Sequence record: MZ574432.2
Reading direction: 5' to 3' (one strand)
Length of the DNA stretch: 64,000 nt
The notes beneath the pieces are model-generated. The model had not been told where the DNA came from. It made no database searches and saw nothing but the letters and a program-made list of their open reading frames with translations. This document shows positions 1 through 64,000 of this stretch, piece by piece (positions within the stretch are counted from its first letter, which is position 1; every line of letters starts with the position of its first letter). The translations under genes were made by a program, and so were the position numbers.

Positions 1-43
1 CAGGCGTCGTCGCCGCGCTTGTGGATTGCGATTTCGTCGATCA

Positions 44-343
44 TCAGCGGACCCGGTTGTTGCGTTGGAGGGCTTCGACCGCGTCCTTGCGCGTGATGTA
101 GCCGCCAAAACGCTGCCCCGGACGCGTCTTGGCTTCGTAGTACCAGCGAGGGCTTTCCCAGGCGCGCGCCACGATGCGCTCGCCCGGAATGGATTTCTCC
201 TGGCGCTCGGGACGCTGACCGATCCAGCCGATCACTTCGCCGTTACGCTCGACGGCGTAGCGCGCCATCTTCTTCTGCTTGCCGCCCTTGATAAGGATCG
301 GCGCGAAGATGTGCGGTAACGGCTTGAAGACAAGATCGGTCAT
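44..343 (-). CDS. hypothetical protein
   Basis: ORF with GAGGAG RBS, downstream of promoter element at 391-409. Confidence 0.75.
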   Translation of the reverse strand: MTDLVFKPLPHIFAPILIKGGKQKKMARYAVERNGEVIGWIGQRPERQEKSIPGERIVARAWESPRWYYEAKTRPGQRFGGYITRKDAVEALQRNNRVR

Positions 344-390
344 GCGGGCTCCTCTGTTGGTATGGTCTAGTTAGGGGAGGCTTGGGAGCC

Positions 391-409
391 TGTCAACAGC
401 TTTCTTGCA
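391..409 (-). promoter_or_regulatory. conserved 19-bp promoter element (TGCAAGAAAGCTGTTGACA)
   Basis: Exact motif on minus strand; 17-nt spacer then TAACTA. Confidence 0.85.
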
Positions 410-410
410 C

Positions 411-629
411 TTACTGGGATTCGTAATTGTCGTCGACTTCATCGAGCAGGGCGCGAAGCTCCCGACGAGCGTCGTGGTTGTTCATGATCTTCATGAGCAA
501 GGCCACGGCGCTGTCCTGGGTCGTGCGCCCCAGTTTGGTGGAGAGGAGGTTCCCCACCCACGCCACCAGGGTCACATACTTCAGGGTGCCCCGGACCGTG
601 ATAAGGGGCTTAGGACTCGGCAGCATCAC
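411..629 (-). CDS. hypothetical protein
   Basis: ORF fills gap between 610 and promoter element; start uncertain. Confidence 0.6.
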   Translation of the reverse strand: MMLPSPKPLITVRGTLKYVTLVAWVGNLLSTKLGRTTQDSAVALLMKIMNNHDARRELRALLDEVDDNYESQ

Positions 630-1332
630 CAGCCTGGGGCGTTTCGAAGGCCAGTTTCAGGACGTCGTCGACCTTGTCGGGCGCCAGCAGGCCTTGAGCG
701 ACGGCTTGCGCCAGGGCCTGCTCGCCCAGGCGCTTCTTGCCTAGTTCGAAGTAGGCCTCGATCTCGCCATAGGCGCGATCACGCATCTTGTCGGCCTGCT
801 CGGTGGCGCGGTCGACCAGATGCGGCAGGTTGCCCGTCGCCTCGCGCAGCGCCGTCTGGAGTTGTTCGAGAAGCTCGCGAAGCTCGGCCTTGCGCGGCGA
901 GCCGCCGTCGAGAATCTTTTGACACATGTCGACGGCTTCCTTGACGGCCGCCATGGCTGCCTGGGCGTCCCTGGCGATCGCCTTGCCGGCGCGCTCATGG
1001 CCGTCAGCCCGCTGGCTGGTCGGCGGCTCAGCCATGCCGACGTATTGGCCGCCGACCATGCGCCGCTGAATGGTGCAGGGCACGCCCTCGGTGCCGACGC
1101 CGGTGATCAGTTGCGCGAACTGCACTTCGGAAAGGGCGATCTGGATGATCTCGCGATGCCCAAAGAAGCGTGCGTCCACACCGCGTGTGTAGCGATCGGC
1201 CTCCACGACCTTCAGGGTCAGGTAATGACCCACAGGCCATTCGACGCCGACGAGGTTGCGTTCGCCGCTGGTGCGCAGAACCTGGACGCGTCCGAAGGAT
1301 TCGTGCGTTTCCTTGATCTCGTCGTCGGCCAT
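610..1332 (-). CDS. conserved phage hypothetical protein
   Basis: RBS CAGGAGAC; HESFG...SEVQFAQLIT...GVPCT pattern resembles a family seen in large phages. Confidence 0.8.
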   Translation of the reverse strand: MADDEIKETHESFGRVQVLRTSGERNLVGVEWPVGHYLTLKVVEADRYTRGVDARFFGHREIIQIALSEVQFAQLITGVGTEGVPCTIQRRMVGGQYVGMAEPPTSQRADGHERAGKAIARDAQAAMAAVKEAVDMCQKILDGGSPRKAELRELLEQLQTALREATGNLPHLVDRATEQADKMRDRAYGEIEAYFELGKKRLGEQALAQAVAQGLLAPDKVDDVLKLAFETPQAGDAAES

Positions 1333-1384
1333 GAGGTCTCCTGTGCGTTGCTCTTGAGGGAGGTTTACGACCCGCCCTCAAGGC

Positions 1385-1403
1385 TGTCAACAGTTTTCTT
1401 GCA
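1385..1403 (-). promoter_or_regulatory. conserved 19-bp promoter element
   Basis: TGCAAGAAAACTGTTGACA, 17-nt spacer, TAAACC. Confidence 0.85.
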
Positions 1404-1407
1404 GAAT

Positions 1408-1815
1408 TTAGTAGTGCTTGGACAGGAGCCCGCGCTGGTCCCAGATGTTCGGACGCGGCTGGATGTAGGGGTTACGCGGATCGTCCCAGGCCAGGGAGTA
1501 GTCCAGGCCGATGATCCTGGCGCAGTCGGCGCCGATCAGGAACCAGCCCATGTCCGAGCCGTGGCGGGGCCAGCCGTCGAGCGGTTCTGGGTAGGGCTCG
1601 ACCTGGACGAACAGCGCCTCGTCGTCCGGGTGCAGGGCGTAGGGACCGCCACCGACGCAGTGGACGACACGGCGGGCCTGCTCGGGCTTGAGGTCCTTCT
1701 GGCAGCGGCAGCACCAGACGTCGGTCTTGGGATCGCGCCGATAGTCAGGGTCCATCCACACCGCCCGATACGGGACACCGGGATGGAACTCCTGCACGAA
1801 CTTGGCCTTAGCCAT
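1408..1815 (-). CDS. hypothetical protein (Cys motifs)
   Basis: ORF in leftward gene chain. Confidence 0.7.
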   Translation of the reverse strand: MAKAKFVQEFHPGVPYRAVWMDPDYRRDPKTDVWCCRCQKDLKPEQARRVVHCVGGGPYALHPDDEALFVQVEPYPEPLDGWPRHGSDMGWFLIGADCARIIGLDYSLAWDDPRNPYIQPRPNIWDQRGLLSKHY

Positions 1816-2119
1816 TCTGGCGGCCCTTCCAGCGTGCGTCCAGATCGTCGGCCGTCACGAAGATTCGCTCGGCCTCGGCGCCGCCGTAAGGACGCTCGCA
1901 GATCAGGACGACACCCGGCTGCGCCAGGGCGGCCTTCGAGCCGTGCTCGCCGCCACCTTCGGAGCCGTACTGGCTCATGTGATAGGCCGAGACGCCGAAG
2001 GCCTCGGCGGCCTTGGCCTTCGATGTCGTCGCCACATAGGCCTCGCCCTGGCGCGAATTGCCGGGGATGGCCGGATGATAGTAGGTGATGTGGTAGACCT
2101 TGAGCTTGGCCATCAGCAC
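1808..2119 (-). CDS. hypothetical protein
   Basis: ORF overlapping neighbours in operon-like chain. Confidence 0.7.
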   Translation of the reverse strand: MLMAKLKVYHITYYHPAIPGNSRQGEAYVATTSKAKAAEAFGVSAYHMSQYGSEGGGEHGSKAALAQPGVVLICERPYGGAEAERIFVTADDLDARWKGRQNG

Positions 2120-2481
2120 GTACCCGAGGCAAGGAACTCGCTGGCGCGGTCCTTGTGCAGCGCGCCGGCCTTGTCCAGAGCCTCGGCGACCTCCGCCTTG
2201 ATCGGCTTGTAGCCGCGCTTGTCATAGTAGACAAAGTCGCGGGTCTTGCCGGGATTTTCCCGCGCCCACTGCGCGTCTTCGGCCTTCATGCGCGCCATCC
2301 AGGCCTCGGCGCTCTGCTCGTCCTCGAACAGGACAAAGCCGTCCGGGCGCGGACCCCAGCCGCTCTCGTACTCGGTGCCCTCGATCACGAAGGCGAAGTG
2401 ACGCGTCGGCTTGACCGGTGCAGATGGCGGTGCGTCCGTGCGGTCGGTCATCGAAGTGCCGGGCTGAAGCGTGCGAGGCAT
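2113..2481 (-). CDS. hypothetical protein
   Basis: Start moved to ATG at 2481 behind GAGGAGAC RBS. Confidence 0.7.
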   Translation of the reverse strand: MPRTLQPGTSMTDRTDAPPSAPVKPTRHFAFVIEGTEYESGWGPRPDGFVLFEDEQSAEAWMARMKAEDAQWARENPGKTRDFVYYDKRGYKPIKAEVAEALDKAGALHKDRASEFLASGTC

Positions 2482-2536
2482 CGAGGTCTCCTCTTGGTTG
2501 TCATACGAGAACACTGCTAAGGCCGCGAGAAGCCAG

Positions 2537-2555
2537 CGTCAACAGTTTTCTTGCA
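2537..2555 (-). promoter_or_regulatory. conserved 19-bp promoter element
   Basis: TGCAAGAAAACTGTTGACG, 17-nt spacer, TAGCAG. Confidence 0.8.
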
Positions 2556-2558
2556 AGC

Positions 2559-2696
2559 CTAGCCTGCCATCAGGTCGCGCTGGTATCGCCAGCCGTCCAG
2601 CCAAGACCAGCGGTCAAGATCAAAAAAGCCATAGGGGCAGGCGGATTGGGGCTGGCCCTGGGCGTAGGCGAATTGGCCCTGCTGGAACGGGTCCAT
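2559..2696 (-). CDS. ribosome modulation factor (Rmf)-like small protein, 45 aa
   Basis: MDPFQQGQFAYAQGQPQSACPYGFFDLDRWSWLDGWR fits the G-x2-A-x3-G...CPY...W-x2-GW pattern of Rmf-like proteins; start coupled to upstream stop (TAATG). Confidence 0.55.
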   Translation of the reverse strand: MDPFQQGQFAYAQGQPQSACPYGFFDLDRWSWLDGWRYQRDLMAG

Positions 2697-3085
2697 TACT
2701 CTAACCCCATGGCCTTGCGGTAAGGCGTCATCGACCAGCCCTGGGCCGCGACCGCTTCGCCCAGGTCCGCTGCGCAGCGCAGTGTGCAGAAGAACTCGTC
2801 GACGTAAGTCACGCCGTCCCAGACGGTGACCTTGTCGATGTACTCGCCGCCGGTCTCCTTGATGTAGATTTCTTCGTAGGGCAGTCCATGGTAGCGTTGC
2901 CAGGAGACAGACAGGACCGTGCCGTTGACCAGGGTCTGGACCTCGGCTTTGGACCGAGGATAGACCTTCGCCCGGTGCTCCTCGCCGTTCTGGGCCATCC
3001 GACCAAAGTAGAGCGTGTCGACGTACTTTCTGATCGGCTTGCCGCACGAGCGGCAGAAGGGCTGTTTTTCGCTTTGGAAGGTCAT
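2696..3085 (-). CDS. hypothetical protein with CxxC motifs
   Basis: ATGA overlap with upstream gene at 3082-3085; CRSC and FCTLRC. Confidence 0.75.
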   Translation of the reverse strand: MTFQSEKQPFCRSCGKPIRKYVDTLYFGRMAQNGEEHRAKVYPRSKAEVQTLVNGTVLSVSWQRYHGLPYEEIYIKETGGEYIDKVTVWDGVTYVDEFFCTLRCAADLGEAVAAQGWSMTPYRKAMGLE

Positions 3086-3807
3086 CCGAATTCCTTGGCT
3101 AGGGCGATCGCCTTCGACAGGCTTTCGGTCTCGAAGTTGGTCAGGGTGATCTGGCCAGTCTCGGCCTTGCACCGGATCGACTCCAGCGCCTCGACGAGGT
3201 CGGCCTTCTCCTGCTCCAGGGCGGCCTTGGCGGCCAGCCGGCGAGCAGCGGCCTCAACCTGCGCCGCTTTGGTCGCCTTGGCGTGTGCGAAGGCTGCATC
3301 CCACGACGGCAGGCTGCCGGCGATGTACGCCTCGTAGGCGCGCAGCAGCGCCAGTTCCTTGGCCTTGACGGTGCCGTAGTGAACACCGCTGACGGCCATC
3401 CCCGGCGAGATGTCATCCAGATCGGGCGCCGCGTCGAAGTTGGCGTCCAGGCTGACCGTGAGCGGTCTGATCTTCCACTCCTTGTCCCAGCCGTGGTCCA
3501 GGAGAAGGAAGGCGAACGGTTTGCCGTCGAGCATCGCCAGATTGGCGCTCTTGCGGCTGCGGCCTTCGGTCCAGGGCGTGGCTTTGAGATCAACCCCGAG
3601 CGCCTTGATAGCGCCCTTTGCGTAGACGCGGCTGCACTCGCTGCATTGGACATGCTTGGGGTCGGACGCCTTGCGGATCACGCCGCCGATCGAGTCGTCG
3701 CCGCAAAGCGTGCGCTCACGCATGCGCGGCTTGCCTGAGTCGCTATAGACGCCGTCCTGGTAGGACTCGGCGATGAGGTGCAGGTCGTATCGGCTGCTGC
3801 GGGCCAA
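3082..3807 (-). CDS. hypothetical protein
   Basis: TTG start behind GGAGG RBS, downstream of promoter at 3856. Confidence 0.75.
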   Translation of the reverse strand: MARSSRYDLHLIAESYQDGVYSDSGKPRMRERTLCGDDSIGGVIRKASDPKHVQCSECSRVYAKGAIKALGVDLKATPWTEGRSRKSANLAMLDGKPFAFLLLDHGWDKEWKIRPLTVSLDANFDAAPDLDDISPGMAVSGVHYGTVKAKELALLRAYEAYIAGSLPSWDAAFAHAKATKAAQVEAAARRLAAKAALEQEKADLVEALESIRCKAETGQITLTNFETESLSKAIALAKEFG

Positions 3808-3831
3808 GGAAGCCTCCGTGCTGTTCCTGGC

Positions 3832-4317
3832 CTAGATAGGAGCCAACGAACGGCGTGTCAACAGCTTTCTTGCAGAATGGCCGTACCAGCGCCAGAGCCG
3901 CTTGCCGATGATGTAGATCGACCCGGTGAAGACCAAGGTCAGTTGCAGGCTGTAGAGCACGTTGATCAGGAAGGTGTAGCGGTAATTGCTGATGTGGATC
4001 GGAAGCAGGGAGGCCTTGCCGGCCCAGAAGCCTAGGTGCAGCGCGCTTTGCGTGTAGAGCGAAAGCGCGACCACGCCGATCCAGTATCTAGGTCGGATGA
4101 AAAACATCACTCCGACAAGGCTGGCCTGGACAGCGTCGATCCAGACATAGACAAACAGCGAGGTGGAATCGACATAGAAGAACCGCATCAGAGCGCAGGC
4201 GCACCAGCTATAGCACAGCATGGTGGCGACGACCTGGAGACCCTTCTGCCAGGAGAACAGCGCTGCGACGCCCATGACGAGCGTCGCAGCGGCGAAGAAA
4301 TGCCCCCAGAACCCCAT
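3832..4317 (-). CDS. integral membrane protein (about 4-5 TM)
   Basis: Several hydrophobic segments; atypical codon usage; 3' end reads through the promoter element. Confidence 0.7.
   Translation of the reverse strand: MGFWGHFFAAATLVMGVAALFSWQKGLQVVATMLCYSWCACALMRFFYVDSTSLFVYVWIDAVQASLVGVMFFIRPRYWIGVVALSLYTQSALHLGFWAGKASLLPIHISNYRYTFLINVLYSLQLTLVFTGSIYIIGKRLWRWYGHSARKLLTRRSLAPI
3856..3874 (-). promoter_or_regulatory. conserved 19-bp promoter element
   Basis: TGCAAGAAAGCTGTTGACA, 17-nt spacer, TATCTA. Confidence 0.85.
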
Positions 4318-4320
4318 GCG

Positions 4321-4560
4321 TTACGGGATCGTCGGTTCGTCTTCGGGCGGCTTGTCGTTGCCACCCGAGCGCGCGACCGCGACATCCTTGATGCGCGGAC
4401 CAAAGACACCCGCCGCGTAGTTGAGCAGGACGTTGAGACGCTTGTGGATACGATCCACCGTCGCCTTGATTTCCGGTTGTTCGGCGACCTGCGCGTGCAG
4501 GGTCGCGAAGTCCTCGGCGATGGCGCCCACGAAGTCGATGGCCTTGTCGATGATGCTCAC
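4321..4560 (-). CDS. small hypothetical protein
   Basis: GTG start behind AAAGGGAGG RBS; amphipathic N-terminus, Pro/acidic C-terminus. Confidence 0.7.
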   Translation of the reverse strand: MSIIDKAIDFVGAIAEDFATLHAQVAEQPEIKATVDRIHKRLNVLLNYAAGVFGPRIKDVAVARSGGNDKPPEDEPTIP

Positions 4561-4624
4561 TGGAGCCTCCCTTTACTCAGAACGAGGACTGCGTATCAGC
4601 CCCGCTTGAGCGACGCGAGAGAAA

Positions 4625-5011
4625 TCATTGTGACGCCGCAGCTTTCGCCGCCTTGCGTGCTTTGACTTCGGCGGTCCGCTCAGCCATGAAGGCCTCGCCT
4701 TCGACGCGGGTGCGCCACGTCTCGCGATGCTCCAGCAGGAAGGCATAGCCGGCCTCCGAAAGGCGATAGACCTTCGAACCCTTCCGTCCACGGAAGGTCC
4801 TGTTGAGGTACTCGGGCAGGTTAACGTGCCCGCGCTGGCAGAAGTCCACCAAACCGCGCTTGGCCAGCTTGGCCAGGGTGCCGGAATGGTGCGAACCATT
4901 CGTGCCGCCGACCTCCTGGGTCGTATGCCACTTGATCGGGTCGTCCCGCCACAGCGGGGCCAGTTCGTTGAGCGTGTCCAGGTCCCGCTCGGTCAGGGGT
5001 TGCAAGGCCAT
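4625..5011 (-). CDS. putative winged-helix protein
   Basis: TLAKLAKRGLVDF...VYRLSEAG recognition-helix/wing-like pattern. Confidence 0.55.
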   Translation of the reverse strand: MALQPLTERDLDTLNELAPLWRDDPIKWHTTQEVGGTNGSHHSGTLAKLAKRGLVDFCQRGHVNLPEYLNRTFRGRKGSKVYRLSEAGYAFLLEHRETWRTRVEGEAFMAERTAEVKARKAAKAAASQ

Positions 5012-5012
5012 G

Positions 5013-5261
5013 TCAGTAGTCCATGTCCATGACGACGGTGAAGGCGACGCTGCCGTCGGTCAGGGTCTCCTTGACCACCTTGACGGCCTTGACCTCGCGC
5101 CCGGAACGGTCCTGGGCGTAGAACGACAGATTGTTCTCGGGGTCCTCGTTCTCGCAGAGGTCTTGAGCCGCTTGCAGGGCTTGGATCAGATCGTAGGTCC
5201 AACCCAGGCCCTCGCCGTCGTCGCCGGCCGTTTCGAAGATGGTTTCCTTGCTCATGGTCAC
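5013..5261 (-). CDS. small acidic hypothetical protein
   Basis: ORF in chain; start may be 5255. Confidence 0.7.
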   Translation of the reverse strand: MTMSKETIFETAGDDGEGLGWTYDLIQALQAAQDLCENEDPENNLSFYAQDRSGREVKAVKVVKETLTDGSVAFTVVMDMDY

Positions 5262-5842
5262 TCCTTGCTGGCGATCGCCAGGGCCTCGGCTTCAAGGCGC
5301 GCGGCCTTGTCGCGAAGGACGCCGGCGCCTTGGGACGGCGAAAGCAGCCGGGCGGTGTCGCGCAGTTCCTGGGCCGAGCGGCGCAGGCTGGCGATCTCGA
5401 TGTCGATCTGGTTGGACGGTTCGGCGGGCACCAGGATCACCTGGACCTTGCGGTCGTAGTCACGCGACTGCTTGCGCACCTTGGTGCGGATCGGCTTGCG
5501 CTTGACGCCGTCATGGCTGTCGTGGTGGAAGGTGTAGAGCCACGTCACCATCCCCGGCGTCTCGCTGGGGACCCGCATGTCCTTGCGACGCAGCGGGAAC
5601 TTTGGCGGCTCGATCCGCGTCCAGCGATCGTCGAAAGGGATCGCCGGCTCAAAGGTCTTGGGACCACCCTCGGGAGGGCTCTCGCGGCCGATCTTGACCC
5701 CGGATGGATCGAAAAAGGCCACGTCCATCAGAACGTCGTCGCCGCACCAGTAGGATTGACGCACCTTGCCGATGGTGATGTTGCCGTCGTGGACCTCGGC
5801 GACCCAGTCGCCTTGGACGATCGGCAGTACCTTCTCGGTCAT
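5258..5842 (-). CDS. hypothetical protein
   Basis: GGAG RBS, downstream of promoter at 5899. Confidence 0.75.
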   Translation of the reverse strand: MTEKVLPIVQGDWVAEVHDGNITIGKVRQSYWCGDDVLMDVAFFDPSGVKIGRESPPEGGPKTFEPAIPFDDRWTRIEPPKFPLRRKDMRVPSETPGMVTWLYTFHHDSHDGVKRKPIRTKVRKQSRDYDRKVQVILVPAEPSNQIDIEIASLRRSAQELRDTARLLSPSQGAGVLRDKAARLEAEALAIASKE

Positions 5843-5880
5843 GATGCGGGTGCTCCTGCGGTGGAAGTTGCGGGTCTTCT

Positions 5881-5899
5881 ATGTCACGAAAAGTGACAT
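5881..5899. promoter_or_regulatory. perfect palindrome ATGTCAC-N5-GTGACAT (candidate operator) in promoter spacer
   Basis: ATGTCACGAAAAGTGACAT fills the spacer between -35 and -10. Confidence 0.6.
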
Positions 5900-5917
5900 G
5901 TCAACTCATTTCTTGCA
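5899..5917 (-). promoter_or_regulatory. conserved promoter element (variant)
   Basis: TGCAAGAAATGAGTTGACA, 17-nt spacer, TAGAAG. Confidence 0.75.
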
Positions 5918-6067
5918 CAGTTGCCCGGCCACATAGACCGCCACGCCGACGCCCAGCAGGCCCCAGATGAGGGTCGAGCCATGCAGCACGATACGCGAGT
6001 GGGACACGTAATAGACGAGGCCAATGGCGATAATAGCGGCAATCACCAAGCCAAACCTGCTGTTCAT
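5906..6067 (-). CDS. small membrane protein, 53 aa (not in ORF track)
   Basis: CAGGAG RBS; MNSRFGLVIAAIIAIGLVYY...LCKK, two hydrophobic helices; stop lies inside the promoter element. Confidence 0.7.
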   Translation of the reverse strand: MNSRFGLVIAAIIAIGLVYYVSHSRIVLHGSTLIWGLLGVGVAVYVAGQLCKK

Positions 6068-6210
6068 GCAATCTCCTGAAACCGAAGGGGCGTAAGGCCG
6101 TTGAGCCCTGCATTACCCGTTGGTGGACCAGTCCACCGAAAATTGTGTGTGACGTGGATCGTGACCCTTGTCAACGTCCGCGTCCTGTGTCTAGGTAAGA
6201 GGGTCAAGGG
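6068..6210. promoter_or_regulatory. divergent control region between leftward and rightward gene blocks
   Basis: Strand switch; minus-strand TTGACA at 6169-6174; inverted repeat GGTGGAC-CA-GTCCACC at 6122-6137; GTGAC repeats. Confidence 0.55.
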
Positions 6211-6678
6211 ATGCAGGCGTCAATGAGTCGATACACGAGCCTTTTTCAAGAGGCGGCCAAGGTGGTCGACGAAACAGAGCAGCACCCAGGTCAGTCGATT
6301 CCGGGCTACTGGGAAATGTCCGATGAGACCTCATGGCCCGTCCTCATCGGCGTGATCATGAGCAACGCCATCAACGAGGTCTGCCGTAGGCAGCCAGATT
6401 GCGTGTTCGAGCACGCCCTGGAGCGCCTTGTCGAGGTGACATCAGGCGTGCCGATGGTCGTCAAGGGCGATCCGGCCCAGATCGCGGCCAATCGACTACG
6501 GCTGGCGGCCCAGGCGAATTTCGAGCGGGTTGAAACCGCCGTCGAGCGCTTGACCCGTCTGGCCTCCCTGGCGGCCGGCGAGTTGAAGAAGCTAGCCCCA
6601 AACGACGTCGAGTTGGAGAGACTCGCCAAGGACATTCGCGTGGCCATCGGCGACGCAAAGCATGTGAGGTTGCAGTGA
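6211..6678 (+). CDS. hypothetical protein
   Basis: First rightward ORF; start could be 6223. Confidence 0.7.
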   Translation: MQASMSRYTSLFQEAAKVVDETEQHPGQSIPGYWEMSDETSWPVLIGVIMSNAINEVCRRQPDCVFEHALERLVEVTSGVPMVVKGDPAQIAANRLRLAAQANFERVETAVERLTRLASLAAGELKKLAPNDVELERLAKDIRVAIGDAKHVRLQ

Positions 6679-7250
6679 CGACGACGAAGGTGAAGTTCAA
6701 GGGCTCCAAGCGGCTGGAGCGCCGGCGGCAAGCTCGCCTGATCCAGGCGAGCGATCGGGCCAAGGCGGTCGTCAGCCCCTATAGCCGCGCGCAGCCGGTC
6801 AACAGGCCGTCCCTGCGGCACTTGGACAGCATACCGTCGGTGACGTCCCTGGCGGGTATTCTCGAAAAGCGCGCCAAGCCCTCGCCAACGCCGTTCTACA
6901 AGGACCTGCACTGGGTATCGCCGGCCAAGGATGGCGCCGCCGCCATGGCCATGAAGGTCACCGAGATGCCCAAGCCCCATCTCCTGGCTGCGATCAGCCA
7001 TGAGCGGGACAAGCGCATTGCCTTCACGCGGATGGCGAGCGCATCATTCCCAACCGCGATGAACAAGGAGGCGCGCACCCGCGCCCAGAAAGCCGCCGCC
7101 ATCCATTGTGCGTGGCTGGTCTGCCTTGAAGCCGAGGCCATGCGCCGCGACCCCTCCTACCAGCAGTTCATCACCCAGAAGGGTCTTAGCCTGACCCAAC
7201 CCACGCCGGCGGAGATCGCCGCGCTGCCGTCCGTCTTCGTGGGCTCCTAA
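6675..7250 (+). CDS. basic hypothetical protein
   Basis: GTGA overlap with upstream stop. Confidence 0.7.
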   Translation: MTTTKVKFKGSKRLERRRQARLIQASDRAKAVVSPYSRAQPVNRPSLRHLDSIPSVTSLAGILEKRAKPSPTPFYKDLHWVSPAKDGAAAMAMKVTEMPKPHLLAAISHERDKRIAFTRMASASFPTAMNKEARTRAQKAAAIHCAWLVCLEAEAMRRDPSYQQFITQKGLSLTQPTPAEIAALPSVFVGS

Positions 7251-7255
7251 AGCTC

Positions 7256-8302
7256 ATGATGTTCGTCACCCGCTATCGCGTGCCCTCGGGCCGGACCAAG
7301 ATCACCCAGTGCTTTGCTGATTCGCCTGAACACCTCCAGGAGGTGATCAAGGCCAGGGGCATGGATGAGGTCGTCGACGACTCCGGGGTCAAGGTCGCCA
7401 AGCCGAAGCTGCCCAGCCAGTGGCTGGACCAGAAGCAGTACGCCAAGGCGATGCACGCCCTCAACTGGGTGGCGATGGTGGGTGTCCAGGCTGGCGTCGT
7501 CAGCGCCTGGGACCTGCTCAACGACGAAGGCGTGCTCCATGAGATGGCGCATCTCATTGAGTATGTCGGCGACCAGCCCAAGTGGCCTTACGGGTATGGT
7601 TTGGGCCGTGGCAAGAGCATCTTCGGGCTCGACGGCAGCTACGATCCCTACCTTGAAACCCATCTGGCCAAGGTCAGGCGCCTCTGCAAGGACCTCGAAG
7701 CCAAGGTCCCTGGCGTGGTGGATCACGAGGAACCGCAAGACCTCAAGCCCGCGCCGTTCGAGGGCGTGCTGTTCAGCGACTACAAGGCGCTGGAGCAACG
7801 CGCCATCGCCATGATGATGGAGCAGATCAAAACCAAGCCGCTCCAGGTCGATGAGTTGCGTGTGGTCTATGACGAATATTTCGAAAGCAAGCCTAGGGCC
7901 GAGCGTCGCAAGCCCATCGACGCCAAGGTGAAGGCGCCATCCGAGAAGTCGCGCGACTTCGATCGCCAGCGTCGCGAGCAGTCGCAGGCCGCCAAGGATC
8001 GCAAGGCTGATCTGGTCGCCAAGCTCAAGGCCAAGGCGCCGCCGAAAGAGGAGGCTCCCAAGCCAACGCAAACGCCCGAGGCAGCCGCGATGAACCACAT
8101 CATCAAGGCCGAAGAGACGATGAGCCAGATCATCAAGGCCTACGCCAAGGAATTCGATGATGGCTTCATGCGCAACCTGATCGTCGCGAAGCCTCCCGAG
8201 TCGCCTCTCTTCCCACCGGTACGCCTCCCGGTCCAGGTCAAGCTCGACAAGGGCGAAACCGTCATACCCCGTATCTCTCGCCATTCCCTGAATCTGCCCT
8301 AG
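7256..8302 (+). CDS. hypothetical protein with HEMAH (HExxH) motif; paralog of 10043-10573
   Basis: GVLHEMAHLI; K/A/P-rich C-terminal half. Confidence 0.75.
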   Translation: MMFVTRYRVPSGRTKITQCFADSPEHLQEVIKARGMDEVVDDSGVKVAKPKLPSQWLDQKQYAKAMHALNWVAMVGVQAGVVSAWDLLNDEGVLHEMAHLIEYVGDQPKWPYGYGLGRGKSIFGLDGSYDPYLETHLAKVRRLCKDLEAKVPGVVDHEEPQDLKPAPFEGVLFSDYKALEQRAIAMMMEQIKTKPLQVDELRVVYDEYFESKPRAERRKPIDAKVKAPSEKSRDFDRQRREQSQAAKDRKADLVAKLKAKAPPKEEAPKPTQTPEAAAMNHIIKAEETMSQIIKAYAKEFDDGFMRNLIVAKPPESPLFPPVRLPVQVKLDKGETVIPRISRHSLNLP

Positions 8303-8313
8303 GTAGCTTTCCC

Positions 8314-8823
8314 GTGCCCCTCAAGTTTGACCTGCCCAGTCCGATCCAGAACGACCGCTGCGGCTGCTATGGCCAATGGCGTGATGAAGACCAATGGGTC
8401 AGCGGCTTCGTGACCGCGTTCAACGGCTCGGTGGCGTCGATCACGACCGACCAGGGCGTTGAACTCAAGGTTCCCGCCCGGCGGATGACCTGGAAGAAGA
8501 ACCGCAGCGAATGGGCGGTCTGGTCACCTCAGATCGACGCCATCGCCCAGGCGGCCTTCCACGCCCGGTCGGGGGATGGTCGCTCCAGGCATAACCGCCG
8601 GCTCGTCCCTGGCGAGTACGTGCGCTGCCAGATTGGAGAACGGCTGGTGGGCGGCTTTGTGTGTGGCGTGCTGATCGATGGCTTCATGGTCACCATCCCG
8701 GTCGAGAAGACCCTGGTTCCCGAGGCGGGCGTCAACACTGTCGTGATTTCGTCCGACATGCTAAGCTATGATGGTGATCGCCAGTGCTGGCAGGCCCGCC
8801 ACCGCAAGGTCAAGCCGCAATGA
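8314..8823 (+). CDS. hypothetical protein
   Basis: ORF in chain. Confidence 0.65.
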   Translation: MPLKFDLPSPIQNDRCGCYGQWRDEDQWVSGFVTAFNGSVASITTDQGVELKVPARRMTWKKNRSEWAVWSPQIDAIAQAAFHARSGDGRSRHNRRLVPGEYVRCQIGERLVGGFVCGVLIDGFMVTIPVEKTLVPEAGVNTVVISSDMLSYDGDRQCWQARHRKVKPQ

Positions 8824-8986
8824 GTCGGGAGGACGCCGTCAAGGTCGCCGAGGCGGTGAACGCCATCGGTGATGTCGGCTTCTACCGTTCAGAGACCATG
8901 GCGAGGCTGCGCAAAGCCTTTCCAGAGCACGTCGATGTCCTCGTGCTCGATTATCCGACCGGCCGCCAGGAAAGGAGGGCGACGGC

Positions 8987-9577
8987 ATGAGCCATCCCGA
9001 CGACGCCATCCTCTGGAAGGTCCGCGCGCCGCGCCTGCTGGACCATGTGCCCAGGCCCTGGATTGCCGACGCGGTCCAGTCGATCCGCGCCGAGTTCGCC
9101 GCCGGCCGCCGCATCCACCAGCGCCCTGAGATCACCTCCTTCCACCCGTTCGTGCGCGATCGCGGTCCCAAGGACGATGACTTCGGGGTCAATCCGGGCA
9201 TGTCCCTGATCGTCACCAAGGGGCCAGCCCAGTACCATACCGACGGCAGCTTCCCGAGGTTCTTCTATCTCCTCATCCTCCATTCGCGCAGCTACTGCGT
9301 CGATGGCGGTATGTGGCCCGAGCCGTTCGAAGCTGACCAGCCGGGCGATCTCATCTGCCTGGATAGCCACCGCCATCATGGACTGCGCGCTTCCTGGCAC
9401 GAGGGTCCCGAGGACCTTCAGCCTGAGGCCTGCCGCACCGATCGGGTCATCCCCAACTTCTGGCTGGCCCTGTCGATGGAGTCCTGGGCATCCTGGACGC
9501 CTGAGCAGACCATCACCGCCTACGACCGTGGGCTAAAGCACAACAAGGCGCTGATCTCCGCAAAGGAATACGCATGA
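8987..9577 (+). CDS. hypothetical protein, possibly cupin/2OG-oxygenase-like fold
   Basis: YHTD...GDLICLDSHRHHG resembles an HxD...H arrangement; weak. Confidence 0.45.
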   Translation: MSHPDDAILWKVRAPRLLDHVPRPWIADAVQSIRAEFAAGRRIHQRPEITSFHPFVRDRGPKDDDFGVNPGMSLIVTKGPAQYHTDGSFPRFFYLLILHSRSYCVDGGMWPEPFEADQPGDLICLDSHRHHGLRASWHEGPEDLQPEACRTDRVIPNFWLALSMESWASWTPEQTITAYDRGLKHNKALISAKEYA

Positions 9578-10032
9578 AGGATCACTTCTCCCGCATCCAG
9601 CCGACGACCATCCAGGACGCCGTCGACCTGATCTACTCGTGGATGGACGAGCAGGACAAACTGGCCGCCCAGTCCAACGCCGCCTACCTCCACCATGGCC
9701 TGATGCGCCACGTGCGCAACGAATGGCAGTTGTGGGACACCTCGACCGCGATCGTCCGCCACGCCAAGTCCGTTTACGGCATCGAGCATGGCGACGACGT
9801 CTCCGGCATGATCCAGGGCGGGCTGCTGGCCAAGATCAAGGGCGAGACCTTCGACTACGATGCGGAGGCTCGCCGCTATCGCGATCACTGGGCGCGCTAC
9901 GGCGGGGAGGACGACGGTGACCCGCTCCTTCCGCCGGCCGCGCTCATCACCCCCTCCAGCGCCCGCCCCAATGTCCAGGAGGCGCCGCGCAAGCGGGGCA
10001 TCCTGAGCCGCCTGGGCGATCTCTTCAGCTAA
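9574..10032 (+). CDS. hypothetical protein
   Basis: ATGA overlap. Confidence 0.75.
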   Translation: MKDHFSRIQPTTIQDAVDLIYSWMDEQDKLAAQSNAAYLHHGLMRHVRNEWQLWDTSTAIVRHAKSVYGIEHGDDVSGMIQGGLLAKIKGETFDYDAEARRYRDHWARYGGEDDGDPLLPPAALITPSSARPNVQEAPRKRGILSRLGDLFS

Positions 10033-10042
10033 GGACCCAACC

Positions 10043-10573
10043 ATGACCGAGACCACCGTGGCCGAGAAGGCCCCCGAGACCGACGTCGCCCAGGCCGCCG
10101 AGCCCGCGCGCAATCCGAACCTGCCGCTGCTGTTCCACACCGAGTACATCTCGGGCGGACGCAAGTTCGGCGGCTTGATCGAGGCCGAGGACATGGGCCA
10201 CGCCCAGCTTCTGGCCGCGCGGCGCAATCTCAACGAGCGCATCATCAGCCAGGGCTTCCAAGTCGCCGATCCTGGCATGGGTCACTTCGGCTATCACCTC
10301 GCCGAAGGCGATTACGTCGCGGCCCTGCACGACGCCACTTACATGACCTATCTGGGCATGGAAGCCGGCGTCATCACGCCGCGCGAAGCCCTGGGCGATC
10401 GTGGGCTGCTGCACGAGATGGCTCACCTGATCCAGGAAGGCGACGACCGTCATCCCGAGGACCCCGAGAGCCGTCTGCTGCGCCTGCGCGGCATGTGGAA
10501 GGACCTGTCGGGCCGCGTGCCGGGCTTCCCGCTGGCCACGCTCGACGCCTACTATCGCCGGGACCTCGCGTGA
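10043..10573 (+). CDS. hypothetical protein with HEMAH motif; paralog of 7256-8302
   Basis: GLLHEMAHLI; KDLSGRVPG vs KDLEAKVPG. Confidence 0.75.
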   Translation: MTETTVAEKAPETDVAQAAEPARNPNLPLLFHTEYISGGRKFGGLIEAEDMGHAQLLAARRNLNERIISQGFQVADPGMGHFGYHLAEGDYVAALHDATYMTYLGMEAGVITPREALGDRGLLHEMAHLIQEGDDRHPEDPESRLLRLRGMWKDLSGRVPGFPLATLDAYYRRDLA

Positions 10574-10886
10574 CCGAGACCATCGTCAGCCAGGACGCGT
10601 TCGTCCACGCCTCCACTGACCAGCGCTGCATCCGCCGTGACCATGTTCACGGCGGGTGGGCCGCGCGCAGCGCCAGTGGCATCGAGAAGAACTTTCCCGA
10701 CTACTTCGCCGCCTGCAAGTATGCCGGCCTGACGCCGCTCGCCGGCGCCGATAAGGATGGCCGCGTTCCCACGCCAGATGTCGACCCACGCTCGGCGCAA
10801 GGATGCGCGCTTCGTTTTGAGAACGTCGTGCCCTTCCGAGGCGCGCCGGTCATCCCTGAAGACCCGCTCGTGAGGACCGACGGCTG

Positions 10887-11726
10887 ATGCCCCGCATCTT
10901 CTTCGACCCCGTCTCGCTCGATGACGTCGCAGAGTTGGGCTATCGGGCCCAGTTCTATGGACGTGACGGTGTCAGGTCCTACGGGACGACGACGCGACCG
11001 GCGAGCGACGGCGAAGCCGGAGAGAGGTGGGACGCGAAGACCGTCACCAAGACCATCGAGAAGGCCTATAAGAGCCTGATGGATGCCGTGGGCGACTACC
11101 CTGGCGGAACGATCCGTCAGAGGGCTCCAGCGGCTCGTGAGGCGTTTCTGTACGGCGCTCCGACCTATCGGGGCAGCCCAATCGGTTTCATCGACATTCA
11201 CGGCCAGGATCGAGAGTTTATTCGACACCGGCACCTCGCCTGGGATGGGGTCCCTGTTCAAGTCGTTCCCAAGCAAATGCTGGAGACCACGGTCAGCGAC
11301 ATGCGCTGGGTGCGTCCACGATGCCCCAACAAGCGCCTGGAAGGCCGCAAGGGGACCAGGAAGGCCTGGAAACGAGCCAACCCACCGGGATGGCGCGCCG
11401 TAGGCCCTCCGAAGCTCCAGCGCTTTTATGTGATGCACAACGGCATCCTCTACCTAACAGACGAGCAGGTCGAGCAGATCAAGGCTGTCGAGGCTCGTGG
11501 GCGCGTCCTGGACGTGAGACTGAATGACGATCGCGGCATCACCGTCGCCACGATCAGTCGTGAGAAGCTTCAGCATGTCGAGCGGATCGAATCCTCCCTC
11601 GGACATGGCGTCAGCAGCGAACTAGGCACCCAGACCTATGTCGAGGAAGAGGTGCGCCCACTGCGATCACGCGCCGAGGCTGACGAACTGATGGAAGCGT
11701 TCCTGACTGGACGTCTTGATCGTTGA
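10887..11726 (+). CDS. hypothetical protein
   Basis: TGATG overlap; stop lies in the next TTGACA. Confidence 0.7.
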   Translation: MPRIFFDPVSLDDVAELGYRAQFYGRDGVRSYGTTTRPASDGEAGERWDAKTVTKTIEKAYKSLMDAVGDYPGGTIRQRAPAAREAFLYGAPTYRGSPIGFIDIHGQDREFIRHRHLAWDGVPVQVVPKQMLETTVSDMRWVRPRCPNKRLEGRKGTRKAWKRANPPGWRAVGPPKLQRFYVMHNGILYLTDEQVEQIKAVEARGRVLDVRLNDDRGITVATISREKLQHVERIESSLGHGVSSELGTQTYVEEEVRPLRSRAEADELMEAFLTGRLDR

Positions 11727-11756
11727 CACGGTGACGCGAGCCGTGGCACGTAAGGC
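11723..11756 (+). promoter_or_regulatory. promoter, second class (TTGACACGGTGAC)
   Basis: TTGACACGGTGAC shared with 50773-50785; TAAGGC downstream. Confidence 0.55.
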
Positions 11757-11757
11757 C

Positions 11758-12663
11758 ATGGATCAGATCACCGAGATCGCGCCGCATCTGCGCGGCTATG
11801 GCTGGGCGCCGGGCGACTATTTCTCCCGCTGCCACGTCTGCGACCAGCAATTCATCGGCGACAAGCGCGCCATCAGTTGCCACCCCTGCGCGGTGGCCCG
11901 ACACGAGGATTTGACGACCTTGTTCACGTTGACGCCGGCCCAGCAGGAAGCTCTGCTCAAGATCGCGGCCTATCTGGACCTCGACGGCGTCTTCGCCGAC
12001 TTCGACGAGGGCATCCGGCGCCTCGGGTTCAAGCCCGATCCCGAGTACAACAAGTCCAGCCACGAGATGGACGACGCCGCCCGCCTCTGGAAGGAGGGCA
12101 TGTATCAGGTGATCCAGGGCACCAACTTCTACGAGACCCTGCCGCTCATGGAGCGCGCCGCCGATCTCTACAGACTGTTTGCGCCCACCGACCCGATCTT
12201 CGTCACGGCGTCCCCGAAGTTCGGCTCGACCGAGGACACCTATCTGACCCACCCCTACTTCCTGGGCGCGGCCTACGCAAAGCGCCGCTGGGTCGAGGAG
12301 TGCCTGCTGCCGGCCGCTGCCTTGCCTCCAGGCGCGCCGGCCGGCGGCCAGCCGTTGCGCATCCGTATCGCCGATCGGAACTTCGTCTGCACGACCTCGT
12401 CGCGCAAGCAGGAGTTCATGCACCGCAAGCACTCGCCCTATCAAGTCCTGGTCGATGACCGCGAGGCCAATTGCCGTGTCTGGGCTGAGTCGGGCGGGAT
12501 CGCCATCCTGCACACCTCGGCCATGTCGACCTACCGGCTGCTCGTCAGTCTCCTGGATCAGATCATCGCCGGCGCCGAGCTTCAGCCCTCGATCCTGCGA
12601 ACCGATTTTCCGCGTAGCCGCCAGCCCAAAGTCGACGTCGCCCAACTGGTCGCGGGCCTCTAG
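11758..12663 (+). CDS. HAD-superfamily 5'(3')-deoxyribonucleotidase (NT5C-like) with N-terminal Cys4 module
   Basis: YLDLDGVFADF (motif I), TASP, LVDDREAN (motif IV); N-terminal CHVC...GDKRA..CHPC. Confidence 0.75.
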   Translation: MDQITEIAPHLRGYGWAPGDYFSRCHVCDQQFIGDKRAISCHPCAVARHEDLTTLFTLTPAQQEALLKIAAYLDLDGVFADFDEGIRRLGFKPDPEYNKSSHEMDDAARLWKEGMYQVIQGTNFYETLPLMERAADLYRLFAPTDPIFVTASPKFGSTEDTYLTHPYFLGAAYAKRRWVEECLLPAAALPPGAPAGGQPLRIRIADRNFVCTTSSRKQEFMHRKHSPYQVLVDDREANCRVWAESGGIAILHTSAMSTYRLLVSLLDQIIAGAELQPSILRTDFPRSRQPKVDVAQLVAGL

Positions 12664-12665
12664 CG

Positions 12666-12917
12666 ATGACGCTCGCCGACGTCCTGGCCCTGACCGTGGC
12701 GATGTTGTTCGCCTCTGGTTTTGTCCTGATCTGGGCGTCGCTTATCACCATGGTGTTCGACGAACCCTTCGCTCGATTGCTGGCTTTCGGCGGGATCGGT
12801 TCGTGGGTTGGGTCCTTGGCCTTGCTGCTCCTGTGCTGGAGCTTTGGTCTCTGGGCGCCAACCATGAATGGCGTGGAACAATGGGAGCCCAAGAACTATT
12901 GGGCCGAATGGTTCTAA
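12666..12917 (+). CDS. small membrane protein
   Basis: Two hydrophobic segments. Confidence 0.65.
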   Translation: MTLADVLALTVAMLFASGFVLIWASLITMVFDEPFARLLAFGGIGSWVGSLALLLLCWSFGLWAPTMNGVEQWEPKNYWAEWF

Positions 12918-12928
12918 GGGAGGAACCG

Positions 12929-13180
12929 ATGGGTATGCACCTGGACAGCATCTGGCTCGTGATCTGGGCCATCGTGGGCGGAACCGGCATCACGCTGGCC
13001 GTCGTGTCGAAGAATTTCGCCATCAGTGTCTGGGGCGCGTCGATCGGTTTCTGCGCCGTGGCGTTCTTCTTCTGGAAGATCACGCTGATCGCCTCGGCGG
13101 TGGCGTTCGTCCTGGGATCGCTGCTCTACGTGGCCGGCGAGTTCCACAACTTCCTCTCGCGCAGGGGGCTTCTTCGCTGA
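12929..13180 (+). CDS. small membrane protein
   Basis: GGAGG RBS; hydrophobic throughout. Confidence 0.7.
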   Translation: MGMHLDSIWLVIWAIVGGTGITLAVVSKNFAISVWGASIGFCAVAFFFWKITLIASAVAFVLGSLLYVAGEFHNFLSRRGLLR

Positions 13181-13515
13181 TGTCCAAGATCGTCCACTGG
13201 TACGACATCAAACCCTGGACAGGACCCGAGGCGGACTACCGGATCGCCGAGAACCTGCCGGCCGGCACCAAGGTCCTGACCGCGTGCATGCGGGAGGGCC
13301 GGCCCGTGCTCTATGTCGAGAAGGTCGTTGGCAAGGGCAATCCGGCCCAGGCCATGTACCAGAATCAAGTCGACGCTTTCTTCGTCGAGACCGGCAAGGA
13401 GTTCCTGGAGGTCCTGACGCCGGGCGACCCGTTCAAATACGTCGCCACGATCCAGATCGAGCGACCCTCGGGGCTCTATTTCTACCATGTCTACGCAAGG
13501 GTCCTGGGTCTGTGA
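13180..13515 (+). CDS. hypothetical protein
   Basis: TGATG overlap; MSKIVHWYDIK. Confidence 0.7.
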   Translation: MSKIVHWYDIKPWTGPEADYRIAENLPAGTKVLTACMREGRPVLYVEKVVGKGNPAQAMYQNQVDAFFVETGKEFLEVLTPGDPFKYVATIQIERPSGLYFYHVYARVLGL

Positions 13516-13780
13516 AGTCCTCAACCGCCGAGATTACGGCGGTAAGATGCCCAAGGGCGCCAAGTCCGTAGACCGTAACACGCCCTACGGCAATCCCTTC
13601 CACATCTCGGCGACCATGGACCGAGACCAGTGCATCGACGCCTTCGAGGCCTGGGTGATGGCCCAGCCTGATCTGATCGCCAGGGCGCGCCGAGAGCTTC
13701 GCGGCTATCATCTGGCGTGCTGGTGCGCGCCGCTGCGCTGCCACGCCGAGGTCTGGAAGAAATTATTGGTTACTTCGTGA
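13487..13780 (+). CDS. DUF4326 family protein
   Basis: VDRNTPYGNPF...LRGYHLACWCAPLRCHAEV signature; start uncertain. Confidence 0.8.
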   Translation: MSTQGSWVCEVLNRRDYGGKMPKGAKSVDRNTPYGNPFHISATMDRDQCIDAFEAWVMAQPDLIARARRELRGYHLACWCAPLRCHAEVWKKLLVTS

Positions 13781-13824
13781 CGCCGTCGTTGACAGGCTAC
13801 GCGAATCTGAGGACAAATCGACGC

Positions 13825-14352
13825 ATGCTTTTGCACACACCTGCCATCCAGGCAGCATGGGCGTTCGCTCAGCTAGCCCATGCCGGCCAGAAGTACGGGG
13901 ACGACGATTACGACGTCCACGTCCGGGAAGTGGCGATGACGCTTCAGGATCATGGCTACGGCCAGGAAAGCTGGATCATCAAGGGCCTGCTCCACGACTG
14001 CTTCGAGGACAACAGCAACGTCACGCTGGAGATTCTGGTTGCCGGCTTCGGTGCAGATGTCGCCGAAGGGGTGGACACCTGCTCGGGGTTTGGAAACACG
14101 CGCCTGGAGCGCGTGACCATGATCGCCGAGAAGATGCGCCAGCGGCCTCGGCACATTCCCGTCAAAGTCGCCGACCGGATCGTGAACCTGCGCGCGGCGG
14201 CGAAGAACAAGTCCGTGCGCCACGCGCTGCTCTATCTGGGCGAGGCGGCCGGGTTCGACGAAATCGTTCGAGATCACGTGGGTGACACCATGTGGCTCGA
14301 CCTGCAAGACGCCTACGCCGCCTGCGAGCGCATGGTCGGAGAGCACCATTGA
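13825..14352 (+). CDS. HD-domain phosphohydrolase, RelA/SpoT/Mesh1-like
   Basis: AHAGQ.Y...Y..H, LLHDCFED, VKVADRIVNL; TTGACA at 13789-13794 upstream. Confidence 0.8.
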   Translation: MLLHTPAIQAAWAFAQLAHAGQKYGDDDYDVHVREVAMTLQDHGYGQESWIIKGLLHDCFEDNSNVTLEILVAGFGADVAEGVDTCSGFGNTRLERVTMIAEKMRQRPRHIPVKVADRIVNLRAAAKNKSVRHALLYLGEAAGFDEIVRDHVGDTMWLDLQDAYAACERMVGEHH

Positions 14353-14636
14353 GCCATTCAAGCCTTGACGCCGCGTCCCTGGAAGCTTTCCAGAGCGGCT
14401 TCGACAACGCCGCCATCGACGCCTTCGCCAACGTCCTGAAGGCCAAGATGGCGGAGTCGCGCGCCAAGGGCCGAGGCGGCTGGCACCGACCCGACGAGGT
14501 CAGCCAGCAGGCGCTCGTCGAAGCGCTGCGCCACCACCTCGACAAGGGCGATCCCCGTGACGTCGCCCTGTTCGCCATGATGCTCCACTACCACGGCTGG
14601 TCCACCAGCCTGGACGCCCCGAAAGAAGCTGCATGA
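14349..14636 (+). CDS. conserved phage hypothetical protein
   Basis: KMAESRAKGRGGW...KGDPRDVALFAMML; TTG start overlapping upstream stop. Confidence 0.7.
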   Translation: MSHSSLDAASLEAFQSGFDNAAIDAFANVLKAKMAESRAKGRGGWHRPDEVSQQALVEALRHHLDKGDPRDVALFAMMLHYHGWSTSLDAPKEAA

Positions 14637-15070
14637 CCTACACCCGCAAGCAGGCCGTGATCGCGCTGGAACATCTGACCCCGCCCATGCCCGGCGTTGA
14701 ACTCGATGCGGATGGCCGCAAGATCGCCAAGCCGCCGGCTGATCTTTCCTGGGGAACTAAGGCGCTTTCGAGGCGCCTGAATGTCGACGTCGCTACCGCC
14801 AAGGACATCGAAGACGAACTGGTCGCCGACGGTCTCCTTCGCCGTACGCCAGGGTTCTACAACACGCCCAGGTTCCACCTCACCGAGTCGGGTGCGGCCT
14901 ACCTGATCCTGGCCCGTCGCGGCGCCCAGACCGCCGAAGGGATCGTGGAAAAGATTCCGCGCGGACCGATCGCGGCCGATCCCATCTCGATGCGCGGCAC
15001 CCTCAACGAGATGGAGTTCAGAGGACTGGTCACGACGAGCGACGGCGCGACCTACGCCCTGGCGGCCTGA
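14633..15070 (+). CDS. putative winged-helix DNA-binding protein
   Basis: LSRRLNVDVATAKDIEDELVADGLL...FHLTESG; second similar unit LNEMEFRGLV. Confidence 0.6.
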   Translation: MTYTRKQAVIALEHLTPPMPGVELDADGRKIAKPPADLSWGTKALSRRLNVDVATAKDIEDELVADGLLRRTPGFYNTPRFHLTESGAAYLILARRGAQTAEGIVEKIPRGPIAADPISMRGTLNEMEFRGLVTTSDGATYALAA

Positions 15071-15072
15071 TC

Positions 15073-15912
15073 ATGGCCATGCTCAACGAGATGAAGGAAT
15101 TCATAGCGCGCGGGATTCATCATCCTGCGTTCATGAACACTGAGTTAAGAGAGCGTATGACGCTGCTCTACATGCAGCACGTGTATCAGTCCAACGCTAT
15201 CGCGTTGCGTATTTTGCGAGATGAGCGTGTGTACGGCTTGAGTTTGCTTGAGGTTACGCAGGATGAGGCCAGACGCCTTATCCATGCAGAGATCGAATGG
15301 CTGCTGCCGGGCATGGTGACGCGCATCCCGCGAGTGCTTATTGCCTACTTCGATAACGATGGCGAGCGGCACGATCGCTATGTCGAGGACGCCCTGGCCG
15401 TCAAGGCGGGTCTGGAAGTCACCGCCGACTGGCATCATACCGTCCAAGCGTTCGAGGCGCAGGAACCCGACGCCCAAGTCATGGGCCGCAGCCAGGACCC
15501 CAACTGGTATCTGGTGCGCAAGCGCGATCCGTTCGGCATCCTGACGGAGATGCGCCGCAGCGGCGCGCGCAATCCGATCATGTTCAAGGATCGGCCCGGC
15601 GATCGCTATGAAGACTTGATGGACGAGGACAGCATCGTCGGCGAGGCCTTGCTGCCGGTCGAGTACCATTTGCTGCTGGACATGCGAGCGGCGGCCTACA
15701 AGCGCCAGATGAAGACCCTGCCGCCATCGCGAGGCGACATTGGTGACGGGCTCGTCAACCTTCAGCTTGCCAAGGTGAAGGAAGCGCCTGCATCGATCAC
15801 CAACCGCGCGCCTTTCATTCGTGAAGTGATCGTGCCGACCGATCTTGGATTGCGGTTCATGGGCGTGAAGGACGCCAACCTTCGCAACGCCATCCTGGCC
15901 GGATACCGCTGA
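15073..15912 (+). CDS. hypothetical protein
   Basis: ORF in chain; 5' part AT-richer. Confidence 0.7.
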   Translation: MAMLNEMKEFIARGIHHPAFMNTELRERMTLLYMQHVYQSNAIALRILRDERVYGLSLLEVTQDEARRLIHAEIEWLLPGMVTRIPRVLIAYFDNDGERHDRYVEDALAVKAGLEVTADWHHTVQAFEAQEPDAQVMGRSQDPNWYLVRKRDPFGILTEMRRSGARNPIMFKDRPGDRYEDLMDEDSIVGEALLPVEYHLLLDMRAAAYKRQMKTLPPSRGDIGDGLVNLQLAKVKEAPASITNRAPFIREVIVPTDLGLRFMGVKDANLRNAILAGYR

Positions 15913-16153
15913 TGTTCACACCGTCCGATCGTCAGAAGGGTATGATCCACAATGCCCTGGGCCTGCTCTATAGCGACAAGCCCTACCGCCGGCACTTCGT
16001 CGTTGGGCGCGGTAGCCCAAACCACGACGCCTGGGTGGAACTGACCGTTCACGGGTTCGCCGAGGAAGGGGAGCACGGCGAGGATGCCCAGCAGCTTTGG
16101 TTCTTCGTGTCTGAGAAGGGCGCGGCCCTGCTCGGGCACAAGCTGCCGGTAGA

Positions 16154-16576
16154 TTGATTTATGAGTGTGTGAGGGGTCCTATGAGCGTAAAAGACGAAAG
16201 ACAGGGTTGGCCAGGACGGCGCCGGGTTTGGGTGGACTTCATGTTCGCTGGCCCGTTCAGCACCGCCTTCATCAACGAAAAGCAGAGCCATCGCGACGCG
16301 ACCATCGAGTTCAAGACCATGGTCTTGGAGAAGCTGTGTCACGCCTGCGCTGATGGTTCCAAGTGGGGCCTCTCGGATGCTGGACGAGTCCTGCGCGTTC
16401 TCTATATGCTCGGCGACAAGGAAGCCGGTCCGTGGACCCTGACCCAGATCAGGCAGTTCGCGGACATGAAGCGTCTGACCGCCGACGAGGTCGCTGCTGG
16501 CCTGGAGGTCCTGGTGGAGTTCCGCATCGTCGATCGACAACCCTCCTCTCGCACTATCAAATGGGACCTGAAATGA
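16154..16576 (+). CDS. hypothetical protein with possible C-terminal winged helix
   Basis: LTADEVAAGLEVLVEFRIV; start may be 16181. Confidence 0.55.
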   Translation: MIYECVRGPMSVKDERQGWPGRRRVWVDFMFAGPFSTAFINEKQSHRDATIEFKTMVLEKLCHACADGSKWGLSDAGRVLRVLYMLGDKEAGPWTLTQIRQFADMKRLTADEVAAGLEVLVEFRIVDRQPSSRTIKWDLK

Positions 16577-16803
16577 CCAAGACCTACTTCGCCCGCGACG
16601 GCCAAGTCTACAAGCTGCAACTGGGCGAGGAAATTCCGATGCCGCTCGGGGGCGCCAAGCTCCGTCACGCCCAGCACCTGACCGACGCCTCCTTCAACGA
16701 GGCCAGCTACCCCGAGGTCGCCGAGCGCGAGCGCGCCCAAGCCACCGAACTGGCCGCCGCCATCCGCGAGATCGAGCCGACGTTCGAAGGCGAAACGGGC
16801 GTC

Positions 16804-16822
16804 TGCTAGAAAACTGTTGACA
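16804..16822 (+). promoter_or_regulatory. conserved promoter element
   Basis: TGCTAGAAAACTGTTGACA (contains the upstream TAG stop), 18-nt spacer, TAAGCA. Confidence 0.8.
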
Positions 16823-16874
16823 GGCCTCCTCGTCGTCGCGTAAGCATGCGTGACATCAACCGAGGAGGCCCGTC

Positions 16875-17179
16875 TTGAGCGAACGCTACGAAGTCCGGTT
16901 CATCACGCCCGCAGGCGTGCCGAACCCCAAGGGGCGAACACCTATAGCGACGCTGTGTTCGTCCGCGATTCGGCGGCCAAGATGGACCCGCCCTATGCCC
17001 TGGCCAACCCCGACATCGTGCGTTTCACCGAAACCGTGATCCCGCCGTCGGCCTATCCGCGCATGCTCGAACCGCTGACCGGCCTGGAGATCACTGAAAT
17101 CCGTGCGGCCCTGCGGCGCGGCTGCGATGAGCGCACCGCCGCCCGCGCCCTGGCCCAGATGGGGATTTTCGATCGATGA
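16875..17179 (+). pseudogene. gene split by an apparent -1 frameshift at 16929-16934 (about 101 aa if shifted)
   Basis: GAGGAGG RBS + TTG at 16875; host-like codons for 20 codons, then good codon usage continues only in the -1 frame. Confidence 0.6.
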
Positions 17180-17631
17180 AGCTGAAGCGAGCCCTCAAGA
17201 GCGCCAGCGATCTGAAGCGCGGCCCCCGACTCGCCACGCCGGCCGAGCGCGCCAAGCTCGACCCGCTGGAACTGGCCAATGTCGTCGCCGCCGAGCGCAA
17301 GATGAAGGCCTACGATGACCGACGCGCGGCCGAACTCGAAGCCGCCAAGCGCTCGCCTTTGGACGCCTTCCGCGCCAACAAAGGCTACACCGGCGACGAG
17401 ATGCCCGATAAAGGCCAGCGTGATGGATCGTGCAACCGCACCGCCTGCCAGCTTCCCCTGGCCGGCAACCGCCAGTTTTTCATGAAGGACCACTTCACCG
17501 GTGGGCGGCTGTACTACTGCCCGGCCTGCGAGCGCAAGTTCAGTGAAGCCGATCGCCAGTTCCGCGAGGAGCGCCGCTGCCAGCCTGACGAAGACAACGA
17601 AAATCGCCCGCGCTGGGAGAGCTATCCATGA
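17176..17631 (+). CDS. hypothetical protein with Cys4 motif
   Basis: CNRTAC...YYCPAC. Confidence 0.75.
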   Translation: MKLKRALKSASDLKRGPRLATPAERAKLDPLELANVVAAERKMKAYDDRRAAELEAAKRSPLDAFRANKGYTGDEMPDKGQRDGSCNRTACQLPLAGNRQFFMKDHFTGGRLYYCPACERKFSEADRQFREERRCQPDEDNENRPRWESYP

Positions 17632-18086
17632 CCGAAGATCAGCGCGTCGCCATCTTCAAAGCCTTCGCCGATCACTTGGCCCTCTATCCCACCCAGACCA
17701 CGTTGGTCAGCTTCGGCGTCGTCGGTAGCGAAACCTACAGCCGAGATGAAGTGCGCCACATCCTGCGGGCGATGGAGTCCGACGGTCTGGCGCGGAACGT
17801 CGAAGGCGCCTGGAAGCTGACGGCGGCCGGCGCTGTCTATCGCTACCTCTGCCAGAAGGCCGAGGGCGAGGAGTTCCGCCAGTCGGTCAGGATCAAGATT
17901 CGCAATCTGCGTTTCCTGCCGCAGTTCGACATCTATGAGGCGCGCCACATCCATGCCTCGCCGACGGAGCTACGCGCCCGCCAGTTGGTCGACGTCAACG
18001 GCCGCGAAGGCATCATGTGGCTCTCGGACGTCTACTATCCGCTCGGCGAACTGGCCGGCTGGAACCTCTCCAAGGCTCGCCCATGA
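17628..18086 (+). CDS. putative winged-helix protein
   Basis: EVRHILRAMESDGLA...WKLTAAG. Confidence 0.55.
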   Translation: MTEDQRVAIFKAFADHLALYPTQTTLVSFGVVGSETYSRDEVRHILRAMESDGLARNVEGAWKLTAAGAVYRYLCQKAEGEEFRQSVRIKIRNLRFLPQFDIYEARHIHASPTELRARQLVDVNGREGIMWLSDVYYPLGELAGWNLSKARP

Positions 18087-18895
18087 CCACCTTCCAGACC
18101 GTCAATCGTGAGTACACGCCGGGGCTTCAGCAAGGCGTCGACTATGGCTCCAAGCCAATCATCATCCTGGCTCGCTCTCCCAAGGCCGCGTTGCTGTGGG
18201 TCGCCGGGAGTTCCTTCCGGTCCGGCATCGGCATGACGAGCTATTCGCCGGCCTACATGAAGGTGATCGAAGGCCGCAGCCTGAGTCCGTGGGGCCGCTA
18301 TAAGACCCACGAGTTCGAGCGGCGTCAGCACGATCCTGCGGTGCGACTGTCCGGTGACCTGATCCTGGCCCGCGCCGAAAAGATCAACGAGTTCTTCGGC
18401 GCCGACGTCGCCGAGGCCCTGGCGGCCTCGGTCAAGGCCAAGAAGACCCTTCTGGTCGACGGCGGGGGCGAGCCGTTCAAGGCCGACGCCAAGACCGAAC
18501 GCAAGCAGCGTGAGGCCGCCGCGCTCAAGGTCGCCCTAGCCAACAACGTCAACCGCAGGGTCGAGCCCGAGGGCGTTGCGTGCTGCCGCCAGTGCGGGAT
18601 CAAGCTGCGGCCCTATCTGCAAACCCACTATCTGGAAGAGGGCCAGGAGCCGGCGACGTCCTTGGAGGAGCTTCAACGGCGTCACAACGCCGTCCAGGTC
18701 ATCTCGACCAAGGCCGCCCCCTGGGCCGACCCGAGCAAGGCCCATCTGATCGGCGTCTACGAGACCTGGGATCGGGAGAGCTACCGCAATGGCGCCTACT
18801 TCTGCCATGACGACTGCGCCAAGGACTATGCCACCCGCGCCGTCGAGGCCTACGCACCCCTGCCGGTCATTCCGATGGAAGAAGACGAAGAGTGA
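18083..18895 (+). CDS. hypothetical protein
   Basis: ATGA overlap; CRQC and FCHDDC motifs similar to 2696-3085. Confidence 0.7.
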   Translation: MTTFQTVNREYTPGLQQGVDYGSKPIIILARSPKAALLWVAGSSFRSGIGMTSYSPAYMKVIEGRSLSPWGRYKTHEFERRQHDPAVRLSGDLILARAEKINEFFGADVAEALAASVKAKKTLLVDGGGEPFKADAKTERKQREAAALKVALANNVNRRVEPEGVACCRQCGIKLRPYLQTHYLEEGQEPATSLEELQRRHNAVQVISTKAAPWADPSKAHLIGVYETWDRESYRNGAYFCHDDCAKDYATRAVEAYAPLPVIPMEEDEE

Positions 18896-18909
18896 GAAAC
18901 CGGTTGACG
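18891..18909 (+). promoter_or_regulatory. promoter element (variant)
   Basis: AGTGAGAAACCGGTTGACG, 17-nt spacer, TAATGT followed by GTCAC. Confidence 0.65.
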
Positions 18910-18958
18910 TGACGTTGGCCCTTGCCTAATGTCACGATCGACAACACGGGAGACTTGC

Positions 18959-19330
18959 TTGACCATCAAGACCGTCATCGACGAGAACCGGAAGGCGCCT
19001 AAGCAGCTACGCCACTGGGCGCAGCGCCATGGCCTGTACCTCACCCGGTTCAAGAAGCATGGGTGGCGGGACTATCCGATCCTCAAGACGCGCAAGAGCC
19101 GCTTCACCGTCGGCTGTCGCGACCCCGAGCGCCACATTCGCGTACTGCCGCACCTGGGCCGGATGGACATCTGCGACGGTTATATGGATCGCTGGTCCAA
19201 TTCCCTGGCCGCCAGCGTACCTATGCCGCTGACCCAGGCTGAGTTCGACGGCGCCATTGGCGAACTCCTTGCCAAAGCTCGCAAGCGCGTGGCCGAGACC
19301 CATCCTGCCCCCGAGGCCGCCCATGGCTAG
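18959..19330 (+). CDS. hypothetical protein
   Basis: TTG start behind GGGAGAC RBS (track ATG at 18929 lies in the -10 box). Confidence 0.7.
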   Translation: MTIKTVIDENRKAPKQLRHWAQRHGLYLTRFKKHGWRDYPILKTRKSRFTVGCRDPERHIRVLPHLGRMDICDGYMDRWSNSLAASVPMPLTQAEFDGAIGELLAKARKRVAETHPAPEAAHG

Positions 19331-20343
19331 CGCAGCGGCGATCGCCGGCATCGAGGCTCACGGCCTGTCGTGGAAGTACAGGCTCCATGGCCTGCGCGCC
19401 CAGGACTTTGGCGCGCTCAAGGGCACTATCGAGTCGCCAGCCCACGCCGAGAAGGCCCAGGCTCACTGGGATCGCATCGTCGAGGCCGTCCGCCTTGCCG
19501 CCGGCCGCTACCAGGACGATGCGGCCCTGGTCGACAAGCTGATCGACTGGGCGGACGAAAACGCCACCGTCTCGATCGTCGACATCGACGTCGTCTACCA
19601 GGGCGACCCGGACGCCTGGATGGATTCGCGGTTCGAAGACCTCGAAGCCCTGTATGACATCCTCGACTATCACCGCGTGTTGGTCATCAACTGATGCCCG
19701 CCCTGCTCGTCCGCGACCAGGACTACGACGTCGTTGTCAGCCACGATACGGTGTGGGTGAACGACGCCGTGGGCATGTGCATCGGACGCTTCGGGCCGCG
19801 CGGCGTCGATGTCCACGCCAACGCCCAGGACCAGCTTGAAGGCGCCCATTGTCTGGCGTGCTGCAAGCGAACCGCCAATCCCCACGGCGACTGGGGCTTT
19901 TTCGTCAACAACATGCTGAATCACCATCGTATCCAGCTAACCGATCAGGACCGCCCGGAGCGCATCTGACATGAGCCTGCACCAGCAAATCGCCGACATC
20001 GTGGGCGCCAACGTGTCTTCCATGCAGATGCGGACGGAGTTCGAAAGCGCGGCCTCCGACATCGTGGCGCTGCTCGGCCCACACCTGGAACTCGCCTTGG
20101 TCGTCAAGGAAGTTGAGACCGTCCTGCCCGGATATGGCTGGCTGGTACGGGCTGATGAAAGCCAGGGCTATTTCGCCAACATCATGTCGCCCGACTATGT
20201 CTCGATCGTCGAGCAGTCCGGCGGCCGGTTCGTCGACCGTTCCTTGGGCAAACGCTATCCGGCCTACGCGCCGACGCCGGTCCAGGCGCTCAAGACGGCG
20301 TTTGATGCAGTGATCGCCGCCGTCAAGGCTCAGGCCAACTGAC

Positions 20344-21537
20344 ATGCTGATCCCTGACGATCTGCGCATCCTGCGTGCGGCTTTCGAGGCCCTCAACCGC
20401 GACATCCGCTTCGTGGGCGGCTGGGTTCGCGCTTACATGCTGGGCGAGGCGCCCAAGGACATCGACCTCTGCACCGACGCCAGCATCGAGGAAATGAAGG
20501 AGATCGCCGAAGCCTGCGACGTGGTGCTTGATCTCTACCCCACGGGCGAGGAGCATGGCACCATGACCTTCCGCCTCGACAGCGGGCTCTACGAAATCAC
20601 CTGCCTGCGTCAGGAAACCGCCCACGATGGCCGGCGCGCAGACTGCGTGTTCGGGCAGGACTGGGACGCCGATTTGGCCCGGCGCGATCTGACGATCAAC
20701 GCCATGGCCATGGACTTCGACGGGCGCCTCTACGATCCCCACGGCGGCGCCGTGGACCTCAAGGCCGGCCGCGTACGCTTTGTCGGTGATCCGGTTGATC
20801 GGATGCGCGAGGACTATCTGCGCATCTTGCGCTGGCTGCGCTTCCACGCCCGTTACTCCAAGGGACCGCTGGATTTTGACGCCCGCAACGCCGCCGAGGA
20901 CCTTCGAGATGGTCTGGGGCCGATCAAGGCAGTCCGAACCAAGATCGGCTACACCGTCTCTCGCGAGCGGGTCTGGGACGAGATGAAGAAGATCATCGCC
21001 GGCCCGCGCTCGGCCTACATCCTCTTCCAGATGGTTCGCATGCGCCTGGACGAGCCGCTGGGCTTTGATGGGATCGTCATCGGCGACCGCTACAACGCCG
21101 TCGTGCGCGAAACCGCCGATCCGATCGTGAGGCTGGTGGCGTTGTTCGAGGATACCCGCGACATCGAAGCCCTGGCGACCGATTGGAAATGGAGCCGCGA
21201 GGAGCGGAGCCGCGCGATCTTCCTGTCCAAGTGCCTCCTGGCCGAAGATGTCGACGTTCTCAGCCTCGTCCTCATGGGCGTGTGCGACAAGGACGCCGCC
21301 GAGGACATCTGCATCCTGCGGGAGGATGCCGACCTTTTGGCCTACGTCCGCCGCTGGACGCCGCCAGAGTTTCCGGTAAAGGGTCAGGACCTCCTAGATT
21401 TAGGCATGAAGCCTGGGCCGCAGATGGGCGTTCACCTTGCCAGCCTCCGCCGCCTTTTCGCCGATCATCGCGGGGGCGTCACCAAAGAACAACTGCTCGC
21501 CACCCTGCGCCTGGAGATAGACCTGTGCCCGTCTTGA
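20344..21537 (+). CDS. cca: tRNA nucleotidyltransferase (CCA-adding enzyme / poly(A) polymerase family, class II)
   Basis: FVGGWVR, KDIDL, RRDLTINAM, EDYLRILRWLRF, SRERVWDEMKKI. Confidence 0.9.
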   Translation: MLIPDDLRILRAAFEALNRDIRFVGGWVRAYMLGEAPKDIDLCTDASIEEMKEIAEACDVVLDLYPTGEEHGTMTFRLDSGLYEITCLRQETAHDGRRADCVFGQDWDADLARRDLTINAMAMDFDGRLYDPHGGAVDLKAGRVRFVGDPVDRMREDYLRILRWLRFHARYSKGPLDFDARNAAEDLRDGLGPIKAVRTKIGYTVSRERVWDEMKKIIAGPRSAYILFQMVRMRLDEPLGFDGIVIGDRYNAVVRETADPIVRLVALFEDTRDIEALATDWKWSREERSRAIFLSKCLLAEDVDVLSLVLMGVCDKDAAEDICILREDADLLAYVRRWTPPEFPVKGQDLLDLGMKPGPQMGVHLASLRRLFADHRGGVTKEQLLATLRLEIDLCPS

Positions 21538-22060
21538 ATCCCATTCTCGAAACCGAGATCATTCGGATCATCGACAACAAATCGCCCCTTACGGACAAGC
21601 CGACCGTGATCGGAGCCGTCTCCTTCGTCGGAGGCATCCTCTCGGACCGCATCACCCATCTGATCGCCTTCCATGTCGAGGGGTGGGGTCTCAATCGCTG
21701 GGCCAACTTCACCTTCAACATCGCCGGGCCGGACCCGCTGAACATGAGCGTGCAGAACCTCACCTACCGTGAGGACCTTCGTGTGCCGGGCACCGAGGTC
21801 TGGGACGAGGACGACCTGACCGCCCTGGCCTCCAAACTGCTCTATGTCTAGCATCGATGCGATCCACCTGCTGACCTCACCCAGTGGCGACAACATCTAC
21901 CTCGCCGAGGAGGATGTCGATCCGTTCGCCACCTGGGACCCGCGCTGGAAGGTCGTTCGGTACGATCGGCTCCCCTGCGATGGTCGCATGAGGCAGTTCA
22001 TTGGCTGGGCCGGTTACCTCACCGACGCCAAGGTCCTGGCGCAGGCCAACCTGAGCAAGA

Positions 22061-22079
22061 TGCAAGAATCCAGTTGACA
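22061..22079 (+). promoter_or_regulatory. conserved promoter element
   Basis: TGCAAGAATCCAGTTGACA; encodes the C-terminus (MQESS*) of the upstream gene. Confidence 0.75.
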
Positions 22080-22126
22080 AACGCCGGCGCCTTCTCCAGG
22101 GTGCCGGCGTTTTCAATGGAGGTTCC

Positions 22127-22387
22127 GTGAGCAATCGACGCGCCAGCTTGAACGGGGGCCAGACCAAGCCGCTGACACCCAGCGCCATCGCGGTGCTGCG
22201 TAGCCTGCGAGACTTCGGTCCGCGCCCGCGTCAGGAGATCAATCCTGGCCACAACGATCGGTTCGAGCGCGAAGACCTGACTGAGGTCTACCGGGACGTC
22301 AGCCCCTATGCGTCCCACAAGGGCGCCTTGATCCCATTCGTGCGCATCGCCGAGGAAGGTCTGCGCACCCTGCGAGAAATCGGTTGA
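22127..22387 (+). CDS. small hypothetical protein, possibly winged-helix-like
   Basis: GGAGG RBS + GTG; bounded by two promoter elements. Confidence 0.7.
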   Translation: MSNRRASLNGGQTKPLTPSAIAVLRSLRDFGPRPRQEINPGHNDRFEREDLTEVYRDVSPYASHKGALIPFVRIAEEGLRTLREIG

Positions 22388-22389
22388 CA
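22371..22389 (+). promoter_or_regulatory. conserved promoter element
   Basis: TGCGAGAAATCGGTTGACA. Confidence 0.75.
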
Positions 22390-22440
22390 CACCTGTCGGT
22401 ATAGAGCACCTTCAGCGTCACAACTTCAACGGGGAGCCCC

Positions 22441-22872
22441 ATGCAGCCCAACGCCTCGAACGTCCGCAACGCGCTGATCCTCCTCAAGGAGGAGGACCCC
22501 AATCTGGCGCACCTGCTGGACCCGGTCATAAACGATCGCGGCTCGCTGAGCACCCTGGCCGAAATCCTCACCAAGACCTACGAGGCCGGCTACAACCGCC
22601 CGACCCTGACCAGCTACGAAGTCACGGGCCACCGCACCGGCATCTTCCCGCTGGACATGCTGCGCCGGGGCGAGTGCTGGCCGACGACGACGGACGACAC
22701 CAACCTGATCGAAAAGCTCCTGACCCGCGAGGACGCCGTGATCGCCCGCCTGCCCAAGACGGTGACGATCCGCATCACCACCTGCGGCACCGAGTACGCC
22801 CAGATGAGCGTCATCGACCGCTGGGCCTCGTTCGGCTGGACCGCGCGTGTTCTCCTGGAGGACGTGGCTTGA
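22441..22872 (+). CDS. hypothetical protein
   Basis: GGGGAG RBS. Confidence 0.75.
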   Translation: MQPNASNVRNALILLKEEDPNLAHLLDPVINDRGSLSTLAEILTKTYEAGYNRPTLTSYEVTGHRTGIFPLDMLRRGECWPTTTDDTNLIEKLLTREDAVIARLPKTVTIRITTCGTEYAQMSVIDRWASFGWTARVLLEDVA

Positions 22873-23545
22873 GCGCCTGGGTCAAGCAACCCATTTCCGA
22901 AGTCGGCGAGCGGCGTGAAATCCTGACCTCGATAGACCGTGAGTGGGTCATTCTTCGCTGGGAAGATCGACAGGATCACGCCGGCCGGTGCGATACCGTC
23001 ACGCGTCGTCCGGGTTGGACCGACGGGACCTACGATACCTCGGGGAGCATCGCCCATCACGGCTTGCTGTTGGTCTTCGAACCCACCCACTTCTACGCCC
23101 TGCCTGATGAAGGAGAAGACGATGCGCCGCAGCCTGCATAAGACCGTCACCCTTTTTGGCCGGCAGTTCGGCCTGATCCAGGCCTACAGTAAGGCCTACG
23201 ATCACTCGATCCTGCATGGGAAGTCGACGATCGACCGTTCGGCCTGCCTCCGGGTCCTGGGCCTGGGCGTTGTCCTTCAGTCTCATCAGTCGACCAAGTC
23301 CTGGTGCGTGGCCCTGGGCCATGAATGGCTGTTCGACATCCAACTGAGCGGCACCTTCGCCGGCGCGCCCAAGCCCCCGCCCAATCCGTTCGTCAAGGAC
23401 GCCCATCGCGCCTACGAGCCGCACATCGGCCTGTGCCTGATCCTTCTGGGCTCGGTCAGCAAGGCCCTGTGGGCCTGGGACGGCTTTGACGCCACCTCGG
23501 TGCTGGCGCCGGGGTCTGGTCGCGTGATGCGCTGGAGCCATCGCT

Positions 23546-24769
23546 TTGGCTAACCTCGACCTGCTCAACGAGTTCTGGACGCGCACCGAGCGCGAGGACG
23601 AGTTTCGCAACTATCGGGATTTCGTCCGCCAAGCGCGCGCCTTCACGCTCGACGATGATCTCGCCGGCGTGGTCAGCAAGCTGGGGGCGCGCGCCGACGA
23701 CAAGACGCTCCTACGCTACAAGCATGCCGCGCGTCTACCCTATCCCAAGATGTGGATAGAGGGCAGCTTCGAGCACCTGTTTGCCGACAACGGCTCCTCC
23801 CGGCACATGTTCGGCCGCCCCGAGCGCGTGGGCTGGATGCTCAAGCAAGGCGACGAGGTTTATGGCCCGGACGTGATCCAGGCCATCCGCGTCGCGCGCA
23901 CTGACGGCGGCGGACCCCTGGCCGGCGGAGACCTGTTGGCGTCGGTCTACCCGGCCATCTTCCGCTGGTTCCCTGAAGGCCGCATCGACTACCGTCCCAT
24001 CCGGCTGCGCGATGGCAACGCCGCCGCCACGAAGTGGTTTGAGGAACTGGTGGCGGCCGAGCAGGACTTCAACAGCCATTCCGCCTCGATGCGGTTGGCC
24101 TGGACACCGAATGACCCAGGCGTCGAGCGCCAGATCGGCGTGGACGCCATGGAACTGCTGCGCCGCGCCAGTCAGGAGACCGACCGGCTCCCCCTGGCCG
24201 GGCAGGCGGTCGTGTCGATGGAAGGGCGCGCGCTCGACGCCCTGGTCCGGCGCAACACCTACCCCACCTTGACCGAAGGCGTGAAGGAGCTACTGGGCGC
24301 GGCGCTCTATGATCAGACCGGGGACCTTGGGCTCATCGTCTCGGCCCTGGCGCTGATCAACGAAATCCCCATCCGACGCATCGAGTACCAGCCGCGCGGC
24401 AGCGTTCGGGCTGGTGGTCGCATCCGTCCCTACATGCGCTCGACGATCGTCTCGATCGAGGTGCCCGCCAACCGCCGGCGCGTCAAGGACATCGAGAAGA
24501 CCATCAAGCTTCGTGTCGAGGCCGCCAAGCGCGCCCGCCATGAGGTTCGCGGCCATTGGCTGACGTCCGACAAGCCGCCCCGCGCCGAAGAGACCCGCGA
24601 AGAAAAGCGTTGGGAGACCTACTTCGATCGGCACGGCAAACTCCGCTGGCGGACCTGGATCGCCAACCACATGCGTGGCAGCGCCGAGATTGGCTTCGTT
24701 CAGCATGTCTACGAGGTCACAGAGAACCCGCGCAAGAAAGCTGTTGACAACTCCCTGTCAGGTCTCTAG
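23546..24769 (+). CDS. hypothetical protein, 407 aa
   Basis: Long ORF with host-like codons; C-terminal RHEVRGHW motif; reads through promoter element. Confidence 0.75.
   Translation: MANLDLLNEFWTRTEREDEFRNYRDFVRQARAFTLDDDLAGVVSKLGARADDKTLLRYKHAARLPYPKMWIEGSFEHLFADNGSSRHMFGRPERVGWMLKQGDEVYGPDVIQAIRVARTDGGGPLAGGDLLASVYPAIFRWFPEGRIDYRPIRLRDGNAAATKWFEELVAAEQDFNSHSASMRLAWTPNDPGVERQIGVDAMELLRRASQETDRLPLAGQAVVSMEGRALDALVRRNTYPTLTEGVKELLGAALYDQTGDLGLIVSALALINEIPIRRIEYQPRGSVRAGGRIRPYMRSTIVSIEVPANRRRVKDIEKTIKLRVEAAKRARHEVRGHWLTSDKPPRAEETREEKRWETYFDRHGKLRWRTWIANHMRGSAEIGFVQHVYEVTENPRKKAVDNSLSGL
24731..24749 (+). promoter_or_regulatory. conserved promoter element
   Basis: CGCAAGAAAGCTGTTGACA, 17-nt spacer, TAGCTA. 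Confidence 0.85.
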
Positions 24770-24801
24770 CTATGCAAGACGTTCAACAGGAAAGGCCCGC
24801 C

Positions 24802-25320
24802 ATGACCGAAGCTTCAGAAGGCAAGCCCCTCTACTACGCCGTCATCAGTGGCTCGGCGGAACATGCAGGCATGCCCGCTTCGATCGTGGCCGTCTTTGAC
24901 GAGACCGCCAAGGCCGTCACCGGCCCCGCGATCGTCATCGAGCGCGACTACAACAACAACCTGACCCGCGTGACCAAGCCCGACGCTAACCCGATCTGGG
25001 GCAGGCGCACGGCCACGGGTCTGGTCCGAGCGTCCAAGAGCAACATCCTGGCGCGGTTCGACGACCGCGACAAGGCTGAAGCGGCGATGGAGGCGGCGTA
25101 CAAGAACGCCAGAACCAGCATTGATGAGTTCGGCGACATCGCCGGCATCAAGACGCTGAACGAGGAGATCGGCGCCTTGGAAAAGCGCGTCAGGGAGCTT
25201 CGCGTCGAACTCCAGGAAAAGCGTCGGGTCTCGTGGGAAGACCGCTTCCAGAAGACCCTGGCCATTCTCACCGAAGGCGGTGCGACCGAGGTCTGGAAAG
25301 ACCCCGAGGCGTCGACTTAA
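24802..25320 (+). CDS. hypothetical protein with coiled-coil C-terminus
   Basis: Start at ATG 24802 behind AGGAAAGG. Confidence 0.7.
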   Translation: MTEASEGKPLYYAVISGSAEHAGMPASIVAVFDETAKAVTGPAIVIERDYNNNLTRVTKPDANPIWGRRTATGLVRASKSNILARFDDRDKAEAAMEAAYKNARTSIDEFGDIAGIKTLNEEIGALEKRVRELRVELQEKRRVSWEDRFQKTLAILTEGGATEVWKDPEAST

Positions 25321-25373
25321 AGCCACCTTCTTCTCCGGCCCCTGGCCGCCGCATCATTTATCGATAGGACCCC

Positions 25374-26003
25374 ATGTACCCCAAGCACCACCTCATTCTC
25401 CACGGGATCGAAGACGCCGGCATGCAAGGCATGGTCCGCGCCATTCTCGGCCCGGACTACTCCTCGATCATCGTCTCCGAGAACATGATCCACCAGGAGT
25501 GGAACAACCCCAAGGCCGTGGCTGTCCTTCTCCAGCCTGTCTATGACGACGAAAACGACCGCCTGGGCGTGATCGTTGGCAAGCGCGCCATCGCGCCGCA
25601 GATCGGCGAGTGGGCGATCCCCGGCGGTTTCGTGCAGAACTTCGGCCGATCGATCGAAGAAGAAGCCGTCACCGAGTTCGAGCAGGAGATGGGCATCGCC
25701 GGCCTCACCGCCGACACCGTGCGCATGTGGCATAGCTATCCCACGCCCAACGGTCGCATCCTGTTCTTCTGTGTCAACGGCCAGACCCTGAAGGCCCGCG
25801 AGATCAAGGAGGTCCTGGGCGCAGGCAAGGGCGACGGCGAGATGAGCGACTTCAAGGTCGCCTATGAGCCGTTCCAACTGGCCTTCCCGTTCCACACCAT
25901 CGTCATGGAGAAGTTCTTCCGGTCCTTCCAGGCCGGCGCCAAGGAATTCCCCATGCCCGGCTATGGTCTGATCGCCTCTCGGGGCCATCTGCCGCAACGC
26001 TAG
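25374..26003 (+). CDS. Nudix hydrolase (divergent Nudix box)
   Basis: NPKAVAV...GEWAIPGGFV...EEEAVTEFEQEMGI. Confidence 0.75.
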   Translation: MYPKHHLILHGIEDAGMQGMVRAILGPDYSSIIVSENMIHQEWNNPKAVAVLLQPVYDDENDRLGVIVGKRAIAPQIGEWAIPGGFVQNFGRSIEEEAVTEFEQEMGIAGLTADTVRMWHSYPTPNGRILFFCVNGQTLKAREIKEVLGAGKGDGEMSDFKVAYEPFQLAFPFHTIVMEKFFRSFQAGAKEFPMPGYGLIASRGHLPQR

Positions 26004-26206
26004 GAGAAGCCTATGCCCGTCACCCGCCTTCGTAGCCCGGAGATGGTCGACAAGATCATCGCCGACTTCAAGAAGACCCATAACCTGGACGCGACCGCCA
26101 AGACGTTCAACGCGTCCGTCTCGGGCATCCGAGCGGTCCTGCGCTGCCATGCGCCGGACCTGCTTTCCGAGCGCCGGCAAGCCCCGGCCGACAAGAGCTA
26201 AAATTC

Positions 26207-26225
26207 TACAAGAAAACGGTTGACA
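26207..26225 (+). promoter_or_regulatory. conserved promoter element
   Basis: TACAAGAAAACGGTTGACA, 18-nt spacer, TAAGGT. Confidence 0.8.
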
Positions 26226-26276
26226 CTCCTCGGCGCGCTCGCCTAAGGTGCGCCCATAGCCGCCGAGGAGAGACAG

Positions 26277-27110
26277 ATGTCGATCACCATGCCCGCCCAA
26301 CAAGACGCCGAAGGCAACTGGCCCGAGGGCGCGTGGCTCAATGTCGAGCCGGTGTACGAGGGAGGCTACAGCACCTCGTACGGTTACGACCACAAACTCA
26401 AGCGCGACACCTACAAGTTCAGTGACTTCGACCCGGCGCTCGGTCGCTTCGTCGAAGTCCAGCCGATGTTCGGCCCCTATCGCCGCGATCGAATCGTCGG
26501 CTATCGCCCTTCCGCTTTCGCCGACCGCGTGATGGCCCAGACCTATAAGGGCTGCGTCCTGAGCCTGGGCGAGGTCAACGGCTACCACGACAGCGACTTC
26601 TACGCGATCGTCTGGGACGAGGCCGACCAAGCAACGCGTCGCATCGAGTACGCCTCGACGCGCGGCTGGACCTACGATTGCGGCGCCTCGATCGACGCGA
26701 CTGATGAGGTCAAGGCCGCCTACGCCGCCTATGAAGAGGCCCAGTATCGGCGCCGGGTCGAGGAGCGTGAACGCGCCACCCAGGCCAAGCGCGAGGAAGT
26801 CGCCAAGGCCCTGGCGGTCGACATCGCCGCCATCGAGCGCCTCGAAAGCGCCTACGGTCGTATCGACCCGCGCCCGATCGCCACGAGCGGTCGCTACAAC
26901 AACCACTATTCGTCGCTCTCGAAGTCGTTCGGCTTCACGCGAGAGTCCAACACCCTGGACAGCATCATCGCCTTGGCGATCAGCGGCAAGAGCGGCCGGC
27001 TGCGCAACGCCTTCCGCAAGAAGATGGCCGAGCAGGTCCTGGCCTGGATGGTCGACCCCACCCCGCAGTACCCCACGCCCCTGTCCCGCAAACAACTCCA
27101 ATACATCTGA
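26277..27110 (+). CDS. conserved phage hypothetical protein
   Basis: GAGGAGAG RBS; NGYHDSDFYAIVWD...YASTR. Confidence 0.8.
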   Translation: MSITMPAQQDAEGNWPEGAWLNVEPVYEGGYSTSYGYDHKLKRDTYKFSDFDPALGRFVEVQPMFGPYRRDRIVGYRPSAFADRVMAQTYKGCVLSLGEVNGYHDSDFYAIVWDEADQATRRIEYASTRGWTYDCGASIDATDEVKAAYAAYEEAQYRRRVEERERATQAKREEVAKALAVDIAAIERLESAYGRIDPRPIATSGRYNNHYSSLSKSFGFTRESNTLDSIIALAISGKSGRLRNAFRKKMAEQVLAWMVDPTPQYPTPLSRKQLQYI

Positions 27111-27121
27111 AGGAGGTCAGC

Positions 27122-28069
27122 TTGATCGACATCAATCACCCCGAGCCCGTCACCCACGGCAACTTCGCCCTGATGTGGTCGGGCGGCGCCTTCGAGGTCT
27201 TCGAACTGCGCAGCCGCTTCCAGGACGGCGAGGTTCAAGACCCGATCCTGCGCTTCCACGCCATGGAGGTCACCGACCCCTATCCGATCATCCTGAACCA
27301 TCGCGAAATCCTCGCCCGCTACGACGACAAGGACGAGGCGCTGTTCTGCGCCGAGGCCGCTCGCGCCGCCTGGGCGAGCGGCGAGGATGCCCTGAAAGAG
27401 CTTCAAGACGAGTTCGACCGCAAGAAGAAGTTCCTCACCGAGCGTCGCGATCGCTATGCTCGTGATCTGGCCATCGCCGGCCGCGAGAAAATTGACGCCG
27501 GCGAGATCAAGCCGATGACCATCCCGCTCACGGATCGCGAGACCGATCAGGCCATGGAGGCCTCCTATCGCACCGACGCGGCCGTCGAAAGCGCCCTGCG
27601 CAACATCACCGAGGTCCTGCCGCCGGTCAGTGAGTTCCCTGGCATCCCGGACTCCTGGTACGAGAAGCCCGTCTGCAAGGTCGAATGGGCCAGCGAGGAC
27701 GGCGATCCCTCCGTCGGCATCCCCGGCTGGCATGGGCTCGTTCTCCAGCCCGACCAGTCCGGCACGATCCTGGGCGAAATCCTCGCCGATCTGGCCCAGG
27801 ACCTCGGCGACGCCCGCGTCATCCCCGGCGCCGACCACTCGCGCCTGGAGAACTGGCAGCGCCTGGAAGCGGCCGAAGCCGTCCTCAAGCTGCTGACCGA
27901 CGTCCTGGAAGACCAGACCTCGACGCACATGCGCTTCGAGACCAGCCGCGCCGCCCTCGACGAGCGCGTTCGTGTCCTGCTGGGCTTCATGAAGGTCAAC
28001 GCCGAAAAGCTCCTGGACGCCCTGGCCGTCTGGGAAGACATCGTCGCCACCCAGAAGGCCACCGCATGA
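27122..28069 (+). CDS. hypothetical protein
   Basis: GGAGG RBS + TTG. Confidence 0.75.
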   Translation: MIDINHPEPVTHGNFALMWSGGAFEVFELRSRFQDGEVQDPILRFHAMEVTDPYPIILNHREILARYDDKDEALFCAEAARAAWASGEDALKELQDEFDRKKKFLTERRDRYARDLAIAGREKIDAGEIKPMTIPLTDRETDQAMEASYRTDAAVESALRNITEVLPPVSEFPGIPDSWYEKPVCKVEWASEDGDPSVGIPGWHGLVLQPDQSGTILGEILADLAQDLGDARVIPGADHSRLENWQRLEAAEAVLKLLTDVLEDQTSTHMRFETSRAALDERVRVLLGFMKVNAEKLLDALAVWEDIVATQKATA

Positions 28070-28584
28070 CCGCGATCCCCAAACCCACCAACAGCCTCCC
28101 GCGCGTCCTGGAGAAGGTGCGCCACGCCAAGGCCATGCTGGATGCCATGCCGGCATCGGGCGTGGCCAACCTCCCAGACACCCGCCACGCCATCGGCGCC
28201 GAGGTGCTCGTCAGTCTGGTGATCGCCTACAATCTGCTCGGCGAGACGGCGGGCCTTGAGGCTATGTCCCTGGCCATCTCCTCGGACACCTCGCGCAAGC
28301 AGCCGCCGGTCCTGCTGAACGGCGTCGACAAGCGCATTGCGGCCGGCAACCTGACGCCCGACTGCATGGCGATGGCCAACCAGGACAGGTCCATCAAGGA
28401 ATATTTCGAGGCGATCACCGGCCTGCTGCTCGACCCCTACTTCTACCAGCGCACCCGCGACGGCGAAAAGCCGCTGCATGACGCCGCGCTCTGGGGCCAA
28501 CGCAAGGCCGCGTTCCTGATCCTGGACCTGATCGAGCACTTCATGCACATCCCCGATCGGATCAAAGGCTCCTTGAGCTACTAA
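28066..28584 (+). CDS. hypothetical protein
   Basis: ATGA overlap at 28066. Confidence 0.7.
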   Translation: MTAIPKPTNSLPRVLEKVRHAKAMLDAMPASGVANLPDTRHAIGAEVLVSLVIAYNLLGETAGLEAMSLAISSDTSRKQPPVLLNGVDKRIAAGNLTPDCMAMANQDRSIKEYFEAITGLLLDPYFYQRTRDGEKPLHDAALWGQRKAAFLILDLIEHFMHIPDRIKGSLSY

Positions 28585-28585
28585 G

Positions 28586-28604
28586 TGCAAGAAAGCTGTT
28601 GACA
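28586..28604 (+). promoter_or_regulatory. conserved promoter element
   Basis: TGCAAGAAAGCTGTTGACA, 1 nt after a stop; 17-nt spacer, TAAAGG. Confidence 0.85.
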
Positions 28605-28657
28605 CACGTGTTGGGAGGCCCTAAAGGTCTCCTCACCCGCAACGAGAGGAGACTCCG

Positions 28658-30919
28658 GTGACCACCGAAGCTGACATCAAGGCCAAGCCGTTCATCCTGA
28701 CCAACGACGGCGCCGGCCTCATCCGCATCTGGGAAGTCACCGGCCTCAAGCAGCGCCTGCCGGGTGAGCCGGGTGTGTTCGAGATCGCTATGAAGGACAC
28801 CGACGAGAACAACTCGACGACGATCCGCAGCGACGACTTCGACACCATCTACGCGACCGCCGCGACCCTGGCCCAGGCTCAGATCGCCCGTCGGGCCTCG
28901 CGCCTCGCCTGGGACAGCCATCAGCAGACGATCGCCTCGATCGAAATGACCCTGGCCAACGCCAAGAACAACCAGTGGCTGGACTGCAAGACCGTCACGC
29001 GTCTCATCGCCGAGGCCGCGATCTAACATGGCCCAGCAAGTCCAATTCACCGCCGTCGACATCGACGATCGCCGTCAGCAGATTCTGCGCGCCGTCCGCG
29101 ACGCCGTGCTGCGCCACCGCAGCGACAAGAAGCCCTGGACGCACCCGACCTTCGAGGCCCTCCGCGACGCGGCCGACGCCGGCGCCAAGGACCGCATCTG
29201 GCGCATGGAAGCGGCGGGCTACGTCGACGGCACGCGCAACACGCTTCTGCGCCTGCGCTGCAACTACGTGCTGCCGCAAGGCCTGGAGATGCAGCCGATG
29301 CTGGATGCGCTGATCCAGGTCTATCAGGTCCTGTCGTGCGACGATCTGGTGGAACTCCACCGCGAAGAAACGTCGGTTCACAACCTGCTCGACATTCTGG
29401 AAAGGACCCGCCCGCGTGACTAACCTCGCCCTGAAGGCCACGGACTCGTTCGTTCGCGACGGCGCCTATTACCTCTACGACTGCAACCTCAATCGGCGAC
29501 TGACCGACGAGGACTTCGCCCACGCCGGCGTCACGCTCGAAGAGGTCTGCATCGCCCTGTCGGAATCGTACCTGTCGTTCCATGCGTTCGGCGAGCCGGG
29601 CGCGTGGGACCTGCGTGACCGTCTGCGCTGTGGCACCTTGGACTTTCCGGTGCGCGGCGCCACGGTTCTGCTGACCGAGGTCCGCAAGTTCATCGACGAC
29701 AAATACAAGCCCCGCAAGGAAGCTGAAGCGAAGGCGCAAGCCGAAGCGGAAGCTTTCGATGCGGCCATGGAGGACATCCGCATCCTCCTCACCCAGGGCC
29801 TGGACAACGACGGCGTTTCGATCAGCCGCGCCCAGTGCGCTAAAATTCTGCGAGGTCTCCGTGTACCAGCGTTCTAAACCAAACCACCACGACGCTGCTA
29901 GCTTCAACGACGTCATCTACGGCGTTTCGGGCAGCATGCGCGACAGCGCCTGCAATCTCCAGAGCCTCGCGGCCTCGTTCCAGGACGTCGGCAACAGCGT
30001 CGTGGCCGATCGCCTGTGGGCCATCGCCAAGGACCTGGAGGTCGATCGTCAAATCCTGATGGATGCCTGGGGCAACAAGGTCCACGACGACCTGCGTGCC
30101 TCCGAGCGAGCGACCGCCAACATGCTGCTGGGCGTCTTCGCGGGCGTCACCATCGGCGCCGACGGCGGCCTCGATCAGGATACCGCCAAGACCTTCGTCG
30201 GCCTCGCTGAAATGGTCTCGCCGGGCAGCAGCGCGGGCATCAAGCCGATCGAGGACGCCTAGTTGAACGACACGTCCAATCCGGCCAACATCAGGGCCAG
30301 CCAGATAAAGGCGCTGTCCGCGAGCCTAGACAAGTTCGTCGATCGCTTCGATACGCCCACCAAGCGGCGGGTCATGCCCTTCTACCTCCAGCCGGCCGCC
30401 GACATGGTCCGCGAGACCCTTTCGGCGGCGCGCGCCGACAGCCTCCTGGGGCGCAAGGAGTGGGGCCTGCGCCTGACCGGCGCGCGTACGCTGCTCTACG
30501 CCCACCCCAAGGACGCCGTGGCGCCGCTGATCGCCCAGGCCCTGGACCACGCCGCCTATGTCATGCTGGCCGAGAGCGCCAACCGCATGCGCGAGCGCTG
30601 GGACCCCATCAACGCTCTGGTCGCCAAGGTGGCGACGATCAAGATCGACCCGCCCGCCGCCACGCCCGTCAAGGCCTAGTTCAAGGAGACCGACATGCCC
30701 GACCTCTACCGCCTGAAGGTCACCGTTCGCGACTATCTCGACTTCGAGGTCATCGGCTCCTCGCCCGGCGATGTGATGGACAGGTTCGAGGCCGCGATCC
30801 ACAGGAAGGCCAAGAGGGGCGGCTGGTCGGAGCACGCTCAGGCCGAGATCGACCGCATCAAGCCCGAGTGGATCGAGCGCCTGGACGTCGGCGTCTGGAT
30901 CGATTACGAGCCGGCCTGA
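28658..30919 (+). other. run of six small hypothetical CDSs (28658-29026, 29028-29423, 29416-29877, 29861-30262, 30263-30679, 30695-30919)
   Basis: Contiguous ORFs with RBSs or overlaps and host-like codon usage. Confidence 0.7.
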
Positions 30920-30922
30920 TCA

Positions 30923-30941
30923 CGCGAGAAAACTGTTGACA
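30923..30941 (+). promoter_or_regulatory. conserved promoter element
   Basis: CGCGAGAAAACTGTTGACA, 18-nt spacer, TAAGAC. Confidence 0.8.
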
Positions 30942-30988
30942 GGCTCCTGTCCTCTGTCCTAAGACTGCGGACAACGAAAGGAGACCCG

Positions 30989-32525
30989 ATGTCGCGAGTT
31001 CACGTCATCTGCCGCCGAGGCGAACGCCAGACTGATCACACCGATTTCGCGACCCTGGCCGAGGCCAAGTCGCGGGCGCTGCGCTATGCCGAGCGCGAGG
31101 CGATGATCGCGGGTATCTACCACGATCCGAGCTTCGGCGACATCAAGCGCCAGATCGAAGGCTTCCGGCGTGGTTGCTTCAAGGGCGTCTCCGTCGGTCC
31201 CAACGCGGTCGTGCGGATCGAGGACCGGACGTGAAGGTTTTCGTCTGGCAAGGCGGCGACGTCCTGCGCGACTATGCCAGCGGCCTTGTGGTCGTGCTCG
31301 CCGCCGATGAGGCGACGGCCTGGGACAAGCTGCGCCAACAGCATCTGCGCGCCTTCGTGCAACTTCTCACCGGGCACAGCTTCGGGATCGAGAGCGTCGA
31401 CGACCTCTACTTCTACTGGAACGACCTGTGGGAGGATGAGAAGCTCAAGCCGGGCTTTCCGATCATACCGGTGGCCTATGACATCAACGACGCGCCCGTG
31501 GCCGTCTGCTGGGGAGGTCAGTGATGACCATCGAAAGGATCGCCGACTTCGCCTACTATGCGGACGGCTACGGTGGCGACTCGCCGGTGCAGTTCAACGT
31601 CCAGGTGACGCACGAATACTACTACCGCAACGACTCCAACTACTTGGTGTCGCGCACCGAACTGTGCGAGGTCATCACCGCCGATACCCTGGAAGACCTC
31701 TACCAGAAGATGGCCGAGATCAGGGTGTCCAAGGCGGAGCGCAACCGTCCCGGCAGCGAAGAAAAGGAGGTCGCCTACTTCGGGACGATCTTCCTGGCCA
31801 TCGCGGAAGCCGAGTTTAACGATGCCCTGCTGGAAGCCACGCCCGCCTGGACGGCCTACACGGAAAAACTGGCTCAAGCCAGGGCCGCGCAGGAGCGCCA
31901 CGAGCAATTGCTGAAGCAGCAGGACGCCCAGAAGGCCGAAGCTGCTGAGCGCGCTCAACTGGCCTATCTGTCCAAGAAATACGGTCCGCCGCAGTAGCGG
32001 CGCCGATCAACCCGAACTGGAGAAGCTCGATGCGCCAAGACCGTGTTCCCGACCATATGCTCGACCCGGTGACCGGGATCGGCCCGACCGTCAAGCAGCG
32101 CATGGCCGAGCGCGCGCGCATCCGCAAGGACCTCGAACTGGCTCATCCGGGCTGGAGGGTCCAGCGCACCGAGGAAACCGCCTGGGGCTCAATCGAGGCC
32201 GTCATGTTCAAGGACGGCGAGACCTTCCCCAAGCGGGTCTACTGGAACCCGGCGGCCGAACTGGGCCGCCAGTATGAACTCCCTTTGCACTAAGGAGACA
32301 CCCATGGGCGTCAAAACCACCGTCCGCCTCTCACGCCAAGAAGCCGAAGAACGCTATGTGCGTTTCAAGCTTGCGGACAAGACCCTGGCGCGCTCTTACC
32401 GCGCCCAGGCGGCGTTGATGAGCGACAAGGACCTCGAAGATGTGCTGGAACGGCTGAACGATGAGAGCTACCGAGACGACTATGGCACCTACGGCGGCTA
32501 CGACAACTACCTCATCCAAGGCTAA
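30989..32525 (+). other. run of five small hypothetical CDSs (30989-31234, 31231-31524, 31521-31997, 32030-32293, 32304-32525)
   Basis: Contiguous ORFs with RBSs or overlaps. Confidence 0.7.
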
Positions 32526-32573
32526 GTTCGTCCTCTCGCTAGGTCAGCCGCATCAGGCCCTGTGGCGACGTGC

Positions 32574-32592
32574 TGCAAGAAAGCTGTTGACA
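32574..32592 (+). promoter_or_regulatory. conserved promoter element
   Basis: TGCAAGAAAGCTGTTGACA, 17-nt spacer, TAGAAC. Confidence 0.85.
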
Positions 32593-32644
32593 CGCCTGCT
32601 CTAGGACCCTAGAACGGGCGTGTCACAGCAAAGGGAGACACCCC

Positions 32645-34486
32645 GTGGCCCAGTCCGAAAACGTGAGCGTCGTGCTCGTCGTCTACGCGCTCTATGAGAC
32701 CGACCGCGCGATCGCGGTCAACGCCGGCCAGCTTCAGATGCAGCGGGACAATCCCGCCGCCCTGGCCTATCTCCCCAAGAGTCAGATCAAGCTGGGCGCG
32801 CCGCTGAAGGTGCATGAGGACAAGGTCCGCTCGCGCGGTATCCCGACCAGCGTCGCCGAACGCCTGGGCATTTCCAAGGTCGGCTACTACGCCGTCGACG
32901 CCGACCGCAACGCGGTCATGTCGCGTGTCGAATGGCGCCCCGTCACCATGCCCAAGTGGCTGGCCGACAAGCACGGCTGGGAAGACCAGGACATCGAGAC
33001 CATGATCGGCGTCTGCAAGACGTGGGCCTATGCCGATGTGTCCGCCGCCGACGTTCGCGCCGCCTTGGCCAAGGACGTGGCGCATGCGTGAGATGAAGCA
33101 GCGCAAGCCCTCGATCCTGCGCTGGGAGTATCAGCGCGGCGTGGCCTTCGGCTACCTCGGCGAACACCGCGTCGCCTCGGTCTACGCCTGGGAAGGCGGG
33201 ATCATGATGAAGGGCCGCTGGCGTTGGCGCATCGAACTGCCGCCGGCGCCAGGACGCAATGCGTCCGGTAAGGGGCTCTCGGAGAGCTATTGCCGCCAGC
33301 AAGCCGCCAACGCGATCCAGCATTTCATCGACACGGCCGGCCTTGCCATCAAAGCGCCGTCAGCGTAAGCATAGACGTCACGAAGTCAGTGAGGATGACA
33401 TGCCTGCGGTCTTGACCGTCGAAGACGCCCTTCGCCTCCTGGGCGACTTGCCCAAGTCGGCGATCCTGGTGATCGGTGGCGAGACCGTGTCGAGCATCAC
33501 CACTCAGCAAGGCCGCCGGCGCGAGGGCTATTTCAACGATAGCTTCAAGCCGCATGCCGACGGCCGCGTGACGGCGGTGCGCTTCTGCCAGACCGACGAG
33601 TTGTCGACCGGCGAAGTCTATGAGCGAATCGTCTGATGGCCGAGGTCCTGAACGTCGAGTTCCACGTCCTCGACGCCGTCGATGACGCCGTGGACTACCT
33701 GACCACCCAGACCGCCGCCGAAGCCAGGGCTCAAGAACTTTACGAGGCGACCGGCGAGCGACATGTCGTCGAGCAGGTCACCTACTACGCCACCGACCGC
33801 GTCGTGCTCGCGGCCTTTCCGCCCTATCCCGAAGAGGATGAAGACCTGTGATCAAGGCCCTGGCCTTCCTCTGCGCCCACGGCGAGTTTGTCCGCCTTGA
33901 GGTCAACGACCATCGCACCTGCTATGAGTCGCCCGAGCGGAACCTTCGCATGCACTCGCTCCTCCCCGAGGAGTGGTGCAACCAGATCGAGCGCGTCCTG
34001 ATCCAGGCGGCCGTCGAGAACGAATCGCCCTTGACCACGGTCAAGGTCTGGACCAACCAGCAGCGCAACGTTGACCGCCAACTGACGGTCGGCGCGTCCT
34101 TGCCCATGACCTTGGCCATGGCGCTCGATCGCCTACGGGTCTCCGAGGCGAACGTCATGCCCCTGCCGGAGTTGGAGGAGGACGCCTCCGCGCTCTTGGA
34201 GCGCTGCATGGCCTATCTCTTCTCCAACGCCCTCTCCTGGTATCTGGACGTCCAGCCCTTCTGCCCCGAGGACGCTATGCCACTCGACGCCCTGATCGAG
34301 TGCAACATGGCCGCGCCAGAGGACTGGATCGGCGAGGAGCCGTGGACGCGTGACTACACCGGTCCGTTCCACGCCCTGATCATCTATCCCGACAACCCTG
34401 TGGGAAGCTGGTGCTTCTACGGCCCGTCCGTGCCGGACCTGCTGATCAAGGGCTATCAGACGCTGAAGGAGTATCGCGCCCAATGA
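32645..34486 (+). other. run of five hypothetical CDSs (32645-33091, 33084-33368, 33400-33636, 33636-33851, 33848-34486)
   Basis: Contiguous coupled ORFs. Confidence 0.7.
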
Positions 34487-35325
34487 CCGAGACCAAGGAC
34501 GCCCTGGGCGACCGGATGAAGGCCTACGAGAAGGTCGAGACGGGGCGGCGCTTCATGCCCGGTCTGCCGGTGATCGTGCGCCTGGATGGTCACGGCTTCT
34601 CGCGCTTCACCAAGGGCCTTCAAAAACCCTTCGACATGCGCATGGTCGCCGCCATGGCCGAGACCACCAAGGCCTTGGTCGAGAAGACCCATGCGCGCCT
34701 GGGCTACACCCAGTCCGACGAGATCACCCTGGTCTTCATGCCCAAGGATGACATCGAGCAGTATTTCTTCGCCGGCAAGGTCTTCAAGATGAAGTCCGTG
34801 CTGGCCGGCCTGTGCTCGACCCTCTTCTATCGCAACTTCGAGCGCGAGTGGCTCGCCCGAACCGGGGACGCCGCCCACGACCTTACGGCCCTGACCCGCT
34901 ACCTGGAGCGTAACCCCCACTTCGATGCGCGCGCCTTCCAGGTGCCCGTCGACTACGAGGCCGCCAACGCCGTCCTCTGGCGCGTCAAAGACGCCGAGCG
35001 CAACGCCGTGCAGATGGCGGCCCAGTCGCTCTACTCGCAAAAGCAGCTTCACAAGCTGTCGACCGAGACCCTGCGCCGCAAGATCGCCGAGGGTGGCCTG
35101 GACTTCGACGCCTATCCTCGCGCCATCCGCAGCGGCAGCTTCTTCCAGTCGGTCACAGAGCTTCGGCCGATCCCGCCCGAGGCGCTGGAGCGGATGAAGG
35201 AGAAAGACCGGCCGGCGGACGGTATGATGCGACGCGCCTCGGTCCAGGAAGTGGCCGCCGAAGGTCCGGTCGCCTACCGAACGGTCGCCGATCTCCTGGG
35301 CATCGTGCCGGTGATGGACGTCTGA
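34483..35325 (+). CDS. tRNA(His) guanylyltransferase Thg1-like protein (3'-5' polymerase)
   Basis: LGDRMKAYE, VRLDGHGFSRFT, YTQSDEI, FDARAF, NAVQM; ATGA overlap at 34483. Confidence 0.9.
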   Translation: MTETKDALGDRMKAYEKVETGRRFMPGLPVIVRLDGHGFSRFTKGLQKPFDMRMVAAMAETTKALVEKTHARLGYTQSDEITLVFMPKDDIEQYFFAGKVFKMKSVLAGLCSTLFYRNFEREWLARTGDAAHDLTALTRYLERNPHFDARAFQVPVDYEAANAVLWRVKDAERNAVQMAAQSLYSQKQLHKLSTETLRRKIAEGGLDFDAYPRAIRSGSFFQSVTELRPIPPEALERMKEKDRPADGMMRRASVQEVAAEGPVAYRTVADLLGIVPVMDV

Positions 35326-35666
35326 TGTACCTGCTCAATGACGTCAAGGACCAGAAGGGCAGCACGACTGTCCTTCTCGTCAAGGAGAAGACCTTCGATC
35401 ACGTCGTGGGTTACCATGTCTCGGCGGACGGGACGGTGTCGGAGCAGACCTACGGCGCGCGCCGCGTCAATTGGATCGCCTTCTTTGACACCTTCGAGGA
35501 GGTCAAGGCTGCTCGCAAGGCGGCGATGGAGGCCTTCAAAGCCCACGACAAGGCCATGGAGAAGGCCCGCAAAGTTCTCCGTGACGCCACCAACGATCGC
35601 AAGTCCGCCTGGACGAACGCCATCCTGGCCTCGCCCGGCGCCCAGCCCGTGAAGGCCGGCCTATGA
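35325..35666 (+). CDS. hypothetical protein
   Basis: TGATG overlap. Confidence 0.7.
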   Translation: MYLLNDVKDQKGSTTVLLVKEKTFDHVVGYHVSADGTVSEQTYGARRVNWIAFFDTFEEVKAARKAAMEAFKAHDKAMEKARKVLRDATNDRKSAWTNAILASPGAQPVKAGL

Positions 35667-36232
35667 GCAAGACCCTCGTCCAGGTGATGGAGCGCAAGGA
35701 CGGCGTCATCCGCTATTTCGTCTGCGTCGACGGCAAGAGCGCGCCGCGTGTGCCGCACGACGACGTCGAAAAAGCCCTGCGCGAAGCCAAGCGTCTGGCC
35801 CGTAAGAGCCGCAAGACCGCGCGCATCTTCATGCAGATCGGCGCGGTCTTTCCGACCCAGCGCGGTATCCTGGTCGCCAACTTCGGTCAGGGCCAGTGGT
35901 ACACCGAGCAGAACGACGAGGATCGCCGTGTCTGCGCCCAGGCCATCCTGGAGAAGCTGGCCCCTAAGATCAGGGCCAAGCTGGGGTCGGCGCCCTGGGA
36001 CGTGTTCGACGAAGAAGGCTATCCGCTCCAACGTCCGCCCAAGACCGATCTGCCGCCCAAAGGCTCGCTTCACTACTGGGCGCCCGCCGACAAGATCAAC
36101 GAGGTCTATGCGGCGCTGTGGGGCAACCAGAAGGCCGTTCTCCGCGTCGTGGCCATGCACTTTGGCTGGACGATTGGCGAGGCCTATGTCGCCACCGAAG
36201 ACTGGTTTCGCTCGACGAGAAACTATAACTGA
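35663..36232 (+). CDS. hypothetical protein
   Basis: ATGA overlap. Confidence 0.7.
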   Translation: MSKTLVQVMERKDGVIRYFVCVDGKSAPRVPHDDVEKALREAKRLARKSRKTARIFMQIGAVFPTQRGILVANFGQGQWYTEQNDEDRRVCAQAILEKLAPKIRAKLGSAPWDVFDEEGYPLQRPPKTDLPPKGSLHYWAPADKINEVYAALWGNQKAVLRVVAMHFGWTIGEAYVATEDWFRSTRNYN

Positions 36233-36238
36233 TCATTC

Positions 36239-36257
36239 TGCAAGATAACGGTTGACA
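36239..36257 (+). promoter_or_regulatory. conserved promoter element heading the porin-pnuC-nadR operon
   Basis: TGCAAGATAACGGTTGACA. Confidence 0.75.
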
Positions 36258-36311
36258 GCATAGCGTGGGCCGCCTACCCATGTCACGACCACTTTCACCA
36301 AGGGAGTTCCC

Positions 36312-36905
36312 GTGACCGACAAGACCCTGCCCCCGCCGCCCCACGTCGCCGAAGATGACCAGTTCGAGGAACTGGCGCGGGTGTGGGTGCGCCGCGATGC
36401 GGCTCCCGCCGACGGCGAGAGCCAGATCAGCCTGGGCGTCACGCTCAGCGATCGCGCCAGCTTCCACGAAGTCATGGGCCTGCTGAGCGCGGTCGCCACC
36501 GGCTACATCATCCAGCAGCCCGAAGTCGCCGCCGCCTCGGGCGAGATCAAGGACTACCTGATCGCCCAGGGCACCCAGCAATTGCTGGAGCAGACCGTCG
36601 AGGCCGCCAGCCCGCTGCGGCCCCAGCATCTCCCCGCGCCGGACGAACTGCTCTACGAGCCCGGTTCGGTCAACATCGCCAGCCTCTGGATCGATCCTAC
36701 GCAGGAAGGCACCCACACCATCTTCGCCGGCGAGCCCCAGAAGCTTGGGGCCAAGACGCTCGGCGGCCTCCTGGCGACGATGCTGCTCGAAGCCGGGCGC
36801 AACGCCGACGGCACCTTCAACGTCGACTTCATCGAGGGCCTGCAAACCTCGATCGCCACGACGACCAAGGCGTATCTGGCCCAAGAGGGTCAACCCACGC
36901 AATGA
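36312..36905 (+). CDS. hypothetical protein with two internally similar halves (DUF5076-like)
   Basis: LPPPP...EELARVWV and LPAPD...NIASLWI; family call from memory. Confidence 0.5.
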   Translation: MTDKTLPPPPHVAEDDQFEELARVWVRRDAAPADGESQISLGVTLSDRASFHEVMGLLSAVATGYIIQQPEVAAASGEIKDYLIAQGTQQLLEQTVEAASPLRPQHLPAPDELLYEPGSVNIASLWIDPTQEGTHTIFAGEPQKLGAKTLGGLLATMLLEAGRNADGTFNVDFIEGLQTSIATTTKAYLAQEGQPTQ

Positions 36906-37588
36906 TGCGCAAGGCTCTCCTGTTCTCGTCCGCCCTGGCCGCCATCCTGGCCTTGGCCACCAGCACCGAAGCCGGCGAGATCGCCGGCTCGGTCACCCTG
37001 ACCTCCGCCTACATCTCACGGGGCACCGACCAGAACGTCCTCAACGGCGCGGCCGTCCAGGGCTTCGTGACCTACGCCAAGGGTCCATTCTACGTCAGCG
37101 CCTTCGCCTCGACCATGAACTATGGCGAGGGCACGACCAAGGAACTCGACTTCTTCGGCGGCGTCCGCAAGAGCTACGGTCCTTGGACGGTCGACGTCGG
37201 TTTCGCCAACATCAACTATCCCGACAACCACACGCCGCTGAACTTCGTCGAGTACGATCTGAAGATCGATCGCGCGGTCGGCAAGGGCAACGTCGGCGTC
37301 TGGCTCGGCTACACCGACGCCTACTTCAACACCTATGGCCAGGGCGTCTGGACCGAGGCCCATGTCAGCTACCCGATCACCAGCACGGTGTCGATCAGCG
37401 GCGCGGTCGCCAACCAGGACCTGCCCAACAACTTCGACTACCGGACCTGGAACGTCGGCGTCACCAAGGCCTTCGCCCATGGCGTCTCGGCCGATCTGCG
37501 CTATAGCGACACCGATCGCCACGACCTGGACCCGCGCTGGAACACCTACGGCGCGCGGACCTCGCTGACCCTGTCCAAGAGCTTCTGA
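36902..37588 (+). CDS. outer-membrane beta-barrel protein (TorF / TIGR02001-like putative porin), 228 aa
   Basis: Sec signal peptide ending STEA; GSVTLTSAYISRGTDQ...AVQG; alternating beta-strands; C-terminal Phe (LTLSKSF). Confidence 0.8.
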   Translation: MMRKALLFSSALAAILALATSTEAGEIAGSVTLTSAYISRGTDQNVLNGAAVQGFVTYAKGPFYVSAFASTMNYGEGTTKELDFFGGVRKSYGPWTVDVGFANINYPDNHTPLNFVEYDLKIDRAVGKGNVGVWLGYTDAYFNTYGQGVWTEAHVSYPITSTVSISGAVANQDLPNNFDYRTWNVGVTKAFAHGVSADLRYSDTDRHDLDPRWNTYGARTSLTLSKSF

Positions 37589-37599
37589 AGGGGGAGCCG

Positions 37600-38235
37600 A
37601 TGAGCCTGCTTGAAATCCTCGCCACCGCCGTGACGGTCGCCTGCGTCCTACTGGCCGTCAAGCGTTCGACGTGGCAGTACCCGGTCGGGATCGTCGGTAC
37701 GATCCTGTTCTTCTTCGTCTTCCAAGGCGCCAAGCTCTACGCCAGCGCCATGCTCCAGGTGTTCTTCACCCTCGTCCAGGTCTACGGCTGGTGGTACTGG
37801 ACGCGCGGCGATCGAGGCAAGTCGCCGCCGATCACCTCCTGGAGCCCGGCCTTCACCGGGGCGATCGTGGTTGCCGGCCTCGTGGTGGGCGTGGTGCTGA
37901 GCATGATTCTCAACGCCTTCACCGACGCCAAGGTGGCGCTCTGGGACTCGGCGATCTTTGGCCTGTCCATGGCCGCTCAGTTCCTGCTCGACCGCAAGAA
38001 GCTGGAGAACTGGACCGTCTGGGGTCTGGTCAACATCATCTCGGTCTTCGTCTACTGGCAGCAAGGCCTGACCGTCGCGGCGATCCTCTATGCCGGCCTG
38101 TTCGTCAACGCCTTCTGGGGCCACTATGAGTGGGCCAAGGCCAAGCGCGCCCAGAAGATCGTCTGGGACGCCGAGGCCCAGAAGTACCCGGCCGCGCCCA
38201 TCCATGAACCGAAGCCTGGGGACCTGTTGACTTGA
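37600..38235 (+). CDS. pnuC: nicotinamide riboside transporter PnuC
   Basis: STWQYPVG, YASAMLQVFF...YGWWYW, RKKLENWTVWGLVNIIS; multiple TM segments. Confidence 0.9.
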   Translation: MSLLEILATAVTVACVLLAVKRSTWQYPVGIVGTILFFFVFQGAKLYASAMLQVFFTLVQVYGWWYWTRGDRGKSPPITSWSPAFTGAIVVAGLVVGVVLSMILNAFTDAKVALWDSAIFGLSMAAQFLLDRKKLENWTVWGLVNIISVFVYWQQGLTVAAILYAGLFVNAFWGHYEWAKAKRAQKIVWDAEAQKYPAAPIHEPKPGDLLT

Positions 38236-39275
38236 ACCACGCCGTCGAAGTCCCCGCCCATCCCTTCGAAGCCAAGCCCGAGCGCGGCTTTGTCCTGGGC
38301 AAGTTCATGCCGCCGACCGAGGGCCATCGGTTCCTCTGCGAGTTCGCCAGAGAGTACGTGCAGAAGCTGACCATCCTGGTCTGCTCGATGCCCGATGAGC
38401 CCATCGACGGCTTCCTGCGCTTCCAGTGGATGCGCGAGATGTTCCCGGACTGCAATGTCCAGTGGTGTCAGGAAATCCTGCCCCAGGAACCCGTCGGCGA
38501 GGACCCGGAGTTCTGGTCGACCTGGGCCGGCGTCATCCAGAAGTACGGCAGCCGCTACGGCGAGCCTTATCGCCCCGATGTCGTCTTCGCCTCGGAGACC
38601 TATGGTCACAAGCTGGCCGCCAGCGTCGGCGCGCGGTTCGTGCCCTGCGACATCAGTCGCACCGCGCGCGACATCTCCGCGACCCGCATCCGCGCCCAGC
38701 CCCTGGCCAACTGGTCCTACATCCCCAACGTCGTGCGCCCGCACTTCGTCAAGCGGGTGACCATGTTCGGCCCCGAAAGCAGCGGCAAGTCGACCCTGGC
38801 GACCGCGCTCGGCAAGGTCTTCGACACCATCGTCGTGCCCGAGTATGGTCGCACCTATACCGAGCAGTTCGGAGCCGACGTCGGCGCCGAGGACCTGATC
38901 CGCATCGTCCAGGGTCACCGCGCCAGCGTGGCGGCGGCCAAGCGCCAAGCCAACCGCATCATGTTCGAGGACACCGACCCGATCATGAGCGCGGTCTGGG
39001 CCGACATGCTGGGCGTCGCGCGCGACCCCTGGTTCGACAGCTTTGACGACAAGGCCGACCTTTATCTGCTGTGCGGCGTCGACATCCCCTGGGAAGACGA
39101 CGGGACGCGCTACTTCCCCAGGCAGTCCGACCGCGAGCGCTTCTATGATCTCTGCAAGGCGGAACTCGAACGGCGCGGCTGCCGCTACATCGAGATCAGC
39201 GGGTCCATGCTGGAGCGCCGGGTCCAGGCGATCGCGGCAGTGACCAAAACCTTTGGCATCGAGGCGGCGATTTGA
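38232..39275 (+). CDS. nadR: bifunctional NMN adenylyltransferase / ribosylnicotinamide kinase (NadR, no HTH)
   Basis: GKFMPPTEGH, ISATRIR, Walker A GPESSGKST, EYGRTY, DTD, WEDDGTR. Confidence 0.9.
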   Translation: MNHAVEVPAHPFEAKPERGFVLGKFMPPTEGHRFLCEFAREYVQKLTILVCSMPDEPIDGFLRFQWMREMFPDCNVQWCQEILPQEPVGEDPEFWSTWAGVIQKYGSRYGEPYRPDVVFASETYGHKLAASVGARFVPCDISRTARDISATRIRAQPLANWSYIPNVVRPHFVKRVTMFGPESSGKSTLATALGKVFDTIVVPEYGRTYTEQFGADVGAEDLIRIVQGHRASVAAAKRQANRIMFEDTDPIMSAVWADMLGVARDPWFDSFDDKADLYLLCGVDIPWEDDGTRYFPRQSDRERFYDLCKAELERRGCRYIEISGSMLERRVQAIAAVTKTFGIEAAI

Positions 39276-39658
39276 GTACCTTCACCTATCTGGGCATCCC
39301 CTACACCTCCAAGAACCCCGACCCGGTCGCGGCCGAAGCCGAACGCGCCGCGCGCATGGTCGCGTTCTGGAAGGGCTGCGCGTTCCTGATCGAGCGGGGC
39401 GACAATGTCGTCTCGCCCATGACCCTGGAGCCGGCCCTGACGGTCGTGCCCGACATCCCCTACGATTGGCCGTTCTGGCAGCACTATTCTCGCCGGATGC
39501 TGGCCACCTGCACACGTCTGGTGGTGATGACGCTGCCGGGCTGGGAAGTCTCCTCGGGCATTGCCGGTGAGATCGAGGAAGCCGAACGCCTGGGCCTGGA
39601 GATCGAGTATCTGGCGCCCGAAGCTGTGGACGCCTGGGTCGCCGGGCGGCAGGCTTAG
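39272..39658 (+). CDS. DUF1937 family protein (nucleoside deoxyribosyltransferase-like fold)
   Basis: YLGIPY, VVSP, LPGWEVSSG...EIEEAERLG. Confidence 0.75.
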   Translation: MSTFTYLGIPYTSKNPDPVAAEAERAARMVAFWKGCAFLIERGDNVVSPMTLEPALTVVPDIPYDWPFWQHYSRRMLATCTRLVVMTLPGWEVSSGIAGEIEEAERLGLEIEYLAPEAVDAWVAGRQA

Positions 39659-39721
39659 TTTCCCCTTGCGCCGTGTCGCCGATGGTGTACTGATGACGCC
39701 AACAGTGACACGGGGTCGTAG

Positions 39722-41159
39722 ATGCAAGATTCGGTCAAGGACGATCCGTTCGGCGACGACCACGGCTTCCTCATGTATGTGGACGCCCACTGCCGCACGC
39801 CGCGCTGCCTCTTCCACATCGACCATATCGAGCGCTTCGCCAAGCTGGCCGGCGGGGAGATCAATCGCGCGGACTGGCGCGGGGAATGGTTTTCGATGGA
39901 CCAGGAGTTCTGCGAGCCGTTCCTGAAGCGCGCCTTCGCGCGCCTGTCGGTAGCGGAGCCGGCCTGATGGCGTTCGGGACCCTTGAGGGCGAGCGCTGTT
40001 GGCGGAACGGATGCGACGGCGTGATCGAGGCGCCGGCGGCCGAAAACTGCACCTGCTTCCAACGCCCGCCCTGCAACGCCTGCGTCACCCCGCGAGAGGT
40101 CTGTCTGACCTGCGGGTGGATCGCCGCCGAGGAGGGCGAGCCGCTCAATGGCTTCCTGGTCCACTACAACGAGGACCGCACGGTCCTCACCGACTGCAAG
40201 CCCAGGCCGCTGGACCCGCGCAAGATCGATTGGCGCTCGCGGTCTCACTCCAATGCCTCCATGATCAAGGAGGGTGTCTTCCCGCCCGGCCTCTCGCGAG
40301 AGGACGTCGAAAAAGCCGTCGCGGGAACCTTCGGCGGCCGGTTTGTCCATTTCGATCCCGTGGCCGGCGCCTTCAAGTACATCGCCTACACCGATTAAGA
40401 GACCCATGACCCACCGTGACGCCACGCCCGCCGACTTCGAGGGCAAGAAGATCATCCTGGCCGAAGTCGACGCCATCAACGTCTGGCGGCTGCACTTCGA
40501 CGACGGGACTAACGTCACCGTCGAACTCACCTATTTTGGTCCGCTGCTAGGTTACGGCATGGCGGTATGCGAGTGCGATCAACCCGTCCCGGAGCTAGTG
40601 CCTTGACCCCGGAAAGCATCGATCATCCCACGCGAGGCCCGCTGACCCGGATCGGCTTCTACGTCTATGGCGGGGAGGTGGACGATCCCAGCCTGCCTCT
40701 GCCCGACGATGGCTCGCAGGTGACGCCGGCGCTCTTTCGCGCCCAGACCTTCGTGGTGATCGGCGGCTATACCTCCTACAAGGGGGCCTACGACGCCTGG
40801 AAGGCCAAGGCCTGGGCGACGGTCGACAATGCCCACGCCCGTTACCGGATCGCCGAAGTCTACGCCGAGGACCTTCCGCCGCTGCGGTCCGATCAAGGGC
40901 TTCTGCCGGGCACGATCAGCAACAAGATCGTCAGTCTCGCCTACCAGATGGGAGGCCGGTCCTGATGGACGTCAATCTCATCGAAATCTCGCTCGACATG
41001 ACCGTGCGCGAGCTTCTGCTACAAGCCCGCCGCGCGCTGGACGAGTCGGGCGCGTCCGACGACATCATCGGTGACGTCGACGCGGCCCTGAAGGCCGGCA
41101 CTGTCCGCCTAACGGCGGCCGAAGTCGACGCCCTCGCCACCCTGCAAATTCTCATCTGA
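39722..41159 (+). other. run of small hypothetical CDSs (39722-39967, 39967-40398, 40406-40606, 40603-40965, 40965-41159)
   Basis: Contiguous coupled ORFs; 39967-40398 is Cys-rich. Confidence 0.65.
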
Positions 41160-41171
41160 GAGAGCTAGACC

Positions 41172-41969
41172 ATGATCCAGTCCATCCAACTCGCTGATGT
41201 CGATCGCCTCGAAAAGCTTGTCGAGATGATGCGCAACGGCAACAAGATTCCGTTCGTCACCGAATCGGCCATCGCCCTGGCGCGCAAGATCGCACCGACC
41301 GAGATCGTCAACACCATCTTCACCGATCCCGACCGCGCCCTCGCCGCCGGCTACAACCTGCTGCCGGGCGCGACGATCGTCATCGACGGCAAGAAGGGCT
41401 TCTTGGGCATCGGCGCCGAGACCAACGTCGAACTGGTCCACGAAGGACACACCTACCGGACGACCCTGAAGTCGCGTGACCACGCCGTGGCCATCTGGTC
41501 GGCGGTCCTGCGCGCGCTGCGCGTCGCCGTCATCCGCTCGATGGAGCAGGAAGAACCCCAGGCGCCCGTAAAGCCGCCGCCGGCCAAGAAGCCGCGTGCG
41601 GCGAAGGCCCCCAAGGCCGAGGCCCCGGCGGCGGAAACCGCCGAACCCGCGCCGGCCCTGGAAGCCGATAAGCCCGCCAAGCGCACCCGCAAGGACGCCC
41701 AGAGAAAAAAGCCCTCACCCGCCGCCGAAAGCGGCGGAGATACGGCGACCTCTTCTAACGAAGGTCTCGTGGGCGCGGTCGACGATCAAAAGCCGAACAC
41801 CAAGCGCGTCGTCGGCGAAGGTAAGACGGCCAAGGCGCCCAAGGAACGCTCCTCGTCTGGCTCGCTGCGTCCGGTCGGCTTCAAGCCCCAGGCGGTCGGT
41901 CGAGACGCCTCCACGACCTCGGGACCGAAGGCGCCGCGCCTGTCGGCCAAGGACCTCTCGCGTCGCTGA
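41172..41969 (+). CDS. hypothetical protein with P/A/K-rich low-complexity C-terminus
   Basis: KPPPAKKPRAAKAPKAEAPAA... Confidence 0.75.
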   Translation: MIQSIQLADVDRLEKLVEMMRNGNKIPFVTESAIALARKIAPTEIVNTIFTDPDRALAAGYNLLPGATIVIDGKKGFLGIGAETNVELVHEGHTYRTTLKSRDHAVAIWSAVLRALRVAVIRSMEQEEPQAPVKPPPAKKPRAAKAPKAEAPAAETAEPAPALEADKPAKRTRKDAQRKKPSPAAESGGDTATSSNEGLVGAVDDQKPNTKRVVGEGKTAKAPKERSSSGSLRPVGFKPQAVGRDASTTSGPKAPRLSAKDLSRR

Positions 41970-41975
41970 TCGCCC

Positions 41976-42443
41976 ATGACCTGTATCGTCTACCGCGACG
42001 GCGTCTTGGCTTGCGATAGCTGGGTGCTCGACATCTGGACCAAGATTGGCCAGTTCCCCAAGATCGCAAAGCGCGAGACCAGGGACGGCGCGATCCTGTT
42101 CGCCGCGTCGGGCAACTCTGGCCACTGCAAGACCTTCCTCGACTGGGGCCGTGGCGATGGTTTCGCCGACTGGGTCAGCGGGCAGTACGAGCCCCCGAGC
42201 CTGGGCGAAGGCGATAACACCGCCACGGGGATGGTTTTCATGCCTGATGGGAGTTGCGTGCGCTTCGATGCGGGTTTGCCTCCCTACGCGCTCCAGGGGC
42301 CGTTCTTTGCCATTGGCTCGGGGTCGTGGGTGGCGCTTGGCGCGCTTGAAGCGGGCGCGACCGCTGAGCAGGCCGTCGAGGCGGCGATCAAATGGGACGT
42401 TGGCACCAACGGCCCGGTAAGGAGCCTGAGACACCGTGATTAG
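41976..42443 (+). CDS. Ntn-hydrolase (HslV/proteasome-beta-like) peptidase
   Basis: MTCIVYRDGVLACDS with Thr2 as candidate nucleophile; AIGSG..ALGAL..GA.AEQAV..A...D. Confidence 0.7.
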   Translation: MTCIVYRDGVLACDSWVLDIWTKIGQFPKIAKRETRDGAILFAASGNSGHCKTFLDWGRGDGFADWVSGQYEPPSLGEGDNTATGMVFMPDGSCVRFDAGLPPYALQGPFFAIGSGSWVALGALEAGATAEQAVEAAIKWDVGTNGPVRSLRHRD

Positions 42444-42731
42444 CCTGACTATCACCGAGACCATCACCCGCCAGTACGTGCTCGAAGACATCCCGGAGAA
42501 CTGGGCCATCATCGAGAAACTGCGCGAGGACATGCTGGGCGCCGGAAAGCCCCAGCTTCAAATCCTGGGCCTGACCCCGGCGCCGAAGGTCTCGTTGCCG
42601 CCGGTGCTGGAAGGCCAGGAAAAGGCTTCTCTCAAGGAGGTCACCGAATACTCGCTGACCACGCGCCGCCGCTACAACGGCGCAGCCTTCCGCGAGCACG
42701 GAACCCACGGCCACGTCAATCGAGACACCCT

Positions 42732-43241
42732 GTGACCGACGAAGAAATCCAGAACCTGCCGCGTCTGGAGCCCAACTACGGCGGGACCTTCCTGCTGCTC
42801 AACCACGAGCGGTTCATCCTGGCGCGTGGCGTCCCCGACTTCCAGTTGGGCGACTACATGAAGAAGAACGCCAGCGAGCAGCAACAGGTGAGGGTCTACA
42901 AGGAGGTCTATGTCGACTGCGCCCATTGCCGGCGCGCGCGCGACATGGTCGCCAAGGCCTACCCCAACCTCGTGCGCAAGACGATCATCGAGCGGCTGCG
43001 CGAGCGCAAGGATCGCGAGACCTACTGGTGCAACACCTGCCAAGCCACGGGCTGGGTTCTGGAGCCGACGGCCGACGTGGTGGCGCGCCACGACATCATG
43101 ACCTGGGAACGCAAGGTCGCCCTGCTCACCGACGCTGAACTGAAGGAAGCGATCCTGACGTCGAGCGATCTGAACTTCCGGCTGTATGGGCGCGGCTATC
43201 CGCCCAATGTCCTGGCCGCCGAGGCCGCCAAGCGCCTCTAG
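42732..43241 (+). CDS. hypothetical protein with CxxC motifs
   Basis: CAHC, CNTC. Confidence 0.7.
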   Translation: MTDEEIQNLPRLEPNYGGTFLLLNHERFILARGVPDFQLGDYMKKNASEQQQVRVYKEVYVDCAHCRRARDMVAKAYPNLVRKTIIERLRERKDRETYWCNTCQATGWVLEPTADVVARHDIMTWERKVALLTDAELKEAILTSSDLNFRLYGRGYPPNVLAAEAAKRL

Positions 43242-43441
43242 GAGATCATCATGCTGCCGCAGTTCTGCACGATCTACTATCACCTCGACGGCGCCGTCAC
43301 CCGCGTGCCCAACCAGGACACCGGCATTGCCGCGTCCGCTGAGCAGAGCGGTGAGGCCGAGTTCGACGGCGGCATCTACCGCGCCGACGTCTACTGGGAC
43401 ACCCACGGCCGCGTCGACATCTACCTGACGGAGCGCTGAAG

Positions 43442-43840
43442 TTGACCAACGTCCTCTGGCTGATGCTGCTTCTCCAGATCAAGCACTTCGTGTTCGACTG
43501 GGTCTACCAGCCGCCCTACATGTGGAAGAACAAGGGCACCTTCGGGCATTGGGGCGGTATCGTCCACTCGGGCCTGCACGCCGCCTGGACTGCCCTGATC
43601 CTGGCCTTGTTTGGCGGGGTGGTCCTGCCTCCAGACGCGGCCATGAAGGTGATCCCGTGGATCGCCTTGGGGGAGTTCATCGCCCACTATCTGATCGACT
43701 GGGCCAAGATGAACATCAACAGGAAGATGGGCTGGACGGCCACGACCCATCATGCCTTCTGGGTTCTGACGGGCTTCGACCAGCTTCTCCATCAACTCAC
43801 CTATCTGGCGATCATCGCCTACTGGGTCACGTACTGGTAA
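43442..43840 (+). CDS. DUF3307 family membrane protein
   Basis: KHFVFDWVYQ...NK, HSGLH, HYLIDWAK, GFDQLLH. Confidence 0.85.
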   Translation: MTNVLWLMLLLQIKHFVFDWVYQPPYMWKNKGTFGHWGGIVHSGLHAAWTALILALFGGVVLPPDAAMKVIPWIALGEFIAHYLIDWAKMNINRKMGWTATTHHAFWVLTGFDQLLHQLTYLAIIAYWVTYW

Positions 43841-43844
43841 TCCG

Positions 43845-44573
43845 ATGGCCGATCACTTCTCGCCGATCTTGTTTTGGAAGGCCGATTACGACGGCTGGAT
43901 GACCCCCAAGTCCGAGGGCGGCATTGGTCCTGAAAACGCCCGCGAGGTGCTTGGGATCGAGGTCTATCACCACTATGGGGTGACGACGCACGAGGTGGTC
44001 GCCGGGACGGCGGCCGGCGAAGTGGTCTACAACCTGACCCGCACCCTGTGGCATGCCCCGCGCCCCGATGGCGGCGGCTTGCATGACGATGACCACACCT
44101 GGGAGGCCGACGAAACCCGATCGCCGGGCGGGCGTTCCAGGATGCAAATTTACAAGAACGAGAACTCCTCGCTCTGGGCCTTCAACCCCTACCGAATACA
44201 GGATGGCCCAGGCGCGCGCTGGTTTCACGAGGAGTATCGCGTCACCACGATCGGCGAACTTCTGGCCGAGGCCGCCGACTGCGAGCGCCATATCCTGGAG
44301 CACGGCGCCGAACTGGTCCAATGCCGCGACACCGTGCGCGGGCGCAAGCGGGTCAAGGACCTCAAGAGCCTGATCGAGAACCGCGAGTGGCTGCGCAAGA
44401 TGATCCTCAAGCGCTGGCCCCAGACCGCCGCCTATCTCGACACGCCCCTGATCGCGCCGATGCACCTACCGGCCGATCGCCTGGACGTCACCAAGTTCTC
44501 CGCCCAGCGGCTGGAGAGCTATCCCATCGTCAAAGCCCTCCTGGGAGATCACCCGTGCTCGTCTGGGTCCTGA
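43845..44573 (+). CDS. hypothetical protein
   Basis: ORF in chain. Confidence 0.7.
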   Translation: MADHFSPILFWKADYDGWMTPKSEGGIGPENAREVLGIEVYHHYGVTTHEVVAGTAAGEVVYNLTRTLWHAPRPDGGGLHDDDHTWEADETRSPGGRSRMQIYKNENSSLWAFNPYRIQDGPGARWFHEEYRVTTIGELLAEAADCERHILEHGAELVQCRDTVRGRKRVKDLKSLIENREWLRKMILKRWPQTAAYLDTPLIAPMHLPADRLDVTKFSAQRLESYPIVKALLGDHPCSSGS

Positions 44574-44754
44574 CCATCACCATCTTCTACGGCAATAACG
44601 CGGGCGTCAGCGTCCACCAGTCCGTCGTCGACAACATCGCCTCGGCCGAAAGCTGCAAGCAGCTTGCCAAGGTCCACACCTGGAACAACTCCAACCAGTA
44701 CCGGACGCTGAACTCGATCGCCGTCTGCGCGCCGGTCCGAAAGGCCAAGGTCTG

Positions 44755-45207
44755 ATGCGCTACTATCTCGATTGCGAATTCGATGGGCACGGCGGTACGC
44801 TGCTGTCCATGGCGCTCTATCGCAAGGACTTCCGCTCCCTCTACATGGTCCGCGACGACGCCGAGCAGATCGCCAACAACGCCTGGGTCTGCGAGCACGT
44901 CCTGCCGGTCCTGCGCAAGTCGCCCCCGAACATCGCCATCCACACCATTCCGATCGCCGAGTTCGGTCCGACGCTGGCGGAATTCTTCAAGGGCGAGCAG
45001 CCCTACATCGTCGCCGACTGGCCCGCCGACATCATCCACTTCTGCCAGCAGTTGATGATCCAGCCCGACAAGATGGCGGCGGTCCCCAACTTCGTCACCC
45101 AGGTCATCCGCATCCCCGACGCCTACGCCGACACGCCCTTCAAGAGCGCCGTGCGGCACAATGCCATGTGGGACGCGATCGTCCTCTGCGACGCCATCGA
45201 GCCTTGA
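44755..45207 (+). CDS. DEDDh 3'-5' exoribonuclease (Rv2179c-like)
   Basis: YYLDCEF, ADWPADIIHF, HNAMWDA. Confidence 0.8.
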   Translation: MRYYLDCEFDGHGGTLLSMALYRKDFRSLYMVRDDAEQIANNAWVCEHVLPVLRKSPPNIAIHTIPIAEFGPTLAEFFKGEQPYIVADWPADIIHFCQQLMIQPDKMAAVPNFVTQVIRIPDAYADTPFKSAVRHNAMWDAIVLCDAIEP

Positions 45208-45283
45208 GTCACGAAGCCGACATAAGGTCAATACCCAGAAAGCTTGAGATCATTGTTAACGGCGCCTTGACGCGATCCACGTC

Positions 45284-45649
45284 ATGAGGAACAAAGGCGT
45301 ACCCTGTTATTTGAGGTGTCCTGTGACTGCCCGCCCGCCGTGGATTGAATACCCGACGCATGATGGCGTGCAGGAGCGCTTGCGCTACTATGCCGACCCT
45401 CATGGCATCTGCCTGCATTTCGAGCTTCACGACGTCCAGTTTGGCTATCCGCTGATCGACGGCGAGGCCCGCATCCGGGGGCACGTCAAATGGGACGGCA
45501 CCCTCAACTGGGAAACCCACAAGAACCTTATGTGCCAGTTCATCGGTCCGGGAGACTCGATGCGGCTGCACCAATGGTTCCTGACCCTCTGGCGCCTGGG
45601 ACGGGATAACCTATCGCAATGGGACGCCGACATGGATGACCTGCTGTGA
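45284..45649 (+). CDS. hypothetical protein
   Basis: ORF after TTGACG at 45267; true start probably downstream of 45284. Confidence 0.55.
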   Translation: MRNKGVPCYLRCPVTARPPWIEYPTHDGVQERLRYYADPHGICLHFELHDVQFGYPLIDGEARIRGHVKWDGTLNWETHKNLMCQFIGPGDSMRLHQWFLTLWRLGRDNLSQWDADMDDLL

Positions 45650-46203
45650 GCCCCGTGGACATCGAATTCACCCAGCGCTGGTGGCGGCGCAAGGTTGCTG
45701 ACGAGGCCGCCTTGCTGGCCTTCCTGATCAAGCTCCACCGCACCGAGTGGGAGGGCATGGTCGACAACAACGAGGCGGCCGTTCGCTGGGCCAAGGGCGA
45801 CAACGTCGCCAGCAACATCTTCCTGCAAACCGGCTACGACGAGGCGCGCCATGCCGATCTACTGGTTCCGCTGATCGAGGCCCGAGGCGGCTCTGTCGGC
45901 ATTGGTCAGAACCCGCCGCCCTCCCTCTACTGGGAGGAGATGGACAAGGTCATCACCAGCCTGGAGACCTGCGCGGCCGTTCTGCACGTCGGCGAGCAAC
46001 TGGCGGCCGATCGCTTTTCGGTCATGCTCGACATGCCCGAAACGCCGCAGGACATCCGGGGCTTCCTGGAGGAGGCCCTGCCCGACGAACGCCACCATGC
46101 TCGCGTCTTTGGCAAGCTGGCCGGCGAGGAGGCGATCGCCCTGGTCAGAGACCACCACGCCGCGACCGTGCGCCGGCTGATGGGCCTGCAAGGGGTCGAA
46201 TGA
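45646..46203 (+). CDS. ferritin-like (di-iron four-helix bundle) protein
   Basis: Two ExxH motifs (DEARH, DERHH) with preceding Glu residues. Confidence 0.75.
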   Translation: MSPVDIEFTQRWWRRKVADEAALLAFLIKLHRTEWEGMVDNNEAAVRWAKGDNVASNIFLQTGYDEARHADLLVPLIEARGGSVGIGQNPPPSLYWEEMDKVITSLETCAAVLHVGEQLAADRFSVMLDMPETPQDIRGFLEEALPDERHHARVFGKLAGEEAIALVRDHHAATVRRLMGLQGVE

Positions 46204-47330
46204 TGCAGTGGTGGACGGAGAGGCGCCCATGAACCAACTCTACCTGTGGAAGATGGGGGAAGCTCCCGAGCCGCCTCCGGGGTTCGTCCTGCTCGACCTC
46301 CACCCCGCTTTCGACCCGTGGGTGCTTCTGGAGCGCACCAAAGGCGCGCCGGTGCCTGAAGACCTGATCCCCCTGGCTCAGGTCCATCATGCCCTGAACG
46401 CGGTGCTCCACAGCGTCAACAAGGGCTCGTGGATGCGCTGGTTCGGTGGCCCCATGCCCGTGGCGCCGGGCGTGCTGGTCGACGTCGAACACCGCGATGG
46501 GCGAACCTACTTCCGGCAGTTTGCTGGCTCGGAGGAAGGCGCCGCCTGCGAGTGGGAGCATGGTGATGGCGGGGACGCTCCCACCGATCCCGCTGACATC
46601 ATCGCCTACCGTCGGAGCCCGCCGCGTGGACAAATTTAGGACGCCTGCGGACTTCAAGGACCTCGTCCTCAAGACCGCCCATCTCCTGGCCCAACAGCGC
46701 CTCGACGAATGGGCCAAGATCGCGCCACGGCTCACGGCCAGGGTGCATCGGCACAAGATCGTTTTCGAGGTTGGCGCCGCCCAGGTCACCATCGATTGCG
46801 ACGCCCAGGTCATGACGCCACCCACGGCCCTGGCCGTCGCGGTGCTCAAGGACATTGATCTGCACTGGAGACACGCCATCCGCAGCCGGCCCGCCGCATG
46901 AGCAAGCGAACCTGCGTCAACCCCGCCTGTCGCACCCGTTTCAATCCCGACCACCGGGGACACTTCTGGTGTCAGCAGATGTGCCGCCAATCGCACTTCA
47001 AGGCCGAGACTGGCAAGCACCTCTCGGGCGCTTTTGGGTTCGGGACTGATCCCAACCTCGTTCGAGGCTTCGACGAGAAGTGGATCAGGAACTTCGGCCG
47101 GGTCAAGCCCATGAAAAAGAAAGTAAAAGCGTGAGTATCACCGTCACCACCACGACGATTTCCTACCGCTATTTCGCCCGCAAGACCCGCGACTGGCTGG
47201 CCAACCACATCCAGACCCTGCACGACATGCTGGATCAGCCCAGGCCGGACCACAACGCGCTCATGGCCAAGGACAAGGCGACCCTGGTCCGCGAGGCCAT
47301 GAACCTTCACGCCAAGCTCCCGGACGACGA

Positions 47331-48281
47331 ATGAAAGACCTCTGCGACGAGTTCTGCCAGCGTTATGGGGTACAGCTTCTTGACGAGATCGTCGCGGCGG
47401 CGACCGACGGCGTTCACTATCCCCACATCTGGGTCGAGAAGGTCGAAAAGCACAACAGCCTCAACTACACCTACACCGGACGGGCGATCATCGCTTACGC
47501 CACCTGGGTGACGTTCGTCATTGAGAACGGTGATAGCAACGGCACCTGGATGTCCGATTACGATGAGCGGACCATGGCGCGCGTTTTCGACATGATGCTG
47601 GCGCCGGCGTCCACGCCTGTCGAGCAGTTGTCGATCGACCTCAATCACTACCTGTCCTTGACCCTACGCGACAAGGGCGACCTGCGCGGCGTCTTCCGTC
47701 AGACCGAGAAGGCGTTTGGAGCCAAGCTCCTGCATAGCCGCGAGGAGATGAAGGCCTTCGAGGACTTCGCTGCGGCTCGCCGGCTGATCTGTGCCATCAA
47801 TACCTCCTCGACCATCGCCAAGAAGGTCTCCGAGGAAGACCTGACGACGGCGCGCATCGCCTATCTGCAAGCGGCCGACAAGTGGTTCCAGGCTCTGCGC
47901 CGCAAGCTGCCCCCGCGCCGGGCCAAGGATGAACTGCGCCTGAAGGCCAGCGCTTTCTTCTTGCTGCTCGGCGAGCACTTCTTCGGCGAAGGTCGCTGCA
48001 ACGCCGCTGCCCTGGCCAAGCGGGCTGGACGTCTGTGGGCCGAGAAGCAGTACGTCCTGGTCTCCGACACGATCCCGTCGAAAAACGACTTCCAGACCCA
48101 TCGCATCCCAGCCCGCGATCTGGCGCGCCTCTATCAAGTTCCGCTTGCGCTGTGTCACATCTGGCGTCATGATGAGGCTGAAAGTGTCAAGGCCCGCCTG
48201 CGAAAGCAGTGGGAGAACTTGATCTGGCTTTATCCAGACTACTCGGGAACCTACGAGATTGAACCGACCCAACCCGGATAG
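47331..48281 (+). CDS. hypothetical protein
   Basis: ATGA overlap. Confidence 0.7.
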   Translation: MKDLCDEFCQRYGVQLLDEIVAAATDGVHYPHIWVEKVEKHNSLNYTYTGRAIIAYATWVTFVIENGDSNGTWMSDYDERTMARVFDMMLAPASTPVEQLSIDLNHYLSLTLRDKGDLRGVFRQTEKAFGAKLLHSREEMKAFEDFAAARRLICAINTSSTIAKKVSEEDLTTARIAYLQAADKWFQALRRKLPPRRAKDELRLKASAFFLLLGEHFFGEGRCNAAALAKRAGRLWAEKQYVLVSDTIPSKNDFQTHRIPARDLARLYQVPLALCHIWRHDEAESVKARLRKQWENLIWLYPDYSGTYEIEPTQPG

Positions 48282-48534
48282 GCGCTCCTTCCTGGCCCTG
48301 CTGGGCATCGCCGGCGGGGCGTTTGGCGTAGGCCTGGGCGGCGGCGCTGTCGCCCTGGCTCCGAAAGCCGCGCCGGCTGCGCTGCCCGCCGTGACAGGCG
48401 TCGCCGACTGCGTGCTGATGTCCGACGGCGAGGCCATGCGGTGGGAAAAGCTCTACAAGGCGGGCTACATCAGCCACGCTGAAATCTGCCGTCAACTCGG
48501 CTACCCGCCGCTCGATATGTTGGAGCACCTGTGA
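48259..48534 (+). CDS. small protein with twin-arginine (Tat) signal peptide
   Basis: DRRSFLALLGIAGGAFGVGLGGGAVALA. Confidence 0.65.
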   Translation: MNRPNPDRRSFLALLGIAGGAFGVGLGGGAVALAPKAAPAALPAVTGVADCVLMSDGEAMRWEKLYKAGYISHAEICRQLGYPPLDMLEHL

Positions 48535-48925
48535 TCAAAGACCCTCACCTGCTGCGCGACGGGGACATCATCACGCTCAAGGGCGTCTATGAGGCCAATG
48601 GCGGTGTCCCTCGCGTCAACCTGGGTTGCCAGCAGATCGATCTGGACAATTCGGTCAAAGAGATCGCCGTGGATGTCACCCACATTTTCCATCCCGGCGA
48701 CGAGGTTCGAACGCCCGAGGGCAAGGGCATTGTCGCCCAGGGTCTGAACCGCAGAGGCCATCTTCTCCCCGAAAATGAGCCGGCCTTCGCCTATCTCGTC
48801 GACATCCAGAGAGACCCCTATCGGGAACTGGGCAGCACGCCCGCCTTTGAGGGCCTCACCATCCTTTCGCCCGGCAAGTTGACGCTGCTCAACCGCGCCT
48901 TGAAACTCGACCTGGACATCGACTG

Positions 48926-49165
48926 ATGAAACGCCTTCTCGCCCTGGCCGCCGCCAGCCTTCTGCTGGCCGGCTGCACCCTGAGAGAGGACCGCGCCGAG
49001 GCGCAGTCCAAAGCCCTGAATCAGTCGAGCTATGGCCGCGACGGACGCACAGGCCTGTGCTTCAACACCACCTTCATCATCGTCAACGGCAACTACCAGT
49101 TCTCGCACACCAACGTGCCCTGTACGCCCGAGGTGGTGGCCCAGATCAGAAAGCCCGAGCAGTGA
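48926..49165 (+). CDS. putative lipoprotein
   Basis: MKRLLALAAASLLLAGC lipobox. Confidence 0.8.
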   Translation: MKRLLALAAASLLLAGCTLREDRAEAQSKALNQSSYGRDGRTGLCFNTTFIIVNGNYQFSHTNVPCTPEVVAQIRKPEQ

Positions 49166-49574
49166 ACAACGACCACTATCTCGACAAGCCGATCATGCGC
49201 TCGTTCAGCGTGCGCGCCGGCCCGCTCTATGTGGTGGTCTACGAGATCGAGGCCCATGAAGGCCCCGAGATTCAGCTTCACTACTATGTCGACGATGTCC
49301 TGATGGCGCTGCTGCCCGAGCGAGCCATCAAGCTGCTCAGGTTGAACCGCGACGGCATCAGCCAGTACCTGAAGGCCGAGGACGACGCCTTCAGCGTCCT
49401 CTACGACGAGGACGAAGGTACGGTGATGCGCCTGCGTCGGCGGCCCGGTGGCGCCGGCCCCGTGCTGCGTCTGGAGCATTACGGCATGACGATCGCCAAT
49501 CTGACCGCTGGCCCCGCCGAGGTCGACGTGATCCTCCAGGCCTATGGCCGGTATCTCGCGAACAAGGAAAAACC

Positions 49575-50018
49575 GTGACCGATCCTCAGAACCGCGACTT
49601 CACCTGCTGCTATCTGCTGATGCGCACCGACCTGAAGTCGCTGTGCGCCGGCAAGGCGATGGCCCAGGCTCACCACGCCGCCCTCCAGATGGAGCAGGAC
49701 GCCCAGTCCTGGACCAAGGAGCAGCAGGAGGTCTTCGCCCGCTATCGCACCGAGGCCAAGGGCTTTGGCACGACGATCGTCCTGGCGGTCTCCGAGCAGG
49801 AGATGCGCGGGGCGCTGATCCGCGCCCGTGACCTGGGCTACAATCACGCCGTGGTCAACGATCCCTCCTACCCCTTGATGGACGGCGGGTTCCTGCATCA
49901 CATCCCGCTCGACACCTGCGCCTACGTCTTTGGCGAGAAGCGCTTTGTCGAGAACGCGGTGATCAAGCTGGACCTCCTGCGCCGGGCCAGTCTGTGGCAG
50001 CCGGCCGTCAAGGCGTGA
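49575..50018 (+). CDS. Pth2-like peptidyl-tRNA hydrolase (divergent)
   Basis: YLLMRTDL...GKAMAQAHHA, TTIVL, V.DPSYP, TCAYVFG; lacks canonical DAGRT. Confidence 0.65.
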   Translation: MTDPQNRDFTCCYLLMRTDLKSLCAGKAMAQAHHAALQMEQDAQSWTKEQQEVFARYRTEAKGFGTTIVLAVSEQEMRGALIRARDLGYNHAVVNDPSYPLMDGGFLHHIPLDTCAYVFGEKRFVENAVIKLDLLRRASLWQPAVKA

Positions 50019-50473
50019 TCCTTCGTGTCCGAGCGTAAGTTCAACGCCCACCAGCTTCGCATCCTCCTGTCCAACAAGGGCTTTGGCTTTCATGATATCG
50101 CCAAGCTGATCAAGGGGCAGAAGCTGCGCGACGCCCTGGACGCCGGTGAGGACCTGGACGCGGTCAAGGCCGTGGTCCACGCCCTGATCACCGGGCTCTA
50201 TAGCGATCACGAGTACCTACGCAATCCGCCGCACAACTACACCGGCCCGCTGAAGAAGAACGTCAAGGTCATCCTGGAGCAGTTCCCTGGGCCAAACCGC
50301 TATGCCCGTATCGTAGCGGTCCACGAGGCGGAAAGCCCTGGCGGCGAGCGCGTCATCGACCTACGCATCTACGAGGGACCCGACAAGGGCGAAGTCATCT
50401 TCATGGGCGAGAACGAGTTCCGCTCCCTGGCCCAGTCGCTCGAAGACCACATCCCGTTCGAATAGGAGCCATC

Positions 50474-50761
50474 ATGGCCACGAAGTTCAAGGTCTCGCTT
50501 AGCGACGTCATGCAGGCGCTCGACCTCAATAAGCTCAACATCGTCGGCGCCGGCTATTCGACCTCCGACCTGGACGTCATGCCGGCCGACCTGGACACCG
50601 ACAACGGCTTGGCCGACGAGATCATCTTCCTGGTGGAGGACGAGCGTCTCCCCGACGGCGAGACCGTCGAACTGGACCTGAAGTTCCACTCTGGCGGCGG
50701 CGTCACCCTGCTGCGGGTCGGCGATCTCGACGTCCAGGACGAAGAAGGCGGCTGGGACTGA
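50474..50761 (+). CDS. small highly acidic protein
   Basis: GGAG RBS; about 22 D/E vs 6 K/R in 95 aa (hand count). Confidence 0.75.
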   Translation: MATKFKVSLSDVMQALDLNKLNIVGAGYSTSDLDVMPADLDTDNGLADEIIFLVEDERLPDGETVELDLKFHSGGGVTLLRVGDLDVQDEEGGWD

Positions 50762-50772
50762 CGTCAAGCCTC

Positions 50773-50789
50773 TTGACACGGTGACACGG
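50773..50789 (+). promoter_or_regulatory. promoter, second class (TTGACACGGTGACACGG)
   Basis: Tandem TGACACGG; matches 11723-11735. Confidence 0.55.
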
Positions 50790-50822
50790 TTCGCGTCATG
50801 TGCGGTGAACACGGAGTTAACC

Positions 50823-53800
50823 ATGTCGCCGACGCCTGATCCCCGCCAGCAGGACGACCTCTTCACCCACCGCCTCGCTTGGCGCGCCGCCCTGGTCGAC
50901 TGCCTAGAGCGCGGGAAGAACGATGAGGCGAGCCGGTCCTACTGGAAGCACGAACTGAAGGTGTTCGACCACGTCTTCCACAACCTGGAAGTAAATCGTA
51001 GTCCACACCTCCAGATTGGCCAGCAGGTGCGCATCCGCCTCGACGAAGATGCGCCTTGGACCAGCGACTGGCAGAACCAGACCTACTGGATCGTCGGCGT
51101 CCGCTACTGGGCCGAGCCGTACGGGCCGCCCAAGCTTTCCTACGACCTTTCCGAGGTCTGGCCGCCCAAGCAGGGCTCCATCACCACCGAATTCGACGAT
51201 CAATACGTGAGGGAAGCATGACCTACGTCCGCCAAATCGAGGTCAAGACCATCGTTCGCGTCGAGGTCGACGAGACCAAGTTCACGCCGGAGTTCATGGA
51301 GGAATACTCCAAATACTTCAACTTCCGCGATACGGTCGAGGAGCATCAGGAGTATCTGGGGCGCATCTTCGCCGCCGGCATCATCGACGGCTTCCAGGAG
51401 GAGTTCGTCGAAGGCTACGGCAAGCTCAAGGACATGGGCATCCGGCTCAGCCTGTTGCAGGAAACCGCCGAGGTTCTCCACGAGCAAGACGAGGTCTATG
51501 ATGACCGCCGCGACTGATTTGGATAACCTCTGCCTGGAGGTGCCGGTCGCCCCTGGCGTCACCGACGAGCAGCTACGGGCCGCGATCGCCGAGGCCAAGA
51601 AGGCGTGGTATCCCAAGTCCAACGAGCGCGCCATGCACGACTTCAGCCTGCCGGCGATCGTGCGCGGCTTCATCGCCCTTCACCAGGGGCCGGCAACCGA
51701 GGTCCTGGCGATCGAGGAAGCTGGCTTCATGCCCAAGCTCTATGCCAAGCATGAGGGCCGCGCCTGCGAGATCACCCTGGTCTCGGCCATGGGTGACATC
51801 GGCGTCGACTACCTCACGCCCGTCGCGGGCGCCGCGTCATATGCACGAGGGATTTCGGTCTATGACCTGACGGACTTCTCGCTCGAAGGTCCGGTCCGCG
51901 AGGCGCGCCAAGCGCCGATGCGCAAGCTGACCCGACGCGAGAAGGCCAAGATGTTCGGTAAGGGGCGCGCGCGGCCATGAGCTTCATTCACATGGTCTTC
52001 TTCGATCAGGAGGAGACGATCTTCGACGGCAAGATGAGCCACTTCGAGGACGCCTTCGGGGGCGTCGGCGGAGACTTCTACGCGGCGTGGCAGTTTGCCG
52101 CCGGTCAAGGCTGGGGCACGCTGGCCTATCACACCGCCACGGTCGAAGAGGTGATGCCCGAGGCCAAGACCGAGGACATGGTCCGACTGTGTCGCGCCAT
52201 GTGGTCCAACGCGCCGTCGCGCTGCTGGCGTGCGATGTTCACCTCCTGGTCGTTCATGCCGCCCGTGCCGTTCTATCCGGTTCCCAAGCAGTCGCGCCAT
52301 CCCCGCGCCAACTGGCTGATCGACATCCTGCGGGCGACAGAGCCTGACCTGCTGATCGACCGCAACGACCCGCTCGACCCCGGCTCCTATGACCGCAAGA
52401 TCGTCTTGCACGGGGAGTTCGACCCCGAGCGGCTGCTGGCCGTGCTCGACGCCTTTGAGTACGGGGACCGCGACTATCTCCTCCAGACCATGAAGCCTCT
52501 GCCATGACCGGGAAGCTTTCCATCACCAAGGCACCGGCCAGTCCGCCACCGGACCAGAAGGCCCGCGAAGCCAAGCTCCATGTCCACGTCTTCAACGATG
52601 ATGGTCTGGTCTTCAGCGGTACGCTGAAGGACTATGTCGAGAAGCGCTGCGCCGACTACTACTATCCCCTCTTTCCTAAGCTTGGGCTGGTGGTCGCCGA
52701 CGCTATCGAGCGCTTTTCCGATATTCTGGTGACCGAAGGGCCGCTCACACGCAGCCAGCTTAACAGCGCCAGAAAGCAGGTCGAAGACAGCGGCGACGAA
52801 TGTTGGCGCGTGGCGTGCCTGAGCCCCTTCACGATCGAAGAGGTCGACATCGACGAAGACGATTGGGATCGCAAGCTGGCCCGACACAAGCCGGCCAAGA
52901 CCCGTGCGGACCTGGACGAAGAAGAAGACGAGGACGACGTGGATTTTGAGGATGACGAGGAACAGACCAAGCCGCTGTGGCTGTCGGCGCTGATCCTGGT
53001 CAGTGAGGTCATTATGGCCGCGCTCACCGTCTGGCTCCTGGTCAATTGGGGCGCCGTGTCGGCTGTCGTCTGGCCCTGGGCTGTGGGTCTTTGGCACGTC
53101 CTCGGCTGGGGTCTTTGGATCGCCGGCGGGTTTGCGGGTATGGCCCTTCTCATGTGGCTTTTCACGACCGAGGATGGCCATTCCGTCCTTGGTGCGATCA
53201 TGCTCCTAGCCTTCATCGGGTGGGTGCTCTGGGCCGCGTCCATGGGTCTCTACACCTACGGCCAGGACATTCTGGCCAAGGAACACAAGGCAGCCGCCCA
53301 TGCTTCTGCGCCACGTTAATCCAGGCCTCAAACCCGGCGATCTTGTCATCCAGTTGAACTGGACAGACGAGCCGGGCGCGTGGAAGGATTTCACACCGCT
53401 CAACCCCGCGATCTCCTCGACCTACCAACTGGCCGAGTTGATGCAGGAATGGCGGGAAACCAAGATGCGCTATCCCAGCCTGAAACACGATGTGAACCTG
53501 CGCATCGCAACCTATGAGCCGAGGCGATGATCAACGACACGCCCACCCAGCAACAGCGCGTTCGGGACGCTTTCATGGCCGCCCGCGCCGCTGAAGCCCA
53601 GATCAACAACCTGGACTTCTCCAACATGGCGATCGACGCTCAAGAGCGCATCGTCGCCAGCCTGGAGACCGCCGTGTCCAAGCATCGTGACGCGATCGAG
53701 CGTGACCGGCGCGACGCCGTTGTTTCGGCCGCGATCGACGGGAGGCTTTGATGGGCTGGGCAGACTGCGGCACCGACAGCAAGGATCGGCCGATCGGCTA

Positions 53801-54497
53801 CGCCCATGCAGCGACGTGCGATCACGCCGGCTGCGCGGCGGAAATTCACCGAGGCTTGGCCTATGCCTGTGGCGACATGCACGGCACGTCGGTCGGCTGC
53901 GAGGGCTATTTCTGCGCCGACCACCTCGTCTACGCCTGGGACCCCGGCGAAGGTCGGGGCGTCCAGGTCTGCGAGACCTGTGAATCGGTGCTCAAGGACA
54001 CCATGACCCAGGAGTTCATGGACCTGCTGGTCTCGGCGGTGCGAGAGCCTTCGCCCGCGCCTCAGTTCCATCCGATCAATGAGCAGCGGATCGACGTCTA
54101 CCTGCATGGGCACCGCGCTGGCGCCCTCCAGGGCACATCCAGCGGTCGCTGGGAGTATGTCGACGAGGGGTTCCGCATGTCGGCCGGGCACAGCGCCGGC
54201 GAAGCCTTGGCGATCTGCACCAAGCACTTCGTCCAGCCGCCTCTGGGCCGCTCCGAGCTTCGCCAGGAGATCATGCGTCTGATGATCCGCTGGGATCACG
54301 AGGACCTGCATCATCTGCCAGTGAACACTGGCCTGCTGAGCGACGAGGAAGAAAAGGCGGTGGCCAAGGCCAAGCTGCGCCACGAGACCTACTCGATCAA
54401 GATCGAGCCCAATGTCGAGGTCATTGAGCGCCTTCAGGCCATGACCCGCGATCGCAACAGCAAGGTGGTATTCGGTGAAGCTCTCTCTCGCTCCTGA
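50823..54497 (+). other. run of hypothetical CDSs (50823-51221, 51218-51517, 51498-51980, 51977-52507, 52504-53319 membrane protein with acidic tract, 53300-53530, 53527-53751, 53748-54497 Cys/His-rich)
   Basis: Contiguous overlapping ORFs. Confidence 0.7.
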
Positions 54498-55193
54498 AGA
54501 ACTGGCGCGCCTCTCGCCGGCCGCCCGCAAAATCTACACGGCCCTGCACGCCGGCGCCAAGCTCACCATCACGATCGACAACGACGCGTGGTGGTTGAAC
54601 GAGGACCTGGGCCAGAAGGACGAAGACGGCTATCCGATCGAGGAACTGCTGCTCAAGGGCGGTGGGCCTTACGGGGCTGACGTGCTCGACTATCTGGCCG
54701 AAATCCTGGGCATCGAGACCGAGAGCGTCTGATGCAGGTGGAACTTACCCAAGAGGAAATGGCGTCCTGGCCGCCACAGGCGTTCGAGACCCTGTCTCAG
54801 TTGAGGCACGGCTGCAAGATCGAGTTCGGTCCGGGCTGGATCACCTTCAAAGTCGTCGACAAGGAGCCGGCCGATGATGAACGTCGCTGATTTCCGCGAT
54901 CCTCGTGACCCCGAGGGTCGCTCCTATCGTCAGGTGAACGCCGCTCTCGTCCACGGCCTGCCTCTGGGCGCTTTGGTCGAAGTCAACGACACCGGCGCGC
55001 GGCTCTTTGTGGGGCTGCACACCCGAGACTGCGATCAGACGCCCCTCTATTCGCTCGCACCTGAGCCGGCGCCGATTGAGTTCGATAGTGACTCTTTCGC
55101 CTGGAACATGTGGCGTATGAAATTCGTCAATGGCTTTTCCGAGCCCAGCCTGACGCTGATCAATTCTAATCCCCTCATCAAGGAAGACTGACC

Positions 55194-55568
55194 TTGGGCA
55201 TGAACTCTATCGCCTATGGCGGCATCGGGCTGGTCGTCGATCTCGACGCCCATGATCTGGACGAAGACCTGCGCTACGAACTGGATCACCGCCTGAGCCA
55301 CTCCGACCGTGATGGTCTCGCCTGCCGTCGGGTCGGCGCTTTTGCTGCCGACGCCGGCGAGCACGTCTACCTGCTCTATGTCGGGACCAACTCGGACATG
55401 GACTACCCGCCGGCGCGCAAGGCCAAACCCGTCCCCGACCTCGCAGACGCCCGTACCAAGGTCGAGGCCTATCTGCGTTCGATCGAGGGCGTCACCGAAG
55501 AGATCGCGCAGGCCCTCTTCGTCGAAGAGAACTTCGGCTTTCACGTCCAGCTTTACATGGACAACTAG
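55194..55568 (+). CDS. hypothetical protein, probable paralog of the next gene
   Basis: IAYGGIGLVVDL...FGFH. Confidence 0.7.
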   Translation: MGMNSIAYGGIGLVVDLDAHDLDEDLRYELDHRLSHSDRDGLACRRVGAFAADAGEHVYLLYVGTNSDMDYPPARKAKPVPDLADARTKVEAYLRSIEGVTEEIAQALFVEENFGFHVQLYMDN

Positions 55569-55570
55569 CC

Positions 55571-56014
55571 ATGGCGGTCGACTACTCGCCGATCGCTGGC
55601 ATCGGCATCCTGCTGGACCTGGGCCGACTGAAGACCCCAGGCGCGGACGAGCACTCGTGCGCGCACCCCGAGCGCCTGGGCCAGAAGTTCTGCCCCACGT
55701 GCGGCGCGCAGGTGTGGAGCCGGGCGGGCACGAACAGCGAAAGGGTCTTCGACGTCACCATCGAGCTTGAGTCCATGGCCCTACCCGAGCACATGGTTCT
55801 GGGCTTCTACGACTACGACAAGGACATCTGGTTCCTGGGTTTCGGGGTTAGGTTCGATCGGAACGAGGCCTTTGGCCCGTTGCCCCTCCCGAACCTGAAG
55901 GCGCTCGACGACAGTCTCCAAGCGATCCTGGCGCGCCTGACCATGCTCGATGATCCCAGCGTGATCGTCGTACCAGACTCGTTTGGCTTCCACGCCGCCA
56001 TGCCGGGCTGGTGA
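55571..56014 (+). CDS. hypothetical protein with CPTC insert, probable paralog of the previous gene
   Basis: PIAGIGILLDL...FGFH. Confidence 0.7.
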   Translation: MAVDYSPIAGIGILLDLGRLKTPGADEHSCAHPERLGQKFCPTCGAQVWSRAGTNSERVFDVTIELESMALPEHMVLGFYDYDKDIWFLGFGVRFDRNEAFGPLPLPNLKALDDSLQAILARLTMLDDPSVIVVPDSFGFHAAMPGW

Positions 56015-56294
56015 TCATGTGCGGCTGTGTCAATGTCGAGATGGGCTCCTACGCCAATCAGGAAGCGCGTGTCGCGCCGGGCGGCGGGCTGGTCGGCATC
56101 GACCGCTGCCTGCTCGATGAGGTCGAGATGCTCTGGCGTCTGGGGATCGTCACAGTAGAAAGCTGCTGCGGGCACAACGTCGCCGCGCCTTATATCGCCG
56201 TCGCCCAGGGCCATGAGCCGCTCATGCGCGCTCTAGGCTATCAGCTTGATCCCCGCCTGGAGGATCGCCCCGAAATCTTCGTGCCCAAGTCCCT

Positions 56295-56579
56295 ATGACC
56301 AAACCCCGCCTCCAGACGCGCAACCTTCTCCTGGCTTTGAAGGAGCAGCTTCCGCTCGCCCGGTTGTGGCGCGTCTTCTTCGTGACGCGCAACGGCTGGG
56401 GCCTCTTCCACGTCAACAGCCATGTCAACCAGGGATCAGGCAAGCCCAAGGTGGCCTACAACACCAAGGCCACCGCCGAGAAGTCCGCCCAGGCGATGGC
56501 CAAGAAGCACGGCGGGGTGTTTCGGCCCTATAAATGCGCCTTCTGCGATGGGTACCACATTGGCAAGAACCGCGCCTGA
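56295..56579 (+). CDS. small zinc-finger-like protein
   Basis: KVAYNTKATA...YKCAFCDGYH. Confidence 0.7.
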   Translation: MTKPRLQTRNLLLALKEQLPLARLWRVFFVTRNGWGLFHVNSHVNQGSGKPKVAYNTKATAEKSAQAMAKKHGGVFRPYKCAFCDGYHIGKNRA

Positions 56580-57221
56580 CGAGATCGGCAAAGAGATCGG
56601 CGAAGATTGGTCGATAAACCCTATCAAGCCACTGATCTGGCTGGAGAATTCCCTTCCGTATGATCGGCAAATAACCGCCACTGAGTTCGCGGAACTCTAT
56701 CTCTGCTCCCCCTGGATCGACAATGACCCCTCCTGACCAACACCGCAACCGAGCCCGCGTGATCGCCCTGGGCGGCCTGGAGCCCTGGGAACGGACCGCC
56801 ACGCCGACCTATGCGGTGATGCACAAGGAAGACACCGGCCGCGTGGTGGTGACCGAGACCACCAAGGCGCCGCGCCAGCGGACCAACGAGTTCGATTTCA
56901 TCGCCGATCTGGACCGGCGCTATGCGCCTCGGTTCTTCCTGGTCGACGCCAGCCTTCCCAAACATTTCCTGGACGCCTTCCGATCCGAACTGGGCCATCG
57001 CGGCATCCCGATGCGGACCATCGCTCAGAGCCATCCGGGACATGAGCGTCTTGACTTGATCCATCACCTCTTCCGCTTGGAGCGCCTAGACGTCAGCAGG
57101 GCGGTTGATCTCGCCCACCCTCATGCGGCCGACGCCGTATCCCTGGGCTTCATCCACCTCAACGCCCCGCCCCCGGTCGTCTACCACTTCGCGCCGGACC
57201 GATCGGGCCGTCTCGGCCGAT

Positions 57222-57240
57222 GGTGAGAATCCGGTTGACA
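57222..57240 (+). promoter_or_regulatory. promoter element (variant)
   Basis: GGTGAGAATCCGGTTGACA containing the upstream TGA stop. Confidence 0.65.
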
Positions 57241-57620
57241 ACCTAAGATCATGCGCCTATATGCCGCACCAAGTCATCAATCTTGGCACGGAGGCATGGA
57301 TCATGGTACGTCATCTTTGGTGCTCGATGTTCCACTGGCTCCGCTGGGAACTGCTCGACGCGCCCGACAAGGACAATCGCCGCTGGCGATGCACGGAATG
57401 TGGCGAGCACCACCATGTTGAGAACTAGGCCTCACTCGAAGCTGGCCGATGTCCTTCTTCGCGAGATCGTGCTAAAGCGCGGCCGGCGTTGGGAGCTACT
57501 GACGCCGACCGAGAAGCTGATGGGCCATGCCCTGCGCCGCCGCAAGCTGGTGCGCTTCTTCGAAGCCGCCGACGGCCGCTGGATCGAAGCCACTCTGGAC
57601 GGCGTCCTGGCGGCCTCCTG

Positions 57621-57833
57621 ATGCCCTGGGACATGAAGGCCCAGCACCGCAAGCGAAGCTGCGAGGGCAAGGTCCGCTACGCCACCGAAGCCCTGGCGCG
57701 CGCCGGCGCCCAGGACATGCTCAAGCGAACCGGTCGCCGGCGCGGCGGCGTCTATCCGTGCGAGTTCTGCGGCCTATGGCACGTGTCCAGCGAGGGCAAG
57801 GGTCGCTACGTCGTTGTGCAAGAAAACTGTTGA
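57621..57833 (+). CDS. small zinc-finger-like protein, related to 56295-56579
   Basis: KVRYATEALA...YPCEFCGLWH; ends VQENC* inside promoter element. Confidence 0.7.
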   Translation: MPWDMKAQHRKRSCEGKVRYATEALARAGAQDMLKRTGRRRGGVYPCEFCGLWHVSSEGKGRYVVVQENC

Positions 57834-57835
57834 CA
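57817..57835 (+). promoter_or_regulatory. conserved promoter element
   Basis: TGCAAGAAAACTGTTGACA. Confidence 0.85.
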
Positions 57836-57895
57836 AGATCGTCAGGCGGGCCGATATAGAGGGCCTCGACGACGACAACGAAAGGCCCGCCGCAC

Positions 57896-60034
57896 ATGCT
57901 GGAGACCAGCCCTCTTTGGGAAGCCATCGCTCTCTGGGAAGAGATCACCGGCGTGGCCGTGCCCGGCGAGGACAATCGCTTCAAAGGCTCGTGGGGCAAC
58001 TACGAGGTCCACAAGACCTACGAGGAACTGCGCGACACCCTGGAGCTTGATCCCTCCGAGGTCACGACGAACCTGATGTTCAACATCTTCGTCAAGGAGT
58101 GGCTGGGCAAGCAGAAGTTCGACCTGCTGTCGCTGACCAATGATCCTCAGGCCTACCTCGACAAGACCGTCAAGCCGCGCAAGCTGCTCGACATCCTCAA
58201 TCGCGCGGAAATCATCGAGGCGCGTGACGAGTTCCTGGAAACGTTGCAAGCCACAGCCGTCAAGTACGGCGCCGACCAGCGCGAAGACCTCCAGAAGACC
58301 CTGGGCCAGCACGATCTGGTCGCGATCCTGCGCCGCGATGCGCTGAAGGCGGCCAACCGCCTGCGCATCCACCAGTTCACCGCCGGCGACTCCGAAGCGG
58401 CCGACTACAAGCCCGTCTACGTCAAGACCGTCCACCAGTGGTGGAACATCAACTCGCTGCTCGATGCGGCGATGAAGATGCCGTCGGGCGTGTCGCTGAA
58501 CCTGATCAAGGACCCGGACGTCTACCAGTCCTTCTACTGCTTCTGCATCCGCAATGGCGGCAACCTCTTCATCCTGACCGACGCGCCCGAGCACGCTCAC
58601 CCGCTGCACGGCCTGTTCACCCGCCGGCCCGAGCGCGCCTACGAGCAGCGCGTCTATCAGGCGTGGTTCCCCTATGATCTCCTGGGCCTGGAGTGGGACG
58701 AGGAGGCCGAGCAATACTACCAGACGGCCTCGGAAGTCACGGCCCTGACCGCCTATCAGAACCAGCAACTGCCGCTGAAGCCGTTCAATGAACTGCCGCC
58801 GGCCGAGTTCCTGTGGTGCTCGATGATGCTCGACCTGATCGTCGAGAAGTTCTGGCGCCAGAACTATCAGGCCAAGGCCCTGTCCTACACCGGCGAGATG
58901 CTGGTGATCGAAAACCGCCTGGAGACGGCCGCAAGTTCGGCTAACCTGCCCGTCGTCAACTACGAGCGCCTGAACCTGCCGGCCTTGTCCCTGACGGACA
59001 TGCGCTCGGACGTCCTGGGCGCCGAGGCGATCGGCAAGGGCTACCACCAGCCCAACAAGTGGCTGGAGGACCGCTTCATGGACAAGGTCCCCGAGTCGGT
59101 CCTGAACCTCGTGGCCAACGCCGATCGCATGCTACTGCTCGACCGCAAGACGGGCGAGGTGGAGACCCAATCGCGCGAGTTCGCCAAGCAGTTCAAGGCG
59201 ATCCCGAAGATTTTCGATCGTGACCGCGATCAGATGCTGGCCGGCCGGGCGCAGTTGGAGGTGCTCAACCCCACGCGCTTTGGCACCCGCGAGGAACTGG
59301 ACAACGACCGCAAGTTCATCGCCCGCTACAACTTCGCCAGCGAAATCCAGCGTCTGGCCAAGGAGGAGTTCGAGGCCCGTAAGGACGAGATCAAGTCCTG
59401 GTGGAAGACGAGCCTGCGCAAGAACCTGCCCAACCTCCTGGCCTATGCCGGCTGCAAGGTCCTCTGGGCCGAAGCCGACATGAAGGGTTCCAACGACAGC
59501 TTCGACATGATCCGCAACGGTGGCGGGCGCGGCATGCACCTGGACACCCACGCTGCGGCGTCCCTGGGCGCCGACAAGACCGGCCGCATCCGCAAGGTGC
59601 TGCACACCTTCGCCGATCGCCATGACATCCAGGCCTTCAGCTACGAGACCGCCGGCTTCTCGTCGACCAATCTCGGCGGCTACGAGCAGCGCCGTGGCTA
59701 CCTCTGCGCAGTCAATGACACCAAGGCCAGCTACATGCAGACCTTCCATCCGGCCAATGCCGAGGAACTGGCGCTGCTGGCCGGCATCGGTATCGAGGAC
59801 CTGCCGGACGTGCTCCAGCACTGGACCCTGGCCGATCCCTACGACGGCAACCACATCCTCTCGCGCATTGATCCGCTGAACTGGCGGGTGAGCAATCCCT
59901 GGCTGAAGCTGAACTTCCAGGTGGTGCTGCCGCTCTCGATGCGCGCCGAGGCCAAGCTGGTCGCCCGCAAGCCGCCCCTGACCTACCTCTGGCCCGACGA
60001 CAAGATCAGCGAGCACGGCCGCCCCTTCCTCTAA
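57896..60034 (+). CDS. large hypothetical protein, 712 aa
   Basis: Longest plus-strand ORF; host-like codons; directly behind a promoter element; no motif recognised. Confidence 0.85.
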   Translation: MLETSPLWEAIALWEEITGVAVPGEDNRFKGSWGNYEVHKTYEELRDTLELDPSEVTTNLMFNIFVKEWLGKQKFDLLSLTNDPQAYLDKTVKPRKLLDILNRAEIIEARDEFLETLQATAVKYGADQREDLQKTLGQHDLVAILRRDALKAANRLRIHQFTAGDSEAADYKPVYVKTVHQWWNINSLLDAAMKMPSGVSLNLIKDPDVYQSFYCFCIRNGGNLFILTDAPEHAHPLHGLFTRRPERAYEQRVYQAWFPYDLLGLEWDEEAEQYYQTASEVTALTAYQNQQLPLKPFNELPPAEFLWCSMMLDLIVEKFWRQNYQAKALSYTGEMLVIENRLETAASSANLPVVNYERLNLPALSLTDMRSDVLGAEAIGKGYHQPNKWLEDRFMDKVPESVLNLVANADRMLLLDRKTGEVETQSREFAKQFKAIPKIFDRDRDQMLAGRAQLEVLNPTRFGTREELDNDRKFIARYNFASEIQRLAKEEFEARKDEIKSWWKTSLRKNLPNLLAYAGCKVLWAEADMKGSNDSFDMIRNGGGRGMHLDTHAAASLGADKTGRIRKVLHTFADRHDIQAFSYETAGFSSTNLGGYEQRRGYLCAVNDTKASYMQTFHPANAEELALLAGIGIEDLPDVLQHWTLADPYDGNHILSRIDPLNWRVSNPWLKLNFQVVLPLSMRAEAKLVARKPPLTYLWPDDKISEHGRPFL

Positions 60035-60043
60035 GGACTTTCG

Positions 60044-60487
60044 ATGCAAGACGAACTTCGCCTCTACGCCATCACCAGCCTCGAAGCCATCCAAGCCATG
60101 GGTGGCAATCGAGGCAAGCTTGGAGCCCAGGCCGGCCACGCATACCTGCATGCGTGGTTCGACGCCTATGAGCGCTTCCCCAAGGTCGCCAAGGCCTACG
60201 CCAAGTCGGGGGCGGCCGTTAAGGTTACCCTGGTCGTGCCGACCACCGACGAGCTTGTCGGCCTTGCCCGCCTCTTCGAGGCCGAGTGCGGCGACGTCCT
60301 GGTGGTGCCCACGACCGAGGACCTGCGCCTCCTGGAGCCGGTCTTCGAGGCCGAGTGCGGCGTCACCCTGGTCACCGACGCTGGCCGCACGGTGGTCAAG
60401 CCCGGCACCACCACCTTCCTGGGCGTGGGGCCAATCACCAAGGAGCGCTTCGCCGAACTGGCGCCGGGTATTGTTCCGCTCTGCTGA
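60044..60487 (+). CDS. peptidyl-tRNA hydrolase, Pth2 type, with internal duplication
   Basis: GKLGAQAGHA, KVTL, VTDAGRT, PGTTTFLGVGP. Confidence 0.85.
   Translation: MQDELRLYAITSLEAIQAMGGNRGKLGAQAGHAYLHAWFDAYERFPKVAKAYAKSGAAVKVTLVVPTTDELVGLARLFEAECGDVLVVPTTEDLRLLEPVFEAECGVTLVTDAGRTVVKPGTTTFLGVGPITKERFAELAPGIVPLC
60230..60367 (+). repeat. imperfect 69-bp in-frame tandem duplication
   Basis: LVVPTTDELVGLARLFEAECGDV / LVVPTTEDLRLLEPVFEAECGVT; TCTTCGAGGCCGAGTGCGGCG identical in both units. Confidence 0.85.
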
Positions 60488-60490
60488 CCG

Positions 60491-60509
60491 TGCAAGAAAA
60501 CTGTTGACA
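60491..60509 (+). promoter_or_regulatory. conserved promoter element
   Basis: TGCAAGAAAACTGTTGACA, 18-nt spacer, TAGAAG. Confidence 0.85.
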
Positions 60510-60562
60510 CTCCTTCTGGGCCTCGGCTAGAAGGGGTGCATCAACAGCCAACGGAGACACCC

Positions 60563-60967
60563 GTGCAGCGCACCATCACCGCCCGCATCATCGAATTGAC
60601 GAGCACCATCGCCAATCCGAGCTACGATCGTCGCTGCCGGTACGGCATCGGCGCGATCGAGAAATACTCGGCGGGTTCGCGGCTGGTGTTCAAGACCCTC
60701 CAGGTCGAAGACGAGCCCACCGAGTACACGATCTGCACGCCGGGCGACGGCCTCAACTGGACCTCCGATCGCAAGATCGTCGACGCGGTCCGCGCGGCCT
60801 CGATCGACGTCGAGCCCCAGTCCTGGATCGAGTGGTGCGCCACGACCGACGAGATCGGGCGCGGCATCGACATGCGGGTCCTGGAAATCCTCTATCACTC
60901 CCACCCCGAGATCGTGAAGTCCGCGCACGCCGACGCCGTCGCCCGCTACGACGAGTTCCAGGACTGA
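60563..60967 (+). CDS. hypothetical protein
   Basis: GTG start behind CGGAGAC RBS. Confidence 0.65.
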   Translation: MQRTITARIIELTSTIANPSYDRRCRYGIGAIEKYSAGSRLVFKTLQVEDEPTEYTICTPGDGLNWTSDRKIVDAVRAASIDVEPQSWIEWCATTDEIGRGIDMRVLEILYHSHPEIVKSAHADAVARYDEFQD

Positions 60968-60968
60968 C

Positions 60969-61340
60969 ATGGCCAAGCAGCGCTGGATCAAGGACCGCTA
61001 TGGCGACAGCCGGCGCGCGCCCATGACGATCAACGACGCCATTGTCGTGATCCTGGAGCACATGCAAAGCTCGGTGGCGGCGCTTGCGCGCACGGACCAT
61101 CGTAGCGTCTATAATCCCCAAGGCCTGCCCGAGAAGTCGATGGCATCGACAAAGGTCTTTGGGGTGCGCTACTGGCAAGCGGCCGAGCGTTTGATCAAGG
61201 AAGGCGCCGTGATCGCGGCCAACGGCAGCCCCGACTGCCGCGACGACTTCCGTAACCCCTTATACATGGTTGCGGGGCCTAACTACGCCAAGGCGGTGAA
61301 AACCTACCTGGGCGATGTTGGCGTGCAAGAAAACTGTTGA
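60969..61340 (+). CDS. hypothetical protein
   Basis: Ends VQENC* inside promoter element. Confidence 0.7.
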   Translation: MAKQRWIKDRYGDSRRAPMTINDAIVVILEHMQSSVAALARTDHRSVYNPQGLPEKSMASTKVFGVRYWQAAERLIKEGAVIAANGSPDCRDDFRNPLYMVAGPNYAKAVKTYLGDVGVQENC

Positions 61341-61342
61341 CT
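61324..61342 (+). promoter_or_regulatory. conserved promoter element
   Basis: TGCAAGAAAACTGTTGACT, 18-nt spacer, TAGGTT. Confidence 0.8.
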
Positions 61343-61393
61343 CACGCGGTCGGCCTAGTCTAGGTTCTAGTTCTCACGAACGAGGAGACCCAG

Positions 61394-62422
61394 ATGGCCA
61401 AGCCCCGCTTTGAAGTTCTCGACGCCCTGCGCGGTGTAGCCGCCATCGCCGTCGTGCTCTACCATCTGGGGCTGGCCACCAAGACGCCCCTGGCCCGTCA
61501 TGGCTGGGTCGCGGTCGACTTCTTCTTCATGCTGAGCGGGTTCATCATCGCTCATGCCTACGACAAGAAGCTGGCCGGGGACCTCACCACCAAGACCTTC
61601 ATGATCGCCCGCCTCAAGCGCCTATGGCCCCTGCATTTGGTAGGCATGGCGCTGGGCCTTATCGCGTACGCCGCCCTGGCTCTGTCGCAGGGCAAGGCCG
61701 ACACCCTGCCGACCTTGACGCTTCTGGCGCTCGCCGGCGCGGTCTTCGCACCCATCGTGGCTCAGGCCGGCGTCACCGCCTTCGTGCTCAATGTGCCGGC
61801 GTGGTCCTTGTTCTACGAGTTGATCGCCAACCTCGCCTACGCGGCCGGTTTCAAGCTGACCAGCAAGCCGGTCCTGGCGGGCCTGTCTATCCTGGGTCTG
61901 CTGGGCATCGGCGCCAACGCCCTGGTCTACGGCATGCTCGATGTGGGCTGGTCCTCGTCGAACCTCGTGGGTGGTCTGGCGCGCATCCTCTTTGCCTTCC
62001 CGCTGGGCGCGCTGATCTATCGCCTCCACGTCGAAGGCCGCTTCAACGCGGTGCGCAAGGTATCGCCGACGATCCTCATCGTCCTCTTCGTTGCGCTGAT
62101 CTGGGCGCCGGCTCAGCACGACACCCTGGTGGACATGCTGGTCATCGCCTTGGTCTTCCCGCCGTTCCTGATCCTGGCCGCCCAGGCGCGCTTTTCCAAG
62201 CCCTCGCCGCTGTTGATCGCGCTGGGTGACCTCTCCTACGCCATCTACGCCACCCACATGCCGACGCTGCTGATCGCTTCGATGATCGCTGGCGCTCTGG
62301 GCGCGCGCGCCTTGACGATCCTCATCTCGATGCCGCTGGTCCTGGTTGTCGCCTGGGTGGCCCAGAAGTGGACGACGCCATCCTGCAAGAAAGCTGTTGA
62401 CACCCGTTTCGCGCGCGCTTAA
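61394..62422 (+). CDS. acyltransferase family 3 (OafA/YrhL-like membrane O-acyltransferase)
   Basis: LDALRGVAAIAVVLYH, VDFFFMLSGF, RLKRLWP, NVPAWSLFYE, LGDLSYAIY..H; about 10 TM. Confidence 0.9.
   Translation: MAKPRFEVLDALRGVAAIAVVLYHLGLATKTPLARHGWVAVDFFFMLSGFIIAHAYDKKLAGDLTTKTFMIARLKRLWPLHLVGMALGLIAYAALALSQGKADTLPTLTLLALAGAVFAPIVAQAGVTAFVLNVPAWSLFYELIANLAYAAGFKLTSKPVLAGLSILGLLGIGANALVYGMLDVGWSSSNLVGGLARILFAFPLGALIYRLHVEGRFNAVRKVSPTILIVLFVALIWAPAQHDTLVDMLVIALVFPPFLILAAQARFSKPSPLLIALGDLSYAIYATHMPTLLIASMIAGALGARALTILISMPLVLVVAWVAQKWTTPSCKKAVDTRFARA
62384..62402 (+). promoter_or_regulatory. conserved promoter element
   Basis: TGCAAGAAAGCTGTTGACA, 17-nt spacer, TAAGAA. Confidence 0.85.
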
Positions 62423-62455
62423 GAAGGGTTCAACAGCAACCGAGGAGCCTAGCGC

Positions 62456-63981
62456 ATGCCGAAGATCATCCACACCGTGACGTTCGCCGACGGCAAGACC
62501 GCAACCCGCGAGTCCGTCAACAAGGCCTACACCCACGTCGTGGTCGGCAAGCACAGCAAGGCCCTGCATCTGCGCCAGCTTGACGAGTACGTGCGTAGCG
62601 ATCGCAGCAACTACAACTATGGCATGGCCAAGAGCCGGGCGACGCCGGGCGTGCCGACCTCCTACCAGTCACTGTCCGAGCGCGAGCGGCCTTACACCTT
62701 CACCTGGAGCGCGGAAGAAATCGCCGACGCCAAGGAAGAAATGGCGCCCTATGCCGACATGGACGCCTATGTTGCGGCCAAACGCGCCCAACGGCTGGAG
62801 GATATCGCCAAGCGCGAAGCCGACGGCTACTACGACATGTGGTGCGCTCTGACCTGGGCCTCGAACCTCACCCTGGCCAGCAAGCAGGTCGGCAAGTGGT
62901 CCAAGACCTTTGATGAGGTCGACATCCTGCCCACCGAGCAGCGCGAAGTGATCCCGCGCAAGAAGAAGGAGGGTTAAGGCGATGAACTTCGAGACCGTCC
63001 TTCGCTTCCTGGCCGCGTGCTGGGCGCTGCAATTGGTCCTGTCGGGCTGGAGTATCAACATCGACCGCACCGAAACCGGCTACCGTGGCTCGCTCGACTA
63101 CAGCTACGGCAACCTGTTCTTCGGTGCGTTCCTGACCGCCTTCGCGGTCCTCGGCTACGGCCTCTTCGGGAAATAATCCATGCCCATGAACACCAAAGAC
63201 TTCCCGAGCGGCGATCAGGTCGCCAGCCTCAAAGCCACCTTCCTGGGCGGCCCCGGCCGGGCGTTCATGTCCACCGACGCCATGACCGAGGCCATGCGCA
63301 AGCTGATCGCCTTCTACGAGGCGACGGCGCCCGTCTCCGTTCCCGGCATCGAAGGCTATCAGATCATCGTCGATGGTCAGATCGTGTTCCTGACTGAAGC
63401 CTCGTGGGCCGAACTGGCCGGCGCGCTGAAGATCAGCCTGGACCATCTGGAGGTGCTGGACGACCAGACCCAGATCATCGCGCGCAGCATTGACAACCTG
63501 CGCAATGGAAGGCCGCCGGTCGGATGAAGAACGCCACCTATTCCCTGGACCGCGAACCGGTCAAAGGCCATCCGCAGTTCTACCTGATCGAGATGGGTCA
63601 CGAGCTTGGCGAGTTCTGGATCAGCGGCTATGTCCGCGCCCGCTCGCCGCAGAAGGCCGTCAAGAAGGCGCGCCGCATCCAGCAGAACACCGGCTGGCCC
63701 TATCTGCGCGTCGCCGCTCTGCCGACCCGCCGCTACGCCTGGGATGACAACGAGGTCGAACCGTGACCTTGCGGCTGAGCAAGCTCAAGCCATCCCTCTG
63801 GAACGGCAATGGCTTCGGCTATAGCGCCGCCATGTGGACCCTGGCCGATCACCCTGGCTGGATCATCACCAAGGTCTATGACTGGGAAGCTCAGCACGAG
63901 GATGGTCGGCGCGTCTCGGCCTTCACCCGCAAAGAGCTTCTGGAGAAGCTGACGCCGATCGTCGAAGGGTCTCCTCAATGA
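62456..63981 (+). other. run of hypothetical CDSs (62456-62977, 62982-63176 membrane, 63180-63527, 63524-63766, 63763-63981)
   Basis: Contiguous coupled ORFs; the next gene starts at 63978 and is truncated by the window end. Confidence 0.7.
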
Positions 63982-64000
63982 AACAGCGTCAGCGCCGCGT

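Follow-up and report, generated by a model that had tools for sequence, protein, structure and literature searches.

The window analysed here is the whole stretch of 64,000 nucleotides at bases 186001-250000 of record MZ574432.2, which belongs to Caulobacter phage BL47 (Bertelyvirus), a giant siphovirus with 64% G+C; the match to this record is 100%. A preliminary description of this DNA claimed about 20 copies of a repeated element in it. Allowing up to 3 mismatches, 18 copies of TGCAAGAAARCTGTTGACA are found, all of them exactly where that description had placed them, against none in 100 shuffles; the other two, at 18891 and 57222, are degenerate with 6 mismatches (GAGAAnCCGGTTGAC), and they are counted as genuine members of the family because their orthologues in phage CcrSC lie nearer to the consensus. 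Comparing the motif with the 13 nt that precede each TTGAC of the window gives a bimodal match, with 18 sites at 10-13 of 13, two at 7-8 and the rest at 7 or below. The strand of the motif agrees with the gene direction, 5 minus copies serving minus-strand genes and 15 plus copies serving plus-strand genes, and its orientation reverses together with that of the genes where these diverge, near window position 6100. The 20 window copies are part of about 65 in the unit genome: the 30-kb terminal repeat holds about 33 copies of the 19-mer and the region at 157-284 kb about 30, amid small genes of unknown function, and the structural and replication modules at 36-157 kb of BL47 have a single weak match (36189) and none else. 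Inside the window, a 21-kb motif-free stretch begins after the copy at 36239. Multi-copy occurrence of the motif is limited to Bertelyvirus genomes.

All units follow one order, namely an invariant block yGCnAGAAAnCnG, the abutting consensus -35 element TTGACA, a variable spacer of 17-18 nt and a -10 element of the form cCTA(A/G)nn. Next come a short leader rich in CAAC, a ribosome-binding site of the GGAG type and then the start codon. The -35 element is 46-60 nt from the start codon at most sites, and every copy is co-oriented with the next gene. A TA is present 17-18 nt downstream at 54 of 60 sites, compared with 47 of 682 control TTGAC sites, and a CTA element at 41 of 60 motif sites, compared with 11 of 682 controls. 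Within the window the TA occurs at this distance in 18 of the 20 BL47 sites; the copies at 22061 and 22371 have no TA-type -10, which leaves the promoter activity of the former uncertain. These features support the view that the repeated 19-mer is the upstream half of a host-type early-promoter family, with transcription predicted to start about 35 nt past the first T of TTGACA. The sites and the structures associated with them are listed in Table 1.

Table 1. Copies of the 19-mer (upstream element plus -35), read as predicted promoters, and associated stem-loops in the window
Feature	Position	Strand	Details
Promoter 19-mer, exact	391..409	-	-10 TAACTA at 17 nt; gp276c start 47 nt past -35; orthologous in CcrSC and CcrBL9
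Promoter 19-mer	1385..1403	-	-10 TAAACC; start 52 nt past -35; spacer and -10 within stem-loop
Promoter 19-mer, -35 TTGACG	2537..2555	-	-10 TAGCAG; additional genes downstream in CcrSC and CcrBL9
Promoter 19-mer within gp285c 3' end	3856..3874	-	gp285c traverses motif and ends at -10 TAG (TATCTAG)
Promoter 19-mer, variant AAATGAG	5899..5917	-	TGA is gp290c stop; -10 TAGAAG; dyad in spacer
Promoter 19-mer, variant TGCTAG	16804..16822	+	TAG is gp311 stop; -10 TAAGCA at 18 nt
Stem-loop, spacer just past TTGACA (GGCCTCCTCG) with Shine-Dalgarno region (CGAGGAGGCC)	16819..16874	+	-30 kcal/mol, z about -5; in all 3 phages
Degenerate promoter copy (AGTGAGAAACCGGTTGACG)	18891..18909	+	-10 TAATGT
19-mer copy	22061..22079	+	TGA of TTGACA is gp322 stop
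Terminator-like hairpin and U-run, beginning within the 22061 TTGACA	22075..22116	+	-31 kcal/mol, z -4.6 to -5.3
19-mer copy	22371..22389	+	TGA of TTGACA is gp323 stop; no TA at 17-18 nt in BL47, CTAGAT in CcrSC and CcrBL9
Promoter 19-mer within gp326 3' end (tail RKKAVD...)	24731..24749	+	gp326 ends at -10 TAG (TAGCTA)
Promoter 19-mer	26207..26225	+	-10 TAAGGT at 18 nt; start 51 nt past -35
Stem, spacer (CTCCTCGGCG) with Shine-Dalgarno region (CGCCGAGGAG)	26226..26270	+	z about -3.4
Promoter 19-mer, exact	28586..28604	+	-10 TAAAGG; start 53 nt past -35
Promoter 19-mer	30923..30941	+	-10 TAAGAC at 18 nt
Promoter 19-mer, exact	32574..32592	+	Only window copy far from upstream stop; -10 CCTAGAAC, best GCtANAWC match
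Stem-loop, 5' arm is -35 (TGACACGCC...GGCGTGTCA), -10 in loop region	32588..32625	+	z -4.4 BL47, -6.2 CcrSC, -5.8 CcrBL9
Promoter 19-mer, GATAAC variant kept in all 3 phages	36239..36257	+	-10 TACCCA
Degenerate promoter copy (GGTGAGAATCCGGTTGACA)	57222..57240	+	-10 TATATG; spacer and -10 same in 3 phages
Promoter 19-mer, exact	57817..57835	+	TGA of TTGACA is gp403 stop (tail VQENC*); -10 TATAGA at 19 nt
Promoter 19-mer, exact	60491..60509	+	-10 GCTAGAAG; stem-loop from -35 over -10
Promoter 19-mer, -35 TTGACT	61324..61342	+	TGA is gp407 stop (tail VQENC*); upstream of acyltransferase gene gp408
Promoter 19-mer, exact, within acyltransferase gp408 3' end (tail CKKAVD...)	62384..62402	+	gp408 ends at -10 TAA (TAAGAA)

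Regarding conservation, 20 of 20 window sites are found at the same positions in CcrSC and CcrBL9, phages about 72% identical, and no promoter copy has been gained or lost among the three over 64 kb. The positions of yGCnAGAAAnCnGTTGACA are 0.9-1.0 identical across the phages, compared with 0.25-0.55 in the flanks and the spacer. This comparison shows the 13-nt upstream block to be under sequence-specific selection. The orientation, the fixed distance to the start codon, the correctly spaced -10 and this strong purifying selection together bear out the earlier suggestion that the repeats are promoter elements.

The motif had also been described as anchored on the stop codon of the preceding gene, and in the window the stops do lie as described: 1-6 nt before the motif at nine sites, in its 5' half at four (5899, 16804, 18891 and 57222), as the TGA in TTGACA at four (22061, 22371, 57817 and 61324) and as the TAA or TAG of the -10 region at three (3856, 24731 and 62384), with 32574, where the stop is 48 nt upstream, as the exception already noticed. 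Every one of the motif-encoded tail peptides (VQENC*, CKK*, CKKAVD, RKKAVD, MQESS*) was recovered as well. Anchoring is nevertheless a trait of this region and not of the motif, as the roughly 33 terminal-repeat copies stand 27-250 nt, mostly 90-185 nt, past the preceding stop, the gaps holding a terminator and CtrA-box-like repeats, and just three of them (7625, 12305 and 21150) touch or overlap it. The contact with stops reflects tight gene packing and promoter-supplied stops, of which it is a by-product: the promoter is the sole A/T-rich junction sequence in a 64% G+C genome, and its TGA (in TTGACA) or TAA/TAG (in the -10 or at variable motif positions) closes the upstream reading frame.

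At 7-9 of the 20 sites in each phage a stem-loop whose 5' arm falls within the -35 or the spacer has z below -2. For TTGACA plus 50 nt, z averages -1.4, -1.95 and -1.6 in the three phages, as computed with mononucleotide shuffles and with two of the phages closely related. The spacer is complementary to the ribosome-binding region at 16804 and 26207, and the hairpin at 22075..22116 is kept with compensatory changes, 2 pairs being altered on both sides. Since the 5' arm lies in the -35 or the spacer, such structures could form only in RNA coming from upstream. In this read-through RNA they would act as terminators (22061) or mask the ribosome-binding site (16804, 26207), and would in this way insulate the promoter units from one another.

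The best explanation, and one of good probability, is that the motif is read by the host's RNA polymerase carrying sigma-73, its main sigma factor, to which the units would serve as early promoters of BL47 with the motif as their upstream half. The -10 consensus of Caulobacter sigma-73 is GCtANAWC (PMC8144410, PMC13004042), and in host genome-wide start-site mapping hardly anything beyond TTG and one A/T position emerges (PMC4287350). Because the phage element cCTA(A/G)nn fits this consensus, it is a normal -10 for the host, and the idea of a weak -10 in need of compensation is not supported. Early-promoter families are known from other large lytic phages that depend on the host polymerase, such as T4 with its UP-like A-tracts, SPO1 with its host-takeover promoters in the terminal redundancy and T5 with its pre-early and early promoters; these families consist of dozens of near-identical strong promoters, conserved beyond both hexamers and used immediately upon injection. 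The predicted BL47 promoters resemble them in number, in conservation beyond the hexamers and in clustering in terminal repeats and small-gene arrays, whereas their consensus differs and suits Caulobacter sigma-73 (-10 of the GCtANAWC type).

Early use of the motif promoters is suggested indirectly, by analogy with a phage of another genus: BL47 gp250c, which sits in a motif-served block, is a homologue at 43% identity of phiCbK gp216 (TgrL), an early gene (PMC10688885). Moreover, the terminal-repeat copies of the motif adjoin CtrA-type boxes, lying just downstream of TTAAC-type repeats similar to those of the CtrA-controlled terminal-repeat promoters in phiCbK-like phages, and such boxes drive terminal-repeat genes in related phages (PMC9437464). 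CcrSC is among the phages analysed there for these boxes, and the 19-mer is not described in that work. Unlike the CtrA-controlled promoters, the window copies have no CtrA boxes, and the 19-mer is absent from the phiCbK terminal repeat.

The 13-nt block would raise or control promoter use via a sequence-specific contact. In E. coli the proximal subsite of the UP element, which is bound by the alpha C-terminal domain, has the consensus AAAAAARNR at -46 to -38. The AGAAA tract of BL47, at about -44 to -40 and at fixed spacing just upstream of the -35, is placed like this subsite, which makes the alpha C-terminal domain of the host polymerase, together with its sigma region 4, the most economical candidate partner. 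The tract differs from the UP element in that it is flanked and interrupted by invariant G and C. Five G/C positions of the block never vary, an unusual feature in an alpha-subunit UP element and one that counts against the explanation; the contact with alpha is putative, and no UP-element definition for Caulobacter was met in the literature searched. Two further observations count against reading by the host polymerase, namely the copies at 22061 and 22371 and the restriction to Bertelyvirus, as a generally optimal target of this polymerase might be expected to recur in other Caulobacter phages.

Instead of contacting polymerase, the block might be the site of a dedicated regulator, that is, a phage protein shutting off early promoters, an injected protein or an activating host factor, which we regard as a possible but distinctly less probable reading. 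The specific, asymmetric pattern with invariant G1, C2, G5, C10 and G12, the direct abutment of the block on the -35 in all copies and the confinement of the multi-copy motif to one phage genus are in its favour, and phiCbK early transcripts fall after 15 min, which indicates that some shut-off exists (PMC10688885). However, the block is without dyad symmetry, and it is the same in both promoter classes, including the terminal-repeat genes that are presumably expressed first, so that an activator would need to be present beforehand, either in the cell or in the virion. TgrL fits poorly as the binder, since its published matrix requires a conserved CAAC core and the first A of CAA is a variable motif position.

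A different proposal is that the promoter repeats form mobile cassettes, being preferred points of homologous recombination where small modules enter, are lost, change places with others or are cut out as circles. Its model is the PeSL (promoter-early stem-loop) of the T4-type phages RB49/phi1, T4/PST and KVP40/nt-1 (PMC2839356, PMC4122927). The BL47 units are built alike, with a strong early promoter for the host sigma, A-rich sequence before the -35, a stem-loop that covers the -10 or lies between it and the -35, a ribosome-binding site and a span from stop to start (PMC2839356), and they too cluster among small genes whose function is unknown. In contrast to the PeSL, they belong to an alphaproteobacterial siphovirus whose G+C content is 64%, their upstream block is a specific 13-mer with invariant G/C positions rather than a plain A/T-rich tract, and a minority of the sites carries the stem-loop. 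Two findings speak for recombination at the motif. Outside the window, in the terminal repeat, a tandem duplication of 1429 bp had its crossover inside a promoter copy, at CATCTT just past the 19-mer and two variable bases, and the resulting hybrid promoter lies at record position 23110; moreover, five clean CcrSC-specific insertions lie next to window motifs (391, 2537, 5899, 36239 and 61324).

The preliminary description had named an absence of breakpoint enrichment at the motifs as what would speak against its module junctions, and in this region the breakpoints are indeed not enriched there. The motif is present in 6 of 26 indel or replacement intervals against a background of 20 of 119 (odds ratio 1.7), in 6 of 33 against 20 of 118 in the second phage comparison (1.1) and in 3 of 23 against 23 of 179 in the third (1.0), none significant (p >= 0.38), the 23-33 events per pair giving these tests modest power. 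About 80% of the gain and loss events fall at junctions without a promoter. None of 12 BL47-specific blocks is flanked by the motif, none of four recent window indels relative to the 99%-identical phage RB23 lies at one, nor does the boundary of the mosaic near 49 kb. The two remaining amplifications in the terminal repeat relied on no motif or on a 322-bp gene homology, the sequence shared in the window is just 19-23 bp, and the number of promoter copies is constant among the three phages. We thus consider preferred recombination at the repeats unlikely; judged by these comparisons, the promoters are stable landmarks and not gene-exchange hot spots.

It is very improbable that the phage reads the motif with a sigma factor or RNA polymerase of its own, in which case the units would be middle or late promoters. 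Large phages frequently have transcription factors of their own and the majority of BL47 genes are unannotated; however, TTGACA followed after 17-18 nt by a host-type -10 is characteristic of the host main sigma, the BL47 record has no annotated polymerase or sigma gene, and the motif does not occur in the structural, lysis or replication modules but clusters in the terminal repeat and the small-gene arrays, the usual location of early genes. Many copies and strong conservation would also suit a DNA-level signal apart from transcription, such as a Chi-type recombination hot spot or a replication or packaging signal, but this is the least credible reading of all, because the orientation switches with gene direction and because a -10 partner and a fixed distance to the ribosome-binding site and start codon are unexpected for such signals.

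The term cassette system in the preliminary description came from an analogy with integron-like arrays of small genes and repeats. BL47 and integron gene cassettes do have in common that small-gene arrays are parted by a repeated sequence, whereas the BL47 repeat contains no dyad-symmetric recombination site and no integrase stands beside the array. The gene gp229, the sole tyrosine recombinase annotated in BL47, simply has one promoter copy upstream. Furthermore, each BL47 repeat would be a promoter of its own, whereas integron cassettes share one.

The window matches MZ574432.2 at 100% over record positions 186001-250000, and thus belongs to Caulobacter phage BL47, a member of the genus Bertelyvirus whose genome of 326,794 bp has terminal repeats of 30,174 bp. 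About 140 small genes, nearly all annotated as hypothetical, are arranged here in a minus-strand block and a diverging plus-strand block. The repeated 19-mer consists of a 13-nt block, yGCnAGAAAnCnG, followed by the -35 element TTGACA. Eighteen window sites match TGCAAGAAARCTGTTGACA with at most three mismatches, against none in 100 shuffles, and the scores of the 13 nt on the 5' side of each window TTGAC are bimodal, with 18 sites at 10-13 of 13, sites 18891 and 57222 at 7-8 and the rest at 7 or below. The repeat positions of the preliminary description therefore hold, including these two lower-scoring ones. The five minus-strand copies all lie in the minus-strand block and the 15 plus-strand copies in the plus-strand block.

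Counted within four mismatches in a 297-kb unit genome assembled from the BL47 record, the 19-mer occurs about 65 times, and its copies fall into two groups. Class I, with about 33 members, is confined to the plus strand of the terminal repeat; class II has about 30, which lie between 157 and 284 kb, 20 of them in the window, and combine the same 19-mer with variable spacers. The segment from 36 to 157 kb, where the structural, lysis and replication genes are located, holds a single weak match at 36189. In scans of the viral collection the multi-copy motif was found solely in CcrBL9 and CcrSC, other contigs giving single, chance-level matches, while a degenerate-consensus scan of the bacterial genome collection gave, among the matches listed, scattered single ones in unrelated organisms, which are uninformative on host promoters. 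The 19-mer was not found in the terminal repeat of phiCbK, so the published phiCbK infection time course is not transferable site by site. No description of the motif was found in the literature searched. Two long stretches of the window are dense in plus-strand genes and have no copy of the 19-mer; a few gaps within them hold a plain TTGACA without the upstream block (e.g., near 13795 and 50773), and such sites may constitute a second, simpler promoter class.

Several lines of evidence support the 19-mer family as predicted promoters of the host main sigma factor, namely sigma-73 of the sigma-70 family. All copies point in the direction of the gene that follows, and at most sites the start codon comes 46-60 nt after the end of TTGACA. 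Across this region BL47 shares about 72% identity with CcrSC and CcrBL9, each of which has a positional orthologue for all 20 sites. Over the resulting 60 sites TTGAC is invariant, with A as the sixth base in 17 of the 20 BL47 sites. A TA dinucleotide stands 17-18 nt 3' of the -35 in 54 of 60 sites, compared with 47 of 682 control TTGAC sites lacking the upstream block, and CTA at the -10 is found in 41 of 60 against 11 of 682, the BL47 sites 22061 and 22371 failing the -10 test. In the motif-anchored alignment, the flanks and spacer have an identity of 0.25-0.55 versus 0.9-1.0 at motif positions 2, 4-8, 10 and 12-17; positions 1 and 18 reach 0.78 and 0.85, and positions 0, 3, 9 and 11 are variable. 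This footprint defines yGCnAGAAAnCnGTTGACA as the selected sequence. Co-orientation, the fixed start-codon distance, the -10 partner and the conserved footprint together support the earlier proposal that these repeats are promoters.

The same proposal had regarded the -10 as weak, and this part is not supported. The -10 derived from the phage sites, cCTA(A/G)(A/G)W, fits the sigma-73 consensus GCtANAWC just as TTGACA fits its -35, TTGaCgS (PMC8144410, PMC13004042). Genome-wide mapping of host start sites recovered little beyond TTG and one A/T position, with the first base of the motif 34-37 nt 5' of the transcription start (PMC4287350). By both measures the phage -10 is ordinary for Caulobacter. 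A scan for E. coli-type promoters, which requires T at the sixth -10 position, returned no promoter in 20 kb, and this requirement explains the impression of weakness. Promoter strength should hence be judged against the host's own consensus, since the E. coli-type scan misses all of these sites. Two other likenesses, both on the opposite strand, were discarded: a possible sigma-54 promoter judged by eye (TGTCAAC...TTGCA) lacks the GG, has a spacing of 8 rather than 5 and is antisense to the genes, and the resemblance to the IHF consensus depends on the TTGA of the -35 and is taken as coincidence. At most sites the predicted leaders, about 30-45 nt after TTGACA, are rich in CAAC or ACAAC just 5' of a GGAG ribosome-binding site.

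We infer that the promoters act early, from the position of the copies in the terminal repeat and the small-gene arrays, from the host-type consensus, and from gp250c. The latter is a Cro/CI-type regulator in the block served by class II copies and a homologue (43% identity) of phiCbK gp216, or TgrL, whose expression peaks 15 min after infection and which is reported as an early factor repressing host genes, among them hfiA, which encodes the holdfast inhibitor (PMC10688885).

As to what binds the 13-nt block, invariant G/C positions flank its AGAAA tract, which occupies about -44 to -40, and the spacing of the block to the -35 is constant. UP elements are A/T-rich tracts at about -40 to -60 that raise transcription via the alpha C-terminal domain, and in E. 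coli promoters the proximal UP subsite is found where this AGAAA stands. The coincidence in position and the constant spacing favour, as far as sequence can tell, contact by the host polymerase itself. There is also room for a dedicated protein, given the invariant G/C positions and a multi-copy motif confined to Bertelyvirus. TgrL was considered as such a binder and rejected, because the published matrix of this XRE factor fits only the CAAG part and the first A of CAA is variable in the motif. A broader reading, in which a dedicated protein, either injected or made early, would recognise the block and switch the roughly 65 early promoters on or off together while stem-loops deliberately insulate them, seems to us possible yet rather unlikely; if true, a regulatory architecture like that of the promoter-early stem-loops (PeSL) of T4-type phages would have arisen independently in a siphovirus of alphaproteobacteria.

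Predicted stem-loops accompany part of the promoters. For TTGACA plus 50 nt, the mean folding z against shuffles is -1.4 in BL47, -1.95 in CcrSC and -1.6 in CcrBL9, with z below -2 at 7-9 of 20 sites per phage. Clear stem-loops are predicted at 22061, 32574, 16804, 26207, 60491 and 1385 and none at the remaining sites, and the -35 or the spacer provides the 5' arm of each clear one. The one at 22061 is a 17-pair hairpin that begins inside TTGACA and is followed by UUUUC; across the three phages, two of its pairs differ on both sides. The one at 32574 pairs TGACACGCC with GGCGTGTCA and places the -10 in the loop, with z from -4.4 to -6.2. The spacers of 16804 and 26207 are complementary to the ribosome-binding site of the next gene. 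The complementary stretch takes differing spacer positions between phages at 30923 and 28586. A transcript of the promoter itself would start 3' of this arm, so these structures can form solely in RNA arriving from upstream, which they would terminate or in which they would block translation of the next gene.

In T4-type phages the PeSL stem-loop is reported either to lie between -35 and -10 or to cover the -10, and to serve as a terminator or attenuator (PMC2839356, PMC4122927). Like a PeSL, each BL47 element is a predicted early promoter of the sigma-70 type that reaches from the stop of one gene to the start of the next, amid small genes whose function is unknown; the stem-loops predicted at part of the sites, with the 5' arm in the -35 or spacer, follow the PeSL layout. 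In kind the elements are already familiar, as early promoters with an extended consensus, read by the host polymerase and joined by PeSL-like stem-loops. With them the promoter-plus-stem-loop design occurs for a second time, independently, in an unrelated phage group, and the likeness in design does not imply the same gene-shuffling role.

That the repeats serve as junctions where gene modules are gained or lost was the further claim of the preliminary description, with enrichment of breakpoints at the motifs as its own criterion. Genes were called with a codon-usage caller, which recovered 51 of 51 annotated stops checked; collinear orthologue chains were built among BL47, CcrSC and CcrBL9, and each interval between consecutive orthologues was classed.

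Motif content of indel or replacement intervals in pairwise comparisons
Pair	Indel/replacement intervals	With motif	Background	Odds ratio	p
BL47 vs CcrSC	26	6	20/119	1.7	0.38
BL47 vs CcrBL9	33	6	20/118	1.1	0.79
CcrSC vs CcrBL9	23	3	23/179	1.0	1.0

None of these odds ratios is significant, although a two- to three-fold enrichment could be hidden within such numbers, and a junction-level version gave 0.6-1.05. About four fifths of gene gains and losses occur at promoter-less junctions with gene overlaps of a few bases, and the three phages show no gain or loss of a promoter copy. The window indels relative to RB23, which is about 99% identical over positions 1-49000, give the same answer, as none of the four is at a motif. 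By its own criterion the module-junction idea is not supported here. Five of nine clean CcrSC-specific insertions adjoin motifs against none of 12 BL47-specific blocks, a subset on which we make no claim because it was selected post hoc and the pooled tests gave nothing significant. Near 49-50 kb the divergence from RB23 rises from about 1% to 5-20%, at a boundary that has no motif and lies inside a promoter-less gene array; this suggests that the remainder of the window is a mosaic segment exchanged with a more distant relative. BL47 differs here from T4-type phages, where PeSL elements contain the endpoints of indels and replacements. It also differs from an integron-like cassette array, which has dyad-symmetric recombination sites and a recombinase, whereas the BL47 motif is without dyad symmetry and no integrase flanks the window gene arrays among the annotated genes. 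One promoter copy stands 56 nt 5' of gp229, annotated as a putative tyrosine recombinase, of whose action on the motif there is no sign.

Features and their coordinates (L032 and L035, stretches of the BL47 record, L032 holding the terminal repeat; plain numbers, window positions)
Feature	Coordinates	Remark
Minus-strand gene block	1-6067	
Plus-strand gene block	6211-64000	
Stretches without 19-mer	6211-16803; 36258-57221	10 kb; 21 kb
Indels relative to RB23	11079-11627; 55200-55569; 57455-57595; 60960-60967	
Mosaic segment	49000-64000	suggested
Possible annotation slips	16850-16955; 12929-13180; 22869-23141	
Stereotyped upstream units	L032:3400-30174	terminal repeat
Tandem amplification, 454 bp x2	L032:14972-15879	terminal repeat
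Tandem amplification, 1429 bp x2	L032:21635-24577	terminal repeat
Tandem amplification, 885 bp x5	L032:25300-30040	terminal repeat
Head-to-head motif copies	L032:19249-19286	opposite strands
Promoter copy 5' of gp229	L035:7771-7789	record 157771
gp250c	L035:23169-23621	

In the terminal repeat each small gene is preceded by a stereotyped unit, which runs from a terminator hairpin with a T-run through GTTAACC..TTAAC..GTTAAGGTTAAC repeats resembling CtrA boxes and an A-rich stretch to the 19-mer, a (C)GCAT-N9-ATGCG dyad in the spacer, GACAAAGG, the ribosome-binding site and ATG. The dyad looks like an operator specific to class I promoters. The terminal repeats of phiCbK-like phages, those of CcrSC among them, carry published CtrA-binding sites (PMC9437464). 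Three tandem amplifications in BL47 are absent from RB23 and C2, and because of them the BL47 terminal repeat is longer (30,174 bp vs about 25 kb). The junction of the 454-bp duplication is without the motif; the five-fold amplification had its crossover at the beginning of a paralogous gene and in its 5' leader; only the 1429-bp duplication, one of the three, had it in a promoter copy, within CATCTT right after the 19-mer and two variable bases, leaving a hybrid promoter at record 23110. Promoter copies can therefore be substrates of unequal exchange where the common sequence is long, which is an occasional event and no system. At one place two motif copies stand head to head with overlapping upstream ends, and the minus-strand copy has no annotated minus-strand gene at the usual distance.

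The relation of the motif to stop codons, and the tail peptides common to unrelated proteins (VQENC*, CKK*, CKKAVD, RKKAVD and MQESS*), are as previously described. In nine window genes the stop is 1-6 nt 5' of the motif, often within TAA or TGA plus ATTC; four have it inside the 5' half, the stops at 5899 and 16804 being made by variable positions (AAA-TGA and TGC-TAG, respectively); four end at the TGA within TTGACA, and three read through the motif to the TAA or TAG of the -10. In the terminal repeat the distance from the previous stop to the 19-mer is 27-250 nt (mostly 90-185), except at 7625, 12305 and 21150, where the copies abut or overlap it, so contact with stops is no general property of the motif. 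In the dense class II region the upstream reading frame extends up to or into the promoter, which supplies the stops because it is the sole A/T-rich sequence of the junction in a genome of 64% G+C, and unrelated proteins acquire common tails in this way.

With about 65 transcription start sites predicted, these copies provide a first working map of predicted early transcription units in the giant Caulobacter phages of Bertelyvirus, whose genes are almost all of unknown function, and a promoter module, compact and strongly conserved, that could be employed in Caulobacter, as a resource for both annotation and engineering. Concerning the BL47 record itself, three places may be annotation slips. 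Two reading frames annotated in RB23, gp284 and gp306, have no annotated counterpart in BL47. The true start of gp312 is probably the TTG near 16875, as in gp293 of RB23, instead of the annotated 16955.

Follow-up and report, generated by a model that had tools for sequence, protein, structure and literature searches.

A Thg1-like protein of a Caulobacter phage that is very unlikely to give tRNA-His its G-1 identity mark

Introduction

What does a homologue of the tRNA-His guanylyltransferase Thg1 do in a phage whose host lineage has given up the extra 5' guanosine (G-1) of tRNA-His? Eukaryotic Thg1 adds G-1 opposite A73 without a template, providing the identity mark for HisRS, and its HINNLYN motif reads the tRNA-His anticodon (PMC6471195). 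Every bacterial or archaeal Thg1-like protein (TLP) assayed favours 5'-truncated tRNAs, whatever their species, above the addition of N-1 to tRNA-His, and in Dictyostelium and Acanthamoeba mitochondria a TLP restores the start of the acceptor stem, with the 3' strand serving as template (PMC6471195, PMC3701042). The tRNA-His of C. crescentus has A73 and no G-1; its HisRS recognises the anticodon and U72, charges the G-1-less tRNA fully, and loses 5-fold in charging when G-1 is added (PMC3064791).

The gene considered here lies in a 64,000-nucleotide stretch of DNA, which we call the window. An earlier note on its letters inferred a Caulobacter-type host without G-1 on tRNA-His. It proposed that the enzyme is unlikely to set His identity, and that it instead repairs tRNA 5' ends, for example against host anti-phage RNases, as bacterial TLPs can repair 5'-truncated tRNAs, or matures phage tRNAs. 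The literature cited above bears out the state of tRNA-His, for C. crescentus, and the repair ability of bacterial TLPs. We know of no natural substrate for bacterial-type TLPs, which repair 5'-truncated tRNAs in vitro and whose biological role is unsettled.

Results

The window is 100% identical to positions 186001-250000 of the giant Caulobacter phage BL47 (Bertelyvirus; MZ574432.2), whose host is C. vibrioides CB15. Thus, the host that the earlier note had inferred is correct. The start ATG of the TLP gene (gp349; Table 1) shares an ATGA with the stop of the upstream gene. The BL47 record labels gp349 'hypothetical protein', and phages C1 and RB23 encode an identical protein labelled tRNAHis-5'-guanylyltransferase. 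Among 10 neighbouring or large ORFs, we found no informative Pfam or PHROG match apart from a Gcw_chp porin-like protein.

Table 1. Positions in the window of the TLP gene, its motifs and the CCA-adding enzyme gene of phage BL47.
Feature	Position	Strand	Basis or remark
CCA-adding tRNA nucleotidyltransferase gp320	20344..21537	+	PF01743 E 3.1e-28 and annotation
Thg1-like protein (TLP) gene	34483..35325	+	ORF, 280 aa; BL47 gp349
RLDG motif, residues 33-36	34579..34590	+	4kgk alignment; R33, D35 invariant in 37 homologues
QSDEI motif, residues 77-81	34711..34725	+	4kgk alignment; S78, D79, E80 invariant in 37 homologues
WRVKDAERN segment, W166-N174	34978..35004	+	alignments to BtTLP and Candida Thg1

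Sequence and modelled fold confirm gp349 as a Thg1-family protein of bacterial TLP type with an intact active site. It matches Pfam Thg1 (PF04446) with an E of 8.7e-30 and 103.8 bits (cut-off 29.2) over profile positions 2-130 of 130, and PHROG 4717, 'tRNA-His guanylyltransferase', with an E of 2.4e-66. Its best solved relative is the Bacillus thuringiensis TLP (BtTLP, 4kgk; E 1.2e-23), compared with 1.8e-6 for Candida Thg1 and 5e-4 for human Thg1. The AlphaFold2 model has a pLDDT of 92.5 and a pTM of 0.90. When this model was searched against the PDB, all 32 matches at E<=0.001 were Thg1/TLP chains, with BtTLP (4kgm/4kgk) at the top and 4kgm the best (E 9e-14).

The active-site residues named for BtTLP (PMC3701042), E12, R28, D30, K43, S74, D75 and E76, align with E16, R33, D35, K48, S78, D79 and E80 of gp349. 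In BtTLP, R28 binds the incoming NTP, D30 is a metal-binding carboxylate, and the S74/D75/E76 group holds the second metal carboxylate and a third conserved carboxylate (PMC3701042). The three family carboxylates (D30, D75 and E76 in BtTLP; D29, D76 and E77 in the human enzyme) are therefore all present in gp349, as D35, D79 and E80. In the alignment of 37 sequences, E16 was also invariant and position 48 was K or R. The RLDG and QSDEI signatures read earlier from the letters proved intact. K102, R150 and N174, the conserved asparagine of the activation step, were likewise invariant, as were W166, R167, D170 and A171. The last four and N174 belong to WRVKDAERN, the TLP-type counterpart of the region that bears HINNLYN in eukaryotic Thg1; the gp349 segment WRVKDAERNAVQM aligns with Candida WRQVDCHIN..., and HINNLYN is missing.

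gp349 and BtTLP thus belong to one family, have the same fold and are about 32% identical across some 200 residues; they share all of the named catalytic and NTP-binding residues and a DAxxN segment of the TLP type. They differ in that gp349 is phage-encoded, that its C-terminal part is 35 residues longer and is predicted with confidence to be folded, and that both G-1 and a TLP are missing from its host lineage. With eukaryotic Thg1 (yeast, human, Candida; 3otb, 3wbz), gp349 shares the superfamily, the palm-like fold and the two-metal carboxylates, but the sequence similarity is weak (E 1e-6 to 5e-4).

The gp349 gene is being maintained, because the protein is identical across seven BL47-group records and the TLPs of CcrSC and CcrBL9 are 67-68% identical to it. 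We found 1598 homologues at E<=1e-10. Homologous genes occur in 149 phage records, mainly of jumbo or tRNA-rich phages; gp349 adds one member to a family whose annotation is found in about 150 records of phages. Its homologues in PHROG 4717 include CcrColossus gp300, CcrBL9 gp337, Sinorhizobium phiM12 thg1 and Pseudomonas 201phi2-1 gp319. The PHROG label carries over the eukaryotic function, which does not fit phages of Caulobacterales, Rhizobiales and Rhodobacterales. Further host orders without G-1 also have phages with TLPs (hosts Brevundimonas, Phaeobacter/Ruegeria, Sinorhizobium, Agrobacterium). On the host side, the C. vibrioides control has no TLP, and in the order to which a Hyphomonadaceae genome belongs only one of 201 genomes has one. 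Our literature search found no functional study of phage TLPs, and the 2019 review of Thg1 and TLPs does not mention phages (PMC6471195).

The tRNA-His gene of BL47 sits outside the window. It has an identity set of the host type (GUG anticodon and G1·U72), C2-G71, U at -1 and G73, and it ends at G73-C74, immediately abutting tRNA-Ala. Because residue 73 is G, G-1 cannot be templated. The earlier note had raised the possibility of a phage tRNA-His with C73 that needs G-1; we found G73, U-1 and the host-like G1·U72 instead. An enzyme that sets identity through G-1 would act on C73 by templating or on A73 in the eukaryotic mode, and it would serve a G-1-dependent HisRS, of which we found none in phage or host. 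Profile searches found no HisRS in BL47, CcrColossus or Bambus. A weak tRNA-synt_His match in BL47 (positions 168415-169137 of the record, outside the window) was rejected as a HisRS: its 241 aa form a class II core, which a profile search shows to be GlyRS-like, and it is the sole aaRS-like ORF of BL47. It is thus very unlikely that gp349 sets His identity through G-1, as the earlier note had suspected; G-1 is neither templatable on this tRNA nor needed by the host HisRS.

BL47 encodes 27 tRNAs and a permuted, two-piece tmRNA. The gene of the CCA-adding enzyme, gp320, lies 13 kb upstream of gp349 on the same strand. Two tRNA genes (His and Val-GAC) end at N73-C74, and gp320 is probably needed to complete their products. 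It is possibly the 3'-end counterpart of the TLP. A 'tRNA repair kit' of TLP, RtcB and CCA enzyme was considered and rejected. RtcB was not found in BL47, whereas it was found in CcrColossus, Bambus and the TLP-less phiCbK-type phage Magneto, and five TLP carriers that have few tRNAs or none lack the CCA enzyme. The patchy occurrence of these two enzymes among TLP-carrying phages thus leaves no consistent set.

We also scored acceptor pairs 1-3 in every tRNA of 20 phages. The BL47 tRNA genes have no mismatch in these pairs except in the initiator-like tRNA-Met, and in this they differ from the substrates of mitochondrial 5' editing. TLP-carrying phages showed no excess of acceptor-stem mismatches over Magneto. 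Mismatches were rare, occurred chiefly in initiator-like tRNA-Met and were also seen in Magneto; editing of the mitochondrial kind was not supported.

Among Caulobacter phages, TLP and tRNA-His go together. tRNA-His was present in all five TLP-carrying lineages examined, and the two types of tRNA-His gene are confined to 11 Bertelyvirus and 4 Colossusvirus records, a set identical with that of the TLP holders. Magneto has 28 tRNAs and His is missing from them. One gain or loss in an ancestor may account for this co-distribution. Elsewhere, the TLP occurs in Staphylococcus phage PMBT8, which has no tRNAs, in 201phi2-1 (only Leu), Yeet (only Gly) and 4L372D (only Thr), and in BcepSaruman, whose 9 tRNAs do not include His. 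The family is therefore not tied generally to phage tRNA-His. We found no enrichment of physical linkage either: among the tRNAs within 10-kb flanks of 80 TLP loci from IMG/VR, 1 of 51 was tRNA-His.

The acceptor ends of the phage tRNA-His genes are unusually varied. G73 is found in BL47, CcrBL9, CcrSC and an unrelated 335-kb phage contig from IMG/VR, U1xU72 in CcrColossus and CcrPW, and C1-G72 with C73 in Gurke. The tRNA-His genes of Bacillus phage Bc431v3 and Rhodococcus phage Weasels2 have C1-G72, A73 and no encoded G-1; the hosts of these two phages do need G-1. Ralstonia phage RsoM2USA and Vibrio phage D69 carry a TLP and have tRNA-His genes that already encode G-1:C73.

Discussion

We favour, with confidence about evenly balanced, a model in which gp349 repairs or maintains the 5' ends of tRNAs by templated 3'-5' addition. 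We propose that gp349 would be an active template-dependent 3'-5' nucleotidyl transferase of the bacterial TLP type. It would first activate the 5' phosphate of a tRNA, using ATP or GTP, and would then extend that end with nucleotides complementary to the acceptor stem's 3' strand. During infection it would most likely rebuild or proof-read the 5' ends of the 27 phage tRNAs, of host tRNAs, or of both, and at these ends it would complement the phage CCA-adding enzyme at the 3' ends. In the BL47/Caulobacter pair it would make no G-1 identity mark on tRNA-His. The model draws on the TLP type and conserved catalytic residues of gp349, the substrate preference of the TLPs assayed, the lack of a need or a template for G-1, the absence of a host TLP, and the occurrence of TLPs in phages without tRNA-His, away from tRNA-His genes and in phages of further G-1-less hosts. 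That the enzyme is active, with tRNAs as its substrates and repair as its purpose, is what we infer.

Phage-encoded tRNA repair is a familiar concept. T4 Pnkp and Rnl1 counter the PrrC anticodon nuclease by ligating the anticodon loop. The comparison with gp349 is an analogy only, as chemistry and site differ, and we know of no cognate nuclease for tRNA 5' ends. Nor do we know of a source of 5'-truncated tRNAs in Caulobacter. We found no description of a defence that trims tRNA 5' ends; the tRNA-targeting systems that we found cleave in the anticodon arm or at the 3' CCA tail. With no such defence described, no RtcB in BL47 and uninformative neighbours, the suggestion that gp349 repairs tRNAs against host anti-phage RNases has no direct support. 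More broadly, the patchy RtcB and CCA enzymes, the unrevealing neighbour genes, the lack of a mismatch excess, and the perfect coincidence of TLP and tRNA-His in Caulobacter phages run against repair.

This coincidence speaks for the main rival, less likely but to be taken seriously, namely that gp349 is dedicated to maturing the phage's own tRNA-His and gives it an acceptor end unlike the host's. The enzyme might rebuild position +1 or add a templated N-1, which would be C-1 in Bertelyviruses, facing G73, and U-1 or G-1 in their relatives, facing A73 or C73. Templated N-1 addition is feasible, because in yeast BtTLP places U-1 opposite A73 (PMC6471195). Apart from the shared distribution, with Magneto lacking both genes, this possibility draws on the frequency of non-standard acceptor ends among the tRNA-His genes of TLP-carrying phages and on phiM12, which has only 8 tRNAs and keeps His among them. 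However, an extra 5' G slightly inhibits the host HisRS and the phage has no HisRS of its own, so that N-1 would bring no evident benefit. The genes of RsoM2USA and D69 that already encode G-1:C73, the phages that carry a TLP and lack tRNA-His, the lack of genomic linkage, and the possible single ancestral event behind the co-distribution also speak against it, as does a U1xU72 tRNA (Ile) in TLP-less Magneto. Through the shared distribution in Caulobacter phages, the earlier note's alternative that the enzyme matures phage tRNAs has gained weight.

Two schemes are more speculative, and we jointly regard them as rather unlikely. TLP and tRNA-His may form a unit in which the TLP adds C-1 opposite the unusual G73; the extra C-1:G73 pair, which would mirror the canonical G-1:C73, would mark or protect the phage tRNA-His, perhaps against quality control by the host or a host nuclease that attacks acceptor ends. 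In the other scheme, the TLP may be a counter-defence that regrows tRNA 5' ends cut by an undescribed host tRNase. If one of them is true, a viral 3'-5' polymerase would for the first time have been shown to have a biological role.

It is less likely still that gp349 acts on another RNA, such as the 5' ends of transcripts of the phage or its two-piece tmRNA, or that it was inherited along with the tRNA region as a nearly neutral passenger. In vitro, TLPs can use templates other than tRNA (PMC6471195), BL47 has its permuted tmRNA, and TLPs occur in phages without tRNA genes. However, gene context points to no non-tRNA substrate, and a passenger would not be expected to keep strictly conserved catalytic residues in several phage genera. 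The remaining reading, that gp349 is a classical tRNA-His guanylyltransferase that adds G-1 for HisRS recognition, as the family name and the GenBank and PHROG labels say, is highly improbable given a host tRNA-His without G-1, a host HisRS that G-1 impairs, a phage tRNA-His whose G73 cannot template G, the lack of a detected phage HisRS, and a TLP-type protein without HINNLYN.

Repair of tRNA 5' ends remains our preferred reading, and the value of gp349 is that host biology rules out the textbook His-identity role of the enzyme. As the host lineage gave up G-1, a strictly conserved TLP in these phages is not explicable by His identity, and the eukaryotic role would be of no use in BL47 and Caulobacter. 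The GenBank label 'tRNAHis guanylyltransferase' probably misstates the function of gp349, because of G73, a host HisRS that does not need G-1, and the missing phage HisRS; the database label is probably misleading for these phages in general. Phages of Caulobacter, Brevundimonas, Rhizobiales and Rhodobacterales are informative on the role of TLPs because their hosts lack G-1. The host of BL47 and related phages, C. vibrioides CB15, is genetically tractable and has no TLP, which makes this pair a favourable setting for studying that role in vivo. In public sequence reads, 6-7% of the sampled words were found, in two wastewater metagenome runs only.

Identification of gp349 as a Thg1-like protein

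The window is 100% identical to positions 186001-250000 of Caulobacter phage BL47 (MZ574432.2, Bertelyvirus, 326,794 bp), whose host is C. vibrioides CB15. Thus, the Caulobacter-type host that the earlier note had deduced is correct. The BL47 gene gp349 lies within a long run of same-strand genes. Its product matches Pfam Thg1 (PF04446, E 8.7e-30) over all 130 profile positions, and PHROG 4717, 'tRNA-His guanylyltransferase' (E 2.4e-66). The closest solved structure is the Thg1-like protein (TLP) of Bacillus thuringiensis (BtTLP, 4kgk, E 1.2e-23), whereas eukaryotic Thg1 proteins gave only 1e-6 to 5e-4. The RLDG and QSDEI catalytic motifs that the earlier note had pointed out are real and occupy residues 33-36 and 77-81. 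The functional residues of BtTLP, E12, R28, D30, K43, S74, D75 and E76 (Hyde et al. 2013, PMC3701042), align with gp349 E16, R33, D35, K48, S78, D79 and E80, respectively. Among 37 homologues (42-68% identity), E16, R33, D35, S78, D79 and E80 are invariant, as are K102, R150, W166, R167, D170 and N174; K48 is K or R. In eukaryotic Thg1 the HINNLYN motif reads the His anticodon, whereas the same segment of gp349, WRVKDAERNAVQM, has the TLP form. The AlphaFold2 model was confident (pLDDT 92.5), and all 32 of its significant PDB matches were Thg1 or TLP chains, with BtTLP first. Judged by its sequence, gp349 is a real, intact TLP of the bacterial type.

The BL47 record labels gp349 'hypothetical protein'. 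The identical protein of sister phages C1 and RB23 is annotated tRNAHis-5'-guanylyltransferase, as are the homologues in CcrBL9 and CcrSC (67-68% identity) and in CcrPW and CcrColossus (49%). As tblastn found homologues in 149 phage records, phage annotations already cover the TLP family, of which gp349 is an additional member. Our literature search found no paper studying a phage TLP, and public read data were uninformative, with 6-7% of the sampled words in only two wastewater metagenome runs.

Host and phage tRNA-His

No Thg1-family gene was found in the Caulobacter vibrioides control genome. We also sampled 201 genomes of the order to which a Hyphomonadaceae genome belongs, an order we take to be GTDB Caulobacterales; that genome alone had a match. 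In species-representative genomes, the best cellular matches to gp349 were mostly from Myxococcota and Planctomycetota, with a few from alphaproteobacteria, and none of the best 80 came from Caulobacter or Brevundimonas. The alphaproteobacterial TLP of Enterovirga rhinocerotis (48% identity) adjoins tRNA-Pro and short ORFs, a locus that probably marks a prophage.

Caulobacterales, Parvularculales, Rhizobiales and Rhodobacterales have a tRNA-His without G-1, the extra 5' G, but with G1-U72, A73 and a 9-nt D loop (Yuan et al., PMC3064791). The C. crescentus HisRS reads the three anticodon bases and U72; U72C costs 91-fold, whereas A73C costs only 3-fold and addition of G-1 costs 5-fold (PMC3064791).

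The window has no tRNA genes; elsewhere BL47 has 27 and a two-piece tmRNA. Its tRNA-His gene reads guuugU/G1CUGAAA at the 5' end and UUUCAGU72G73C74/G at the 3' end, the last G being +1 of tRNA-Ala. It agrees with the host type in G1·U72, C2-G71, the GUG anticodon and G37, but departs from it by U-1, G73 (not A or C) and an 8-nt D loop. CCA is encoded in 25 of the 27 genes; only His and Val(GAC) stop at N73-C74, abutting the next tRNA. The parallel ending of Val(GAC) supports G as the discriminator base of tRNA-His. Both tRNAs should rely on the RNase P cut of the downstream neighbour and on CCA completion, a job for the CCA-adding enzyme of the phage.

The tRNA array runs Pro-Thr-Lys-Leu-Leu-Leu-His-Ala-Ser-Ser-Ser-Trp. 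The short frame preceding it encodes almost only residues that the tRNAs of this array carry (T, L, A, K, P, S, W and H), with two His. Such a composition points to use of the phage tRNA-His in decoding, without settling the role of the TLP. Separately, an initiator-like tRNA-Met (UGCGGGG...CCCCGCU, record 150582-150658) has a U1xU72 mismatch and C73, compared with C1xA72/A73 in bacteria; related phages hold similar forms.

Features of BL47 and related phages (window or record coordinates; L010 and L038 are pieces of the BL47 record)
Feature	Location	Strand	Remarks
gp349 (TLP)	window 34483-35325	+	280 codons; ATG overlaps preceding gene's stop as ATGA
CCA-adding tRNA nucleotidyltransferase	window 20344-21537	+	PF01743, E 3e-28; record annotation agrees
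Gcw_chp/porin-like exported protein and genes 3' of it	window 36902-39275	+	PF09694, E 5e-18
tRNA-His(GUG)	record 83009-83081
Spacerless pair His/Ala	record 83009-83157 (L010:2026-2174)		His ends G73-C74, then tRNA-Ala +1
Spacerless pair Val(GAC)/Ile	record 90160-90308		Val ends A73-C74, then tRNA-Ile +1
Short frame	L010:~990-1106	+	~39 codons from internal ATG; 5' of Pro-to-Trp tRNA array
Stand-alone class II aaRS catalytic core	record 168415-169137 (L038:8415-9137)	minus	241 aa; annotated 'hypothetical'
RtcB RNA ligase, CcrColossus (Colossusvirus)	168272-169417
RtcB RNA ligase, phiCbK-type Magneto	135407-136537
RtcB RNA ligase, Brevundimonas phage Bambus	167886-169025
tRNA-His end, Bertelyviruses			G1·U72/G73
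tRNA-His end, IMG/VR jumbo-phage contig (335,552 bp)	L264:17512-17587		U-1, G1·U72, G73, CCA encoded; unrelated, TLP 40% identity
tRNA-His end, Colossusviruses			U1xU72 mismatch, A73
tRNA-His end, Brevundimonas phage Bambus			C1-G72/A73
tRNA-His end, Gurke			C1-G72/C73
tRNA-His end, Phaeobacter MD18			G1·U72/U73
tRNA-His end, phiM12			U1·G72/A73
tRNA-His end, Bacillus Bc431v3 and Rhodococcus Weasels2			C1-G72/A73, G-1 not encoded; hosts need G-1

Possible roles of gp349

The bacterial and archaeal TLPs tested so far all favour the repair of 5'-truncated tRNAs (PMC3701042, PMC6471195). By default from this biochemistry, gp349 would rebuild such tRNAs by templated addition, whatever their species, and we give templated tRNA 5'-end repair or maintenance about an even chance of being its role. 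A number of comparisons among phages are in keeping with a role not confined to tRNA-His. Staphylococcus PMBT8 has a TLP and no tRNA genes; 201phi2-1, Yeet and 4L372D have a TLP with one or two non-His tRNAs; BcepSaruman has nine tRNAs, none for His; and Yersinia fHe-Yen9-04 has no His among 28 ARAGORN calls (32 cmsearch hits). Ralstonia RsoM2USA and Vibrio D69 have retained a TLP even with tRNA-His genes that encode G-1:C73 themselves. At 80 IMG/VR loci, His accounted for 1 of the 51 tRNAs within 10 kb of the TLP. TLPs are also found repeatedly in phages whose hosts, like Caulobacter, do without G-1 (Brevundimonas, Phaeobacter, Sinorhizobium and Agrobacterium).

The main rival, that gp349 is dedicated to processing the phage tRNA-His, is possible but the less likely reading. 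Of the Caulobacter phages, BL47, CcrBL9, CcrSC, CcrPW and CcrColossus all have both TLP and tRNA-His, while phiCbK-type Magneto has 28 tRNAs and neither; the two tRNA-His gene types of these phages occur only in the 15 TLP-holding records. However, the co-occurrence in Caulobacter phages is weak as statistics because it may reflect a single evolutionary event. The acceptor ends of tRNA-His are very irregular across TLP-carrying phages, and for Bc431v3 and Weasels2 addition of N-1 by the TLP is the simplest route to a working tRNA-His. BtTLP adds U-1 opposite A73 (PMC6471195), but the equivalent in BL47 would be C-1 opposite G73, with no evident benefit given the host HisRS data. Whether gp349 mends 5' ends broadly or acts at a step particular to tRNA-His is directly testable in a tractable host without its own TLP.

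That gp349 acts on a non-tRNA substrate or is a near-neutral passenger seems improbable. Classical G-1 addition to tRNA-His, as the annotation implies, is hardly credible here, since G73 cannot template the addition of a G, the HisRS of the host works without G-1, and the phage encodes no HisRS. The earlier note had proposed looking for a phage tRNA-His with C73 that needs G-1, and G73 was found instead; its view that the enzyme is unlikely to set His identity is well supported by these results, by the host identity and by the lack of a host TLP. Amoebal-mitochondria-type 5' editing of mismatched acceptor stems was not indicated.

As to the form that 5'-end repair might take, the suggestion that it counters host anti-phage RNases found no direct support. 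The tRNA-targeting defences found in the literature act on anticodon arms or on 3' CCA tails rather than on 5' ends. RtcB is absent from BL47, the CCA enzyme is absent from TLP-carrying phages with few tRNAs, and the genes around gp349 gave no clue to function.

Other genes

A search for a BL47 HisRS gave one weak tRNA-synt_His match, the class II core, which profile searches place with GlyRS (E 8e-14 to alpha2 GlyRS) and which has no anticodon-binding domain. It is conserved in Bertelyviruses, the Brevundimonas Bambus group, Sinorhizobium Phosso, Xanthomonas XbC2 and phages >630 kb, and metagenomes hold a further 247 homologues of ~240 aa. The Gcw_chp/porin-like gene lies directly 5' of genes for a PnuC-like nicotinamide riboside transporter and a ribosylnicotinamide kinase; together they may form a phage-borne outer- plus inner-membrane set for NAD-precursor uptake.

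Follow-up and report, generated by a model that had tools for sequence, protein, structure and literature searches.

What does a beta-barrel gene do directly upstream of the genes for PnuC and NadR in a phage? The question is raised by a locus in a 64,000-nucleotide stretch of sequence record MZ574432.2 (the window; a coordinate in the record equals the window coordinate plus 186000), where the region is 100% identical to Caulobacter phage BL47 (Bertelyvirus). BL47 is a giant Caulobacter phage. The preliminary description of this DNA had noted that phage pnuC/nadR pairs are already known, and such pairs have indeed been published as NARP3 and proven against Sir2-HerA (PMC13464706). The core of the locus would be a three-gene trans-envelope import-and-trap module, in which PnuC-NadR is the published part and the barrel is the new one.

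Gene arrangement and transcription

The locus consists of five genes on the same strand, overlapping or closely spaced, encoding gp352, a barrel of the TorF/Gcw_chp family, PnuC, a NadR without HTH and a DUF1937 protein (Table 1).

Table 1. Positions of the features of the BL47 locus in the window
Feature	Position	Strand	Remarks
Promoter-like element	36242..36278	+	15-nt block ending in GTTGAC, about 16 nt, then a CTA-containing block
gp352, 197 aa	36312..36905	+	GTG start; AGGGAG Shine-Dalgarno sequence
TorF/Gcw_chp-family barrel, 228 aa	36902..37588	+	ATGA overlap with gp352
PnuC, 211 aa	37600..38235	+	11-nt spacer after the barrel gene, holding GGGGGAG
NadR-like bifunctional enzyme, 347 aa	38232..39275	+	4-nt overlap with PnuC
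DUF1937 protein, 128 aa	39272..39658	+	4-nt overlap with NadR (translationally coupled)

The promoter-like element lies 34 nt 5' of the gp352 start. Its 15-nt block (36242-36256) recurs at 20 sites in the window at up to three mismatches, against 1.5 expected, and none of 100 shuffled sequences gave 20 sites. The orientation of these sites matches that of the genes, and the element is kept 5' of the gp352 orthologue in CcrSC, CcrBL9 and contig L008, where the flanks have diverged. Thus, the single promoter element of the preliminary description is real. It was not detected by a scan with the E. coli-type promoter consensus. The sequence places the barrel, PnuC and NadR genes, translationally coupled or closely spaced, behind this one phage promoter-like element, which is predicted to drive all three. 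The five-gene operon described earlier stands as to its co-oriented, overlapping or close genes, but its 3' end is undefined. Since the next same-strand copy of the element is at position 57820, terminator-like sites are below shuffle expectation, and only 63 nt separate the DUF1937 gene from the next gene, a limit at five genes is not demonstrable and the transcription unit may extend over about 21 kb.

Predicted functions of PnuC, NadR and the barrel

The product of the third gene scores 98 bits against the equivalog TIGR01528 (cut-off 42.45) and 162.7 bits against PF04973 (cut-off 27.3; 1.1e-47), in agreement with its earlier naming as PnuC. It also matches phrog_1880 (1.3e-30) and N. mucosa PnuC 4QTN (E 1e-5 over residues 7-182). 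It is a predicted inner-membrane facilitator of the nicotinamide riboside type, a substrate that we infer from the equivalog match and the fixed adjacency of NadR only. For NadR, the best match among solved structures is H. influenzae NadR 1LW7 (E 1e-35), aligned full-length over residues 18-341. The alignment retains (T/H)xGH, SATxIR, Walker A and DTD, that is, the nucleotidyltransferase, Walker A and Walker B motifs, so that the adenylyltransferase and kinase motifs are intact as first described. Furthermore, PF13521 is matched at residues 175-329 (3.9e-29), TIGR00125 at residues 18-53, phrog_3462 at 1.8e-64, and PDB entry 9x6f, a NadR-type 'nicotinamide-nucleotide adenylyltransferase', at 1.7e-29. 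The scores against TIGR01526 (239.8 bits, 4.2e-71; cut-off 341.15) and NF005988 (136.6 bits; cut-off 201) are under the NCBIfam cut-offs, and the protein is therefore a divergent NadR-type enzyme and not the curated equivalog. The HTH part is missing, because the NF005988 match begins at profile position 63 (positions 63-405 of 411); the match in 1LW7, an HTH-less construct, begins at chain residue 4. By these alignments, the NadR-like protein is a predicted NMN adenylyltransferase and ribosylnicotinamide kinase without the N-terminal HTH.

The barrel protein passes both curated cut-offs of its family, with 106.2 bits against TIGR02001 'TorF family putative porin' (cut-off 47.15; 1.9e-30; profile positions 13-244 of 244) and 66.5 bits against PF09694 (cut-off 24; 4.7e-18), and has the invariant residues Y37, G41, Q44, T204, D205 and F228. 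As had been noticed from the sequence, it carries a Sec-type signal peptide (about residues 1-24, with no Cys and no lipobox) and a C-terminal Phe, F228, which is invariant across 22 homologues. Its AF2 model (pLDDT 90.1) is all-beta with 12 strands. The best TM-scores were obtained with 12-stranded channels, namely KdgM 4fqe (TMt 0.79, rmsd 3.6 Å), VhGalP 8xua (TM 0.63/0.67) and FapF. No solved structure of the TorF family was found by sequence match to the PDB, and no experimentally established function for any TorF-family member was found in the literature. The signal peptide and the C-terminal Phe, read with the general rules for outer-membrane proteins, are our grounds for inferring the outer-membrane site and the loop topology; conservation is as high in the predicted external loops as in the strands. 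From the model, we propose that the barrel could be the outer-membrane channel for the substrate of PnuC.

Two other assignments of the barrel were rejected. A general trimeric porin of the Porin_4/OmpF/OmpP2 type is at odds with a Porin_4 score of 21 bits, below the cut-off of 27, and with the 12 strands in the model, whose TM-scores against 16-stranded porins are 0.40-0.54 when query-normalised and 0.31-0.38 when target-normalised. Membership by sequence in the KdgM/NanC family was dismissed too, as there was no Pfam KdgM match at E <= 0.1 and identity is 10-11%, which leaves a likeness of fold only. The KdgM/NanC-type channels (4fqe, 8xua) nevertheless resemble the barrel in size and strand number and give the best superposition of its model. 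They would also be comparable as monomeric, solute-specific channels that work with uptake systems of their own, but their substrates are acidic sugars.

Linkage of the barrel gene with pnuC and nadR

The barrel was found in 11 of 50,697 phage records, all Bertelyvirus, and NadR in 734; phages of porin-rich hosts have NadR without the barrel. The loci read were those of three Bertelyvirus lineages and of L008, L095, L096, L098, L004, L005, L007, L009, L012 and L103. In all 11 independent contexts that were readable, the barrel gene is directly upstream of PnuC-NadR with 0-2 small, non-homologous ORFs between, and the synteny persists while the barrel identity falls from 84% to about 30%. The ORFs inserted between barrel and PnuC are unrelated, variable and small, except in one case with a 314-aa ORF. 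Most of these relatives are metagenomic contigs, which we regard as viral because L005 encodes a tail fibre, L007 has GcrA and a homing-endonuclease-like gene, and the contigs contain runs of ORFans. Their GC contents range from 42 to 64%, and apart from barrel-PnuC-NadR they have nothing in common with the window. Conservation of the barrel is on par with that of NadR, as the mean pairwise identities in the distant contexts are 61% for the barrel, 64% for NadR and 48% for PnuC, and the barrel and NadR distances are correlated (Spearman 0.79 for all pairs, 0.55 for the distant set). The barrel of L103, about 30% identical to that of BL47, suggests a second recruitment, since its score is 125 bits against AmtB-linked bacterial barrels and only 94 bits against the phage clade.

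The two outer genes behave differently. Positional orthologues of gp352, which looks like a cytoplasmic protein, occur only in Bertelyvirus-like phages and diverge fast, being 28-30% identical to gp352 in CcrSC, CcrBL9 and L008, and about 30% identical where the barrel is 84% and NadR 90% identical. A search of 1.84 billion representatives yielded just three full-length relatives. There is a weak N-terminal likeness to DUF5076 (PF16826; 18.8 bits, under the cut-off of 25), which is matched by two of four gp352 orthologues (best E 1.4e-7), and AF2 run on the single sequence gave no usable model (pLDDT 39). The duplicated domain once ascribed to gp352 is weakly supported, as its halves match each other with a BLASTP E of 0.35 and an hhalign P of 0.0095 over 26 columns. 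The DUF1937 protein matches PF09152 (49.6 bits, cut-off 23; 7.4e-13) and phrog_355 'nucleoside 2-deoxyribosyltransferase' (1.8e-19), with E 0.15 only for PDB 1T1J, and belongs to a family with a nucleoside 2-deoxyribosyltransferase-like fold. Its gene comes after that of NadR in Bertelyvirus and L008 alone and is absent beside NadR in the distant NAD clusters (L004, L005, L007, L009, L012, L095, L096 and L098), whereas the phiCbK orthologue, 54% identical, lies among hypothetical genes in phages without PnuC or NadR. Both genes had been counted in the operon, and for DUF1937 a role in processing the N-glycosidic bond of the nucleotide had been considered; a part in the NAD route is supported for neither, and they are better described as probable co-transcribed neighbours with no tie to NAD in relatives.

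In bacteria, the linkage is of another kind. Neither tblastn nor the PnuC profile HMM found PnuC or NadR at any of 161 bacterial-type barrel loci, while AmtB is present at 70 of them (about 44%; 27/80 and 43/81). These TorF/Gcw_chp proteins of Caulobacterales and Xanthomonadales share no more than 37% identity with the phage barrel. Conversely, neither of the two bacterial pnuC-nadR loci with a 58-63% identical NadR has the barrel, and a TonB-dependent receptor adjoins one of them. Close bacterial relatives of NadR and PnuC include those of a Caulobacter species (63% and 51% identity, respectively), which places the origin of the module in bacteria of the group to which the host belongs. The source of the phage barrel appears to be the bacterial TorF-type barrels, which normally have AmtB as a partner, and by its gene neighbourhood the phage clade represents a distinct, PnuC-linked subfamily.

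A possible import route, its alternatives and known systems

The best reading, which on comparative evidence we hold to be probable though by no means assured, is a passive three-step route from the barrel through PnuC to NadR. After infection, the barrel would enter the host outer membrane and offer nicotinamide riboside, or a close pyridine nucleoside, a passive path to the periplasm, for which its pore would have to admit a nucleoside of 255 Da. The nucleoside would then cross the inner membrane through PnuC by facilitated diffusion, the kinase domain of NadR would trap it as NMN, and the NMNAT domain would make NAD. Such a route would need neither TonB nor ATP-driven transport, and the flux would therefore be pulled by phosphorylation. 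Facilitated diffusion with metabolic trapping is described for Pnu transporters in PMC5749112, and the function of phage PnuC-NadR was demonstrated for Bas30 (PMC13464706). In this scheme, PnuC-NadR would rebuild NAD drained by host defences or phage metabolism by the NARP3 route, and the barrel would be an add-on. The add-on makes sense because the C. crescentus genome has no OmpF/C-, Tsx- or LamB-type porins and 67 TonB-dependent receptors (PMC4659666), on which Caulobacter relies in place of general or nucleoside porins; where ordinary porins are lacking, the barrel probably lets the vitamin pass the host's outer membrane. Against this stand a possible scarcity of free nicotinamide riboside in fresh water, the NadR scores under the NCBIfam cut-offs, and the pairing of the closest bacterial relatives of the barrel with AmtB, whose substrate is far smaller than a nucleoside.

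The AmtB link also bears on an alternative that we consider unlikely, in which the barrel serves the NAD module but passes another solute, either NMN or NAD set free when neighbours lyse, nicotinate or nicotinamide to feed the PncA/PncB branch, or ammonium as substrate of NH3-dependent NAD synthetase. In the distant relatives, barrel-PnuC-NadR does lie within clusters that further encode NadM-Nudix, a PncB-like phosphoribosyltransferase, PncA and NadE, in some cases along with a Macro domain protein, and an NH3-type NadE is immediately 5' of the barrel in L004, L007 and L009. However, the sole constant neighbour of the barrel is PnuC-NadR, and Bertelyvirus, L098 and L103 retain the three genes without PncA, PncB or NadE, with no match to the PncB-like and NadE queries in any Caulobacter phage. 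AmtB is absent from all phage clusters, a channel is unnecessary for ammonia and nicotinamide, and no periplasmic phosphatase or nucleotidase is encoded; the His_Phos_1 protein of L005 begins directly at the catalytic motif, without a signal peptide.

It seems quite improbable that the barrel has nothing to do with NAD and, merely sharing the transcription unit, remodels the surface for superinfection exclusion, receptor masking or envelope stabilisation in a long latency. Known phage outer-membrane barrels include the porins of lambdoid prophages and the Lom type, a Foldseek search against BFVD found other kinds of phage-encoded outer-membrane barrels in viral proteomes, and phage transcription units, here possibly one of great length, mix functions. 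Yet the adjacency holds in 11 contexts with wholly different other genes, among them the one whose barrel seems to have been recruited separately. Divergence of the barrel is as slow as that of NadR, no hypervariability is seen in its predicted surface loops, and the barrel is missing from the phiCbK-type Caulobacter phages, which themselves are without PnuC-NadR. Receptor masking, raised in the preliminary description, is thus disfavoured. We likewise find it very doubtful that the gene order is a relic, kept by inertia and without functional coupling, of a single capture of a barrel-pnuC-nadR operon from bacteria. Although the close bacterial relatives of NadR and PnuC would fit such a capture, no such operon exists at the bacterial loci described above, the inserted ORFs did not part barrel and PnuC, and the order holds down to 50% barrel identity, and to about 30% in L103.

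The passive route has a precedent in H. influenzae, in which NAD and nicotinamide riboside are taken up by the OmpP2 porin, periplasmic NadN and e(P4), PnuC and NadR. The two-membrane logic is the same, with an outer-membrane pore, a PnuC facilitator and trapping by NadR. OmpP2, however, is a trimeric general porin of 16 strands whose gene lies at another place in the bacterial chromosome, while the BL47 barrel is small, 12-stranded, of the TorF family and genetically fused to the module, and no periplasmic nucleotidase is encoded.

Among phage systems, the nearest is NARP3, an adjacent PnuC-like protein and HTH-less NadR of Escherichia phage Bas30/TrudiRoth (Sci Adv 2026; PMC13464706). BL47 has the arrangement that defines it, an adjacent pnuC and truncated nadR (4-nt overlap) with RNK and NMNAT and no HTH, and the predicted chemistry from NR to NMN to NAD is common to both. 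The NadR of BL47 is 28.6% identical to the TrudiRoth gene product (E 2e-28). In BL47, PnuC precedes NadR and the stop of the one overlaps the start of the other, and the nearest relatives of the module are alphaproteobacterial. NARP3 comprises two genes in phages of Enterobacteriaceae (PMC13464706), whereas BL47 has a third, outer-membrane gene fixed upstream; an outer-membrane step, a porin or Caulobacter has no occurrence in that paper, and no experimental reports of NAD restoration or defence rescue for Caulobacter phages were found in the literature. The NAD clusters and NARP2 of jumbo phages (PMC11662467; Osterman et al. preprint, 10.1101/2024.02.11.579819) are similar in that the distant relatives embed barrel-PnuC-NadR in such clusters. 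Both of these sources list pnuC and no outer-membrane component, and the BL47-type phages differ from such clusters in carrying the import branch only.

Gene module and its transcription unit

The module lies in a 3.4-kb region of the 326,794-bp genome of Caulobacter phage BL47, which is 100% identical to record MZ574432.2 (window position + 186000 = record position), while its identity is 99.7–99.8% in six sister isolates and about 84–85% in CcrSC and CcrBL9, two more distant Bertelyvirus relatives. The five ORFs of the preliminary description are all present as described, and their names (TorF/Gcw_chp, PnuC, NadR-type and DUF1937) were upheld by the family searches, including the TIGR02001/TorF profile that had been proposed as a check for the barrel. 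In GenBank the five genes are labelled gp352–gp356, only PnuC and a ‘ribosylnicotinamide kinase’ being named, and the 228-aa barrel is a ‘hypothetical protein’. NadR can be aligned in full with NadR of H. influenzae (1LW7, E 1e-35), without loss of the nucleotidyltransferase, SATxIR, Walker A and DTD positions. It has no HTH domain, and its scores are below the NCBIfam equivalog cut-offs; therefore, it is a divergent member.

Features of the module, its surroundings and the loci compared (window positions unless a locus, L, is given)
Feature	Position	Strand	Remarks
20 promoter-like sites	392-62401		- strand up to ~5.9 kb, + strand from 16.8 kb
NUDIX-domain protein	25374-26003		25.8 bits vs cut-off 21.1
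Thg1-type tRNA-His guanylyltransferase homologue	34483-35325		PF04446, 8.7e-30
gp352	36312-36905	+	ATGA overlap with barrel gene
Barrel gene	36902-37588	+	TIGR02001, 106 bits vs cut-off 47
PnuC	37600-38235	+	TIGR01528, 98 vs cut-off 42; 11-nt spacer with Shine-Dalgarno upstream
NadR	38232-39275	+	4-nt overlap with PnuC stop; phrog_3462, 1.8e-64
DUF1937 gene	39272-39658	+	4-nt overlap with NadR stop; PF09152
DUF4170 protein	40603-40965	+	2.4e-21
NTN-hydrolase/HslV-like peptidase	41976-42443	+	annotation
Barrel-PnuC-NadR contexts			L008, L095, L098, L005/6, L004, L012, L009-11, L096, L007, L103, and three Bertelyvirus lineages
L103 trio	barrel 5716-6396, PnuC 6409-7017, NadR 7001-7984		GCA_043956695.1, contig JBINOA010003469.1, 1.14 Mb
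gp352 comparisons	L002:4074-4673, L003:3371-3985, L008:7356-7997		28-30% identity; neighbouring barrel, PnuC and NadR 74-90%
AmtB gene adjoining a bacterial barrel	L027:4534-5880		barrel at 5974-6666
Bacterial pnuC-nadR locus	L101:1826-8008		3.7-Mb bacterial chromosome

The promoter-like element at 36242-36256 is defined by recurrence and conservation, and it was missed by a + strand scan for E. coli-type promoters, which found nothing. Its 15-nt block, closed by an invariant GTTGAC with a CTA-rich block ~16 nt 3' of it, has 20 copies in the window (at most 3 mismatches) against 1.5 expected, and no shuffle reaches 20. The copies match the orientation of the genes, each standing 50–70 nt ahead of a start codon, and the copy upstream of gp352 is kept in CcrSC, CcrBL9 and the metagenomic contig L008, while the flanks diverge. 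There is no copy between 36242 and 57820, where the next + strand copy is located, which suggests that this interval is either covered by a single, very long transcription unit or served by promoters of another class. Moreover, terminator-like sites between these two positions are fewer than expected from shuffles and none is convincing. Thus, the transcription unit starts at the 36242 element, and there is no sign of its end at 39658.

Structure, linkage and relatives of the barrel

Structure prediction, which the preliminary description had proposed as a check, gave a confident 12-strand barrel: the AlphaFold model, built with 22 homologues, has a pLDDT of 90.1 and consists of a signal helix followed by the strands. 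The 12-stranded channels on which it superposes best are KdgM, FapF and VhGalP, an oligogalacturonate porin. The protein is predicted to lie in the outer membrane, where it may form an open pore. The barrel profile matched no solved structure among the PDB sequences, and no characterised member of TorF/Gcw_chp was found in the literature searches. Among 50,697 phage records the barrel was found in 11, all of Bertelyvirus, and a scan of IMG/VR gave nothing beyond CcrSC and CcrBL9.

In the protein database there are 17 relatives of the barrel with 50–84% identity, and the contexts were read for every relative on a long-enough contig (ten look-ups) and for one more found via NadR. The proposed porin-pnuC-nadR linkage is kept throughout, the barrel being directly upstream of PnuC and NadR in all contexts read with at most two unrelated ORFs between. 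A conserved small protein between barrel and PnuC was considered and rejected, as the ORFs at this position in L004, L007, L008 and L010 are mutually unrelated; in BL47 there is none. The contigs other than L008 have no further genes in common with the window, and the GC content of the relatives' contigs ranges from 42 to 64%. They look viral: L005 has a tail fibre, L007 has GcrA together with a homing-endonuclease-like gene, and stretches of ORFans are present. Most of these contigs carry the trio inside a larger NAD cluster (NadM-Nudix, PncB-like phosphoribosyltransferase, PncA, NadE and sometimes Macro). Such clusters surround the trio in L004, L005/L006, L007, L009–L011, L012, L095 and L096; their NadE is of the NH3 or glutamine type, His_Phos_1 is sometimes present, and the PncB-like enzymes share 53–57% identity with their counterparts in Agrobacterium phage Atu_ph07 and Sinorhizobium phage Phosso. 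The barrel of L103 shares only about 30% identity with that of BL47 and scores higher with bacterial barrels than with the Caulobacter-phage clade, which points to a separate recruitment, as judged from these scores. The L103 region has 42% GC and phage-like genes (T7-kinase-like, Y16D-like and a HaeIII-type restriction enzyme).

The nearest cellular relatives of the barrel have at most 37% identity and belong mostly to Caulobacterales, with some in Rhodospirillaceae and Xanthomonadales. We compared 80 genome and 81 metagenome loci with bacterial-type barrels (L014–L093 and L107–L186), and tblastn detected PnuC, NadR or DUF1937 near the barrel in none of the 161, nor did a profile HMM of 14 PnuC sequences detect PnuC in any of them. 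Instead, a gene for the ammonium channel AmtB adjoins the barrel in 70 loci (27 genome and 43 metagenome loci), a link of which no account was found in the literature searches. For another part, two bacterial pnuC-nadR loci encode a NadR 58–63% identical to that of the phage, and the one in Caulobacter sp. is without a barrel. Thus, the pairing of barrel and PnuC is a phage feature, in which a bacterial pnuC-nadR pair is joined to a barrel family that usually partners another inner-membrane channel. In L101 (NadR 58% identical to the phage's), a 1010-aa TonB-dependent receptor is located divergently beside pnuC-nadR together with a 459-aa exported protein, and this arrangement may be how cells deal with the outer-membrane step.

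A possible three-component route for NAD precursors

Phage PnuC and NadR pairs were flagged in 2024 (10.1101/2024.02.11.579819), and NadR homologues are present in 734 phage records. In 2026 it was reported that the PnuC and NadR of NARP3 import nicotinamide riboside and convert it to NAD, defeating Sir2-HerA (PMC13464706). An outer-membrane component is mentioned neither in that paper nor in the survey of NAD genes in jumbo phages (PMC11662467), and literature searches on phage-encoded porins and porin-type auxiliary metabolic genes gave nothing useful. The BL47 module differs from NARP3 as described in adding a third, putative outer-membrane component. A reason for such a component may lie in the host: C. 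crescentus is reported to have neither OmpF/C-type general porins nor specific porins such as Tsx and LamB, its uptake relying on TonB-dependent receptors, 67 in number (PMC4659666); in such a host PnuC without the barrel would depend on whatever admits the nucleoside to the periplasm. We assume that the nucleoside would enter the periplasm via the barrel and cross the inner membrane via PnuC by facilitated diffusion, and that NadR would trap it as NMN and then make NAD. Gene identities, intact motifs, coupling, synteny and constraint are established, and from these the barrel's place in the outer membrane, its open pore and the substrate are inferred. Comparative support for the core of this reading is strong, and the putative route from barrel through PnuC to NadR is somewhat favoured by us. 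Its purpose might be counter-defence or the topping up of NAD during a long infection.

It is unlikely that the barrel passes a different solute for the same NAD pathway. BL47-type phages have the import branch only, the PncB-like enzyme and NadE being absent from all Caulobacter phage records. We consider a surface function unrelated to NAD still less probable, because the predicted long loops (residues 35-50, 106-114 and 205-217) equal the strands in conservation, which is at odds with a surface protein under diversifying selection and in keeping with loops that shape a channel. An inherited gene order without functional coupling seems just as improbable. In the distant contexts the mean pairwise identity is 61% for the barrel, 64% for NadR and 48% for PnuC, so that the barrel is conserved on par with NadR and above PnuC, and its distances co-vary with those of NadR.

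Beyond the import route itself, it is an even question whether phages of porin-poor diderm hosts have extended the NARP3 route with a dedicated outer-membrane channel, a TorF-family barrel having moved from AmtB to PnuC with at least one and possibly two independent origins. If this is true, the barrel would be the first phage auxiliary gene with the role of letting a nutrient through the outer membrane of the host, and the large TorF/Gcw_chp family would gain its first function, as small solute channels serving specific inner-membrane facilitators, with AmtB as the hypothetical partner in bacteria and PnuC in phages. Reconstitution of NAD by phages (NARP1, NARP2 and NARP3) is a current topic, and the outer membrane is ignored in all described versions; if a third gene is fixed, this would show that, where hosts have no general porins, the salvage of precursors is limited by how permeable the outer membrane is, and that phages overcome the limit with a channel of their own. 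Furthermore, a phage-made channel would alter the permeability of the infected cell to other small molecules.

gp352, DUF1937 and neighbouring genes

The ‘duplicated domain’ formerly ascribed to gp352 is weakly supported: BLASTP of its halves was not significant and hhalign only marginal, so that no more than a short motif, with which each half opens, may be repeated. Its single-sequence structure model has a pLDDT of 39, too low for use, and almost no homologues were found among 1.84 billion representatives. Between BL47 and CcrSC its identity is about 30%, against 84% for the barrel, 78% for PnuC and 90% for NadR; for the gene that opens the unit this is unusually fast evolution, and the N-terminus of the protein is weakly similar to DUF5076. 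The DUF1937 protein belongs to a nucleoside 2-deoxyribosyltransferase-like group. The role in the NAD route that had been suggested for it is not supported, because phiCbK-type phages have the orthologue in a stretch of hypothetical genes where NAD genes are missing, and it is absent from the distant NAD clusters.

No other NAD genes were detected in the window except a weak NUDIX protein, the only other candidate for nucleotide or NAD hydrolysis there, and the flanking genes gp350, gp351 and gp357–362 have no NAD-related families. Two genes upstream of the module, the Thg1-type homologue is kept in CcrSC, CcrBL9 and L008. Downstream, the genes for the DUF4170 protein and the NTN-hydrolase/HslV-like peptidase have the same orientation as the module and are also kept in the relatives.
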